Of a stretch of DNA of 64,000 nt, positions 1 through 64,000 are shown one piece after another (the first letter of the stretch is position 1; every line of letters begins with the position of its first letter). The stretch lies in NCBI GenBank assembly GCA_001643675.2, contig LSRY02000027.1, positions 1,240,001-1,304,000 on the forward strand. Direction: 5' to 3'. The stretch is from Monocercomonoides exilis PA203 (taxonomy: Eukaryota > Protista > Preaxostyla). Made by a program: the position numbers and the translations under genes. A model generated the notes under the pieces. It did no database searches and was not told where the DNA came from. It saw only the letters and a program-made list of their open reading frames with translations.

Positions 1-2575
1 GATCAAATTTCAAATTCAGTTTTCAATTTTTCAATCAACTCCAGTGATCTTGATCAATCAACAGCAGAGTTCGAGTTTCTCGCTGCACCTCCTTTTATTC
101 CATCCAGAGCCCACTCGCACTCCCGATCCAAAAGCTGGTTTTCCGACGCACTTGACGAGGGAGCCTGGAAAGTGGAGTACCATTTACTCCAAGTGCTAAA
201 GGCAATTGTGTTGGTAACACAGAATGCGAACCGGAGGAAAATCCAAGCTTTAGCGACGGAATAATCTTCTTAATAACAGCGCTTCAAGATACAAGACATA
301 TGAGGATAATTGCAAAATTTGGTTTTGCCGCAGCTAAGTTATTACTGAAAGAGAAAGAAGACCCATTACTCAGCAGGGAACAACTTGAGAGGATTGCACC
401 ATTGATGCAAAAGAAACGAGAAGCAATAACACACTCTACGTATGCAGCTAGCAGGCAGAGCGCGCGTGCCTCGAGAGCTATTAACTCCAAAAGACCTTTC
501 ATCCCTCCAAAGACCCGTTTTTTTCAGAGAAAGTTGGAGGCCGTACCCAGGTCTTCGCTCGAGAGTGGGAGAAGATTGTAGTGGAAGAAGTGATTACGGA
601 GCTCATTCGACCGATTTGGAAAGGAAAAAGCGTAAGGGAACTCATAAAGAAGGAGAATGGACGATACAGAAGGTTTATCGGAGGGAAGAAAGAAGAACAA
701 GCGAGTGCGGAGTGGATCCAAGAGTGGTCGAGGATAGAAGTGCTGAACTTGCTGAACGCAGACCAGGTTTATTGCCTAAACAACATTTTCTTTATTCCGA
801 AAAAGAACAGTAAATTCATTCAAATTCAAGACTGCAGACATTTGAACACTGATTTGAAGTACATGCACTTCAAGATGGACGATCATCGAACCGTGGAGAA
901 ACTGCTGCATAAGAAAGACTGTGCGACTTCATTTGACCTTTCTCAGGAGTATTTCCTCATGCCAGTACACAGAGAGTTTTCACCTTTCTTGGCTTTCCAG
1001 TTCAAAGGAGATTTCTTCGGTTTCAGGTGAATGCCGTTTGGATACAAGGACGCACCCAGCGTCTTTATTAAAGTGATGCGCAAAGTAATGATGCAGGCTA
1101 GGAAACTGTGGAGTGTGAGATGTGTAACTTATTTTGACGATATTCTTCTTCTTCATCAGGACGGGAATTATCAAAGAGCAGCAACGAAGGAGATTGAAGA
1201 ATGGTTGGTGCAGCTAGGCTTGTTGGTAAATATGGAGAAAAGCGAACTTCAACCAAAAAGACACTTCGATTGCCTTGGATGGCGATGGGACAGCGAACAG
1301 ATGACAGTGAGACGAGAGGATCAACGACGCAGGGAGCTGAGGCAACAATGTGGGAAATGGATGAAGTGGGTGAAGCGCAACTGGACTGAAAAGGTGTGGG
1401 GTTTAGCATCCTTCATAGGGCCACGCGCTTCGTGTTCAGAGACGCAAGCTTGTTCATGAACCGATTTTATGCGGTTCTCAACAAAGGCGTGAGAAAATCG
1501 GGTTGGAATGTGGAGGTGCGCCTCAACAATGGATTGAAGAGGCAACTGGAGCTATGGTTACAGAGACTGAATACGAGTTTCAGCAGGAAGCTGGTGGACT
1601 TTGCCAGCCCGGAGGCTGTTCTTACAACGGACACATCTCCGTTTGCAGTGGGAGCAACCTTGAATATTGCGGGGAACGTCCAACATTTCCACAAACTTCT
1701 CAGCCCAACATTCAGGAACAAACATCTAATTCCAGAGAGCTTTTGGCTGTTCTCCTTGCACTCAACAATTTTTCTTCTAGCCTGGAGCGCAACAAAATCC
1801 ACAACCTGCTCCTCCGTTCGGACAATGCCTCAGTAGTTTTCAATATCAACAGGTGATGAACAGGACCGAACCTAATTTCTCTGCTGAGATTGATTCGATC
1901 GGTATGTCAATCGATGGCTCTGGCAGTGAAGGCAACTCACATTCTGGGAGAAAAGAACGCGATTGCAAACTCGCTGTCAAGACTCGCAATCACACAAGAC
2001 TTCGAGATTCGACATCAAAATCCTCGCGAAACAGAAGCAGCGCTGGAAGCCGTCCCATGTGAGATACTTTCGCAAACATAATAAACAAGAAAAGACAGAT
2101 ATGGGATTGGCCAGTAAGCCCTTGGTGCACGGACGGTCTGGCCGCAGACTGGAGAGAAGGAGTCATCTTTGCACATCCCCCTGTGCCTCTCATAATGCTT
2201 TGTCTGAGAAAAGCCCAGACGGAAAGAGCGAGAGTGGTTCTGTTTCTTCCAGCCTGGTGGTATCAAGTGTGAAGTCAATTGTTAAAAGAGATGGAGACTC
2301 ATCGAGTTGTGTGGAAGGACGCAAAGGAGGACCTGATTCCAGGAGAAGGGCTAAGAAGGACTGGAGCATCTCTGCCACCAGGAGGATACATGGCAGCGAG
2401 GCAAAACTGGTAGCAGACGAAAGCGAAATATGGTGGAAACAGAGCATGAGACAATGTTAAGTACCAGTGAGGATCCAAGGTGCCGCAAGGAACAGTGTGG
2501 CGCAGACAACATGGAGATCGTATTGCTTCGGATTCAAACACTTCAGAAGAGCATGGAGGAGCGAATTGCATCATG
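1..2575 (+). mobile_element. Truncated, decayed DIRS-type (tyrosine-recombinase) retrotransposon: gag-like region, RT, RNase H, Dam-like MT domain, start of YR region
   Basis: RT motifs FFIPKK, IQDCRHLN, FKMDD, FDLSQEYF, MPFG, YFDDIL, LGWRWD. RNase H motifs TTDTS, SNSRELLAV, RSDNASVV, HILGEKNAIANSLSR. MT-like DGLAADW..IFAHPPVPLI..CLRK..LFLPAW at ~2130-2270. TTWRSY..FKHF near 2505-2545, then the homology stops. Confidence 0.85.
581..2410 (+). pseudogene. DIRS pol (RT-RNaseH-MT) pseudogene
   Basis: In-frame TGA at 1028-1030 just before MPFG; frameshifts near 1420, 1720 and 1870 split the domains across ORFs 581-1030, 1031-1459, 1396-1836, 1503-1856 and 1890-2081. Confidence 0.85.
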
Positions 2576-3240
2576 TTTCCGCTAACAAATTCTGATTGGT
2601 CATTCTCAGAAAATATAGTGGAAAGTTGTTCAATAACAAATTGGTGTGTAACTGGTTAATATTTTGGCCTTATTAACTCGCCTAAGAATGTTCAAGAATA
2701 ATTTTTCAGATGCAAATAAAAAAATAAATTATAACTTTTTCTAAAAATACATTTTGTTATTTATTTATTTATTCGCTTTCTTTTTTAAGGCATATTTTAT
2801 TTTCAATCAGAAAGAGGGAAATATTTTCTTGAATGTTAAGAATCCAGAATTAAGAAGAAAAAACAAAAATATTAAAATTTCGAAAATATGGATCGAAATA
2901 AATGTTGAACGAGATGTTCAATTTGACGCGAAACAAGAGGTTTGAATTCTGAAATATTTTCTTTTATTTGAAATGAAATTATTGTTGATCAAGTTTTTCT
3001 TTTTGCAAAAAGCTTGAATTTAAGCATAAATATTGAAACGATTATTTAAAATTATAAAAAATAAAAAAATCAATAATATTTTTATATTTTGATTTCTTTA
3101 AAAAAATAAGAATTCCGACAATTTAAACTCAAAAGAGTTTTTTATGTATATTAGTTTTTATTGATCTATTGGTCTATTGTATTTAAATATGAAACCTGTT
3201 TCTTATAAGGGAAGGGGGGGGGATTGGGGGGGTTTCTCCT

Positions 3241-3279
3241 CCATTTAACTTCTATGGGAAACTGAAGGGTGACGTGGGG
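3241..3279 (+). promoter_or_regulatory. Conserved 39-bp motif upstream of a transposase gene (copy 1)
   Basis: 31/39 ungapped identity to 37101-37139; lies ~48 bp upstream of the ATG at 3327. A regulatory role is inferred. Confidence 0.4.
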
Positions 3280-3326
3280 AGGAAATCTTTCAAAATCATA
3301 TTTGATTTTTAAGATAAATTAAAAAA

Positions 3327-4738
3327 ATGGGAAAAACATTAAGAACAAATGAATTTAGAATTTGCAAAAACGAAGAAAAGCGTTCAAAAATTTCAAGAAT
3401 TGGTCGAAGAATCTTCTTTTTCATCATTCATCCAACAAGATAAATTCAAAATTGATAAGGGCATTTGAAGAGTTGGAGAAAATCATTGAGGAAAAAACAA
3501 AAGAAATTCCTCCTGTTGACAAACATATTTTTGATGCCGAACAAGCTGAAGAGTTGCAGTTGCTGCAATGCGAGACTATTACACAAAAAAAAGAAGCGAG
3601 GAAGCCAGAAATAGAAGATCGTAATCAACAAAGAAAAGAAAAATAGAAATCAATATGAAAAACTTGTTGTTAACGTTAGAGAAGTGTTAAAGAAATACAA
3701 TAGAAATGGAAAAGCTCTGGAAGATATTTCAAAGAAATGCAATATAAGAATATTAACTGCTTGCGTGATCGATAAAGAAGAAAAACCGCCTTGGCCACGA
3801 GGAGGAAAAGTTTACGAAAAGATCATAAAAGAGGTGTCAAAAAAAATGGCTGAAATAATCCTGCGGAATCCTTCAGATATTTCCAAAAAAATTAGCAGAT
3901 TCAGTTGGTGGTTTGTGCAAATCAAAGCCTTCTGTTGCAACAATTTGTATGCATATAAAATCAGACAAAATAATGGAGCATGGATGCCCTGTTTTCTCTG
4001 TGAAAAGGTTGCGAACATATTAAAATGAGAGAACTGACGAAAAAACATCAAAATAAAGAAAAGAATATGTCAGAAAATACATGCATCATCAAATGGAAGG
4101 AAGAACGTTCGTTTTTATTGATGAGACTGGATTTAACACTTTGGAACTGAGAACAGAAGGTTTCTCTCCTGTTGGAAAACGATGTATTCAGTACAGAGAA
4201 AAAGCGAAAATAGAAACAGTCACAGCAATTACAGCTGTAAGTGAGCTATCTGGAATTGAGAATGTAACATTTGTGGAAGGAAGTGTTAATGATCAATGCA
4301 TTCGAGTGTTTTTATTGTCATAAATGAAGAAACTTCAATCACATGGAAAAGAATCATTCTTATTTGTAATGGATAACGTGGGGCTGCATAAGACAGAGGC
4401 AGTGATTAATTTGATCACTTCAAAGAACTACGGTGTCTTATATACTGCACCAAATAGTTGCGAATTAAATCCTATTGAAAATGTGTTTGGAATGAAAAAA
4501 GCTCGACTGAAGATCCCTTCTGCTCAAAAAAAAAAAACATCAAGAAGTAAATTGAACATCTGAGTCAATCGTTGGAAGATATTACTCGAATGGACGTTTT
4601 TTGATGTCTTAACATGGCTCAATTCAATTCACTTCCTTTAGCACAGCAAGGGAAAGATCTCAGTTATTCTCACAAAATTTAACAAGCGAAGTGTAAAGAA
4701 TTGCTCATTGAAGAAATAGTTTCTGAAAGTGACGATGT
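3327..4738 (+). pseudogene. Tc1/IS630-type (DDE_3, DD34E) transposase pseudogene, interrupted at its 3' end by the giant element
   Basis: FIDETGF, MDNVGLHK, YTAPNSCELNPIENVFG, with 34 residues between the second D and the E; stop at 4321-4323 and several frameshifts. Confidence 0.85.
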
Positions 4739-5929
4739 GGGTGATTTTTTTTGACATCATAAAAAAAGATCAAAAATTTAAATAATTAAATTTATAGTGG
4801 TAGTTATTGATCAAAGAGTTTTTTTTTATTCTGATAACAAGAATTGATTTTTCATGAGTATTTAGCATGTATTGATAAAACATTTATTTGTTTAATTTTC
4901 TTAAACAAAAATCCACACTTTTTTTTTATTTTTGGTGAAAAAGGATTTATTGATCAAGTTTTATAAAAACAAACAAAAAACAAATAAATGAAACTTCAAA
5001 AAGGAAAATTGTCATATCATAATTGTAAAAACAAAACTTATAAAGAAAATCTATATTTGTAGAACAAAATGGATGTCTATATATTTGCATAATTTGATTT
5101 TTCGAAAATAAATTCAATGAATTTTTTATTTATTTTGCAGTAACTTTATCAAGTTACTGTCATAGCTGCGCCGTTCAACGACATTATAAAACTATGAACG
5201 AAATAGAAGCGAAACAACAATCGATAAACACAGCAGCTCTAACTTGACATTTCTTTCCTTATTCTTCTTATGAAATGATGCTCTAACTTTCTTCTCCATT
5301 CACCGTCCATCTTTCATCCGTTTCTGCTCTCCTTCATCTAAATCCACCATTTGAAAATGCAACTCATGTTGTCTTCTTTTATCTCCAATATTTTCCTCGT
5401 TAATCTTTCATCACACTTCTGTTCGCCTCTCACGCAAAAAAAGAACTTATTGAGCATTTCCTGCAAATTCGCTTATTTCATTTTCTTTGTTATCTTCTCC
5501 TTTCTACCAGCTCCTTCTTCCTCTACCACACCTTCGTTTCCAGTCTCATCTTTCACAACCTCTGTATATTCCACCTCACTTCTCTCATAAACCCCCTTTC
5601 CCTCGACTCCTTTAACAAGTCCAGCTGTTCCATGAGCAGCGCCATCTTGGAACACAGAAATCAGCAAACTTCCGCAGGCGAACGCTTTCCTTTCGTAAAT
5701 ATCAGCCAGTTCAGTATTATTGAAAAGGTGAATGAAGAACGAAGAAGAAGAAGAAGAGGAGGAAGAGGAAGAAAAAAATGAATTGGAAGGAGGAGAATGA
5801 GAAGAAGAAGAAGAGGAGGAGAGTGAGAAGGAGAAAGAGAAGGAGAAGGAAGAAAAAGCATATTTTGCAAATAAAAATGATAGAAATATTTTAAGCTATT
5901 CATTCTATTGCAAGTTACAAACAGATACG

Positions 5930-7000
5930 TCAATGGAAATGATGTGGAAGAATAAGAAACAGGAAGATCCTTCAATTTTTGAGCTTACAGAAGCATCCTC
6001 TTTCTCAATTTTATCTCAAAATGTTCCGATTCATCAGATTTTGGGAACATTTTCACTTGTCTCCTTTAGAATCTTCGCTTTGAACAAAAAAATTCCAAGT
6101 TATCCTCGAACCTTGATAGACGTTCTTCTGCTTCTTCTATTCATTCATCTTCATTCTTCATTCTTTATCTTTCTTCAAGTGGATCAGCGTGGAGATCTGC
6201 TTCGCCATTCAGGAGGCGAAGAAGCGAAGAGAAAAAGGTGACAGGAGATGATAAGCCATCTTCATCTTCATCATTAGTGCGCGCGATTGACCCTTCGTGT
6301 GAGTCGGTCTTGTCAGCAACACATACGTTAGCAGCAGTAATTGACGATATCGAAAGGCGGCTGAGGTGAATTTTAGTCGCATGCCACTGTCCCTGCTGCT
6401 GCTGTCGCCACGGGTATATGATGTGGTAATTTACAATATGCTGAGAAGGGTTGTTGCGCATCCCTGCGATGTGACGCTTTGGAAATGCTTTCTGTTTTGC
6501 ATGTGGAGCAGATTCTTTCGTTTCCTGCTTCGATGTGAACGAAATTGGAGAGCAAATATCTGTTCTGCAGTGAATGTGAATGAGTTCTTTGAAGTTATAA
6601 TCTGTTTATCCCCTAGCTGCTTCCGACTGCGATGGCGTTGATAGAGTTTTTATTACTGCAATCGATTCTTTTTATAACGAAGATAGACGACGACGTGATT
6701 GGGCAAGGGATTGCACAATCTTATGCAAGGAAGAAGCTGAGGAGAAGGCAATGGAGAAGGTGGGGTTGAGGATGGAGGATGCAGTTCTGAGACCAGCAGC
6801 GATTGATCCGGTAGTTCTTGAGGAGCGAGAAGAGGCAGAAGAAAATAAGGAGGAGAAGATGATGAAAAGGAGGTGAAAGAAGAAGAAGAAGTGGGAAATA
6901 AGAAGAAGAGAAAGAAATGAAGGAGATGAGTCGGAAAATGAAAATGCTGAGAAAGTGAATGGCGTTTCGATAATTTGCTGCTGAATCCTTCTTCAATTTT
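5930..7000 (+). pseudogene. Decayed member of a dispersed hypothetical gene family (paralog at ~41400-43440, minus strand)
   Basis: 6190-6300 matches the reverse complement of 43075-43180 (CCATTCAGGAGGCG.AGAAGCGAAGAGAAAAAGG...GGAGATGATAAG.CATCTTCATC...GCGATTGACCCTTCG); shared YDVV peptide; stops and frameshifts. Confidence 0.5.
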
Positions 7001-8317
7001 TGATATCAGGCAGAAAATCTGAGCAAAGCGTGGTCAGAATCGATACAGGCTTATTCTTCTCTTTTGTTGTTTTCATCTTTTCTTTTGCTCCTCTTTCTTT
7101 CTGAGCCTTTCTAATGTCTTTGTCAAATCCATCTTCTTCTTCCTCTTCTTCTTCCTCTTCTTCTTCATCTTTCTCATTATCTATGCATTTATCTGTCAGA
7201 CACAACGATCCCTTTTCATCTTTATCACTCACAAACTCATTTGCACTCCTCTTCTCATCCTTCTTCTCTCCCTTCCCTTCCTTCCCCTCCTTCTCCTCAC
7301 CCACCCGAATCCCCTGGCTAGCCACATACGCTGCATTGTTCAGAAGGATACTCTGTGGCTCGAATACATCCCTCGTCGCTGACACGCTGCTGCTTGCAAA
7401 CACACCTGCATTATCCAATCTGATCTTCCTAAGAATCACACAAAGGATAGGTTGCGACAAGGAAGAAATAGATGAAGGAGAGGAAGAAGGTAATATGTTC
7501 GATGTGTAATGGGACTTCTGTGTTTGCAAAGAGGAGTCCGCGGTGGGAGATGATGGAGTGAATGGCTTTGGTGGATTTCCCACAACAACAGAAGTGACAA
7601 ACAACTCAGTGCACGTCAATGGAGAAAAAGAAGAAGTAGCAAATGTTGAGGAGGCTGTGGAATTTTGAGTATTCGGACGAGCAGATGAGAGTGCACTATC
7701 GAATAAGCAAAATTTCTGATGACGTTCATTTGTCTTTCCCTTTCTTTGTCCCTCCTCCTCCTTTCTATTGCTGCCTGTTCTTGGATTGTGTCGAAAGAGT
7801 CAATTTGCGATGTGCAAAACTCGTCTTTCTGTTTCGTCTTCGTCTTCGCCTTTGGCTCTTCCTGCTGTCTTCCTTTCCTCTCCTCTGCACTCAATTTGCT
7901 TCTGAAATCCACCTTCTTTGCCTCTTCCATTTGAACTTGAACTTCTCTCTCTTCGCTTCTTGGAAATGTCATAAAGCGAGCTGATGAACGAAATGTGCCT
8001 AACAGCTACTTCTCCCAGCCACTGCCATTTCTCGTGCGATGCCCAATCATATCATTCACGCTGTTCAGCACAGCCGGAGCGCGGAAGCCGTACGAAGTGC
8101 CAACGTGAAGCGGGATGCTCCGCTGCAGAAGAGGAAAGCAGTTCAGATGAACATCAAATAATTCTCCTGTTCGCATTGACAGCGATGACGTTGCTGTCGA
8201 GAGGAAGAAAAGGAAATGACTAATTGATAGTGGGTGTATCAATCTTTTGAAAAACCAGCTTTTATGCATCCGAAGGTGGATGGTCTGCTCCTGCAATATA
8301 ATTGAAGAAATATGTTT

Positions 8318-8866
8318 GAAGAAGAAGAAAAAGAAGATGATGATAATGAGATAAAAGAAGATGAGGAAAAGGTAGAAGAAGAAGAAAAAGAATAGGAAGA
8401 AGAAGAAGAAGAAGAAGAAGAAGAAGAAGAAGAAGAAGAAGAGGAGAAAGAGGAGAAAGAGGAGAAAGAGGAAGAAGAAGAAGAAGAAGAAGAAGAAAAA
8501 GAAGATGATGATAATGAGATAAAAGAAGATGAGGAAAAGGTAGAAGAAGAAGAAAAAGAATAGGAAGAAGAAGAAGAAGAAGAAGAAGAAGAAGAAGAAG
8601 AAGAAGAAGAAGAGGAGAAAGAGGAGAAAGAGGAGAAAGAGGAAGAAGAAGAAGAAGAAGAAGAAGAAAAAGAAGAAAAAGAAGATGATGATAATGAGAT
8701 AAAAGAAGATGAGGAAAAGGTAGAAGAAGAAGAAAAAGAAGAAGAAGAAGAAGAAGAAGAAGAAGAAGAAGAAGAAGAAGAGGAGGAGGAGGAGGAGGAG
8801 GAGAAAGAGGAGAAAGAGGAGGAAGAAGAAGAAGAAGAAGAAGAAGAAGAAGAAGAAGAAGAAGAA
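8318..8866. repeat. (GAA)n microsatellite with a ~170-180-bp higher-order unit (3 copies)
   Basis: Unit AAAAGAAGATGATGATAATGAGATAAAAGAAGATGAGGAAAAGGTAG recurs near 8328, 8497 and 8677, separated by GAA/GAG runs. Confidence 0.9.
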
Positions 8867-11800
8867 GCATCAAAGGAATGTTGAGAAAAAGGTGTTAATC
8901 GTGATTGACTCTGCAATTATGATGACACAAATTACTCAAGCACAATTAACTGAAAAATAACAATAGGGATTAAAGTGGAATGAGGGAAGAGATATAAGAA
9001 CAGTATATGAGAACAAATTACATGTAGAATGCTTATTGAAGATGTTTTGGATAAAGGAGATGCATTGGAATAAACAGAAAATGTTAGCAGGGAGGGAGAG
9101 AAGGAGGAGGAAGGAGAAGACCATTGAACCATAAGTGGCGATATGGCAAATGAAAAAGAGGATAATAAAGCAGAGGATAAAGAAGAAAGTGATGAAGATG
9201 AATGAAAAATTTGTCTTCTTCTTTCCTTCTTTCCTTATTTTTATTTTTCTCATGAAACTTTATCTTTGTTTTCTTCATCTTCTTTTTCCTTCTCCACGTC
9301 ATCTTCCTCAATCATCTCCTCTCCTCTTCTCGAATTTCCAGAATGAAATATCTCTCTTTCTAATAATTCGCACATCTCAATAAATCATGTAGCATCCAAT
9401 GCAGAACCAGCCAACTTTCCAGCGATCAATACAGATCATCTAATTGCAACTGCTCCTTTTTAATTCAAGCAGCCACACTAAATCCGCCTTCTGCGACAAT
9501 CCTCAACCCGAACGAAGCTGGAAAGCACTATTACAAGAGAACAGAGATAAACAAAAAGAGATTTGTGTATAATCAGCAGCAACTGAAAGCATAAAAAGTC
9601 CAGAAACCTCATAATTCACTCTCATCCTTCAATCATACTCAATAAGCAAGAGAGAGCTGTATTGCCTCCAAGAAAATGAGCGTTCTCTGCGTATGTCCTT
9701 CTCAGAAGCATCTCCTTCAACACCTCCCTCATCTTCTCTTTCGTTCGTGAGTACTCATAAACAACTCCAGTTTAATTCCAAGCCTTTGTAGTCTGACAAA
9801 TTTCCCTCAATGACCTATCGGTAATTTCTTCTTTGATGTATTTACCTTCTTCTTCTTCTTCTGGTGCTGCAGCTGTTGCTGCTGTTCATCTGTCTTTATC
9901 CTCTTCACAGAATATCCACTCCTTTCATCTTCCTATTCCTTATCTTCTTCATCTTCTCTGCTTCGGAATCTTCCTTTGCTTCTTCTTCTTTCTCGTCTGG
10001 CACTTCATATCTTCATTTTAATCCTTCTTTTTAACATATATATCCGAATAGGCTAAGATCTTCTTCTTTAATATAAACCTCTTCCTTCTCTTCAACTTCT
10101 TTTTCATTTGACTCCCATCATCTCCAGAGTGTTTCTCCAATTTAATCATATATACACAAATAACCAAATATTTCCAGCTCTCAGCGCTCTTCTCTCTCTG
10201 ACTATCCGCTTTCCTCCACCCCTCATTGTCTCTTCCTGTTCGTCATCTACTCCTTTCTCTTCTTGTCCATTTGGCGATTTCTCAATTTCAAACGAATATT
10301 CTTCTTTAAATTCTGATATTTCAAGAATAAACCCTTCTTTTTTTGAAATTCATCAATTGTTTTAAATAGAATTCTTGTGGCATCAAACAACAATACTGAA
10401 ACTCCGATTTCTTCTTTGCTCATCAAGCAACATTTTCTTCAACAACAAAAACAGCAACACAAAACATACTATTCTCCACTCATTAATTAAAAATTCTCAG
10501 TCAGACTATTCCATTTATTTCTTCTGCTTATCCTTCTCCTCTTCCTCTTCTTTATTTTTCTTCTTTCTTCTTCTTTTTCATCCTCTTCATTTCCCCTGCT
10601 CCTTTCTGCTTTCTTCCACATTTTGTCATTCATCCAGTCATCTTCCCACTCCGCCACTGGCCTTTCGTCGATCACAATATTTTCCATTCAGAAACTTTAA
10701 ACAACAATTGAATAAGCTAAGGCGGAGGATGAAGAAGTGAGCATGTATTTTGAGTGTTGCTCCCTCGTCTCTAATTCCGGATACACTCATTTCTGCATAG
10801 CTTAAACATCCCATCCTAAATAACGAATCCCTCTTTTCACTCGACTTCAACTAATCCTCTCTCTTTCTCTTTCTCTTTCTTTCTCTCTCTCCAAACTCCC
10901 GTTTCTACTGCCTCGATTACTCCCATCCCTGCCTATGCCTCTTCTTCAACCTCTTCTCAATCATCACCTTCGATCGTACTACCCGATTATTCATTAATCA
11001 AAGAAGACGCTCCCCACTTGCCCCCTGCTCCTCCATCTCCACAGCTGTTCTATACATCTGCTGCTCTATCGGAAACACCTTCTGAATCTGCTCCTCCGCC
11101 TCCTTCCATATCCCAACTTCCCTTGCTGGCATCCTAGTCAAGTCCGTCTTGGGGAGTCTGCTCTCCATTAATTTTACCATCTATTCATAGCTATTTCGCT
11201 TCTCATCAGCTGCAACTTTTCCTTCTATTCCTCCTTCGCATCTGTCAACTCTTCCGTCTTCTCCCTCCTCGACGGATCCCTTGCTGCGTCCTCCTCCATC
11301 TTTTCTCAAGCCAACTAGCACACTCACCTCATCCCGATTGGATATTTTGCTCACATGGGAAATCTGCCCCTTTCAGTCTGCTCTTCGAACTTTCAGGAAT
11401 CCAGGCGTTAATCTTTAGCACATCGGCTCTCCGCTTCAAATGCTGTTTCAGCCATGTTTGCATTCGGCTATATCTCCCAGGAGCTTCATTGAATAACTAT
11501 TACGACAGATCTCTCCATAGAAAATGATAGATTTTTCCTTCTTTTTCCTTAAAACCAAATCAATCTGAAAGCTCCTGCAGCATAATAAACTCCATCTTCA
11601 CTTCCATATCGCTCGACCAGCTCGGTAGTTACTTGATCGATTAAAAACTGCAGAAATTCTTCAGTGTATCTCGCCAACTGCACCATTGTTTAAAGGGGGA
11701 CTCCCTCATCCCTTTTGAATACAACTGTGCTCCGCATCGCTATTCAACGGCATTTGAAAAACACTCAATAGATGAAAGAGACCTATCGTCAAAATAAGAT

Positions 11801-13258
11801 ACCATTTTGCTATGTTCTTGTTCACCTGAAAATGTCTTCGAATGGCATATCTCGTTGATTTATTCCTTGAGCAATCCAGCTGCACGAACTTTCCACAACA
11901 GTCAGAGGTGAGGTTATCAAACACTGCAAGATCATCAACAACAACCTCGCCATCCCGAATGTTCCCTCCGCTGGCAGCTTCATCATCTGCCCAAACGCCA
12001 ACTTGCTCTTCATCTCCTTGCTCAAGGAAGTCGACAGTTAGCTCCCCAGCACCTCCACATGAATTCTCAACAGTATATGTGCTCTTCACTGCGACATGTT
12101 CCAGCTCTCTCCCTTCCTCTTCATAGCTGTTCCCTAGCTCGTTCAAGAAAAAGAGGCAACAAATAAAATGGAACCCAAATTAATCTGTGGTTCTCTGTTG
12201 TGAAGAGGAAACCAGAAGAAAAGGAGATTCTAAACCACGATTTTGATGTTGATGAATTATTGTTCAAATCAGACAAAGAAGAAAATCTATCAAAAGGTTT
12301 TATCAGCAACTTTGGAAAGGATTGAGGTGAGCGTATATGTCCTGTTACGGGATTCGGATTGTCCATCTTTAACAAACACTTTATTCCAAAATGAGTCTTC
12401 GCTTTTGCCAAATATCAAAAAATGAAAAATAAAAAATAAAAAATGAAAAATGAAAAATGAAAAATGAAAAATGAAAAATGAAAAATGAAAAATGAAAAAT
12501 GAAAAATGAAAAATGAAAAAACCTTTAAAATAAATGGTGTAAAAGCCATCTTCTTCATTTGCTCTTCTTTAATCTTCAGCACAATTTGAGTTTCTTCGTC
12601 ATCTTGTAAATCTTATTCTATCCAATCGACCCGATCGACATAGGCTTGACATTTTATTCTCATCCTTTTTTCTTTTTGATATCGTTCTTTTTCTTCTCAT
12701 CTTGTTTTTCCAACATCTTCTTCTTCTTCTACAGCTGTTTCATCTTCCGAATAATCAGCCGCTTAATCATCACTTCTTCGTAGTTTTTGTCTTCTTCCAT
12801 CTCGCAAAGGCACTCAGTATCTGTCTTCATATGATCAAAGCGCTTTTTTTTTCCTTCTCCTCCAACAAAAATTCTATTTTCTCACTTTCTTCAGTTGTTC
12901 TTGTCTTCGAATGAAAATGTTCTGCTCCAATTATATTCTGTAGGTGAGTGGCATGTGTTGAAATTTCAGCTTCTTCAGCATTATAAAAGGTGTAACAATT
13001 GAAAGAGATTGCCACTGCTGAACGGGCAGTGCTTCAACAAGCGCATCGCTGTCTGTGGTGAAAATAGGCTGGGACAATAACTGAACTTCTATGTGGTTTA
13101 ATAAATATCAAGAGAAGATATATGTATTTGCAGAAGAAAAAAAGAAGATGTTGAAGCTTTTGAATAAGTAAAACGAGAAGGGACTTTGAAAGAAATTGAA
13201 AAAATTGTTGATGTGGTTTGTGAATGAGGTGAAAGTGAGGAATAGGAAGAAGAAGAAA

Positions 13259-13290
<32 letters not shown>

Positions 13291-13789
13291 GAAAAAGAAG
13301 AATCATGCTTGACGCATTTCTTAAAGTGTGAACTATCTTTCTTTTATTCGGTTGATATTGATAAATTATCTGCATGACTGCCTCTTTTCTTTGCTGCTTC
13401 CGAAAATGACTATCATTTCCTTGTGCTTCTTTTAGCTGTGATGATAAGGCAGCAATCAACAAATTCAAAATGAATGCATTCAAGTTTTCCGAAATTTTCA
13501 CTTTTATTATGGTAACATTTTTGATCCAAAGATGCAGATTCTAAGACGCAAATTTTTTTGTTCGGAACGATTGACTATTATGTAAATAAACTATTAGTAG
13601 CAAAAAAAGCAGGTGTTGGAATCTGTTCTATGATCATGAGTTGATACATTATTTTTTGTTGAATTTAGCTTTGGGGTTTTTTGTTCAAACAAAAAAAATT
13701 TTTATGTTATTGTGAAATTAATAAATGCAATGTAAAACACACTTTTAAATATTTATTTTGCTAGTGAGTACATTTTCACATTTTTGTTT
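8849..13789 (-). repeat. Left arm of ~4.9-kb near-perfect inverted repeat
   Basis: Every ORF here has an opposite-strand twin whose coordinates sum to 39795 (e.g. 13034-13501 / 26294-26761). Identity ends at 13789/26006. One visible substitution (SDYSIYF vs SDYSIHF). Confidence 0.95.
12421..12520. repeat. 7-bp tandem repeat (TGAAAAA)n, about 14 units including variants
   Basis: Read directly; mirrored at ~27275-27374. Confidence 0.9.
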
Positions 13790-13923
13790 AATTTATTCGA
13801 TGAAACTTTTTTGTGATATGATTAAAAAAATGAGTGTAGTAATTGTTATTTTTATAAATATTCTATGAAAAATAGATATTTTTTCAAATGTGATCTGAGA
13901 AAACCAAAAACTGAACAAAGATG

Positions 13924-16010
13924 TTAAAAATAAAGTCTTTTGAAAAATCCAAGTGTTGCATTCCATCCTTCATCACGCATTGCTTGCCAATATGAACTCC
14001 AATTTTCAGCATTGATTCGATGTATTTTGCTATCATCACATTCAAGAAATTGAAAATCATCCAATTTTGCATTCTCATTTTCCAGAACTACAGAAATGAA
14101 GTGACCTTTTTCGTGGATTTCTGTGGAATGAAGAATATATCCGATTAATTTGTAATTAAATGAAGGCTTATCAACGTGCGAAAATGAAGATGGTAAAATG
14201 TTTGTGTTTTCAATTTCAATTGAATTTTGTGTTGATCCAATACCTTTAAATGTCAAGAACAATGAAGGAATAGACAGTGTTTTGGGTTGTGGATTGCTGT
14301 GAAAGATGCACAAGAATTCAGGAAATTTTTCTATTTGAAGCCATCTGTGAATGAATGAAGGACAACGACAATATTCATCCACGCACAATTGAGTGTGACT
14401 TGTAAATGAAGAAGTCAGAACCAACTTTAATCCATTTTCGAGTGTGGAACCATTAATGGTGATAAATGATGATGCTTTCTGATTTTTAATTCGCAAATGT
14501 TTGCAAGATTCACATTGATAGAAAGTTGATAGATGAGGATCAAATTGACGAATAGAAAAAAGATCATCACTATAAACAGTGTGCAATAATACTGCGTCAA
14601 TCACATCCTGAATAACTTTTTCCTCTGTTGGGCTTCCACAGTACTTGGAAATGAAATTGTTCAGCTTTTTCTCGTTCCATTCTTTTTCTGTGACTTCATT
14701 CGCTCGCAGTGCGTCAAACAGCATACCAAACTGTAAACTATATCGTTCCTTTTTGTACGAAACACATTTGACACCAAGAGAAGCAAGGCATTGGCAAACA
14801 CTAGCTAATGCACATGACTTTTGAAAATTAGGCAACTGCCGACCGCTGGAGGAAGAGGCAGAAATGAACGAACGCGAATTCTTACTGCTGATGGACGCAG
14901 ATATTGATGAAGATAGAATTTTTTCGTCCTCGCATCTTTGAATGTGATCCATCACAACCTGTTGTATCATACTGCAATTCGAAAATGTCTATTAAAATGG
15001 AAGTTTTTTTGTATTATGAAAATACGATTCAAAAACATTGAAAATTTTTAATGAAAAAAAACTTTATTTCATACTTCTTTTTCATCAAGTGATTTCTCTT
15101 CCATAATTGATTCCTGTTCATCTTCTTCAATGTCTTCACATGATAAATCATTTCTAATTTGAAAAATAAGGAAAAAACGTTAAAAACAATTCAATTATCG
15201 AAAATCAGAAATAAGAAAAAACCAAAGAAAAATCACACTTCCAAGAAAAGAACGTTTGGTTTAATGTTTTTTCATTAATTGAAATAGTTTCTGATTCATT
15301 TTCTTTTTCATTCCTTTTGAATGAAGGTGTTGAAACGGGAGAAAAAACAGAGATTGGATTTGTAACAATGGTCTGAGGTGCAGATGGGAAATCGTTCGAC
15401 ACGGTAATTGGAGCAGAAACTGATATTGGAGTTGAAATAGAAACAGAAGCAGATGCAGGCAATGGAACTGAAGAAGAGAAGTGATTTGTGGAAGAAAATT
15501 GTGTTGATGCGAAGAACGGCTGTGATATTGTTATTGGAGATGATACGGTTATTGGAGCTGAAACCGTAATTGATGCAGAAGAAGAAGCAGACGATGAAAT
15601 TGAAATAGGAGCAGACACAGACACAGGAGCAGACACAGATACAGGGGTGGGCATAGAAAATTTAATTGCTGATTCGAAACTTGAAGAATGTGAATTTTGT
15701 TGTTGTTTTACATTCAGTTCGTTTGAATCTTTTTGTACAATTAAACAATTTAAAATAAAATTTTAATAAGAAATATTGCTATATATGTTATATAAATAAA
15801 CAAACTTCCTGTATTTTTATTGAAGCGATCCAAGATTACTCGGCCAATTGCATCATTTATAAAAAAGTCGCGTGCAACACGGTCAGCATGTTCTGTAGTC
15901 ATGTTTTCAAAGAATTTGGACAATTTGTAAACGTCTGCCCGAATGCTGCTTTGCCGGAGGCTGCTATGTAATTTTGTGCGCTTATCATTTCTAGTCATAA
16001 ACATACTCAT
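13924..16010 (-). CDS. USP/peptidase C19-like deubiquitinase: N-terminal helical exon, Ser/Pro/Val-rich linker, USP domain; predicted 4 exons
   Basis: Cys box LPNFQKSCALASVCQCL; CESC and CVDEYC Zn pairs; FPEFLCI; His box YKLIGYILH...GHFISVV; FLECDDS. Three GT-AG introns (donors GTTTGT, GTGTGA, GTATGA) join ORFs 15750-16010, 15205-15654, a short acidic exon and 13924-14970 in frame. Confidence 0.8.
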
Positions 16011-16279
16011 TATTATGATTTTTATTATGGTTACCCATTAAAAAAATATCTTTAAAACCTCGATAACTTATTTTTTTTTTCTTACAAAACTCAAATTTGA
16101 AAAATAGATATGGTTAGGCAATTTTGAATTAAGCAATTAAGGTATGTCGCAATATTCATTTAACTGTTTTTTTCGCGTACAAACTGATACTTGTAGAAAC
16201 TATTGTAAAAGGAAAATGATGGAAAAATTTTGAGAAACAAAAAAAATCAAATATATTTAACTCTTATTTCCCAAACGCT

Positions 16280-16880
16280 AAATGCTTGCCTTTCAAGATG
16301 TTGATGCACAAGTGGAAAAACTTATTGTAAGTAGTTCAGTAAAATTGTTTCGGTGTAACTTCAAATTGTAATTTTACAAGATATCCCACTGCTCATGGAC
16401 GAGGAGACGATTCTCCTTATCCACTATTTAATTCAATTTGCACATTCTCAGATAACAGAGTGGATGGTTGTTCAATATCAGATTGGAGTGGAACTGGTGG
16501 TATTCAAATGCGTATGATATGACGTCAAACTGAAATTTTTTGTTTTCGAACTACAAGCGCTTTACAGATTAAGACGGAGATTCAACTAGATCACTCACAT
16601 TTCGTTGGACTCCAAATGATAAGCCAACTTAGTTTTCAATAAATGATTGCCAATTTATAAACAATAAGTTGACAAATTTTTCTACTAACAAAGGCACCTG
16701 ACCTTGTTGCACTGATGCTTTCACTTGGATGAGCGGGGCAAATTTCAACACGTTCTGTTTATTCGATGGTAATTCCACAACTAACGGAAGCTGAGACGAT
16801 ATGTTTTTCAATGGCAGCTTAATCCCATCTTCATTTGAGAAACGTTAATCAACAAGTCTAACAAAAAGAGTGTGAAATTG
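16280..16880 (+). pseudogene. Fragment of a beta-helix/pectin-lyase-like surface-protein family gene
   Basis: Hand translation FSINDCQFINNK...FCLFDGNSTTNGS*DDMFFNGS...STSLTKRV with stops; intron-like GTAAGT..AG and GTATGA..CAG segments. Confidence 0.4.
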
Positions 16881-16945
16881 AAAGCAACTAATAACTTCGA
16901 GAATGATAGTTGGCTTCTTTTCGTTTCTTTTTCTTGCTTCTTTAA

Positions 16946-17115
16946 ATGAAATATTATAATTCTTTTTCCTATTTCTCTTCTTCCTCTTCTTCCTCTTCTT
17001 CTTCTCATAACCAAATGACAACAGTGGCTCAGCTTTTAATAGAAAAAATGGAATTAAATCAAAATAATAAATATTATTATTATGATCATATTGAAGATAA
17101 ATCTTCTTCTTCTAT

Positions 17116-17151
<36 letters not shown>

Positions 17152-20100
17152 TTCTTCTTCTTCTTCTTCTTCTTCTTCCTTTCGATCATCCTCTTCTTCT
17201 TATCCTTCTGCCGCTCCACCTGTTCTGTCTAACCAACCACAAGGCGGATCCCTTTCAAAAAGATCGCACAAAAGAATAAAGGTGCTCTTCATCCCTGTGA
17301 TTTACACATTACGCACGTGTGTTGTTCTGTGTGCGATTGAAACAGACAAAGAGAAAAGAGGTGGATGTTCAGAGAAATTCACTTCTGATGGAGACATACA
17401 CGGACAGTTGCAGTCAGTTCGTTCTTCTCCAACATCCTCAATGATGCCGCAGAGACGAGAAGAAGAGCAAGAAACAAACGAGATGCAACGAATGCAGTCG
17501 AAAAGCAACGCAACTGCATTGCATGTGGTGATTGGCCTGGGGATCCTTCCCTCTGCAACTGTTGTGATGTGCACAGTCACAACACGGAGAAGGCAATTGC
17601 GAGAAATGATCTTTCTCTGAGCCAGCTGAACCACGCGTTTGCCCACGAGTTTGCACAAGCAGAAGAGGCTCACAACCGCAACGATGGACTGCTCCACACA
17701 GAGGCTGGCACAAGCTTGCTGCAGAATCTGCTGCATTTGCCGTTCTATTTGGGTGCTGCTCCGCTGGGAAGCACGACGTTTTGAAGATCGCGTACCAGAC
17801 TCTAAGTCTAATTGATGCTCATGCTGTGTTTGAGATCGGGCGAGGAGCACAGACGACTGCGATGCATTTTTTGGAACACGTGCTAATCTGCGAGGTGAAT
17901 GTGCAGATTCAGTCAATCGTGCTTCAGAATGAAGGAGGGACAAACGTTGACTGCTGACTCAACCTGACTGAAGTGGAGCGTCTGAATGCGTAGGCAACTG
18001 ATTTCACTCTGTTTGAGTGCCCTGCCATGAGAGGGATTGCACCGGCTTTTGGGAAGCAAATGATATTCTGGAGCTTCCATTCGCTGACGAAAATAGGTCA
18101 TTTGGTTAGGATTCCGATCAAGCTGGGAATTACATACAGCGCAATGAATGGGATGAATATATGCGCAGTTGGAGGAGGCTCAGGTGAAGAGGAAGAAGCA
18201 ATGAAATAGAAAGCATCGTAGGCACATGGAGCCAGTGCTGCAAGCGCTGTTGACAAGCGACGACTTTATCGCAAAGAAAGACGTTGAGCCGCTTGAACAT
18301 GAAAAAACGACAACAATTCTAGGCTCCTCATTTTCCTCTTTCTGCTCTGTAATATTTATAGCAGCATGAGCGAATTGACTTTATGAGTATGGAGGGTTGG
18401 ATCATGGAGAAGAGGCTGGTGTGTCTGGTGTGTCTGCGCATGAAACTACATCTAGCGCCGCAGAAGAGGGCGAATGAGAGAAGAGAGAAGAGAGGCATCC
18501 TGTTTGACTAGTAAGAGAGCCATCCGCTGATCAAGTCGCAGATTGAGACGATTCAGCCGATCAGAGGAGAGGTTGCAGAAGGAGGGAAATGTGTGTGTAT
18601 TGTGGAGCTGCATGCACCAATAGCTGCACAATTCGTTGACACTTCACTTCAATTCCACATCAGAGATGCAATTTTCACTTCCTCCATCTAGAATTCTTCA
18701 ATTGAAAATCAGAATTCTTCATCGTCTTTTTCCATTAATGGTGTTTGTGCAAGTTCAGAAGTTAATCAGATCTTTTCCAATCATCTTTTCCCTCCAACAT
18801 ATTGTTCTTCTTCTGTGAATGGCGCTTCTTCTTCTTCATCTTCTGTTGTTGCATCCAACTTTAACTCAGGCAGCTTTGATGATCATTCCATTATCGCCTC
18901 ACTATCCACGCAGCACTCTCAACTGGGAAAAATCAAAGGACTTCCTTCTTCTTCGTATCCTGTACCTTCTCAGTCTTCATCTTCCTCCTCACTTGCAATT
19001 GCCCCGCATCAACCAAGCATCCGCAAGCAGCCACCGAGAGTGAGCGTCATTGAGCGCATGACGAAATCAAGGGGCATTCAGACAGCCTCTCGACTTGAGC
19101 AGTTCCACCATGTCCTGGAAAAAGCGAGAGACGAAGAGAAGTCGTTTCTGTTGGTGCTGGCGAGGCGGTCTGTTGATCCCCTTTCGGCAACTGCTGCATT
19201 GACGCTGCAATTGCGAAAAACGATCAGCAGCATTCTGCTTAATGAGGTCACGAAGCAGGAGCAGAAGATAGCAGCGCAGGCAAAAGAGGAGCAAAAGATC
19301 AGGATTTTGCAGAAGGAGAAGGAAAGAGAAGAACAATATGAGAGATAAAGAGAGGCGTTTGGGATGTACAACCTCACTCCAACGACGTAGGCCATGAAAG
19401 AAACATTTAGAGAGAACAAAAGAAACCTGATCATGCTGAAGGAGACTCGAAGAAGTCGCAGTGTTGGAGGAAGAAGGATGACTGATGCAGAAGAAGTGAG
19501 CGGAGTGAATGTTTCTCTTCCTCCTTTGTTGAATACGTCATCAAGCTCTTCTTCTGGTTCTGGTTCAGTTTCAGATTCATTGTATTTTCAGCAGGGAATT
19601 GTGCTTCTCGGGTCTATGCAATCACAAGGGATTCAGTGAATTCAAAGGCTTGTGCGAATTGGAGTTATGAATAAGCAACGCAGTGCATTTCGTCTGCCTT
19701 ATATGGGGATACAAGATCCAAATGAAGGAGGAAGAGTACATGAAAGATAAATGCCTCCGAAGAAAGAGTAGTTAAGGGGTTGGAAAAGCTGTAGGATTTG
19801 GAAGGAGATGATTTGGAACGAGGGATGAGGAGGATTCTAGCGAAAGAAAGGAAGACAGAGAATGGGATGACGGTTTTAGGGAGCCATACCAGAAGATATT
19901 TTTGAGAGTTTCATTAAAAAACAGCTCGGCTATCAGATTTTCGGAATGCATGGGGTTTCTTCCCTTTTGTCGATATTTCTGTTTCAGTCTCCGCTCGGTG
20001 CAAACAGAAATGGAGCTATTTCTTCTATTTCTGCTTCTTTATCTTTTTCTTCATCACATTCTTCTTTCATTACCTACACTTCAAACAACACGCAGATCAC

Positions 20101-20460
20101 AACTGTCTCAACTTTCTTTCTTGACCCGTCTGAAAGAAGGCCCCGCAGAGCAACTGAGTCTGTTCCGGGCAGCGTCAGAGGAGCTTCTGGAGGAGATGAT
20201 GAAAGAGCTGACAGGAACATATCCCTTCCTTCAGCAGGCACACGAATGCCTCTCCTTCAAGAAGCCCTGCCAGTTTGCAGGTCTGTATTCTTCGCATGCA
20301 TTACCGCTGAAGCTGATGAAAGTGAGCTAGTTTGCCTTTGCAAAGCTGCCCGCGCTGCCAGGGTCTCCGCAGGTGTTTGCGAGCAGAGCAGAAAGAGAAG
20401 GAGAAATATGTCTTGGCAAAAGAATAGAAAAAGTCAGATTGTGGCTTTATCTTGGTAACA
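16946..20460 (+). pseudogene. Mosaic of decayed Ser-rich and coiled-coil gene fragments (cargo)
   Basis: Coding-like composition but only short broken ORFs (16946-17620, 18815-19348, 19946-20458); no recognisable domain. Confidence 0.35.
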
Positions 20461-21373
20461 ATTTTCCAAGATTGATCATGAAACATTCTTCAGAGTTACT
20501 CGTAGCTCCATTCTAATTCTTGTTTGATTTTTTTCACTTCTTTATGCCAGCAGAAATAATATCATATCTTTGTTAATTGTTTCATCATAAAGAAATAAAT
20601 GTTTGTTTCAACTCTTCATTATTGAACTCAAACACTTTCATTTATTAATTCTTCATCGTTGACAGTGTGTGAATATGAAAATAAAATAATTACAAGTTTC
20701 TTTGTTTTCATTCATATTCAAGTTTAAAAATATCAAAAAAATTCAATAAAGAGTCAAAGCCTTCTTGTTTTAACAGCATTTCTTTATCACAATTGAACAA
20801 ATGAAATATTCAATTTTAAAGGAAGAGTGTCAACACAAATAAGGAACAGGAAATATCTGATAAATGAATATGCAATAACAAACAAAAAACAAAAAATAAA
20901 ACGCTCACTCAATCATGTTAATGTGCTAATATTTTCTTTTATTAATGAATTCCCAAAATATTCAAACAAAATCTTATCGCACAAATAAAAATAATAATCT
21001 AAATAAAAAGATAACAAAAGATAACTTTTATTCTGGGAAGTATTTGATCTCATGGTGCAGAATCTATCACCCAAATATTGATATCATATATGCTTATTTA
21101 TCTTATAAAGATTCCAATGTGAGTCAAAAAAGAGGATGATAGAAACTGCATATGCGGATCAACAATTGACCATTATGAACTTGTTTTTTCAACTTTTGCA
21201 AAAAACAACATGAAAATTTTTGCTTAAATAGATAAATGAAATTATTATTGTTCTGTATTTTTCAATTTTTGCTTTAATTATTTCAAAGAAAATAGAAACT
21301 ATATCTTTTCTGATTCATCTTTTCTCATTCTTTTGATTAAATTAACCATAACAAATATCTTCGATTCTTTTTG

Positions 21374-24300
21374 ATGTCATTTTCCAATCCAAATTCAACA
21401 TTATCATCTCGATGCAGCATTTTATGGAAAGAAATACAACGCATCGGTGGAGATGACGTTGATTCTTTGCTTGCCTATTTGTTTTACAATTATAGGCAAT
21501 CGTCTTCTGTGATTAATGATTTACTGAAATCCTTGAATGGTATAGACTTCAAAATTTTTTGATTGTGAATAACTTATATTAATATTTAATAATATTTATT
21601 TATTAATTTAACTTATTTTTTTGTTATTATGAAAACTTAGAATATTACGAAATACTTCTGAAAGATCTCTCAGTTGTGTACAAGCATGCACAATTGCACA
21701 CGCAAACGATGATCCTACAAGCACTGACGCGCAACGCATCATTATCTGAGCTTCTGGACTATGGATTTGATATCACAGAAGGAAAATATAATTACGCCAA
21801 ACAAACTCTCACAAGAAACCAAGGATTTTTAATTCCAGCACAATTGCCTCACCCACCATCATGCAAAAGTGGTTTGTATAAAATTTTACAATAATTTCTT
21901 TTTTTTCTTCTTTAATATTTATTCATTATTTTTTTATTTTGTTTAGGTCTTAATGAACAAGATTGGGAAAAGGGCAACAATTGGATGTTGGCCCATTCCA
22001 CAGAAGCATCAACGTCATTGCAATCAGCCAAGAAAAAACCAAAAAGGGTTCCTGAATACGCGCAGTTCATAGATGAATCTGCATGGGATGATATAATTAT
22101 TACAGAAAAAAATAATTCAAGCAATGAACAATATTCTCCATCAAAAAAATCTCATCAACAAAATAAAAAATCAAATTCCATGTCAGAAAATAAATCCTCT
22201 TCATCAAAATCTTCTTCATCTCACGTGGTTAGTGATCCAATTAGCACACCACTTAGAGCTGAAAGAAGTTCAACAAAAATCAAACAAAGAAATGCACTTC
22301 ATCATCGTCATTCTTCTCCATCACCTATTCCAATTTATAAACTTTTCAAACAAAAAACTTCCATTTTATCTTCCTCATCTTCCTCTTCCTCTTCCTCTTC
22401 CTCTTCCTCTTCATCCAAAAAGCAACAAAAAGAAACAACAAACACTTCTTCCTTCAGCAACAATGATGTATGGGTTAGTGATCAATTGCTTAATTATGTC
22501 ACTTCTCCAACACTTATTCCTCCACAGGCATATCGAGATTTTCTGTCTTCATTTGCAAAAGACAGCAACACTTCTCTGTCTCCACAAAAAACGCATTCAA
22601 ATGAAAGTGATAATTCAAATCATGAAAGTCATTCGAATATCATTTCAAATAATAACACAATGGATCTTCATCCTTCAAATTGTTCTTTCTCTCCATCGAC
22701 CTCTTCAAGCATCAAAGCCACTGCAATCGCCTCATCAAAAACTCAGAAAGGATTAAAAAACCTTGGAAACACTTGCTATCTTGCCTCTCTCCTTCAATGC
22801 ATATCTTCAATCACTTCACAAAAACAATCAATTATTGAAACCATTTCATTAAAAAACAATTTATCTTCTCGAGTATTGAGTGTTTGTCAACAATTGGCAA
22901 AAGATGGAATGGCAGTGCGTTCATGGTCCCCATCGCTGATCAACAAATGGGAGACATTTTGCGAATACGGAAGCAGGCAACAACAGAATGTGATAGAGTC
23001 ATTTGAAAATCTTCATCAACTTCTGCAAAATGACAAGATAATTAAAAAGGACACCTTCAATCCAGTGCTCATCACTCATTTCAAATGTCAAAAATGTCAA
23101 AAAGTTTCAAATCATTTTAATGAATCTTGTTGCAATGTTATCATAAATTCATCCTCTCCTCAAAAAGGTCTATCTTCTATCTTTTCAACTGAGATATTGA
23201 ACGGAAAAAATGCTGTCTATTGCAACGATTGCAAAGAGAAATGCTGTGCTGCGAGATGGGAGGAAATGGTTGCATTTCCAGAGGTTCTAGCCCTCTGTCA
23301 TGAATGCACTGGCACAACAAGCTCTGCACCTTCAAGAATACTTATGATTGAAACTGATCGTGCCAACAAGCGCACATTTATCAAAGGGTTTATAAACGAA
23401 AAAGAAACTCCGCTTCAATCAAAAAACAAAGAAATAGTAATCTATCATCTTGCTGGACAAATAATCTACAAACGCTTGGATCAGAGCAATGGCCACTTCA
23501 TTGCTGTTGTGAAAAAAAAGAGTGATATTTGCAGTTGTTGGAGAATTTGCAACGATGCTGATGTCAATGATTTTGATAGTGACAATTGGATAAAGTCCTG
23601 GAATAATCTATATGCCCAGGGTTTTACTCCTTGCCTAACATTCTACACAAAAGAAAAAACAAAACCGACATTTTCAACGCTTCAATTTGGTGGTGCTTTT
23701 TCTTCTTCAAAAGCATCGAATATAAACACTTCAAATAACAGATCGTCTTCATCGTTATCATCAACATCACCTTCACCATCCTCATCACCATCCTCATCCT
23801 CATCATCATCATCTCTTTCTTCTTCTTCGTCGTCGTTGTCGTCGTCTGTCACACCACCTCATTGTGCAACTTCCATTCCTCCACTCTCTTCTTCAATTTC
23901 AACAAGTTATGGATTGGAAGCCTTAAAGGAAAGAAGAAAGAAAACGGGCATCTTTTCTCCCAATGAAAAGAGATTAATCTTCAAGCCCAAGACTAAATTA
24001 TGGAAAGAGTTTTCAGAAGAAACGAATATCACAGTTTCTCTTTCCCATTTCTACAAACTCACCACCAATTTCTCCAAAGCGAAAAGACGAACGGATCTCT
24101 GCGGCATGTGTGAGAAGTTGGACTATCTCGAGAACAAACTTAAATCTTCTCAAAACAAAAATGGACTTTCTTCTGCCGAGTTTCACACACTCAAACTTCT
24201 TCGTCAACATCGTCTTGTTGCAGAAATGCAACGAAAACATTATCAATCAACTGTCGACAATCTGAAAGAGGGAGAAGCAGCCTTCGTCTTCGACTTCAAA

Positions 24301-25209
24301 GAAAAATGGAAACTCCCCATCAGAAAGAACCAACTTCAACAAGAATTCTTCAATTATCAACAGGTTTCTCAATTCACAATCATCTCTCTTCAAAAAATAA
24401 ATAATCAACAAATAAAAAGAACTTTCAACTTCTTCTCTGACTGCCTTTCAAATGATCACAGATTTGTTATTGAGTGTCTGGAATCTGTGATCAAAAGGCA
24501 CTTCTTCTCAGACACTCACACTTTTAAGTTCTTCTGCGATTCGGGTCCTCATAACCGAAATCGCTTCCTTCTTCACTTCATCCTTTCAAAACAATCAAAA
24601 CTTCTTAAAAAGAAAAATACTCAACTCAACTTCTTCGCTGAGCATCATGGAAAAAATATATGTGATAGTGAATTTGGTGCGCTAGTGAATGCAATCGACA
24701 ACAATCTTTCGACAGAACACATCACCACACTTCATGACTTGATCAACTTCTTCGAAAACAATATGAACACTTCAACATCAGCTTCTTCAACTTCTCGATC
24801 AAACATTTTCTCAACATCATCATCAAACTCTTCACCATCTTCAACATCTGTCAATAAGTTTGAGCATGAGAGGTTCTTTGAAGAGTACGTACCATCTCAG
24901 CAAATTTCATGGCCATCATTGTCAGTTCCACACATGAAAGATTACTTGTATTTTGAGCGCAAGGGCTCATTTGTCTGTGCTTCAGCTGTTGGATATCTTC
25001 CTCAACGCTCTCTGGTTGCCCTCGAATCTTCGACAATGAAAGAAAAAGTCCAAAGATCAAGAAAGTCATTTCACTCTGATATCACATCATCAAACTCTTC
25101 TCTTCTTTCTCAATCTTCTCAAGATCTTCTTTCAAGGAGATTTGAGCTTCTTCTTGACTCTTCTTCTATTTGTGAATCTCAAAATTGTTCTTTTGGTGTC
25201 CCCTATTAA
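21374..25209 (+). CDS. USP (C19 deubiquitinase)-Sola-like DDD transposase fusion, ~1219 aa; exons 21374-21539, 21641-21871, 21947-25209
   Basis: USP: GLKNLGNTCYLASLLQC (Cys 22774), QQNVIESF, CQKC/CNDC, YHLAGQI..GHFIAVVK (His 23494), WRICND. Transposase: KRRTDLCGMCE..QH, VFDFKEK (D 24292), FFSDCLSND, FFCDSGPH.RN (D 24538), FFAEHHGKNICDSEFG (D 24664). Two phase-1 GT-AG introns give one open frame. Confidence 0.88.
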
Positions 25210-25213
25210 GAAA

Positions 25214-25360
25214 CTAGTTGTTGTGTATGCTTAGCTGGCACTCTATCGGAAGGGTGCTGGACATGACTGTTCGTATAAGATACTACAGCCTTCTGGCTGC
25301 AATATCCGGACCTGGATACGACGAACAGCCTCCCAGGTGCTCAACAGTTAGAATCCGATT
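25214..25360 (+). ncRNA. Putative structured RNA element (multibranch, possible pseudoknot) immediately after the transposase stop
   Basis: Stems 25214-28/25337-51 (14 of 15 pairs, including G-U), 25235-43/25252-60, 25267-74/25321-28, 25286-90/25295-99, 25303-08/25313-18; loop ATCGGA (25245-50) complements TCCGAT (25354-59). Confidence 0.45.
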
Positions 25361-26005
25361 GTTTTCTTGTGCTTTTTGTCCCTATAATGTCCCTATTATT
25401 TAATTGGTTATTGTCCCTATTATTTTTGTATATATTGAGATTCATTAATAGAGAGAGTTGTGAGGGAATTCATTGATCTTTGGGTAAGGTTTTTGGAAGG
25501 GAGAGTTGACGAGAGTGTGAAATGTTGTTTTATCATTGTGTCTGTCTTTTTTCTTTGTTGGATTTGATCTTTTTGAGTCAAAGTGAGAGAAATATCAGAA
25601 AGGGGAGAGTGGATGGAAAACAGAGGGAAAATAGACAAGTTAGTTTTTGAACTTTTTATATAAGTATTCTTTTTTGTTTGGAATTGTCTTTGATACCACG
25701 TATTTGTTGAAATAGTGCTATTTCTTCTTATATTTTTCATTGTTCAAAATTGTTGATATTTAGTTGATATTTGGTGATTGTTTTGAGATTATGTGATAGA
25801 ATTATGTTTTTTTGAAAGTTATTGAATCTGATTTGAAATATTCTAATTGTTTTCTATTTTTTATCAATGATTAATATCGTGAAGTTCTATTTATTTATTT
25901 ATTTATGTAATTTTGATTGGTGAACGATTGATTATTTTTTTCATTTCATCAAAATTTCAATTCACAATAAATATCCAGCTTGTCTTAAATGAAAATTACA
26001 ATTAA

Positions 26006-26504
26006 AAACAAAAATGTGAAAATGTACTCACTAGCAAAATAAATATTTAAAAGTGTGTTTTACATTGCATTTATTAATTTCACAATAACATAAAAATTTT
26101 TTTTGTTTGAACAAAAAACCCCAAAGCTAAATTCAACAAAAAATAATGTATCAACTCATGATCATAGAACAGATTCCAACACCTGCTTTTTTTGCTACTA
26201 ATAGTTTATTTACATAATAGTCAATCGTTCCGAACAAAAAAATTTGCGTCTTAGAATCTGCATCTTTGGATCAAAAATGTTACCATAATAAAAGTGAAAA
26301 TTTCGGAAAACTTGAATGCATTCATTTTGAATTTGTTGATTGCTGCCTTATCATCACAGCTAAAAGAAGCACAAGGAAATGATAGTCATTTTCGGAAGCA
26401 GCAAAGAAAAGAGGCAGTCATGCAGATAATTTATCAATATCAACCGAATAAAAGAAAGATAGTTCACACTTTAAGAAATGCGTCAAGCATGATTCTTCTT
26501 TTTC

Positions 26505-26536
<32 letters not shown>

Positions 26537-29500
26537 TTTCTTCTTCTTCCTATTCCTCACTTTCACCTCATTCACAAACCACATCAACAATTTTTTCAAT
26601 TTCTTTCAAAGTCCCTTCTCGTTTTACTTATTCAAAAGCTTCAACATCTTCTTTTTTTCTTCTGCAAATACATATATCTTCTCTTGATATTTATTAAACC
26701 ACATAGAAGTTCAGTTATTGTCCCAGCCTATTTTCACCACAGACAGCGATGCGCTTGTTGAAGCACTGCCCGTTCAGCAGTGGCAATCTCTTTCAATTGT
26801 TACACCTTTTATAATGCTGAAGAAGCTGAAATTTCAACACATGCCACTCACCTACAGAATATAATTGGAGCAGAACATTTTCATTCGAAGACAAGAACAA
26901 CTGAAGAAAGTGAGAAAATAGAATTTTTGTTGGAGGAGAAGGAAAAAAAAAGCGCTTTGATCATATGAAGACAGATACTGAGTGCCTTTGCGAGATGGAA
27001 GAAGACAAAAACTACGAAGAAGTGATGATTAAGCGGCTGATTATTCGGAAGATGAAACAGCTGTAGAAGAAGAAGAAGATGTTGGAAAAACAAGATGAGA
27101 AGAAAAAGAACGATATCAAAAAGAAAAAAGGATGAGAATAAAATGTCAAGCCTATGTCGATCGGGTCGATTGGATAGAATAAGATTTACAAGATGACGAA
27201 GAAACTCAAATTGTGCTGAAGATTAAAGAAGAGCAAATGAAGAAGATGGCTTTTACACCATTTATTTTAAAGGTTTTTTCATTTTTCATTTTTCATTTTT
27301 CATTTTTCATTTTTCATTTTTCATTTTTCATTTTTCATTTTTCATTTTTCATTTTTTATTTTTTATTTTTCATTTTTTGATATTTGGCAAAAGCGAAGAC
27401 TCATTTTGGAATAAAGTGTTTGTTAAAGATGGACAATCCGAATCCCGTAACAGGACATATACGCTCACCTCAATCCTTTCCAAAGTTGCTGATAAAACCT
27501 TTTGATAGATTTTCTTCTTTGTCTGATTTGAACAATAATTCATCAACATCAAAATCGTGGTTTAGAATCTCCTTTTCTTCTGGTTTCCTCTTCACAACAG
27601 AGAACCACAGATTAATTTGGGTTCCATTTTATTTGTTGCCTCTTTTTCTTGAACGAGCTAGGGAACAGCTATGAAGAGGAAGGGAGAGAGCTGGAACATG
27701 TCGCAGTGAAGAGCACATATACTGTTGAGAATTCATGTGGAGGTGCTGGGGAGCTAACTGTCGACTTCCTTGAGCAAGGAGATGAAGAGCAAGTTGGCGT
27801 TTGGGCAGATGATGAAGCTGCCAGCGGAGGGAACATTCGGGATGGCGAGGTTGTTGTTGATGATCTTGCAGTGTTTGATAACCTCACCTCTGACTGTTGT
27901 GGAAAGTTCGTGCAGCTGGATTGCTCAAGGAATAAATCAACGAGATATGCCATTCGAAGACATTTTCAGGTGAACAAGAACATAGCAAAATGGTATCTTA
28001 TTTTGACGATAGGTCTCTTTCATCTATTGAGTGTTTTTCAAATGCCGTTGAATAGCGATGCGGAGCACAGTTGTATTCAAAAGGGATGAGGGAGTCCCCC
28101 TTTAAACAATGGTGCAGTTGGCGAGATACACTGAAGAATTTCTGCAGTTTTTAATCGATCAAGTAACTACCGAGCTGGTCGAGCGATATGGAAGTGAAGA
28201 TGGAGTTTATTATGCTGCAGGAGCTTTCAGATTGATTTGGTTTTAAGGAAAAAGAAGGAAAAATCTATCATTTTCTATGGAGAGATCTGTCGTAATAGTT
28301 ATTCAATGAAGCTCCTGGGAGATATAGCCGAATGCAAACATGGCTGAAACAGCATTTGAAGCGGAGAGCCGATGTGCTAAAGATTAACGCCTGGATTCCT
28401 GAAAGTTCGAAGAGCAGACTGAAAGGGGCAGATTTCCCATGTGAGCAAAATATCCAATCGGGATGAGGTGAGTGTGCTAGTTGGCTTGAGAAAAGATGGA
28501 GGAGGACGCAGCAAGGGATCCGTCGAGGAGGGAGAAGACGGAAGAGTTGACAGATGCGAAGGAGGAATAGAAGGAAAAGTTGCAGCTGATGAGAAGCGAA
28601 ATAGCTATGAATAGATGGTAAAATTAATGGAGAGCAGACTCCCCAAGACGGACTTGACTAGGATGCCAGCAAGGGAAGTTGGGATATGGAAGGAGGCGGA
28701 GGAGCAGATTCAGAAGGTGTTTCCGATAGAGCAGCAGATGTATAGAACAGCTGTGGAGATGGAGGAGCAGGGGGCAAGTGGGGAGCGTCTTCTTTGATTA
28801 ATGAATAATCGGGTAGTACGATCGAAGGTGATGATTGAGAAGAGGTTGAAGAAGAGGCATAGGCAGGGATGGGAGTAATCGAGGCAGTAGAAACGGGAGT
28901 TTGGAGAGAGAGAAAGAAAGAGAAAGAGAAAGAGAGAGGATTAGTTGAAGTCGAGTGAAAAGAGGGATTCGTTATTTAGGATGGGATGTTTAAGCTATGC
29001 AGAAATGAGTGTATCCGGAATTAGAGACGAGGGAGCAACACTCAAAATACATGCTCACTTCTTCATCCTCCGCCTTAGCTTATTCAATTGTTGTTTAAAG
29101 TTTCTGAATGGAAAATATTGTGATCGACGAAAGGCCAGTGGCGGAGTGGGAAGATGACTGGATGAATGACAAAATGTGGAAGAAAGCAGAAAGGAGCAGG
29201 GGAAATGAAGAGGATGAAAAAGAAGAAGAAAGAAGAAAAATAAAGAAGAGGAAGAGGAGAAGGATAAGCAGAAGAAATGAATGGAATAGTCTGACTGAGA
29301 ATTTTTAATTAATGAGTGGAGAATAGTATGTTTTGTGTTGCTGTTTTTGTTGTTGAAGAAAATGTTGCTTGATGAGCAAAGAAGAAATCGGAGTTTCAGT
29401 ATTGTTGTTTGATGCCACAAGAATTCTATTTAAAACAATTGATGAATTTCAAAAAAAGAAGGGTTTATTCTTGAAATATCAGAATTTAAAGAAGAATATT

Positions 29501-30946
29501 CGTTTGAAATTGAGAAATCGCCAAATGGACAAGAAGAGAAAGGAGTAGATGACGAACAGGAAGAGACAATGAGGGGTGGAGGAAAGCGGATAGTCAGAGA
29601 GAGAAGAGCGCTGAGAGCTGGAAATATTTGGTTATTTGTGTATATATGATTAAATTGGAGAAACACTCTGGAGATGATGGGAGTCAAATGAAAAAGAAGT
29701 TGAAGAGAAGGAAGAGGTTTATATTAAAGAAGAAGATCTTAGCCTATTCGGATATATATGTTAAAAAGAAGGATTAAAATGAAGATATGAAGTGCCAGAC
29801 GAGAAAGAAGAAGAAGCAAAGGAAGATTCCGAAGCAGAGAAGATGAAGAAGATAAGGAATAGGAAGATGAAAGGAGTGGATATTCTGTGAAGAGGATAAA
29901 GACAGATGAACAGCAGCAACAGCTGCAGCACCAGAAGAAGAAGAAGAAGGTAAATACATCAAAGAAGAAATTACCGATAGGTCATTGAGGGAAATTTGTC
30001 AGACTACAAAGGCTTGGAATTAAACTGGAGTTGTTTATGAGTACTCACGAACGAAAGAGAAGATGAGGGAGGTGTTGAAGGAGATGCTTCTGAGAAGGAC
30101 ATACGCAGAGAACGCTCATTTTCTTGGAGGCAATACAGCTCTCTCTTGCTTATTGAGTATGATTGAAGGATGAGAGTGAATTATGAGGTTTCTGGACTTT
30201 TTATGCTTTCAGTTGCTGCTGATTATACACAAATCTCTTTTTGTTTATCTCTGTTCTCTTGTAATAGTGCTTTCCAGCTTCGTTCGGGTTGAGGATTGTC
30301 GCAGAAGGCGGATTTAGTGTGGCTGCTTGAATTAAAAAGGAGCAGTTGCAATTAGATGATCTGTATTGATCGCTGGAAAGTTGGCTGGTTCTGCATTGGA
30401 TGCTACATGATTTATTGAGATGTGCGAATTATTAGAAAGAGAGATATTTCATTCTGGAAATTCGAGAAGAGGAGAGGAGATGATTGAGGAAGATGACGTG
30501 GAGAAGGAAAAAGAAGATGAAGAAAACAAAGATAAAGTTTCATGAGAAAAATAAAAATAAGGAAAGAAGGAAAGAAGAAGACAAATTTTTCATTCATCTT
30601 CATCACTTTCTTCTTTATCCTCTGCTTTATTATCCTCTTTTTCATTTGCCATATCGCCACTTATGGTTCAATGGTCTTCTCCTTCCTCCTCCTTCTCTCC
30701 CTCCCTGCTAACATTTTCTGTTTATTCCAATGCATCTCCTTTATCCAAAACATCTTCAATAAGCATTCTACATGTAATTTGTTCTCATATACTGTTCTTA
30801 TATCTCTTCCCTCATTCCACTTTAATCCCTATTGTTATTTTTCAGTTAATTGTGCTTGAGTAATTTGTGTCATCATAATTGCAGAGTCAATCACGATTAA
30901 CACCTTTTTCTCAACATTCCTTTGATGCTTCTTCTTCTTCTTCTTC
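26006..30946 (+). repeat. Right arm of ~4.9-kb near-perfect inverted repeat (decayed gene content; similarity fades into a CTT array to ~31140)
   Basis: Reverse complement of 8849-13789. Confidence 0.95.
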
Positions 30947-33536
30947 CTCTTCTTCCACTTCCTCTTCTTCTTCTTCTTCATCTTTCTCCTCTTTCTCCTC
31001 TTTCTCCTCTTCTTCTTCTTCTTCTTCTTCTTCTTCTTCTTCTTCTTCTTCTTCTTCCTATTCCTTTTCTTCTTCTTCTACCTTTTCCTCATCTTCTTTT
31101 ATCTCATTATCATCATCTTCTTTTTCTTCTTCTTCTTCTTTTTCTTCCTCTTCTCCTCCTCCTCCTCCTCCTTCTTCTTCTTCTTCAAATGGAAAGTTTT
31201 CCTCTTCATTTTCTTTTTCATTATCTTTTCCTTGTTCTCCTTCTTTTTCTTCCATCCTCTTCTTCCCTCTCCCTCAACATTCCACATTCTTTTATCTTTT
31301 TCCTCTACGCTCTTTCCTCTACCTCTGTGACTTTCTTCGCATTCAGCTGGTCTTTGATGGCTTGTTCGAAAATGATCTTTTCCTGCATAGCCCTCATCTT
31401 TGTTGTTTCAAACTATTTTTCTTTCTTATTCCTCAGCTGCTCTGCCTCGTATGCTGCTTCTCGCTCCTGAAGAGAGAAGAGAGAGAGAGTCGACGGCAGA
31501 AAAGCGAAAGGAGAAAGATGCACAGGAGGAGGACGATGTGAAGAAGAAGAAAAAGTGAAATTGCTCAGAAGATTGAGAAGCACTACGTTACAAATTGCAA
31601 TGACGAGATCTATGGAAATGAGATGCTCGACAGAGTCACTGGAGTCAGCATTGAACACAAAGATGGGAGAGGCAACGCCGAGTGTGGATAGTTTGATGTG
31701 GGAGAGTTTGAAGAATAAAGCGGGGAGAACGCAGAAGCAAGAAGCTGAGGTTGACATAAAAATGGTGGAAAAATAGAGGGAGGAGTGCACATCGAGAAAT
31801 AATTCAAAACGGTATAAGAACGAGGAACAGGTTGATTAAAACAATAGATGTTAGGAGATAGCAGTTAATGAATATGCAATCGTTGAGAAACACAGTAATA
31901 GCAAGAAAATGTTGACAAAAGGATCTCAAACAAGAATTGCAGGGACAAAATAGACTTCAGGTGGAAGCCTAATGGTGGAAAGGTTTTAGAAAGAGGAATC
32001 GTTGGAGGATGAAGAGTGAGAAGAAGTGGAGAAGATTGGATACGATGAAGAAGCTGAAACAGAAGAAGTCGGAATCTCTGATGGGGGTTTTGTGGAGAGA
32101 GAGCGTTGAGTGAAATCGAGTGAAAAAAGAAATTCGTTGATTTTGAAGCGAATCCTGGAAAACTAGAGAAAGACATATTTGCTGACAAAAGCATCACTCA
32201 AGGCGAAGCGGTGGTTGAGGATAGAGAAAGAGGAATGGAAGGAACATTTGCAAGTTTGGAGCAATCGAGACAAACAGTCGCAATTTCTTGTTGTTAAGGC
32301 ACACAATTGCAGCTTCAATTGCGTCAGAATAGTAGACTGCAAATCCTCTATCAGCATTCACACGGGCATTGGCCCGTTGTATGTGTATTTAACGTTGTGG
32401 ATGTTAGCATTGTCCAGAGCGATGGCTGTTCTGGGGTGTGTGACAAGTTAAAACGAAGCAGCGGAGCTAGCCAAAGCAAATGAGCAGAAGGCAACGAGTG
32501 CAGTGACAGAATTCATAGAGAACTGGAGAGAGAGGGATGAGAGTGTTGAGGAAGTGGATGGAGCAGTTATCTGGAGAAAGTGTAGCGAAAAGAAAACAGT
32601 GATGTTTATGCAGTGATAAAGAGATGTATGCCTTTTTGATGAGTCAGCTGTAGTTTGAGCAGTTTTCGTAAGCAGATTATATCTCGAAAAATAGCAGCCT
32701 GCAAAACCAGGCAACTTAGGAGACAGATATCAGGATAAAGGATGAGAGACGAGGAAGAAAAAAGGAGAATAAAAGAAGCACAGATGATTTAAAGATGAGA
32801 AAGATGAAACGAGGATATCCGTGCTGTTGAAGCCATAAAAGAAAAAAAAAGTAGAAATTTTTGAATTTCATTTTATTTATTCATTATTTCATTGCATTTT
32901 TTTTAACTTTGTTTTATCAATTTATTTAAATGACTTTTTTAAAGTATTATTTATTTCCAAGCTAATGTCAACTACAAATTGTTGAATATCTGATAAATAT
33001 CTTGTTATGCTATCATATTTTTCTATCTGTGTTAATGTGAATTGTTAAATTTCAACGAATATTTTATGATCTTCTATTTCAATTTTAAAATTTCTTTGCA
33101 ATAACATCATAAAATTTATATTTACATAAAAAATAAATTTATTGAGTGTTATTAATTATTGTTTTCATGTTATATTAGCGATTAAGCAAGTATCTTGTTC
33201 GATTTATTTTAGTTTCGATATTTTCAAAAATTTTTTAATGTTTTTTTTCAAATTTTGTAATAAAAGCTATAAAAATCAAGTTAAAATCAACATATAAATA
33301 ATAGTTATTATTAATTAAACTTTAATTTCATGTTATTTCAAATAAAAATTTTCTTATTAACTCCAACCTTAATGAAAATTTTTTATGATCAAACGTCGAA
33401 ATTTTTTATGATATCAAAAAAAATCACCCATGTTCAAATTGTCACATTTTCATCTGCTTTGGCTTCATCTATTGTTTCTTTGAGATTTTGTCAACAAGTT
33501 CATAAAGTTTTTTATTTTTTATTTTTTTTTTCATTT

Positions 33537-33793
33537 GTGTGATTATTTTTGAAATCATATATTTTTTCGGGGTGTTGATTTTTCAAAGATTGTTTGTTAT
33601 TGAATAGAGAATTTGAATTTTTATGAAAAATTCCATCAAAACCATATTAAACACAAATGTTTAAACTATAACAATAAAGAAAATATTTTTTGTTAAATTT
33701 TTAAATTTTTAGTGTTTTGTTGTTAATATTTTTGGAAATTTTTCGAATCGAATTTTTTGAATGAAATAATATTTTATTCAAAAATAATCAACC
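33537..33793 (+). mobile_element. ~257-bp MITE, GGGTGA-type TIR, TSD ATTT
   Basis: GTGTGATTATTTTTGAAATCATAT...TTCAAAAATAATCAACC with ATTT on both sides; internal TTTTTTCGGGGTGTTGATTTTTCAAAGATTG shared with the other copies. Confidence 0.8.
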
Positions 33794-34009
33794 ATTTATT
33801 TATTTAGATTAATTTTTAATTTTTTTTTAATTTTTTTATTTTTTTTCTAATGAGAAAAGTTTTTCTTTTTTTTTGATGTTTTCTTTTCTTTACTTTAATT
33901 TTTATTTTGAAAATTTAAATTTTAAAACACTTCAATAGAATAATAAAAAATTAGCGATTGAGAAAATATTAATTTCCACATGTATCGAAACATAATAAAC
34001 TCGATGAAT

Positions 34010-34915
34010 GAAGGGAAAATGTTTTCTATTTTGAATAATAATTTTCGATGTTGAATTAAAGTTTTTCGATCAAGAAAACTTTTTTGTGTTACTCCCCAAA
34101 TAAGAAGTTGTCGTTCCTTGAACTGACAATAAAGAGCATTTTGCTGATAATGATATTCACAGCCTGCATGTTCCTTGAGCAAGCATACCTCTCAATGACA
34201 TCATCGATTGTGGATTCAAGTGCAGTGCACATCCAAACGAAGCTCGAGATGACAAACAAACCTTCCTTCACAACAGTGCCTTTCCTCGACGAGCCAAATG
34301 TGAAGATTTGCCCAGCTTGAATTTTGTTGTGCCAATGGGAACCCATAAAAATGAAACACCTTGAATGTGACACATTTCTCCTGAACACAAGGGACTTCAC
34401 CCCGCTGATAGTGGAGCGGATTAGGAAGCTTGCAAGAATAGGCTTTTCTTTGATAGGAGTTCCCAAACACAACTACCCTTGAACCATAAAGTACACTTCC
34501 ATTTCAACGCTTATGCTCAACAAAGTTCCAGAAGTGCTCGTTGCAAAATATGCTAGACTCTCACCGACAGCACACACACCTTCAAGGTTTTATCTATCCT
34601 CAAATTTCTCCCATCAAATGGCACACCAACTTATCTCAGCATTGAACACACAACCAAGCAATTCCTCAGAAATTATCAGATTTGTTCTGCCACCACTCAA
34701 AGAAAGCACAGAGTAAGATCCAGAGGTCGCGCATCCATTAAAGATTGAGGAGCCAGGAGACCAAGAATCAGAAGGCAGTGAAACGATCGGAATCGAGGAC
34801 ATTTTACGCACAATCAGGCATTTACTCGGCACATGAGTAGACACCAAGGAACAAGTGAAAAGCCCAATTATTATCACTCCCATAATAGAGAGGTGTCGTA
34901 GATAGATTGTTCTTG
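34010..34915 (+). pseudogene. Hypothetical membrane-anchored protein pseudogene
   Basis: ORFs 34084-34320 and 34513-34716 share a frame across in-frame stops; hydrophobic segment ILLIMIFTACMFL. Confidence 0.35.
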
Positions 34916-36487
34916 ACGAACTTTTTTGTTTTTATTTCTATTTTTTTTTTATATTGAAATCATTTCATATTTTTCAAAAAAAAATAAACCAGAAACTTAT
35001 CCCTCAATTTTTATTATTTTTATTGCCAGTGAAAAGACAAGCACTAAAAACGAAACTTGTTCATATACGTTGAAAAAATACAGATTTCCATGTGCATCAC
35101 CAAAATGTGGTCTTATTTGTTCTTTTCTTTTTCTATAAAGAATATTTTCGATATTTTTTGTATAATGTTGAATAATGATGGGCTTAAATCCATGTTTATT
35201 TATTTTTGAATCGTAAAAAAATGCAAAAAATGTATTGACAGAAAATTTGACATTTTTATTTTCTTATAAAAAAATTTTTTATTTTGATTGATTTGTAGTT
35301 TTTTGTTAAATTTTCTTTCTTTTTCATTCTTTCAATAAACAAAACGAGATGAAACAAAGGATTTCATATTTCCTTCATTCAATATTTTCAAGTTGTTTAT
35401 TTCTTCTTATTTTTGAAAAAATGCAGAAACATTGGAAATCTGTAACTTTTTCGTTGATTAGATTGATAAATAATCTCTTAATGTTTCTCTTCAATTATAG
35501 AATTGTTGTTTTTGATGATGTGTTCTTCAAAGGATAAGATAAATTTCTATAAATTTTTCAATTTCTCTTCATTTCAATTTTTTGAATTGTTAGGTATGAA
35601 GTATTTATTGCATTGAATTTAGATCAAATAATCACAAAAATAACACAGCGCTCATTCATTGAATTTGAACTTTTTGATAAAAAATAATTGATAGTATTTT
35701 TTTTAGAAAATAGAAATGATAATATGGATTATGCTGTAATAGCAAAAAAAGCACACATCATTAGAAATAAACACAAAAAACCTCAATATTCCATTTTCAT
35801 CTGAGAATATTTCAATCAACTATGAACCATTGATGTATTTCACGAAATATTCATTTTTGTTCTGGTTCACAAAATTATTTGTTCGTCGTTGATTTCTTTA
35901 ATTCAAAAATTAAAAATCAAACAAAATTGAAATTTGTATATATAACTCAAATCAATGTGCAAAAATTTTCTTCTATCAAATGAAACAAACACATTTTAAA
36001 TGAAAAGCTTATTTATTAAAAACCAACGTAATGATAATAATAATAATAGTCTGTTCTCGCATTGTGCCAATATTGAAATACTATATGTGAATAACAACCA
36101 TAAAATAAATACATCTGTTTTTTCATTCCTAAGAGTTTTTGTTTAATTTAAAATAAGATAAGATACGATTTGCCATAAGAACAAAGGCTTGTTTTTATTG
36201 TCTTTTGATTGCATCATTATTCAATTGGTTGCTGTCAATGATATTAATTCTGGATCATCATAAGTTTTATTTTGCAGTGTTTTCTCACTGATTTTCAGCA
36301 TTAATTTTGTTTTTTCCTATATTTTCAGATTCAAATTGCATTTTGATCCTTATGAAATAGAAACTGATGCAAATGTGAAAATAAAATTTACTTTTTTTTC
36401 ACATCAAAACATGATTTTTGAATATTCATTTCTAACAACGATTTCTATATTAATTTTCGTTAAATAAAATAGATTTATCAAATATAT

Positions 36488-36742
36488 GGGTGAATATTTT
36501 TGAAATCATATCTTTTTTCGGAGTGTTGATTTTTCAAAGATTGAAAGTTTTTCGAAATAAATTTTCATTACAAAAAAAAATGCATGATAATTGTTTTGAA
36601 TATCAAGTGTTTTTCCAAAATCAAAGATTAAAATGCATTCAATAAGCCTTTTAACTTTTCAATTTTTTTTCATTGATATTAAAGAAATATTTTTTCACCG
36701 AAATTTTTGAACGAAAAAATATGATTTCAAAAATAATCACCC
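36488..36742 (+). mobile_element. 255-bp MITE, GGGTGA-type TIR, TSD ATAT
   Basis: GGGTGAATATTTTTGAAATCATAT...ATATGATTTCAAAAATAATCACCC with ATAT on both sides. Confidence 0.88.
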
Positions 36743-37100
36743 ATATTCTCACATATATATAGTTCAAAAAAAAGTTAAATATGTTTTGAAAGTAATTTAA
36801 ATATTTGATTATGTTTTCCATAAAAATGAATTTCTTCAAAAAATAAAAAAAAATAAAAAAAAAAAAAATGAAAAAAACACATTAATGCATTCCAAATATT
36901 TTCAAATGAACTCTGTTCCAAATAATTGCAATTGATGAAATATTTTTGAAACCATAGTGAACAGGTATTTTTAACTGAAGAGGGTTTTTTCCCCAACCAT
37001 TTGAATTTTTATTTATTATTTGTTTTTTTGTAAATTTAATAAACACATTTTGAATCGAACACGATTTCAAATGTCAGGTAGATGGGAGTGTTAAGCCCCT

Positions 37101-37139
37101 TCATTGAACTTCTGTGTGGAATTGGAGGGTGACATGGGG
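37101..37139 (+). promoter_or_regulatory. Conserved 39-bp motif (copy 2), upstream of the pogo gene once the foldback is removed
   Basis: 31/39 identity to 3241-3279. Confidence 0.4.
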
Positions 37140-37168
37140 CATAAGACCTATGGTTTGTTTTAAATGTT

Positions 37169-38911
37169 GGCATAGGTTCAAACACGTTCCTTTTGCAATT
37201 TGCGTTTTTAAACCCTCAAATAATAACGAATTAATAGATAATAATTATTTAAAAACTTTTTATGGACCAATTTTTCGAAAAAAATTTTTCTTGTTGAAAA
37301 AAATGACTTTTGAAAAATGACCCATAAAAACATGAATTTCATAAAAAATTATTCAAATTTAAAAGAAAACGTGATTTTTACACATAAAAAGTGTTTGCAT
37401 TATTATATAGACTTATTTTATTTGTTAATTTTCATCAAAAAAATATAAATCTTAAATAAAAAATTTAATTAAATATCTTTGATCTAACCCACAATAAAAT
37501 TTTTAATATCTGGAAAATTTGAATATGCTGTTTTGGTTTAAATAGAACCTAAAAGTGTGTAATTCATTCACTTTTATATGTTAATATAAGTATATTATTA
37601 TATGCACACTTGTATAATATTGAAAACAGATTTTATTCACAGTTTCATTAAAGTGTGCTTTTTGACTTTAATTTTCATTAGCGTGCAGATATTAATTTCA
37701 AAATCGGTTGCAATGGAACGCAAAACGTATTATATGATTCATAATATCAAATAAATATTCATTTTGTTTTTATCTTTCAAATATTTTCTTTTCCTTTGAT
37801 ATGTTAATGTATTTTTTTATTAGACTCGATCAAAACATGCATTTATGAATAAATCTTGCAAAAATTTACAATAATCACACAAAATAATTCAATGTTGTAT
37901 TATAAAAACAATGAAGTTTATAAAAGTTTCTCATTTTTATGTTTTTTTTAAAATAAAATGAAAAATGAGATTGATTTTGTTCTTCAATCTGAATTATTTT
38001 CATATCATATCCCATTTTCATATTTTCCATTTATTTCCACATCATTTGGCATGGTTCTTCTTCACTTCCACATATTTCAACATCTTATCCACATGAATAA
38101 CTAAATCAATCTCATTTTTCATTTTATTTTAAAAAAAACATAAAAATGAGAAACTTTTATAAACTTCATTGTTTTTATAATACAACATTGAATTATTTTG
38201 TGTGATTATTGTAAATTTTTGCAAGATTTATTCATAAATGCATGTTTTGATCGAGTCTAATAAAAAAATACATTAACATATCAAAGGAAAAGAAAATATT
38301 TGAAAGATAAAAACAAAATGAATATTTATTTGATATTATGAATCATATAATACGTTTTGCGTTCCATTGCAACCGATTTTGAAATTAATATCTGCACGCT
38401 AATGAAAATTAAAGTCAAAAAGCACACTTTAATGAAACTGTGAATAAAATCTGTTTTCAATATTATACAAGTGTGCATATAATAATATACTTATATTAAC
38501 ATATAAAAGTGAATGAATTACACACTTTTAGGTTCTATTTAAACCAAAACAGCATATTCAAATTTTCCAGATATTAAAAATTTTATTGTGGGTTAGATCA
38601 AAGATATTTAATTAAATTTTTTATTTAAGATTTATATTTTTTTGATGAAAATTAACAAATAAAATAAGTCTATATAATAATGCAAACACTTTTTATGTGT
38701 AAAAATCACGTTTTCTTTTAAATTTGAATAATTTTTTATGAAATTCATGTTTTTATGGGTCATTTTTCAAAAGTCATTTTTTTCAACAAGAAAAATTTTT
38801 TTCGAAAAATTGGTCCATAAAAAGTTTTTAAATAATTATTATCTATTAATTCGTTATTATTTGAGGGTTTAAAAACGCAAATTGCAAAAGGAACGCGTTT
38901 GAACCTATGCC
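37169..38911. mobile_element. Foldback element, ~810-bp arms and 125-bp spacer, GGCATAGGT termini
   Basis: Arms 37169-37977 / 38103-38911 (coordinates sum to 76080; one mismatch seen); flanks TAAATGTT / AAAATGTT, a 7/8 match to an 8-bp TSD. Confidence 0.8.
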
Positions 38912-38997
38912 AAAATGTTATTTTTCGATTTTTATAATTTCATTTCAATTAAAAAAAAATAAAAAAAAATTATGATAAAAAAAATAAAATTAAAAAA

Positions 38998-40647
38998 ATG
39001 AAAATATCTTCAGAAACAAAATTAAAAGAAGGTCAGAAAAAACTGTGGTGCACAATGTCATCGCGCAAGTGCAGGAAATACCACAGCCTGCTGGAGCGAA
39101 TGGCTAACATTGTTGAAGATGGAGTTGTTCGCATTACGGATTCTATCAATTCCAAGGAATTTTGTCGCACAGGCATCAAAAATGCAGTTAGAGCGCTGAA
39201 AAAAGGAAGGCTAGTTGGAAAAGTTGGCAGACCTGCAGCAGTAGTGGGCTAAAAGGAACAAAGAGCAATGGACATTATTCACATTGAAGCAAAGTCTGGA
39301 ATATTTCTCCCTTAAAAAAAAAAAAAAAACAGAGAATTGGATTGTTTAATTTTTATTAATATGTTTTAATCATTTGTTTTTCAGATGGAAAATGTTTTTA
39401 ACGATAATGATGATGAAGATGCGCCATTTACCGAAGTTTCAATGTATACGGCATATGAACTTGTCAAGTATCATCCGGAGCTGAAGACTGAAACTCCGAA
39501 GAATTTGGATATCAACCGACTGGATGTTTCGTGCAGAAGTGTTTGAAAACCATGGTTTAAAACATTCGATGAGCTGAATGAAAAATATCATTTCAATCCA
39601 GTTTTAATTATAAATATCGACGAATCTTCAACGAGCGTTCCTTCAGACACAAAACAGCTTGTTGTGCATACTACAGACACAAAAGCAGGTTTTTCGAAAG
39701 AACCACCAAGAATGATTAATTCCACATTCGTGGCAGCTGCTGCAGCGGACGGATATGCCTTTCCTTCAGTCATTTTGTGGCCAAGTGCAAAGCTGCCAGA
39801 AGAGCTGAAAAGCCTGTTATCTCCAACGCTTGAGATATGGGCAAATGGAAGCGGCTGGATGGGCAACGAGTGCTTCAAAAGGGATGCTCTCACAGTTCTT
39901 CTTCTTTCTGTCATCGAAAGAAGAAAGCGCATGTCACTTGAAAACGAACACATTCTTCTCCTCCTTGATTCTCATGAATCACGCGAAGATCCATCGATCT
40001 TGCGAGAATTCCATCATCAACAAATCGACGTTTTAACATTTGTGCCACACAGCACACACCTCTGTCAACCACTGGACAGAGGAGTGTTTGCTGTGTTCAA
40101 ATCTGAACTGACAAACAGATTTGAGGCTCCATCTTCTTCTTCATCTTCCTCCAAACGAGCAGCAATTTCCGACGTTCTGCCTCAAGCCATCCACACTGCA
40201 TTGTCTCCTTCTGTAATTCAGAAAGCTTTTGTCTGCAGTGGTGTTCTGCATAATACTTCTGGGCCAGTTCTTTTGAAACTGCCCGAATCTTCAATTTACA
40301 CTCTTCCATCCAGAAGAAATAGATTCAACTTTTATGGAAAAGTTATAACCGACGAAAATCTTTTAGAGAAATGGGAAAATCATTTGAAAATGAATATTGA
40401 AAGGAATAATGAAACGGATGAAAAGGAGAAAGATGAAGTGAAGACTGTTGTGGATGAAAACAAAAAAATAAAAAGAAGATATTTCCATGTTTATAACGAT
40501 GGTTCTTACGATGAAAAGAAAGATCATTCATTAAATCGAGGTGAAGGAAAAAGGAAAGTTATCAAAAGAATTAATTCTGATTTTGTTTTCTTTCAATCAT
40601 GTTGTTTTTTTGAATTTTTTTCTCTTCATTTTTTTGGGTCAGAATAA
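38998..40647 (+). pseudogene. pogo/Fot1-like (DDE_1, DD35D) transposase pseudogene
   Basis: HTH region ending GRP; IINIDESS; GYAFPSVI; NGSGWM; LLLLDSHESR; VPHSTHLCQPLDRGVF. Stops at 39250 and ~39544, and a probable intron ending TTTTCAG at ~39385. Confidence 0.85.
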
Positions 40648-40956
40648 AGAAAAAGCGTCAGGATAAAATAATAATCCAACTTATCCCGAAAAATACCCAG
40701 TGATAGCGCATGCGGAGTCTGCGGGATGCACACACAATGGAAAGACTTTTGTTGGAATATGTGATTACTCACCAAGCTTTGTGTGAAGATGATGATGAAA
40801 AATTCAATGGATCGCAGCCACATATTGCTTCGTGAAGCGCCTTTGTCACATTTTTTCAACTTCATTGCCTTCACTTGGTTGAAGTTCTTCAAAGACCTCA
40901 GAAACACAGACTAGTCTGCCTCTTCCTTCTCCGAATAAAATCCCTCAAACTCCTCG

Positions 40957-41016
<60 letters not shown>

Positions 41017-41399
41017 ATCTCGACTTTTTTCTCAAAATCCTCTTTAACCGCTGTATTGATTCACCTCCAAAACATCCTGCACAAAGCCATCAGGAAGATC
41101 TAGCTCTCTTCTGCAAATGGCTTCAACTGAAAACCTTCAAATGGCACATTGCAGTTGTCATGAAAATCACAACTTGTCTCCTTTGCACTCCTCCCGCGCA
41201 AACTTCCCTAACAACAACACATCAGCAAAGTCATTTAGAAACAGCTCCACAACGAAGATCATCTTCAATATTGCTACCTCGCTCATCTTCTGCACTGCAT
41301 GCTTCACCCACAGCCACATGATCACAAAATACCCAAACTAATGCCTCGTAACCACGACTCCCGCTAACACAGCACTGCCCTCTCCCAAGTCCGCTGCGA

Positions 41400-43440
41400 T
41401 CTTGTCTCCGGATATCCCCAGAATCTACGTCAGCTTCCACACCAGCGATGATTTCAGCCCTATCTTATGATGCTTCAACAAACGCTTCATCTGCACAGAT
41501 GACTGCAACGTTATCGGTATCAAAAGCTCAACACAGTTTCGTGCGCCACATGTTCCGTTGATTCAAATTCTGTGCTAGTCATCCGCTCCATCGGAAAAGA
41601 CTCCACCAAAGGCACTGAACCGGAAACATTTTCCTCCTGCTAAAATTCCTTCTCCCACAAAAATTCCCTCATTCCATCTTCTCGTTCAGCTTCTTCGCTT
41701 TTTCAGTCAGCTGCTCATCTGTCTCTTTATATAACTCCTTCTTTTTCTTCTGCTCCAACTTCTATTGCACAACCTCCGTCCGCAGCTCTTATTCATCAAT
41801 TGAACAGCGCCTTCGACATGTGAATTATTTTTTCCTGTTCTTTCGACAGCACATTTCTTTTCATATCTTTCTCTGATCCCAGATCTCGTTCCCTAACTTT
41901 CACCTCAGTCGAAACTCTTTCCATCGACCGTTGTCTTCTTCCCACAACACTTATCCCGCTCTTCACTTTTACAACATCCCCCTTCCCGCTCGTTTCTGTC
42001 CCAACCAACACATCGCTGCCATCCCCGATGCAAACTGCAAACTTCTCCTGGCACTTTTCACACAGCCCCGACAGCAGGATCAACGAAGCTGAAGACGGAA
42101 TCACCAAACCTCCCGCAGACGACAACGAAGAAGGCGTTGCAAGTGGCACCCCTGCCCCTGCTCCAGAACCTGCTCCCTCGCTGTCCTCGCTCACCACCCC
42201 GCCCTGCTGCGTCCACAGCTTCTTCTCCTTCTCAATCCACACATCAATCAGCTCTGCCTTCTCCTTCATTTCTACCAGCTGCTGTAGCTCATTCACATCT
42301 GTATTATTCTTCTCGTTCAGCTCCAGAATCTTCCTCTTTCGCATCCGGATGATCTTGTCATTCTGCCGCAGCTGCTCCACCAGCCCGTTCGTCAACTTCG
42401 AGATCCGCTCGTCGTCCCGGATCTTCTGCAGCAGCATGTTGAACTCCGAATACAGCTTCTCCATCTCCTGCTTCGCCTCCTCATGCAGCTCCATTAGCTC
42501 CGGAATCTGCCACTCCAGCTCCTCCTTCTCCACCCCCAGCTCCAAAACATGCCCCTCGAACTTTCCGTCTATCTTGATAAGTGTCTGAGCAGCATTCGCC
42601 TTCATCCTCTGCAAATCTTCTTTCTAGTTCTTCAGCTCTTCACCTCTTCACACGCCGCAACTCTTAGCCTCTTCACTTCTTCGTCCAATTTCACAACCAC
42701 ACGCTTCAACAACTGCGATTTCCATATCTGCGACAAAGGATGAAAATTGATTGAAGATCGACAATAATTCATTAATGACAGCCTACTCAAAGATGCACTT
42801 GCCTAACGACTTCTTTCACACAAAAGCTGTAAGTTATAGAAGTGGAGCTGCCAGCGGAACAGAAAACATAGCCGAAAGCACCACATCGTATGCACACACA
42901 ACACCCCCCACACAGCACAGCCCGCAGCGCCACAACATATCCCTACATCATCTGCAGCTCCCGCGGTGACAGCAGCAGCTGCTGCGACAGAGGCGTGTTC
43001 CGCCCATACACCCCAGCCGCCTCTCGATGTCGTCCATCGCTTCTTCCGAGGTGCATGACTCCGCCACCACCTATGCATCCGAAGGGTCAATCGCAGGTGC
43101 TGATGAAGATGACTTATCATCTCCTTCCGCCTTTTTCTCTTCGCTTCTCCGCCTCCTGAATGGAGAAGTTGATCGGTTTGCTGCTCCTGTTGAAGAAGAA
43201 GAAGACAAAGGTGCTGAGCGAAGAGACAACTGAATCGCTTTTACTCCCACAAGAATCTTTTTGAGACAACTCATCACACAAAATTGCAGCGCCTTTCGTG
43301 TAACAAACACAAAGTCCACGTTCAAATTAGAAACGTCAACCATCACTGAAATCTCATCTTTTCTGATCAAATGGAAATGTTTGAACAAAGTTTTTTGGAT
43401 GGGAATTGAAATGAGAAGAAAAGTTTGAAGCAAAAAAGCA
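41400..43440 (-). pseudogene. Decayed coiled-coil hypothetical gene (longest ORF 41796-42614), paralogous to 5930-7000
   Basis: 272-aa Glu/Lys-rich ORF flanked by broken ORFs; nucleotide match to 6190-6300. Confidence 0.45.
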
Positions 43441-43825
43441 AATGAGTTGTTGAAAGCTGTTAAAGATATGATTCATGATTTGACACAAAAATTGGGATAT
43501 CATTTCCCTTTTGAATTTTTTTTCTGAAATGGTAATTTAACATAAACTAATTATAAGTTGTTTTTCAAATTATTTATTATGAAATTAATAACTGCTCTAT
43601 GCAAACAACTTTTTGAATTTCTTTCAATTCAATAAGGACAGTATCGATGAAATTTTCTTGTTTAATAATTTCAAACAATAAATACACGAATTATGGCAAG
43701 TTATTATGTATTTGTTTTTCAACATAAGGAAATATTCAAAAAGAAGTCTCAATTCAAAAAATCAAAACGTTGATTTGAACAATTGAAATGAAAACAACGA
43801 AATATGAACAAATCATTTTGTTGCG

Positions 43826-43887
<62 letters not shown>

Positions 43888-45691
43888 TTAAATTATAAAA
43901 GTGATTAAATAGTTAATTGGGTATTTGAAATCTATTTTATTAAAACGCAATATGTGGGGAAAGGGTGGCAAAACTCAATAGAATAACATTCAGCAATAAA
44001 TGATGGGTACAAAATTTTCAACATTTTTTGCTCATCTATTTGTTCATATTCTGTTCAACAATTAATATTGCAATATAAATTTAAATATTAAAAATAATAA
44101 TAAAAAATATCATAATAATGAAAATCGAAATTTTTATGAAAAACTGTTCATATTTATATATTTAGCATAAAACCATTAATCAGTTTCAAAATAGTTAAAA
44201 TTTTAACAATAAATTCTATTAAAAATTTAAGAAAAATAAATAATTATTCAAATGCAAAAATGAATGAAAATATATTATAAAATTAATTAAAAAAATCGAA
44301 TTTTTGTTCAGATGCATTTTATATCTAGATTTTTTAATTTCAAAAATCTTAGTTTTAAACAAGTGTTTTTGATGTTTTCTCTGATCAATAACAAAAAATG
44401 TTTTCAAAAAGAAAATTCAAATCATAAATAATAAGTATAATTAATTTTGTGATAATTAATTCATTTATTCTATTATTTCAAAAACATATTTTTTAACTCA
44501 CATTAGAAAATTTCATATTTAAGTTATCTATTTTTGGAAAATCATTTCTGGTATCTGGAAAAACAAAGATTGAAAGTTTCAATCAAATATAAGATTATTT
44601 ATTGATAAAACGTGTAATTTTTATTATAAATGTGATTAAGTGTTCTTAGTTATGTAATTCTTTTTGATAGAAATTGAATGATAAATTGGAAAAAATATAG
44701 GTTCTTAGAAATGTGAGATTATTTTAGAGATTGACAATATTTAGTGTGGTTATTTCATGTTTTGATAGTATTTAAAAAATGTTTTTACATGTTTATTATT
44801 TTTTTGAAAAGTCATAATATATTGATTAATATGAAAATTGGTTCATATATGATCAGTAAAATTGATCATTCTTTTCACATCATGATGTTGTTCATTATTT
44901 CTTTTAATTGTTTTATTAGTTAGTTATCAAATATTGATTTTTAGTAAAAAACATCTGAATCACATGATTTCTGACGGTGATATTTTTTGAGTGAAGTGAT
45001 GTGATTGAAAAAAATTTAATTCAATTTTTTTTAAAAAATATTTCGATCATCAAAAATGAAAATTAATGCAATAATTGTATTTTTTTGCAATTTATTTTTT
45101 ATTTCATTGGAATTTTTAATAATAATTTTTGAAAATTATTCAATGGATAATTTTCAATTAATTAAGAAACTGTGGGTTGTGTCGTGATCAATTTTTTCCA
45201 GAATAAATACCACGGAACTCAAGTTACTGTCTATTACTGAAGTGATTTAAGTCAATAGTCCATTTAACAAATGTTTGTGTTTTTTTCTTGTTGAAATATC
45301 TTTTATAAAGTTTTCAACTTGTCAAAATTTTTGTATTTATTTGTTGTGAATAATTCTAATTGTTTCGTTTTTACAAAAATTTTTTCTCACTCATATGTAT
45401 CATATTCGCATGTTCTTCGTTTTGATATGGAGGAATAAAGATGTGCTTTTCAAAATAAAAACAATGGCAGGAGTTTTGAGGCTGAGGATCAGAAGCGATT
45501 GACTGTTCGGAGAAGATTGTGCACGCTGTTGGATGGGTGCTGTGGAGAACACTTTGCTATAGGAATTTGTAAGCAGGCAGGGGATGTTGAAAAGTACAGT
45601 GCAGCAGCAGGTCTGGTGGTGATAGAGTCACAGTTATTTGCGTTCCAATAACATTCGAAAACGGGAACGGGAGATTGAGGAGGAATTAGGA

Positions 45692-46070
45692 GGCATAGGT
45701 ACATCTATGCTTCTTTTGCAATTTGCGGTGTTTGAAATTAACTTTATGATGAAATAATAGTTAAAAATAAATTGAAACTTTTGGGTGGACGAATTTTTTG
45801 AAATTGTTTTTTCTTGTTGCAAAAAATCAATATTGAAAAATCACCCATAAATATGGCTAATTTTATTTGAAAAGTTCCTTTTGTTTAATTTTCAAATAAA
45901 ATTAGCCATATTTATGTGTGATTTTTCAATATTGATTTTTTGCAACAAGAAAAAACAATTTCAAAAAATTCGTCCACCCAAAAGTTTCAATTTATTTTTA
46001 ACTATTATTTCATCATAAAGTTAATTTCAAACACCGCAAATTGCAAAAGAAGCACAGATGTACCTATGCC
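45692..46070. mobile_element. Short foldback/MITE, 182-bp arms and 15-bp spacer, same family as 37169-38911
   Basis: Coordinates sum to 91762. Starts GGCATAGGT...CTTTTGCAATTTGCG and shares TTTCTTGTTG.AAAAAAT...TTGAAAAAT.ACCCATAAA with the long foldback. Flanks AATTAGGA / AAAGAGGA (6/8). Confidence 0.8.
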
Positions 46071-47512
46071 AAAGAGGAATGGATTCTTGTGGTTGAGGAG
46101 TGTGTGGCGAGGGGCCAAAACAGAGCAAAAACAAACCGAATGCGATCATTGGCTAAGAGGGTGTCTGGAGGGGAAGAGTGGAGGTGACAACCGGTGAGTC
46201 CTTTCTTCCAGTGCAGAGCTGTTAGATAGTTCAGGGGGGGAGGGGGGGGGGGGGGGGGGGGGGGGTGTTGGGATGCAGCTGTTGTTCGTGTAGAGGTTAC
46301 TGGGCAGATCTGCCTGCACTCCCATTTACTTGTGTGTGGAGCCAATAGAGGAGAATGGATGATTACACACTGTTTTTAAAATACAAGGCAGATCACTGAT
46401 CGGAGAGGAAACAGGGGGATCGGGAAGAAGGTTATTGAGAAGATCGTATCAGAAGAGGAGGTGCTGGAGAGGGTTGTGTATTAGAAAGAGAAGCTTGCTG
46501 TGGAGGAGCGGGGAGACGTGAAAGGAGCAGAGGGGAGGGCAGGAGAGGAATCAGATGAAGGAGGTTAGTTCAATGTCTCAACAGCGACTGTGCAGAAACT
46601 TAAAGGGGAAAGGGCTGGAAGGAGGCTGAGCCTGTTTGTGCTGTATGTGTGGGAGATCATCCTGTTTATTGGGATGAGTGAGGCGGGGATGGTGATGGTT
46701 GTGATTGTGTGGTACTGTGAATGGAAGAAGAGGACTGTGGAGTCTGGCGAAAACGCACGATGGCAGAACCGAGAGATGCAGGAAGCTGCGTTTGAGCTTG
46801 TGAGGCGGTTCGGAACAGATTGGGCATAGAGTGAGGAAGTGGATGCCGATGTTGTGGAGTAGCTGAGTGAGCTAGCACAGGAAAATGAGGTGGAAGAGAC
46901 AAAACTGAAGATCAAAGCGGAGAAAGTGGAAATGGAAGTGGAAAATGAAGAGGAAGAAGAGGAAGAAGCAGAGAGATGGCTGTGGAGAAATCTGCTGTTT
47001 CAGTGATTTTTATTCAAACATTTTCATTATAAAGAATACTAATTTATATTCTTATATAATAATTCTCTCATGTCAATGATAAACCTAACAACATATTAAG
47101 TATTCTTTTTGCTTTTATAAACAATTGTTGTATTAAAAGGACAAAATTAACTTATGAGAATTGCATAAAAGGAATAATTAAGTCAATATGATAATTATGT
47201 CAATTTTTGTAAAAACTTGTTAACCATTAAAAATATGGAAAGTTGTTATTTTTAAAAAAATGATAAATAAAAATAATGCGAAAATGAAAACTGAACTTCA
47301 AATGCATCAACGAACGAAGAGAAGAATATTGATATTAATTTTCATTGAATGATATGACTTCTGTCAAAGCGTAAAATAGTATCAAAAATTAAAAAGATTT
47401 AATTATTGTCTGTTTATGGAAAATCTATTTTATCTGAACCATCAAAAATGTTTTTTATATTTGGTTATTTTTTTATAATCGATTAAAGACTTATATCAAT
47501 AAGTTTGTTTTT

Positions 47513-47580
<68 letters not shown>

Positions 47581-50015
47581 ATGTGCAGTGCACTGACTGA
47601 CGTGCATTGACATTTACGAAGGTGACGCAGATGTTGATGTTATCAATTTAAATTTTTTGATTTTCTTTCGTTTCTTTAAACTTTGTGATTGAATTGGACA
47701 TTTTCAATTTGGATGATTTTTTTGTTATCATGAAAAAAGATCATAAATCGAAAAAGAAATAAAATTATGGGCTGTTGTGATCAATCAATTTTTATGAAAA
47801 GGATAAATTGTTTTTCGAAGATATACAAAAACATCAAAAAAATATCCCCTATGCATATTTTTCAAGTTAAATATATTTTTCCTGAACATCTTGGCATGAT
47901 TTTTTTTGTTAATAAAAGAACAGAAAAATATTTCTTAAAAAGTGTTTTTCTAATTTTTTCATCATTTGATGTTTTTCAAACGATGGTTATTAATGAATAA
48001 AATATAACTTTATATATTTATTTAAATTCTTACACAGAAATGAATTGTTTTTTTTTTAGTTAAGATTTTGTTTATTCATTAAAAATCTATTTTTCTTTTT
48101 CATTTGTTCTCATTGAAGGAAATATTTTTTTTTTAAAACAACTATAAACCTATGATTGCTGTTAATCAAGGAAAAAATAAATAATAAACGGTTATTCACA
48201 GAGTTGAATTAGTTTTCGATTGTGAATTGTCCATTTATTTGAAAAAAAAGAGTTAGAAAAAAATTTCAAACAATGATTAATTATAATTATTTGGAAAAAA
48301 ACAAAAAAGAATTGAAAAGAATTGAAAAGATGGAATTTTTTTTTATTGAGACAATACTCGAATATTAAAATAGAAAATAAAATTAATGAGCATTATGATT
48401 TTTCAATTTTTTTGAAAATACAAATAGAAGGATGCTAATTTTCTGAAGCGAGATAATTCCAATAATCATTCCATTTTTCAGGAATAATTTCTGAAACATC
48501 ATGATCATTACACTCAATAAACTTTGAAATGGAACTAGATTTAGAAACATCTTCTTTCACAACTGCCAAAAAATGCCCTTGCTTATAAAGAACACTTGAA
48601 TGAATAACACATCCAACTAATTCATAAACAACAACATCATCAACAGAACCAGAAGTTAATAATGAATCTTCAGAGGAAATTCTTTGATCAAATATTCTAA
48701 ACTCCTCAGGCCCTAACACTGAATCAACAAAATGAATAGAAAGAGGAGGAGCAATTACAGTGAAAAATATCACCAACGTTGAACAAAACACTTAACACTT
48801 TTGGAAAATATAAAAACGAACATATTTCAAAAATTGTCTATCTTTGTGACATGATACACACTCTCGTTCTCTCTTTTCAAGCAAAAAAAGAATTACAAGT
48901 TAATAAATCTTGAAGACCAGAAACAACATCTGATCCTCTAATTGAAACAAAAAACTGATCATCCCTTCTTGAAATGGAGTAATCATTACAATGAACACAC
49001 ATTAAAATATTTTTTGACATGATAGAAAACATATTATTTATTTCATTAAAATTTTTAGAAAGAACTTTGAGAAGTCTTTCAAAAACAACAGACAATTCTT
49101 TTGGCTGATTCTTCCCTCCAAGATAAGTTTCGTAAAATTTATTTATTTGTCCTCCTTCCCACTCATAAAAATTAAACGAAGAGATTCGAAGAAGATAAAA
49201 CAGATGCATGAATGTTTTAATTATACTGTTCATTTTTGAAATGTCTATAAATTCAAGATCAAGAGAAGCCATGCATTGACAAATGGCAGAAAGAGAGCAC
49301 ACACTGCCATTGTTTTTCAATCCTCTTTGAGAAGAAAGAAGAATTGACACGCACGATCTTGAATTAACTTTCGAAGATAATGAAGAAGAAGAAGATGAAG
49401 AAGAATTTTGCTTTTTTGATTGTTTTGTAATTTTGGATGAAAAAGTCGAAGGTTTTTTGCATTTCTTTGCTTCTTTTTTATTCATGTGAAATGAAGAAGT
49501 GGCTTCAAAAGAAATATAAAAATCATTGATATGATGTGCAAATGAAAAAGAATCATTTTCTTCACTATCTTTGAATATGTTTGTGGAAATTTGAAGAGAA
49601 GGTTGTTGCTGTTGCTGTTGCTGTTGAGTTTGGAAATTCTGCATTGATGTGCTGGATGAAGGAGAAAAATTTGAGAAAGAAGAAGAAGAGAGAGAAGAAG
49701 AAGGAATTGATAAAATCAGATTGATTGGATGATGCAACGTGTTCTATTTGTGTAGTCTCTGAGTGATTTGGAAAAGGTGCCTGTGTTTCTGTTGGAAATG
49801 AACTTGTTGTTGAAGTCTGAGACGAACTGGGCAATGGGAGTGAAGCATATGAAGCATTTGCATTGGAAAGTGAAGGTTGCAATTGCAATGCATCAGAAGG
49901 AGCAGATGAATAAGATGGAGCAAATGGAGAAGAAGACGAAGAAGAAGATGATGATGAAGCAGAAGAAATAGAAGAAGCTAATTGAAATGAATGAGAGGAT
50001 GCTGAGAGGATATAT

Positions 50016-50270
50016 GGGTGATAATTTTTGAAATTATATCTTTTTTCGGGGTGTTAATTTTCAAAAATTGCTTGTTTTTTTGATAGAAGTTTTTAGTCCA
50101 AAAGAAAAAAAGAATGATAATTGCTTTTTTAACAAATGTTTTCACCGAATAAAGGATTAAAATGCATTCAATAAGCTTTTTCAATTTCAATGTTCATATG
50201 TCAATATTCAAGAAAAGTTTTTGAACAGAAAATTTTGTATGAAAAAATATGATTTCAAAAATAATCACAC
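50016..50270 (+). mobile_element. 255-bp MITE, TSD ATAT, inserted in a USP exon
   Basis: GGGTGATAATTTTTGAAATTATAT...ATATGATTTCAAAAATAATCACAC; internal GATTAAAATGCATTCAATAAGC shared with the 36488 copy; removing it restores minus-strand FPSSSPY|PLSILS. Confidence 0.88.
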
Positions 50271-50400
50271 ATATGGAGAAGAAGAGGGAAATGTTAATGT
50301 CGAATTTTTCTTTTGCATTGTTTTTTCCACTTCACAAATAATTTTGATAACTGGAGCTAATGAATATGAACAAAATTCGCATTTTTTATTTGTTTTAAAT

Positions 50401-50657
50401 GGGTGATTATTTTTGATGTGATATTATTTCTTATTAAATTTTCGGTTTGAATATTTCTCCTTTATATAAACAAAAGAACACTTAAAAGAGAAAAGGCTAG
50501 AAAAACAATATCATGATTTTTATTTCTGCTTTTGCATTTGTTTTTTAAACAGTTGTTGTAAAAATTCTCAAATAGAATACAAAATCTCTTCCCAACGACA
50601 AATGAAAATGAAAAATTGACACCCCGAAAAAAGTTATGATTTCAAAAATAATCACCC
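50401..50657 (-). mobile_element. 257-bp MITE, reverse orientation, TSD AAAT
   Basis: GGGTGATTATTTTTGA...ACACCCCGAAAAAAGTTATGATTTCAAAAATAATCACCC with AAAT on both sides. Confidence 0.82.
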
Positions 50658-51215
50658 AAATGAATAGTTTAAATACATAATTTTTGAAAATAAAAATAAA
50701 ATAAATTATCAAAGAAAATCAAAAAGAAAAATGCAAACAGTAACACGATTTAATATAATCGCGGAAAAGAAGATTTCCAAATTTTTCATCAAGCACAAAA
50801 GCTTTAAATAATAAAACAGTGCGCTCGTAAGGCATTTTTTTAAAAATGTTAGCAATATATATTGCTTCTGATTTTATCAGTCTTTTTCGCGTGCTTCGAT
50901 GTTCTTTGGTCGTGCCAAACATGAAAAAAAGATAAAATTTCCAGAAAATGAAATTATAATGGAAAGCAAACAATATTTTGTAAAAGCCAATATATTAAAA
51001 ATAGTTCAATTAATCACTCGTCATAATTTGCAGAACTTATGAAGAAACAAACATGAAAATGCAAAAACAAAAATCAAAAGATCTTTTCAAAAAATAATTT
51101 TTATGATAAAAAAAACAACTGTTTCTTTAATTGTTTCATTGAATCTTTTTCATCTTTTTGTTGTTGAATGGAAGAAAGAAGAGATTTTGAACGAAAATCA
51201 GAATTTGATTGATTT

Positions 51216-53560
51216 TCAGCAGTTGAAAGAGAAGTTAGATGATAATTTGAATGAGGAAACTGATAAAAAATAAGTGGAAAGAATTAAAAGAGAAAGAGAA
51301 GAAAAGGAGAGAAAAATCAAAGAATAAGAAGAGAAAAGAAAGAAAGAAGAGAGGAAGGAGAGATGAAAAAGATGAAGAAAAATAGGAATAAGAGAAAATA
51401 GAAGAGGAAGAAGAGGAAGAAGAGGAAGATGTAGATGAAGAGGAAGAGGAAGAAGAAGAGGAAGAAGAAGAGGATTTGCCATCTAATTCATTCTCCTTCC
51501 ATCCTTTATCAATCGGAGACTGCTTCTCCTCTGATGAGTGTGGAAACAAAATTGAGTCATACACTCTTGACTGCACGGATGAAGCAGACTTTTCAGATGG
51601 CTCAATAGCACTCGAAATTGATGGTACTGAAGGAGATGAGCTGTCAATCGTTGAAGTCGTAGGGTCTTCCGTCTGAAACTGAGGAAACGAAAGAACAGGA
51701 CTCAACAATGAAGAGGAAAATCTTTTGTCATTCGGAGACGATGTTGTCTTTGTGCAGACTTTCTTCGAGCCAATAGAAGTTGGCTGAATATTCGACAACT
51801 CTGAAGGGAAGAAATTGATGTAATCAATGTTTGAGCCACACTCCTGTGCTCTGGCAGCACTCTCTCAAACGAGAAGGCGGAAATGATTTTAAATCACTGT
51901 TGAACAGAGTTTCGAGCGAATGCACCTCTCCTGATGGATGCAAAACTTTGTTCGTAGGAGAGTTTTTGTTTGAGGCAAGAGAGTGCAGCGAGGAAGGAGG
52001 AGTCGCAATCGCGCTTGACGGAGAACATGCCAGCAACAGCGGAGATGCTGACATGGAAGGGCTCAGCGATGATCCCCGTGCATTACACAAATTCTGTATG
52101 CTCAACTTTTTGCTCAATACATTCGAAGAAAAAGAAGACGAAGACAAAAGAAGATTGCAAAGCGATGCTGAAGTAGAATAATTCGAGAGGGGGGTGTTTG
52201 GTTGCAATGATATGCCCGACTGCAAAGGCGATTACATTTGCAAAAGAAGAAACAATGTTTTTGGTAATGCTGCTTCTGCTGCTCTCAGATTGTCAATGGT
52301 GGAGTTCGACTGGCTCTTTTGCTTTGGCAAAGGAAGCAAGCTCAAAGTCGAGTTTGGTGAATGTGTTTGCGAAGTGGATGGTGTTGCTGGATTTACTGGT
52401 GTTGCTGGGGAAGTTGGTGCTGATGAATGAAGAGATATTTGAGGAGTTGTTTTTGAGGCTGTTTGATGTGTTCCCTGAGGAGATGGCCTCTCTGATCCTG
52501 TGAAACTTCTGCTGCCTGAAGCATTCGGAGACTGTGTGCTATCATTTCCTTTTCTATTATCCAAGAAACGCTTTGATTCAAAAACATTTATTAGATCAGA
52601 TGATTGCCAAACTACATATGAATTAATCATTGGATCATTTATCATGATTTTCTTTTTCCCTCTTTTCTTTTTCTGCTTTTTCTTCTTTGTCGGCTTTGCT
52701 TTTCTGCATCCTTTTCCCGATGCACTATTCACACTTTCTGTGCAACCTGAAGGAGAAGAAGACGCAGCTATCGCTATAAAAAAATGTCTATGGTTGAAAA
52801 ATTGATTCAATTTTTGAAGGAGATTGCTGACACGAAGGAAATGAAGAAAATGAAGATGAAGCAGAAGAAGCAGACAATGATGTTGGAGATGTGTGCGGTT
52901 GATGCGATTTGGAATCAGATGTGGATGAGATGGATGTTTGGACTGCCGAAGACTCAGCTGAAGAATGATTTAACTCTTAAGCTGATGAGTTTGATAGAGT
53001 TGTGTTTTGTTAGGATTTCTCTGTGCTTCGCATCTGCTCAGTGCTGCCATCGCTTTGTGGATGGTAAGACAGAGTGCAACCATTTTTGTGTTCTTCCTCA
53101 TCCATCCGCACATTGAACAGCTCATCCACAAAATTCAAATGAAAAATTGGATCTCTTGCACTTTGCCCAACTCCTCATCATCAAATGCCCCTCCAGCTGA
53201 CATTCCATCTTGCTCCATATCTGCTCTTTCATCTCTTTTCTCCCTATTACACTTCAAACAATCAATGTTCTTTGAAAACGAAGAAGACGATGATGCAGAT
53301 GATGAAGATGACGACTGGTTCAAAAGAGATTCCAACTTCTGACTGGTTTCATCGCACTTCCTCTTTGCTTTATGTTCTTCTCCAAATTCCTTCACGAAGT
53401 GTTCAGATTTGTCCTCCAACAAAGTTGTCTTTGTTTGCTCAGATGGCAATTGCTGCGAATCTGCCTCTTTTGCTTGTGAAGATCCCTCAGCACTTTCTCT
53501 CTTCCCATCTTAAAAAATCGAATTCTTCTCTGTTGAAATAATATATGATAGAGTCAAGCT
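51216..53560 (-). pseudogene. Decayed Ser-rich low-complexity hypothetical gene
   Basis: Chain of co-oriented ORFs 53135-53449, 52232-52810, 51824-52225 and 51235-51798 broken by stops. Confidence 0.4.
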
Positions 53561-53572
53561 TTTTCTGAGAAT

Positions 53573-56500
53573 TTAATTGTTTTTAGTCTTCAATGTTATC
53601 AAAGATGTGGATAAATTGTTAGAGGAAGAAGAAGAAGATGATGAAGATGAAGAAGAAGAAGAAGAGATGGAGGAGAAGAAAGGAGGAGGAGGAGAAGAAG
53701 AATTAGATTTGTTTTCAATTGATGTGTTTGAAGAAGTTGCAGATAAAACTTGTTTTGTTGGGAATACCATTTTCCTTCCGGCAAACTGAGTTTTGTTGTT
53801 GAACGATGAAAAAAAAGGAGAAGACAATAAAACAAAAGAAGAATCAGAAGATGTTAAACGAGATGTTGAAATTGAAGAAAAACGAGAAGAAAAAGTAGAA
53901 GAATAAGGAGAAATTGAAGAGGAATAAGAGGAAGAGGAAGAGGAAGAGGAAGAAGAAATAGAAGAATTAGAAGGAGAAGAGAAAAACGAAGGAGAAGAAA
54001 AAGATTGTGGATAAGCAGCAGAAAAAGGATGAGAGTGAGGTGAAGTCGGAGATGTTATCATTGGGCTGAGTGAGCGAGCAGATGAAGTGATTGTTGCTGG
54101 AGAAGAAAGACGAGGAAGAGGAAAAGGGAGAGGGAGAGGTAGAAGAAAAGGGTAAGAAGGAGAAGAAGAGGAAGAAGAGGAAGAAGAAAAAGAGAATGAT
54201 TCGTTGCATTCACTGAATCTGTGAATGACGAAGAAGAAGGAGATGATGAAGATGAAGAAGGTGAAGAGGAGGAAGAAGAAGAAGAAAAAGATGGAGAGGA
54301 AGAAGAAATGGAAGAAGTTTTTAAAAGAGCAGTCAATGCAATGAGTGGTTGAAGTGCTCGTTCATTGAATGAAGAAGACTGTTTTCGTGTGGAAGATGAA
54401 GAAGGTGCAAAATTAGATTATGCTTCATTTTCTTTTAATGAAGAAGAAGAAGATGATGATGATGATGCTGATGACAATGATGAAGCTGTTGTTGTTGTTG
54501 GATGAGAAAAGAAGGATATCTGACCGAGTGAAATTGTATTCACAATCATCGCCTTTATGCTAACTTCAGCTGTTTGTGACAAAGCAAAAAGAGAAACAGA
54601 AAACTCAAAGTTACTAAAGGAAACATCATCCACAATCACTTTTCCACTCGGTAAAGCAACCAAAGAGAAAGAAACAGCTGTGCCGAAATCAGTCTGCTTG
54701 GCAAAACTGCAATGAGAAAGAGTTAATTCACTAGCAGTAGTGGTGGATAAGATCAGCACATTCACAAAATTCACAAAAAAAGCAGGAAGTGTATATGAAA
54801 TCTGCTCAAACTTAAGTGATCCAACTGTCTCCATTACAATTCCCGTGGAAGAAGAAATCGAATCATTCAGAATTAAACCTGCCTTCACAATCACAGCTTC
54901 TCCTCCTTCACTTCCTTCTCCTGTCTTTTCCACCTCGCTCTTCACCACACGCTGATCCATCTCCGCTTCTACCTCCAGCGGTGAATAGCCCGTCAGCACA
55001 ACCGTCCTTTCTCCTTTTCTCCCAAACAGAGAAAGCGCATAATCAACAGATAGGCACTGCACCGTGTCTCCACAGAACACCCCGTTTGTCCTGCTTTCCC
55101 CGTTGATTGCGAGTGAATGCAGATTCAGCCCAATGATGAAGATAAACAAGTCAGTATTTACTGTGAATCCTGCTCGATCGATTCCAATTAGAGAATTTGC
55201 TCTTTGTTCTTCGTCGATGTCTAAAGCGAAGGCGAATGAGGTGCTGCTGACTCTTGTTGTCAAGTCAGCAAACGACAAAAACAGGTCTTTCCCTGCAAAT
55301 GCATTGTTTGACAAGAAAGTTTTCCCACTCAGTGCAAAATCATCGTTGTTTGTTGGACAAATCAGTTATAAAAATCCTCATTTTCCTTCATATTCGGTTT
55401 CGCATGTGCATCCGGATGTTGTAGTAGTGCCATTCACAACAAGAGCTCCTGTTTCAGAAAGAGAAATTAATAACGCACACCCATTTGTGCTTAAAATGGA
55501 AGAAGAGGAGGTTATATCGCAGGAGTCAATGCAAAGAGCTGTTGAGAGCTGAGAAGAAGAAAAAAAAAAGAAGAGGAAGAAGATAAAAGCGCTTCCTTGT
55601 TAATACCAACAACACTTATATCAGAGAAGCTGCATGATTCGAGAGTGAATGATGGTGCAACTGCGTTTGAAAGAGAATTTGAGTTAGAAATAGAAGAAGA
55701 TAAAGGTAAAGATAAAGAGGAAGAAGTTGTAGTTGTTGAAGCAGATGTTAAGCTAAATTGCTGTTCAGCACTCAACGTCACTTTCGATACAATAAATGAG
55801 TTTAGTGTAATTTCAGCTAACTGACTAAACAAAAACGGCTGAGATTCAAATGAAGCAAGAGTCAGATAGCAATTGTTGATTTCGAACTTGCCGGCATCCA
55901 CTAAAACCAACGAAAAAGTGATGGGAACGGAATTTTGAGGGGAAAACTCGCAATCTCAGAAGGAAAGCACAGCATCTTCTGTTGATGAAGCAACAAAAAC
56001 TGCTTCTTCTGTTGTAAAAGACGAAGGAAGAGACAAAACAATCCTTGCAAATGACAAGGAATTTGTGGTTGTCAGCACATTTGTGTGTGAATCACCAGAA
56101 AATTCAGCTTTGAACGAAAGAGTGCATTTGGCGCTCGCGTCACTGGAAGCCACGGAGCAGAGCGGCAAGTCAAACGAGTCTTCGATTTCTGCATTGCCAA
56201 TGATGGATACTTGTATTGTGGTGTCAGAAGTCATATCAGTGTTCTGCATGCCCTGCCAGAATGAATAGCACAAACCTTCTTTGCTTCCACAGCCAATTAT
56301 ATCCGCTGCAGAAGAAGAAGAAAAAAAAAACAAAAACAGAAGTCTCTTTCCTCAGCACAATGAACAAAAGCTGGCTTTTCTCTGAAAGTTCCGTGTCGCT
56401 GCAAACAAAAGCGTTTCTTTGGGTCGAAAATTCCGTCAAGTCAAAATTCAAGTGTTCCGTAGAAATCGTCCCGTTCACCCCAGACGATAAAACAAACAGA

Positions 56501-56690
56501 TTCGTCCCAATGAAAGCAGAGCAATCTGTGAATGAAACCTCTTTCTGCTCAAAGTCATGTGTTCCCGCTGAGCAGTCAATGAAAACACTGTCTCATTTTC
56601 CTTCTGTTGCTTCTAACGAGTAGCTGCGAAGGAGATAACAGCATCATTTATGTTTAATGGCAGAGAAGTGAATTGGGTGTACCTTTTAAA
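53573..56690 (-). pseudogene. Beta-helix/pectin-lyase-fold-like surface-protein family pseudogene
   Basis: Repeated modules (AADIIGCGSKEGLCYSF; NGVFCGDTVQCLSVDYAL; SNNAFAGKDLF; LTLSHCSF, FTLESCSF) across ORFs 55956-56333, 55512-55910 and 54418-55314, with stops and frameshifts. Confidence 0.5.
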
Positions 56691-56880
56691 GAATCTAACA
56701 TAAGAAGAAAAATTAAATTAATTATTGAGTAATGCATAAATTGATTTTTCCAAAAAAGAAGTCTTTCATAAGATAATCAAATTTTATTTTTCTTACCATA
56801 AACCCATTTCAAATATCAAATTTTTTGTTGATCTGCAATTTGCAGAAATGATTATTTTTTAATTGTTTATGGTAAAAATT

Positions 56881-57363
56881 GGCAAGATGCTACTTTAAGG
56901 GTACCCGATTTTTTCGTTAAATCCATGAATAAATAGCTTAAAAATGCAATGTAGAGATATTACAAATATATTAGGTTTATAATAACCAATTGATCAAAAC
57001 TAAAAATGATTGAATGTTTTTTTATTATAATCTTGAGTTTTACGAGACTTTTTTCAAACTTCATTTAAATACGTAAATTGAGTTATTTTTAACCCAAACA
57101 ATTGGAAATAGCAATAATATTCGAAATTCAAAACCTAAAAATGTATTTTCATTGTTTTTTGATGAATTTATCAAAAAAAATTATTCAAGATTTCAATAAG
57201 GGGACAGTTGTTTTTGAGAACGAAAACACTTAAAAAGAAAAATGATAAATAAAACATATAGCCAACACCAAAGAGTGTTAATGAAAGTTCACTTGAAAAC
57301 ATTAAGCCTTTTCATAAAGGTTATTTTTAATTTTTTTAGGTACCCTTAAAGAAGCCCTTTGCC
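56881..57363. mobile_element. 483-bp MITE with 25-bp GGCAA-type TIRs
   Basis: GGCAAGATGCTACTTTAAGGGTACC ... GGTACCCTTAAAGAAGCCCTTTGCC; flanks TAAAAATT / TTAAAATT (7/8). Confidence 0.65.
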
Positions 57364-60300
57364 TTAAAATTTTATAAAGAAGTGATTAATAAGCATTAAA
57401 ACGATTTCTGCAAATTTCCAAGTAATAAAAATCTTTGATTGATCGAAAAGATCAAATAAAACATTTGGGGCAAAATTTTTTCATTTATAAGAAAAACTAT
57501 GTTTTGTTCCAAACTTATTCTGCAATTATATCACAATGTTTATAACATTTATAAACAAAAAGAGAAATTAAGAGTTGTTCCATAATATATATATTTTTTG
57601 AGTTTTGTGAACAAATGCTGTTTTTGTGGAAATATCCGGAGAATATCGTGGAAAGTTTGACTTTGATAACAGATTTTATTAAAAAAAAAATATAATGAAT
57701 AGGTATAGAACTTATATAGAATTGCCAATACTGCTCATGAAGATATGATATTATTCGAGATAATATGCACATAATAGCTGTAATTGAAAAAGAAATAGTT
57801 TCTCATTCAAAAAGAAAATTGAAGTTGAAGAAGATTTTAAAGTGGAAATAGGTATTGCATTGTTCAAAAAGAGAAAAGAAGAAGAATATGTTTTCGTGAG
57901 TATCTCTGTTTCAAAATCATATATATAATGTTCTATTATACCTTCAACAAACACTTCGAAAAGTGTTGATGTGTGTTGGAGACAACAGCGGACTGAAGAT
58001 TGAAACAGTGAGGATATACATTTGATGACCATTGCAAGCCCTTTTGCACACTTTCTTCATAAGATTAATACCTAGAGATGTGATGCCTTTCAACATGTGA
58101 ATGCCACAATCAAAAAGAAGAAAGATCTCGTTTCAAACAACTCTCATTGCTTGGTATTTTTCTCTTTTACCAATAATTTTCTTAACACCTCAAACCTTGG
58201 ATTAACATTAGGAGGGTCTGGAAGAGAGGCTTCTCTATCCGCTGCCTGTTTTATTGGTGCTTTTCAGTCTCAGTCCAAAAATGAGTGAAATTCCGGGCGC
58301 CACAAAGCTTCAAGCTTTTATCTGTGAGGAAAAGCGATACTGGGTTATGTGATGAATCAAAAGGCAGATATCGAGGAGATGGGGTATTTGGCCTTTCACC
58401 TGGTGAATGAGCGAGCTATGTTTCAAGTGAGGAAAAACAAAGAGATACTCTTATTAATTCTGAAGGCAAAGTGAGCACATGGAATAAACCAAGGAATGAA
58501 TAAGACGGGCTAAAAGGAGACAGACACATTCACAACAGCATGAATTTTTTGATCACATTTTTGATCCAGTCATGAAGATCAAGATCACAAATGTGGTTGC
58601 CTATTCGCTCACTGCACTACCAATCTGCAAGATGTTATTTGATGCAGCGCATTCTTTTCTTCTCTCAATGTCGTCTAGTGGAAAGCTCCTCTGATACGAC
58701 AAGCAAGCAGATCAAAGAAGACGAGCTACTGCTGAGCGATCTAGCATCAATTATAGATTGCTGCCTATCGCTCAATCCATGCAAGCTCATGAAAACTGAA
58801 GAGGTAGTATTCCACGCGTTTTGGTAAAAAATAGCAAAGCAACAGTCAACTCAGCAGAAGACTGCAAAAAAGACGGCTTACGGATCAGAATATTCTTCGA
58901 CCTCACACAGTTTGTCTTCTTTTTTGTCTTGTTATTATCTTCATCTTATTCCTGTTCCTCTTTTTCTTCGAATTTTGCAAATTTATCAAATTCTTGATTA
59001 TTTCTCGAGCATTCAGCTAGCAACAGACTTTGCTTCTCCTCTTCAATACCACAACAATCGTCGCTTTCTTTTTCCTCCCATTCCTTCTCCATTATATTCC
59101 AATATTCCATTTCATTATTTCTCGAATCTTTGTCTTATTGACCGTCCAATCGAATGTTTCTGGCAATGGATGTTTATTCTATAGTTATCACTTCAATGAT
59201 CTATGTGGAAATAATGCAATATTCGAACAGATCATGTTACGACTCTGTTATGAAGAAATGGATTATTTTCACATTGGAAGTGAAAAGGCACCTCAAACAA
59301 ACAGTGGGAGAAAGAAACAGAACTGTAAATGAAACGAACACTTGTGATAAAAGTATTGTTGATAGTAACAGAAAGAGAACAAAAGATAAAATCAAAAAGG
59401 TTAACAACACATATCCAGGTCTTCATTCTTCATCTTCAATTATCTCTCTAACCACTTGCAGAAGAGGCGCGCTTTGTGCAGCTTATCTTGAAAAGGCCAA
59501 CCTATTAACGATAGCTGGATTTGTTGTATCAAATCTTCCATCTGCCCTGAACAAATTCCATTTGATTGGAGAGCTGAAGCAGTACAGCGGGAAGAGAATG
59601 AGGATTATCTTGTTCCTTTTTTTTTCGACAGAATAAAAAAAATAAAAGACTATCGTTCGCAGCAGCTTGTGCAGAAGATCTTATAATGTAACAGAGCATC
59701 GCAGTTGTTCATCGCTTCAATTACACTATTCAAACTCTTTCGTTTTTTATTTTCAAAAAATCAAATCTGAATCTGAAGGTTTTCAAATACTGGATTGTTG
59801 TTTTAAATTTTGAATGTGCTTTTCTATAAATTTTGATTGAAAATTTTTTGTTTACGAATTTCGTTCTCCTATGAGTGAATAAGTATTGTTTTCCAAATTT
59901 TGCACATTTTGTTTCAAACTTTTCAGATTGACATTTATGAATAAATAACTGTACTGAAAGAGGAAATAAAAATTTTTTAAGCATTAAAATAAGTGAAAGT
60001 TAATTCAGTTTTCAAAGATGAATGAGGTGAAAAGACAAAATTTCTTTGAATAAAAAAGTGATATTTGCAACAAAAAAAAAATAAACAGAAAAAATTTCAA
60101 CATTAATGAACAAAAAACATTTATCTCTTGCCGATACGTGCAATGGTTCAATCCTTCATAATCCTCATGTGCTTTTTCTATCTTTTCACATTACTTCATT
60201 TTTATTGATTTTGAAAAAGCTTCATTGTTTCACAGTCTCGTTGTTTGTGTTTCCTTTCACTCATCTTGAAGTTGTCAAACAGAACCAAAACAATCAAACT

Positions 60301-60971
60301 TTGTTCCATTCCCCTATGTTGATTGTATCAATTTATCTGAACACAGATCGAAAAAATTTCCTTTTTCCAATGCTTCAATTCCTCCATTTTCCCGTTCTTC
60401 CAGTTCGAATCTTGAATTTCTCACGAAATGAATCCGTTCACAATCACTTATTCCAATTTTTAATCGTCGAATTTGTTTTTAATCAAAAACTGAAAAGCAG
60501 ACTGATTCATAAGTTTTGACGTTGTTTAAAATCTATAATATAGACTGATATCTTATTAATCATCCATGGAAAGTTCTTGTCCAATTTTCAATTTTTGAAT
60601 GAACATAAACAATAAAACACTCATTTATTGCAAAACAAAAAATCACACATCAAATTGTTAAATGTTGCACAACCCAAGTCAAGTTATTAACTCTTCATTT
60701 GAAGCTTCAAAATGTTTCTCCTTGTTCATCATTGCTTTTTTTTAAAGATTAGCAAATTGAAAATGATTGTTCAGTTATATTTCAGAAAAACGAAAAACAA
60801 AACGCATTCGCATGTATCAAAGAGATAAATTTTGATATTTAATTTGTTCCTCGCAAATATTTCTTCTTGATTTATCAGTTGCGGTGTTTTATCAACATAT
60901 TTCATTCTTTTTCATTTTGCCCTTAATTTATCCTTTTCACTACCATTACAAAAGAAAAAAGATCCGTTGAA

Positions 60972-63855
60972 ATGAATTGCTATTCTGACGCTCCGCGTTC
61001 GACAAAAAGTCGACATGCATCTCAAATAGATGAATATCTGTTTGAGCTATCTCTAAAGGACCCAAAAGGGTGCTTATTTTCTTTCTTGTTTCACAGCAAT
61101 AAAGGAAAACCCTTTCTTTCAGTGCTCGAGGCTCATTTTGATGGTTTGTCCTCTCTTTATTTAAACAAATATCTTATTGCTTTGTGATGTTTTCATGTCT
61201 ATTTTGTTTAAATTTTTAATAAATAATTGCATTTGGGGATGCGATTCTCTCTTTAGTGTTGTTTTTTGTTTGATTCTTTTTGTTGCTATTTTTTTATTGT
61301 GAAAACTTCATGAGAAATTTTCGTTGATTAATAAGAAATTATTTTCATTATTTATTTCTTGTTATTAATCATCTTGATTATTTTTTTTTCATTTATTATT
61401 ATACATTTTATTTTGTTATCGTATGAAAGTCATAAATGAAAATGACCTTTCAATGTTTGTTTGCTTTTTGAAGAACACTTCTTGAATGTTGTTTGAGAAA
61501 AAGATGTTAATGTTATCATTTTTTTTTGAAAAATGTTCTTTTCTAATTTAAAAGATAGCACCCCAATGCAATTATTTGAAAAAATTAACAAAATTCACAA
61601 AAAAACTTCACTAAAAAGAAAAGCTAAACAAAATCATAGCAAACTTGTCTCGATTATACTAAACACTTCAGAGAAACGACAAGGTTTCTCTTCTATCCTC
61701 GGTTTCTTCTGAGATTTCTTTGAAAGATCTCAGAAGATTTGGCTGGGACGTTTCCAATGGAGAATATTTCTACTCCAGAGAAAAGCAATCAAAAAACCAG
61801 AACCAAAAAAATTCAGTGACAAACAAAATGAACCGAGCAATGAAATGTTTGATAATAATATTTAAACTTTATTTATGTTCAATTTTCTATAGCAAACGAG
61901 CAGTTTCATAAAGCTGAAAACTGGCTCTTGAAAAATTGTTCTGCCAGTTGTTCCAATGGAAGACGATTAAAAAAGAGTTTGATTCAAATATTCCTATTCT
62001 CAAGCTTTATTCGAATGAAATGTTGATGAATTGAATAATAATTATTCTTTTCTATTAAGGAAAAAGTGAAATGCGCACAAAGTCCATCTTTTCTTCGGCT
62101 GGTCCTTTGCCTCCAGAAAACGAAGGAGATGATGTAATGCAACGATCTAATGTCGAAGCATGCTCGTCCATCGATGGATGTACATCATCGGAGTATGGAT
62201 CTTCAATTGAAACATCAAACGTTTCAATAAAACCCCCAGATGATCAGGGAAAAAAGCAAGAATTGAAAAAAACAAAAGATGAAGAAAAAGAAGAAAAAAA
62301 AATAAAAAAGATTATAATGAAAATTATACACACAAAATAAATAATCCAAGAAAACAAACATATCAAATTTCAATAGCAAATTTGATTGACAAGGTCTCCA
62401 ATGTGCTTGTCGAAGAAAATAGTTCAGAATCTGAAATGGAGGAATGTGAAAGAGAAAAAATGTTTTTTGGAAACAAGACAAATTCAAATAACAAAGAAAT
62501 AGAAATATCTGAAGAAGAAAAAGAAAAAGAAGACAAAGAAAAAGTTGAAATAAAAATTAAAAGAAATGATAACGGTTGTATCAATAACAGTATTTTTTCT
62601 TGTAATGAAAAAAAAATTATTGAGAAAACCAAGAAAGAATTATTTAATGAAATGAAGAAAGAAGTAGAAGTCAAGATGTCATATTCGACATTTTGCAAGA
62701 AAACAAAAAATTTTATAAAATCAAAGAAAAGGACTGATTTATGTGAAATCTGTGAAAGAGGAAAATATCTAGAAAAGAAAAAATTAGAAACGGAAAGAAA
62801 CGAAAAAGAAATAGGCCAAAAAGAAAATGATGAATTGAATTTAATAATTCAGCATAAAAAAATGGCCCAACATCAAAGAAATTATTTTTATGAAAAGAAA
62901 GAAAAGCTGAAAAAAGATGAAGTGATTATTATCATGGATTTTAAAGAAAATTGGTGTTTGCCAATTTCCAATAACGAAACGGGAAGATCTTTCTTCAATA
63001 AAAAAACAAATTTCACATTAATGTTTTGTTGTTTATTATCTTGATTGTTTTGGAGCTTTACAAAAATGTTGTTTCAATTTTTTTTCAGAAATTTTATCTC
63101 ATGATTATCTTTTTGTTTTGGAGTGTTTGAATAAGTTATTACGTTTCGATATTTTTTCCAATATTTATTCTTTCCATTTTTTCTGTGATAATGGTCCTCA
63201 TTTTCGTAATTCACAAATTTTTCATTCATCGTTTTCTCCTAATTCTTTGTTGTTCTTTAATAAACACTGCTCACTTTCATTCTTTGCCGAACACCATGGA
63301 AAGAATGATTGTGACAGTGAATTTGGTTATTTAACACAATTATTGAACAATAATCTAGGAGATCGTACTTTAAATAATGTGTTCGATCTCATAGATTTTT
63401 TTTGTTCACAGTGTAATTCTTATCTTTTTGGTTCTCATGATTCAAATTCTCCAATTTTTGTTTCTTCTTTTATATCTGATATATCTAATAATTTATTAGG
63501 GCGAATGAATGAAGTTTCAGATTCTAGCGAGCAGAAAGAAAAACAGAACAAGACAAAGCACTTCTTTTTGATGTTTGATCTTTAATTTTTATTTTTTTTT
63601 CTAATGATTTTAATTGAACTTTTTTCTAAAATGTTTTCTTTTTCATTTTCTAGGCATGAAGAGTTACCGAATAAATGTTGGAATAAATTAATTATTAATG
63701 GAATGAAACAATACTTATTTTTCGAATCGAATGGCGACAAAGTGCTCGCATCTCCGCTGAGTTGCAACGAAAAGGTTTGTATGAAAGAGTTATCATTTAA
63801 AATAGAAATGAATTTGGATGAGAAGAAAAGAAAAGTTTATAAAAGAGTAATTTAA
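60972..63855 (+). pseudogene. Sola-like DD41D transposase pseudogene lacking the USP domain (paralog of 21374-25209)
   Basis: KKRTDLCEICE, IMDFKENWCLP, FNFFSEILSHD, FFCDNGPHFRN, FFAEHHGKNDCDSEFG, MKQYLFFE. Upstream exon LKDLRRFGWDVSNGEYFYS matches LSELLDYGFDITEGKYNYA. Frameshift near 63005 and several stops. Confidence 0.85.
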
Positions 63856-64000
63856 ACAAATAATGAAATAGAAGAAAATGAAAGTTTAAATATAAAGAAA
63901 AGGGTTATAAACGGACTTGAAAAAAGAATAGAGTTAATAAATAGTTTTTCCACAATTTATTTTTCAGAAATACTCAGAAACTGACAGGTATGCTTTTTTT

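Follow-up and report, generated by a model that had tools for sequence, protein, structure and literature searches.

Genes and repeats of the interval

The window, by which we mean the whole 64-kb stretch of DNA analysed from the mitochondrion-less protist Monocercomonoides exilis, contains two 28-bp terminal inverted repeats (TIRs) that span 28,691 bp end to end. The A-end TIR reads GGGTGATTTTTTTTGACATCATAAAAAA (4739–4766, + strand) and is followed by ~200 bp of conserved subterminal sequence. Its counterpart, the B-end TIR (33402–33429, − strand), matches it at 27 of 28 positions, with T for C at position 17, and adjoins a subterminal region (32844–33401) that is conserved in most family members. 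ATGT stands on either side of the interval (4735–4738 and 33430–33433) as the left and right copy of a target-site duplication. When up to three mismatches are allowed, the 28-bp sequence has only these two matches in the 64 kb, compared to none expected from 100 shuffles.

Between the ends lies an intact open reading frame of 1074 aa (21985–25209, + strand) that joins a USP deubiquitinase domain to a transposase domain. It is part of a conserved core (21374–25940, + strand) consisting of an upstream region, the fusion ORF and ~730 bp of conserved 3′ sequence. The USP (UCH) domain covers residues 256–535 (22750–23589, + strand), has conserved Cys and His boxes, and matches Pfam UCH with 49.8 bits at a cut-off of 23.9. 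The transposase domain (23902–25206, + strand) carries a CxxC motif and a D-D-D with HGK on an RNase-H-like fold. D131, D213 and D255 (residues 770, 852 and 894 of the fusion protein), H249-G250-K251 and the D65/C67/C70 (DxCxxC) residues are invariant across 48 homologs. An AlphaFold model of the domain (pLDDT 84.7) was matched by Foldseek to IstA, Hermes and Mos1, and structure comparison over residues 110–325 (VIA Z 9.5–10.8) relates it to retroviral integrase cores, Mos1, Metnase and IstA. As modelled, the transposase half is a DDD enzyme with an RNase-H fold; transposition itself is inferred.

Six elements, each at a different locus, have an intact fusion, and all six keep the NLGNTCY and GH[YF]...CND motifs; dN/dS among them is 0.19 over the USP and 0.05 over the transposase part. 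By this measure both halves are under purifying selection, and USP activity is inferred. None of the 47 aligned transposase homologs, including the one other M. exilis model (P0002), has a USP domain. An exact-protein look-up of the fusion returned no gene record, and no RNA run containing the stretch was found. Short-read contigs from independent runs on the same sample equal unique parts of 20255–23402 without any differences, and the summed contig depth of the transposase domain is roughly 100× or more relative to the unique parts.

A second, stand-alone USP gene (peptidase C19, Pfam UCH) of 348 aa is encoded intact on the − strand at 13924–14970. It scores 37.3 bits at the same cut-off of 23.9, and the catalytic Cys, His and Asp positions are present in its translation. 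In 11 or more other elements, a relative with 34–37% identity and an open frame of 360–540 aa adjoins the fusion gene, mostly in divergent orientation. The first-pass annotation of this DNA had credited the element with its own deubiquitinase module, a claim that gains support from the six selected, intact fusions and from the recurrence of a second USP gene nearby.

Both genes are bracketed by the arms of a 5.1-kb inverted duplication. The left arm (8642–13789, + strand) is a mosaic of short pieces resembling other loci or elements, and the right arm occupies 26006–31153 on the − strand. The arms are 5,148 bp long, 99–99.5% complementary, and separated by a unique, gene-bearing spacer of 12.2 kb. 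Their outer breakpoints are contained in a (GAA)n array on the left (8318–8867) and a (CTT)n array on the right (30928–31186). As a whole, the unit has only these two copies in the genome, and its pieces form a patchwork with 68–95% similarity to other loci. The arms are not copies of another transposon, since only short pieces match elsewhere. The arm ORFs have few relatives, several of which lie within other family elements, and their sole domain hint is a sub-threshold Anoctamin match.

Two further blocks lie between the ends. An A-end module (4767–8230, − strand), typical of non-autonomous members, includes an orphan coding region in two adjoining frames (7972–6993, − strand) whose other genomic copies have been annotated as MONOS_* hypothetical proteins; a protein search found matches to it only in M. 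exilis. The module had 1268 first-look candidates, several of which align from base 1, beside the end, through ~3.4 kb at 74–80%, and it is common to the small elements C1c, C8b, C9, C7a and C32; small family members are without the fusion gene. The second block, a ~3-kb repeat of unknown content (17140–20405; 442 first-look candidates at 72–84% identity), in other elements often precedes the fusion gene by a few kb, is present in reversed orientation in C1a and C7b, and stands alone on contig C30. It has neither a Pfam match nor relatives in the protein database, and it was rejected as a nested inverted-repeat transposon because terminal repeats are missing.

Pfam scans of ~40 cargo ORFs from five elements returned only a sub-threshold Anoctamin match and a CFAP65-Ig hint. 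For this element, a derivation of the cargo from fragments of giant receptor-kinase genes was not supported either, as the arm ORFs match only a small family on C29 and the cargo of other elements. The cargo is mostly family-specific or orphan sequence, and its host origin is unproven. Of the interior described in the first-pass annotation, the intact fusion, the intact USP gene and the 5-kb inverted duplication are all present, whereas its "host-like gene fragments" could not be established.

The insertion site

To reconstruct the empty site, 4738 was connected to 33434 through a single ATGT. Alignments of seven paralogs (L002–L008) of the flanking repeat run through this junction without a break, and it reads ATGTTCAAAT in all of them except L003. 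One paralog (L002) encodes an intact 530-aa transposase of the DDE_3/Tc1 type, which indicates that the interrupted host repeat is a Tc1-like element. As all seven paralogs are uninterrupted and have a single ATGT, the 28,691 bp are one insertion with a 4-bp duplication. The alignment places this insertion within a Tc1-like transposase gene, in its 3′ part, where the target ATGT was duplicated.

That 4739–33429 is one mobile unit is shown by the paralogs of the empty site together with a 4-bp duplication that matches on both sides and a complementary pair of A-type and B-type ends. Motif searches of the interval between 4739 and 33429 revealed no further A-end or B-end subterminal motif, and nested same-family elements inside it were rejected on this ground. 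A MITE of 257 bp nearby (50401–50657) has GGGTGATTATTT ends and an AAAT duplication, i.e., a different end subtype. These results bear out what had been read from the letters of the window alone, namely a single mobile unit with ATGT flanks, TIRs identical at 27 of 28 positions over 28,691 bp, and an end subtype unlike that of the nearby MITEs. Tc1 paralogs that failed to continue from 4738 into 33434 had been named as an observation that would refute this reading; they do continue.

A family of large mosaic elements

A genome-wide search yielded 407 matches to the TIR end in M. exilis; the transposase domain occurs at least 97 times, mostly in open frames of more than 1000 aa. Pairs of one A and one B end, spanning 4.5–35 kb, carry identical 4-bp duplications in all cases checked (19/19). 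In the sole B/B pair checked (C18b) the duplications differ, the two B ends belonging to different elements. The targets of the 19 elements are ATAT, ATTT, AAAT, AATT, ATGT and AGAT, that is, A-N-N-T sites and mostly ATAT. The family ends are asymmetric: A and B share the 28-bp TIR and each has ~200 bp of conserved subterminal sequence. Nine of the 19 pairs hold a transposase copy, and each of these elements is 17–35 kb long. The first-pass annotation had suggested pairing ends genome-wide by their duplications and had regarded the element as a giant carrier; the pairing held throughout, and large size turns out to be the norm of the family.

Among the 42 transposase copies listed on contigs C1–C32, 29 have a perfect family end in the correct orientation within 30 kb, mostly 8–14 kb away, which is far more than expected by chance, given how densely perfect ends are spaced there. 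The core at 21374–25940 is the sole internal block common to all seven transposase-carrying elements compared. Sharing between elements is limited to this core of ~5–6 kb plus the ends, and the remainder is variable cargo. Some of the cargo is nevertheless found at more than one locus: C1b and C7b are contiguous over 13 kb at 89–96%, of which ~9.5 kb, reaching the B end, is cargo, and C1a and C7b have their left 11 kb in common. Judged by such alignments, cargo blocks pass with the core between loci, and the elements are mosaics of one another. No sibling copy has the particular cargo of the 4739–33429 element, and movement of the exact 28.7-kb configuration rests on the single insertion together with the behaviour of the family. 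We found no publication describing this transposon family.

Relation to known transposons

Several features are shared with Sola2 elements, which Bao, Jurka and Kapitonov reportedly described in 2009 as having a DDD transposase, a 4-bp duplication and 5′-GRG...CYC-3′ ends. The M. exilis family has a DDD on an RNase-H-like fold, a 4-bp duplication, GGG...CCC TIRs (in agreement with the Sola2 ends in 19/19 elements), and MITE-like as well as other non-autonomous members. Sola elements described so far have lengths of a few kb, whereas the transposase-carrying M. exilis members measure 17–35 kb and add an in-frame USP, a further USP gene and cargo that is both variable and inherited. The mean length of curated bivalve Sola1 elements is 5.4 kb (PMC10294476). 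Pfam is without a Sola model (PMC5751038), and our transposase query matched no Pfam family; the nearest labelled clusters, DUF7869 (PF25273), are only weakly similar, and 5 of the 48 homologs match this family weakly. The label "Sola-like" fits the DDD, the duplication length and the GGG...CCC ends and involves no comparison with reference Sola proteins. The assignment to a Sola type in the first-pass annotation stands to this extent, and kinship at the sequence level is outside this support.

Membership in piggyBac is not met, as the targets are not TTAA and DDE_Tnp_1_7 is not matched. The same holds for Helitron-like elements, since the element has TIRs and a 4-bp duplication and no Helitron or PIF1 domain occurs in the ORFs scanned. 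Helitron-like HLE2 subgroups stably carry UCH or OTU domains, sometimes in the frame of the transposition protein (PMC11417382). They resemble the M. exilis family in keeping a ubiquitin-hydrolase domain at a fixed position in a transposon lineage. In contrast, HLE2 elements are rolling-circle, Rep-helicase elements without TIRs or duplication, while in M. exilis the USP is joined to a cut-and-paste transposase of the DDD type.

In plants, Pack-MULEs and gene-capturing CACTA/EnSpm elements have a variable, foreign or rearranged interior between conserved ends, and CACTA elements can reach tens of kb. The common ground with M. exilis is a cut-and-paste element whose mosaic interior is copied to new loci; the transposase superfamily and the duplication length are different, and in M. 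exilis even autonomous copies hold 10–25 kb of cargo for which a host origin is not shown. Zisupton, KI-MULEs and some CACTA elements carry Ulp1 (C48) SUMO-protease domains and thus also link a cysteine protease for a ubiquitin-like modifier physically to a DDE/D transposon, but here the protease is a C19 USP and the superfamilies differ. Very large units that move whole between defined ends are also known from Teratorn, a ~180-kb fusion of piggyBac with a herpesvirus in medaka of which the bulk is viral genome, and from Mavericks and Starships, which combine integrases or tyrosine recombinases with conserved structural genes. No such integrases, recombinases or structural genes turned up in the ORFs of the M. 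exilis elements scanned with Pfam.

Proposed mechanism and alternative explanations

We consider it highly probable that 4739–33429 represents a copy of an autonomous DNA transposon of the cut-and-paste type, which encodes the USP–transposase fusion and carries heritable cargo. The transposase would bind the A and B ends, excise the whole interval and reinsert it via a 4-bp staggered cut. Since everything between the ends would travel along, elements from 4.5 to 35 kb could coexist. Repair of the excision gap, with template switching or recombination among family members, might account for the turnover of the cargo. The fused USP and the separate USP gene presumably serve the element itself, most likely by deubiquitinating the transposase or, where the element leaves or enters the DNA, repair factors or chromatin. 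The private inverted duplication is best pictured as a recent rearrangement of this copy.

The duplication may post-date the insertion, although its order relative to the insertion is undated. Because it is private to this copy, the size at transposition could have been ~23.5 kb. This leaves room for an element that arrived at ~23.5 kb or less and grew in place, so that 28.7 kb never moved as a unit. We regard such growth as unlikely, yet it is the most serious of the alternatives: the arms are 99.5% identical and confined to this copy, their outer breakpoints fall in GAA/CTT microsatellites, where local rearrangements typically occur, and no sibling has the 28.7-kb configuration. Against it, members of 21–35 kb with perfect ends and matching duplications exist, so that size is no barrier to transposition, and C12 also has inverted repeats flanking its core, which suggests that such structures are carried by elements.

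It is improbable that the duplication or other internal joins are artefacts of the assembly, which is nanopore-based (PMC8767320). Inverted repeats that are nearly identical may arise as assembly errors, the stretch compared with the short reads ends ~94 bases past 26006, and no bridging contig is present among the pieces listed. However, fold-back artefacts normally lack a long unique spacer, whereas these arms are 12.2 kb apart across unique, gene-bearing sequence and have different outer flanks, and independent short-read contigs agree exactly with unique parts of the interior.

We see still less reason to regard the USP–transposase gene as a passenger, with another enzyme moving the family ends. 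The gene does lie 8–17 kb from either end and is missing from small members, but its core is the sole block common to all large members compared, 29 of the 42 listed copies are found beside a perfect family end, far above chance, and the DDD core is intact and under strong apparent purifying selection. Moreover, Pfam detected no other transposase or integrase domain in the ORFs of the family elements. Finally, although the family is abundant (~400 ends) and the C18b neighbours did prove to be B ends of different elements, a chance pairing of ends from different nearby elements, or a nest of same-family elements, can practically be dismissed here, where an A-type and a B-type end enclose no further end motif and seven paralogs run unbroken across an empty site with one ATGT.

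Implications for the M. exilis genome

A length of a few kb is usual for cut-and-paste transposons with a DDD/DDE transposase, whereas the autonomous members described here measure 17–35 kb, with roughly a hundred copies or more in a genome of 82 Mb. In terms of annotation, genes of these elements, such as the A-end orphan ORF, are now listed as host hypothetical proteins. The selected, in-frame fusion of a deubiquitinase with a transposase points to a link between transposition and ubiquitin, and inherited, recombined cargo offers a possible mechanism for the spreading and shuffling of M. exilis sequence families. According to the M. exilis genome paper, 35% of the assembly consists of unclassified repeats, and expanded gene families are suspected (PMC8767320).

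A more far-reaching and so far speculative reading, which we would not favour at present, is that of a self-sufficient, ubiquitin-editing transposon: transposition, or evasion of host control, would depend on the USP activity of the fused domain and the separate gene, and repair-coupled exchange of cargo would make the 17–35-kb elements a main engine behind the 35% of unclassified repeat. If this reading were true, the family would have no known precedent among cut-and-paste superfamilies in combining a transposase coupled to a deubiquitinase with, as a rule, tens of kb of heritable, shuffled cargo.

Insertion of the element into a Tc1-like repeat

Our sequence search placed the two 28-bp terminal inverted repeats of the element at window positions 4739–4766 (A end, plus strand) and 33402–33429 (B end, minus strand). 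They differ only at position 17 (C or T), and both are flanked by ATGT. The 28,691-bp span and its single mismatch are thus exactly as the first-pass annotation had described them. With up to three mismatches allowed, the motif matches the 64-kb window only at these two places (shuffled-sequence expectation 0). In a looser 12-mer search, ends that are related but not the same turned up in other parts of the window and none in the element interior, and the conserved subterminal motifs of the A and B ends likewise gave no further match there.

Searching the whole genome with the 400-bp left flank retrieved eight paralogs of the interrupted repeat. To reconstruct the empty site, 200 bp of left flank (before 4738) and 200 bp of right flank (after 33433) were joined with one ATGT retained. 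Seven paralogs align uninterrupted across this junction, all with a single 4-bp site and all except L003 with the junction sequence ATGTTCAAAT. One of them, L002 (C16:243117-246508), is an apparently intact Tc1-like element encoding an intact 530-aa DDE_3/Tc1-type transposase, and places the insertion point in the 3′ part of such a gene. Because seven paralogs cross the junction with a single site, neither ends pairing with nearer partners nor Tc1 paralogs breaking at 4738/33434, either of which would have refuted the earlier reading, was observed. The interval 4739–33429 is one insertion with a 4-bp duplication.

The surrounding window contains further repeats. A 257-bp MITE at 50401–50657, whose ends are of the GGGTGATTATTT type and whose duplication is AAAT, is the same kind of element with a different end subtype, a difference that had already been noted. 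A degenerate A-type end at 47711 (GGATGATTTTTTT...AAAAAAGATC) marks the start of a second, more divergent element, whose ORFs gave no Pfam matches. Just outside the element lies an 823-bp inverted repeat (37164–37986 and 38094–38916; 100% complementary, 107-bp spacer), and an ORF at 39664–40647 with a DDE_1 (pogo-type) transposase domain represents another transposon family.

An abundant family with two end types

The organism in the database matches was Monocercomonoides exilis, whose published nanopore assembly matches (82.3 Mb, 101 contigs) and whose genome consists of 46% repeats, with unclassified repeats making up 35% of the genome (PMC8767320). The genome contains 407 matches to the 28-bp end when up to two mismatches are allowed. 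Twenty neighbouring plus/minus pairs with perfect ends were fetched for comparison. Their ends are of two kinds, which share this repeat and continue as ...AAAAAAAGAT (A end) or ...AAAAAATT (B end), with about 200 bp of conserved subterminal sequence at each. Identical 4-bp duplications were present in 19 of 19 A/B pairs (ATAT 11, ATTT 3, AAAT 2, AATT 2, ATGT 1, AGAT 1), and the flanks of the sole B/B pair, an internal control, do not match. The A/B pairs measure 4.5, 5.3, 5.5, 5.7, 5.9, 6.0, 6.7 and 6.9 kb, 12.0, 12.8, 17.0, 19.5 and 19.8 kb, and 21.1, 22.0, 22.2, 24.8, 28.7 and 35.0 kb.

At least 97 genome copies of the transposase domain were scored from 477 first-look candidates (83–97% amino acid identity), most of them within open frames of more than 1000 aa. 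Of 42 copies listed on contigs C1–C32, 29 lie within 30 kb of a correctly oriented, perfect family end, a proportion far above what the frequency of perfect ends there would produce by chance. The distance is usually 8–14 kb, and both ends are present for nine of the 42. Whether end pairs enclose USP and transposase genes depended on size: fetched members of at least 17 kb do, and smaller ones do not. As the fusion gene was present only in these larger elements, and two further large A/B pairs contain a transposase copy by coordinates, autonomous members of the family are large as a rule, and the window copy is not the largest.

The stretch is present in four DNA runs of the same sample; no RNA runs of it were found. 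Reads were compared over 6,000 bases (window 20100–26099), with neither arm boundary of the inverted duplication verified. Short contigs exactly match the unique parts and are too short for long-range continuity. Summed contig depth is roughly at least 100-fold higher over the transposase domain than over unique parts, consistent with many copies. In two further runs (X5 and X6), one of another organism and one a 2025 gut metagenome, short contigs are 92–100% identical to parts of 22646–25781, matching parts of the USP and transposase regions, which suggests that close relatives of the element exist outside the sequenced strain.

A deubiquitinase-transposase fusion and a second USP gene

The intact USP-transposase fusion gene described earlier is indeed present as a 1074-aa ORF (21985–25209) combining a UCH and a DDD domain. 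Residues 256–535 correspond to the Pfam UCH domain, with Cys box NLGNTCY and His box GHF...CND. For the last 435 residues, 619 relatives were found in a set of 1.8 billion representative proteins, the named ones from the oxymonads Blattamonas and Streblomastix and the dictyostelid Heterostelium; the nearest labelled clusters are, weakly, DUF7869, for which we found no paper mentioning it. A 48-homolog alignment shows an invariant DxCxxC motif, D131, D213, and HGK followed by D255, the three aspartates forming a DDD triad. An AlphaFold model of this domain (pLDDT 84.7) superposes over residues 110–325 on retroviral integrase cores, Mos1, Metnase and IstA (Z 9.5–10.8), and the top Foldseek listings were IstA, Hermes and Mos1. 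The UCH domain is absent from all 47 aligned homologs, so that, within this sample, the fusion is confined to this M. exilis lineage.

At six different loci the fusion ORF is full length, has no stops and retains the catalytic boxes. Pairwise dN/dS among these six is lowest in the transposase domain (0.05), followed by the USP domain (0.19), the interdomain linker (0.31) and the low-complexity N-terminus (0.45). Synonymous divergence among the window element, C1a, C1b, C18a, C8a and C7b is 0.38 in the transposase domain, about half of the 0.82 in the USP domain, which may reflect recombination or gene conversion among the copies, or additional constraint acting on the 3′ half. The ∼730 bp 3′ of the stop codon (25210–25940) lie in a block ∼92–93% identical to C1a and C1b; the 5′ half of the coding region, at 74–76%, is below this.

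The second, divergent USP gene was likewise found intact (348 aa, 13924–14970), with Cys, His and Asp retained. In at least 11 other elements the fusion gene is accompanied by a relative with 34–37% identity and an open frame of 360–540 aa, in most cases divergently oriented, whose end lies ∼3 kb upstream of the USP domain of the fusion gene. In some elements its place is taken by a 1000–1400-aa ORF with a USP-like part adjoining the A end (e.g., L040:618-4754). A USP-like stretch with 32% identity to the stand-alone protein (G000:C80:1108777-1109706) lies inside a 5,878-aa open frame, with one TGA inside the match; this frame possibly represents a giant host gene akin to the USP genes of the element.

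Variable cargo and inverted duplications

Seven transposase-carrying elements universally share only a ∼5–6-kb core, at 21374–25940 in the window element, and the last 0.5–1 kb at the B end. The remaining sequence differs between elements, yet not randomly. C1b and C7b have 13 contiguous kb in common (89–96% identity), of which ∼9.5 kb is cargo reaching to the B end, and C1a and C7b share their left 11 kb, so that C7b is a mosaic of C1a and C1b. Cargo thus accompanies the core when it is copied to new loci, and is exchanged among elements. In the window element it comprises four parts: an A-end module of ∼3.5 kb typical of non-autonomous members, whose orphan gene is annotated elsewhere in the genome as MONOS_* hypothetical proteins; an inverted-duplicated segment; the USP gene; and a 3-kb repeat of unknown content that often accompanies the core in other elements. 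None of ∼40 cargo ORFs has a convincing Pfam domain, and a host origin of the cargo therefore cannot be confirmed.

The inverted duplication, previously put at 5 kb, has 5.1-kb arms that are 99.5% identical and bracket a 12.2-kb segment holding both USP-bearing genes. As a unit, the segment occurs nowhere else and is a patchwork of short similarities. Its outer breakpoints lie within GAA/CTT arrays. The element minus one arm measures 23.5 kb, and whether the duplication arose before or after insertion cannot be told. In a 17-kb element (L022/L023, C12:173462-190481), an unrelated 597-bp inverted repeat (98.8%) brackets the fusion gene and core, which there have the opposite orientation with respect to the A and B ends. 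Inverted duplications that surround the core thus recur and can invert it.

Classification and known systems

The DDD triad, the 4-bp duplication and the GGG...CCC ends agree with what we take to be features of Sola elements, particularly Sola2. Since no reference Sola protein was compared, the family is filed as Sola-like and not as a proven member. Membership in piggyBac is excluded, as the target sequences differ and the piggyBac domain is absent. Precedents exist for separate traits of the family. Ulp1 proteases in MULE, CACTA and Zisupton elements are a precedent for the protease trait, and Pack-MULE and CACTA for gene capture. Helitron-like elements, in which UCH and OTU domains are stably retained, provide one for the deubiquitinase (PMC11417382). 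Curated Sola1 elements average 5.4 kb (PMC10294476). In the literature on M. exilis transposons we found nothing beyond bulk repeat counts. The initial reading of one giant transposon with its own deubiquitinase genes describes a real finding and is essentially right: the element is a single, very large, autonomous copy from an abundant Sola-like family that has not been described before and is characterized by fusion of a deubiquitinase to the transposase, by a second USP gene and by variable cargo that is heritable.
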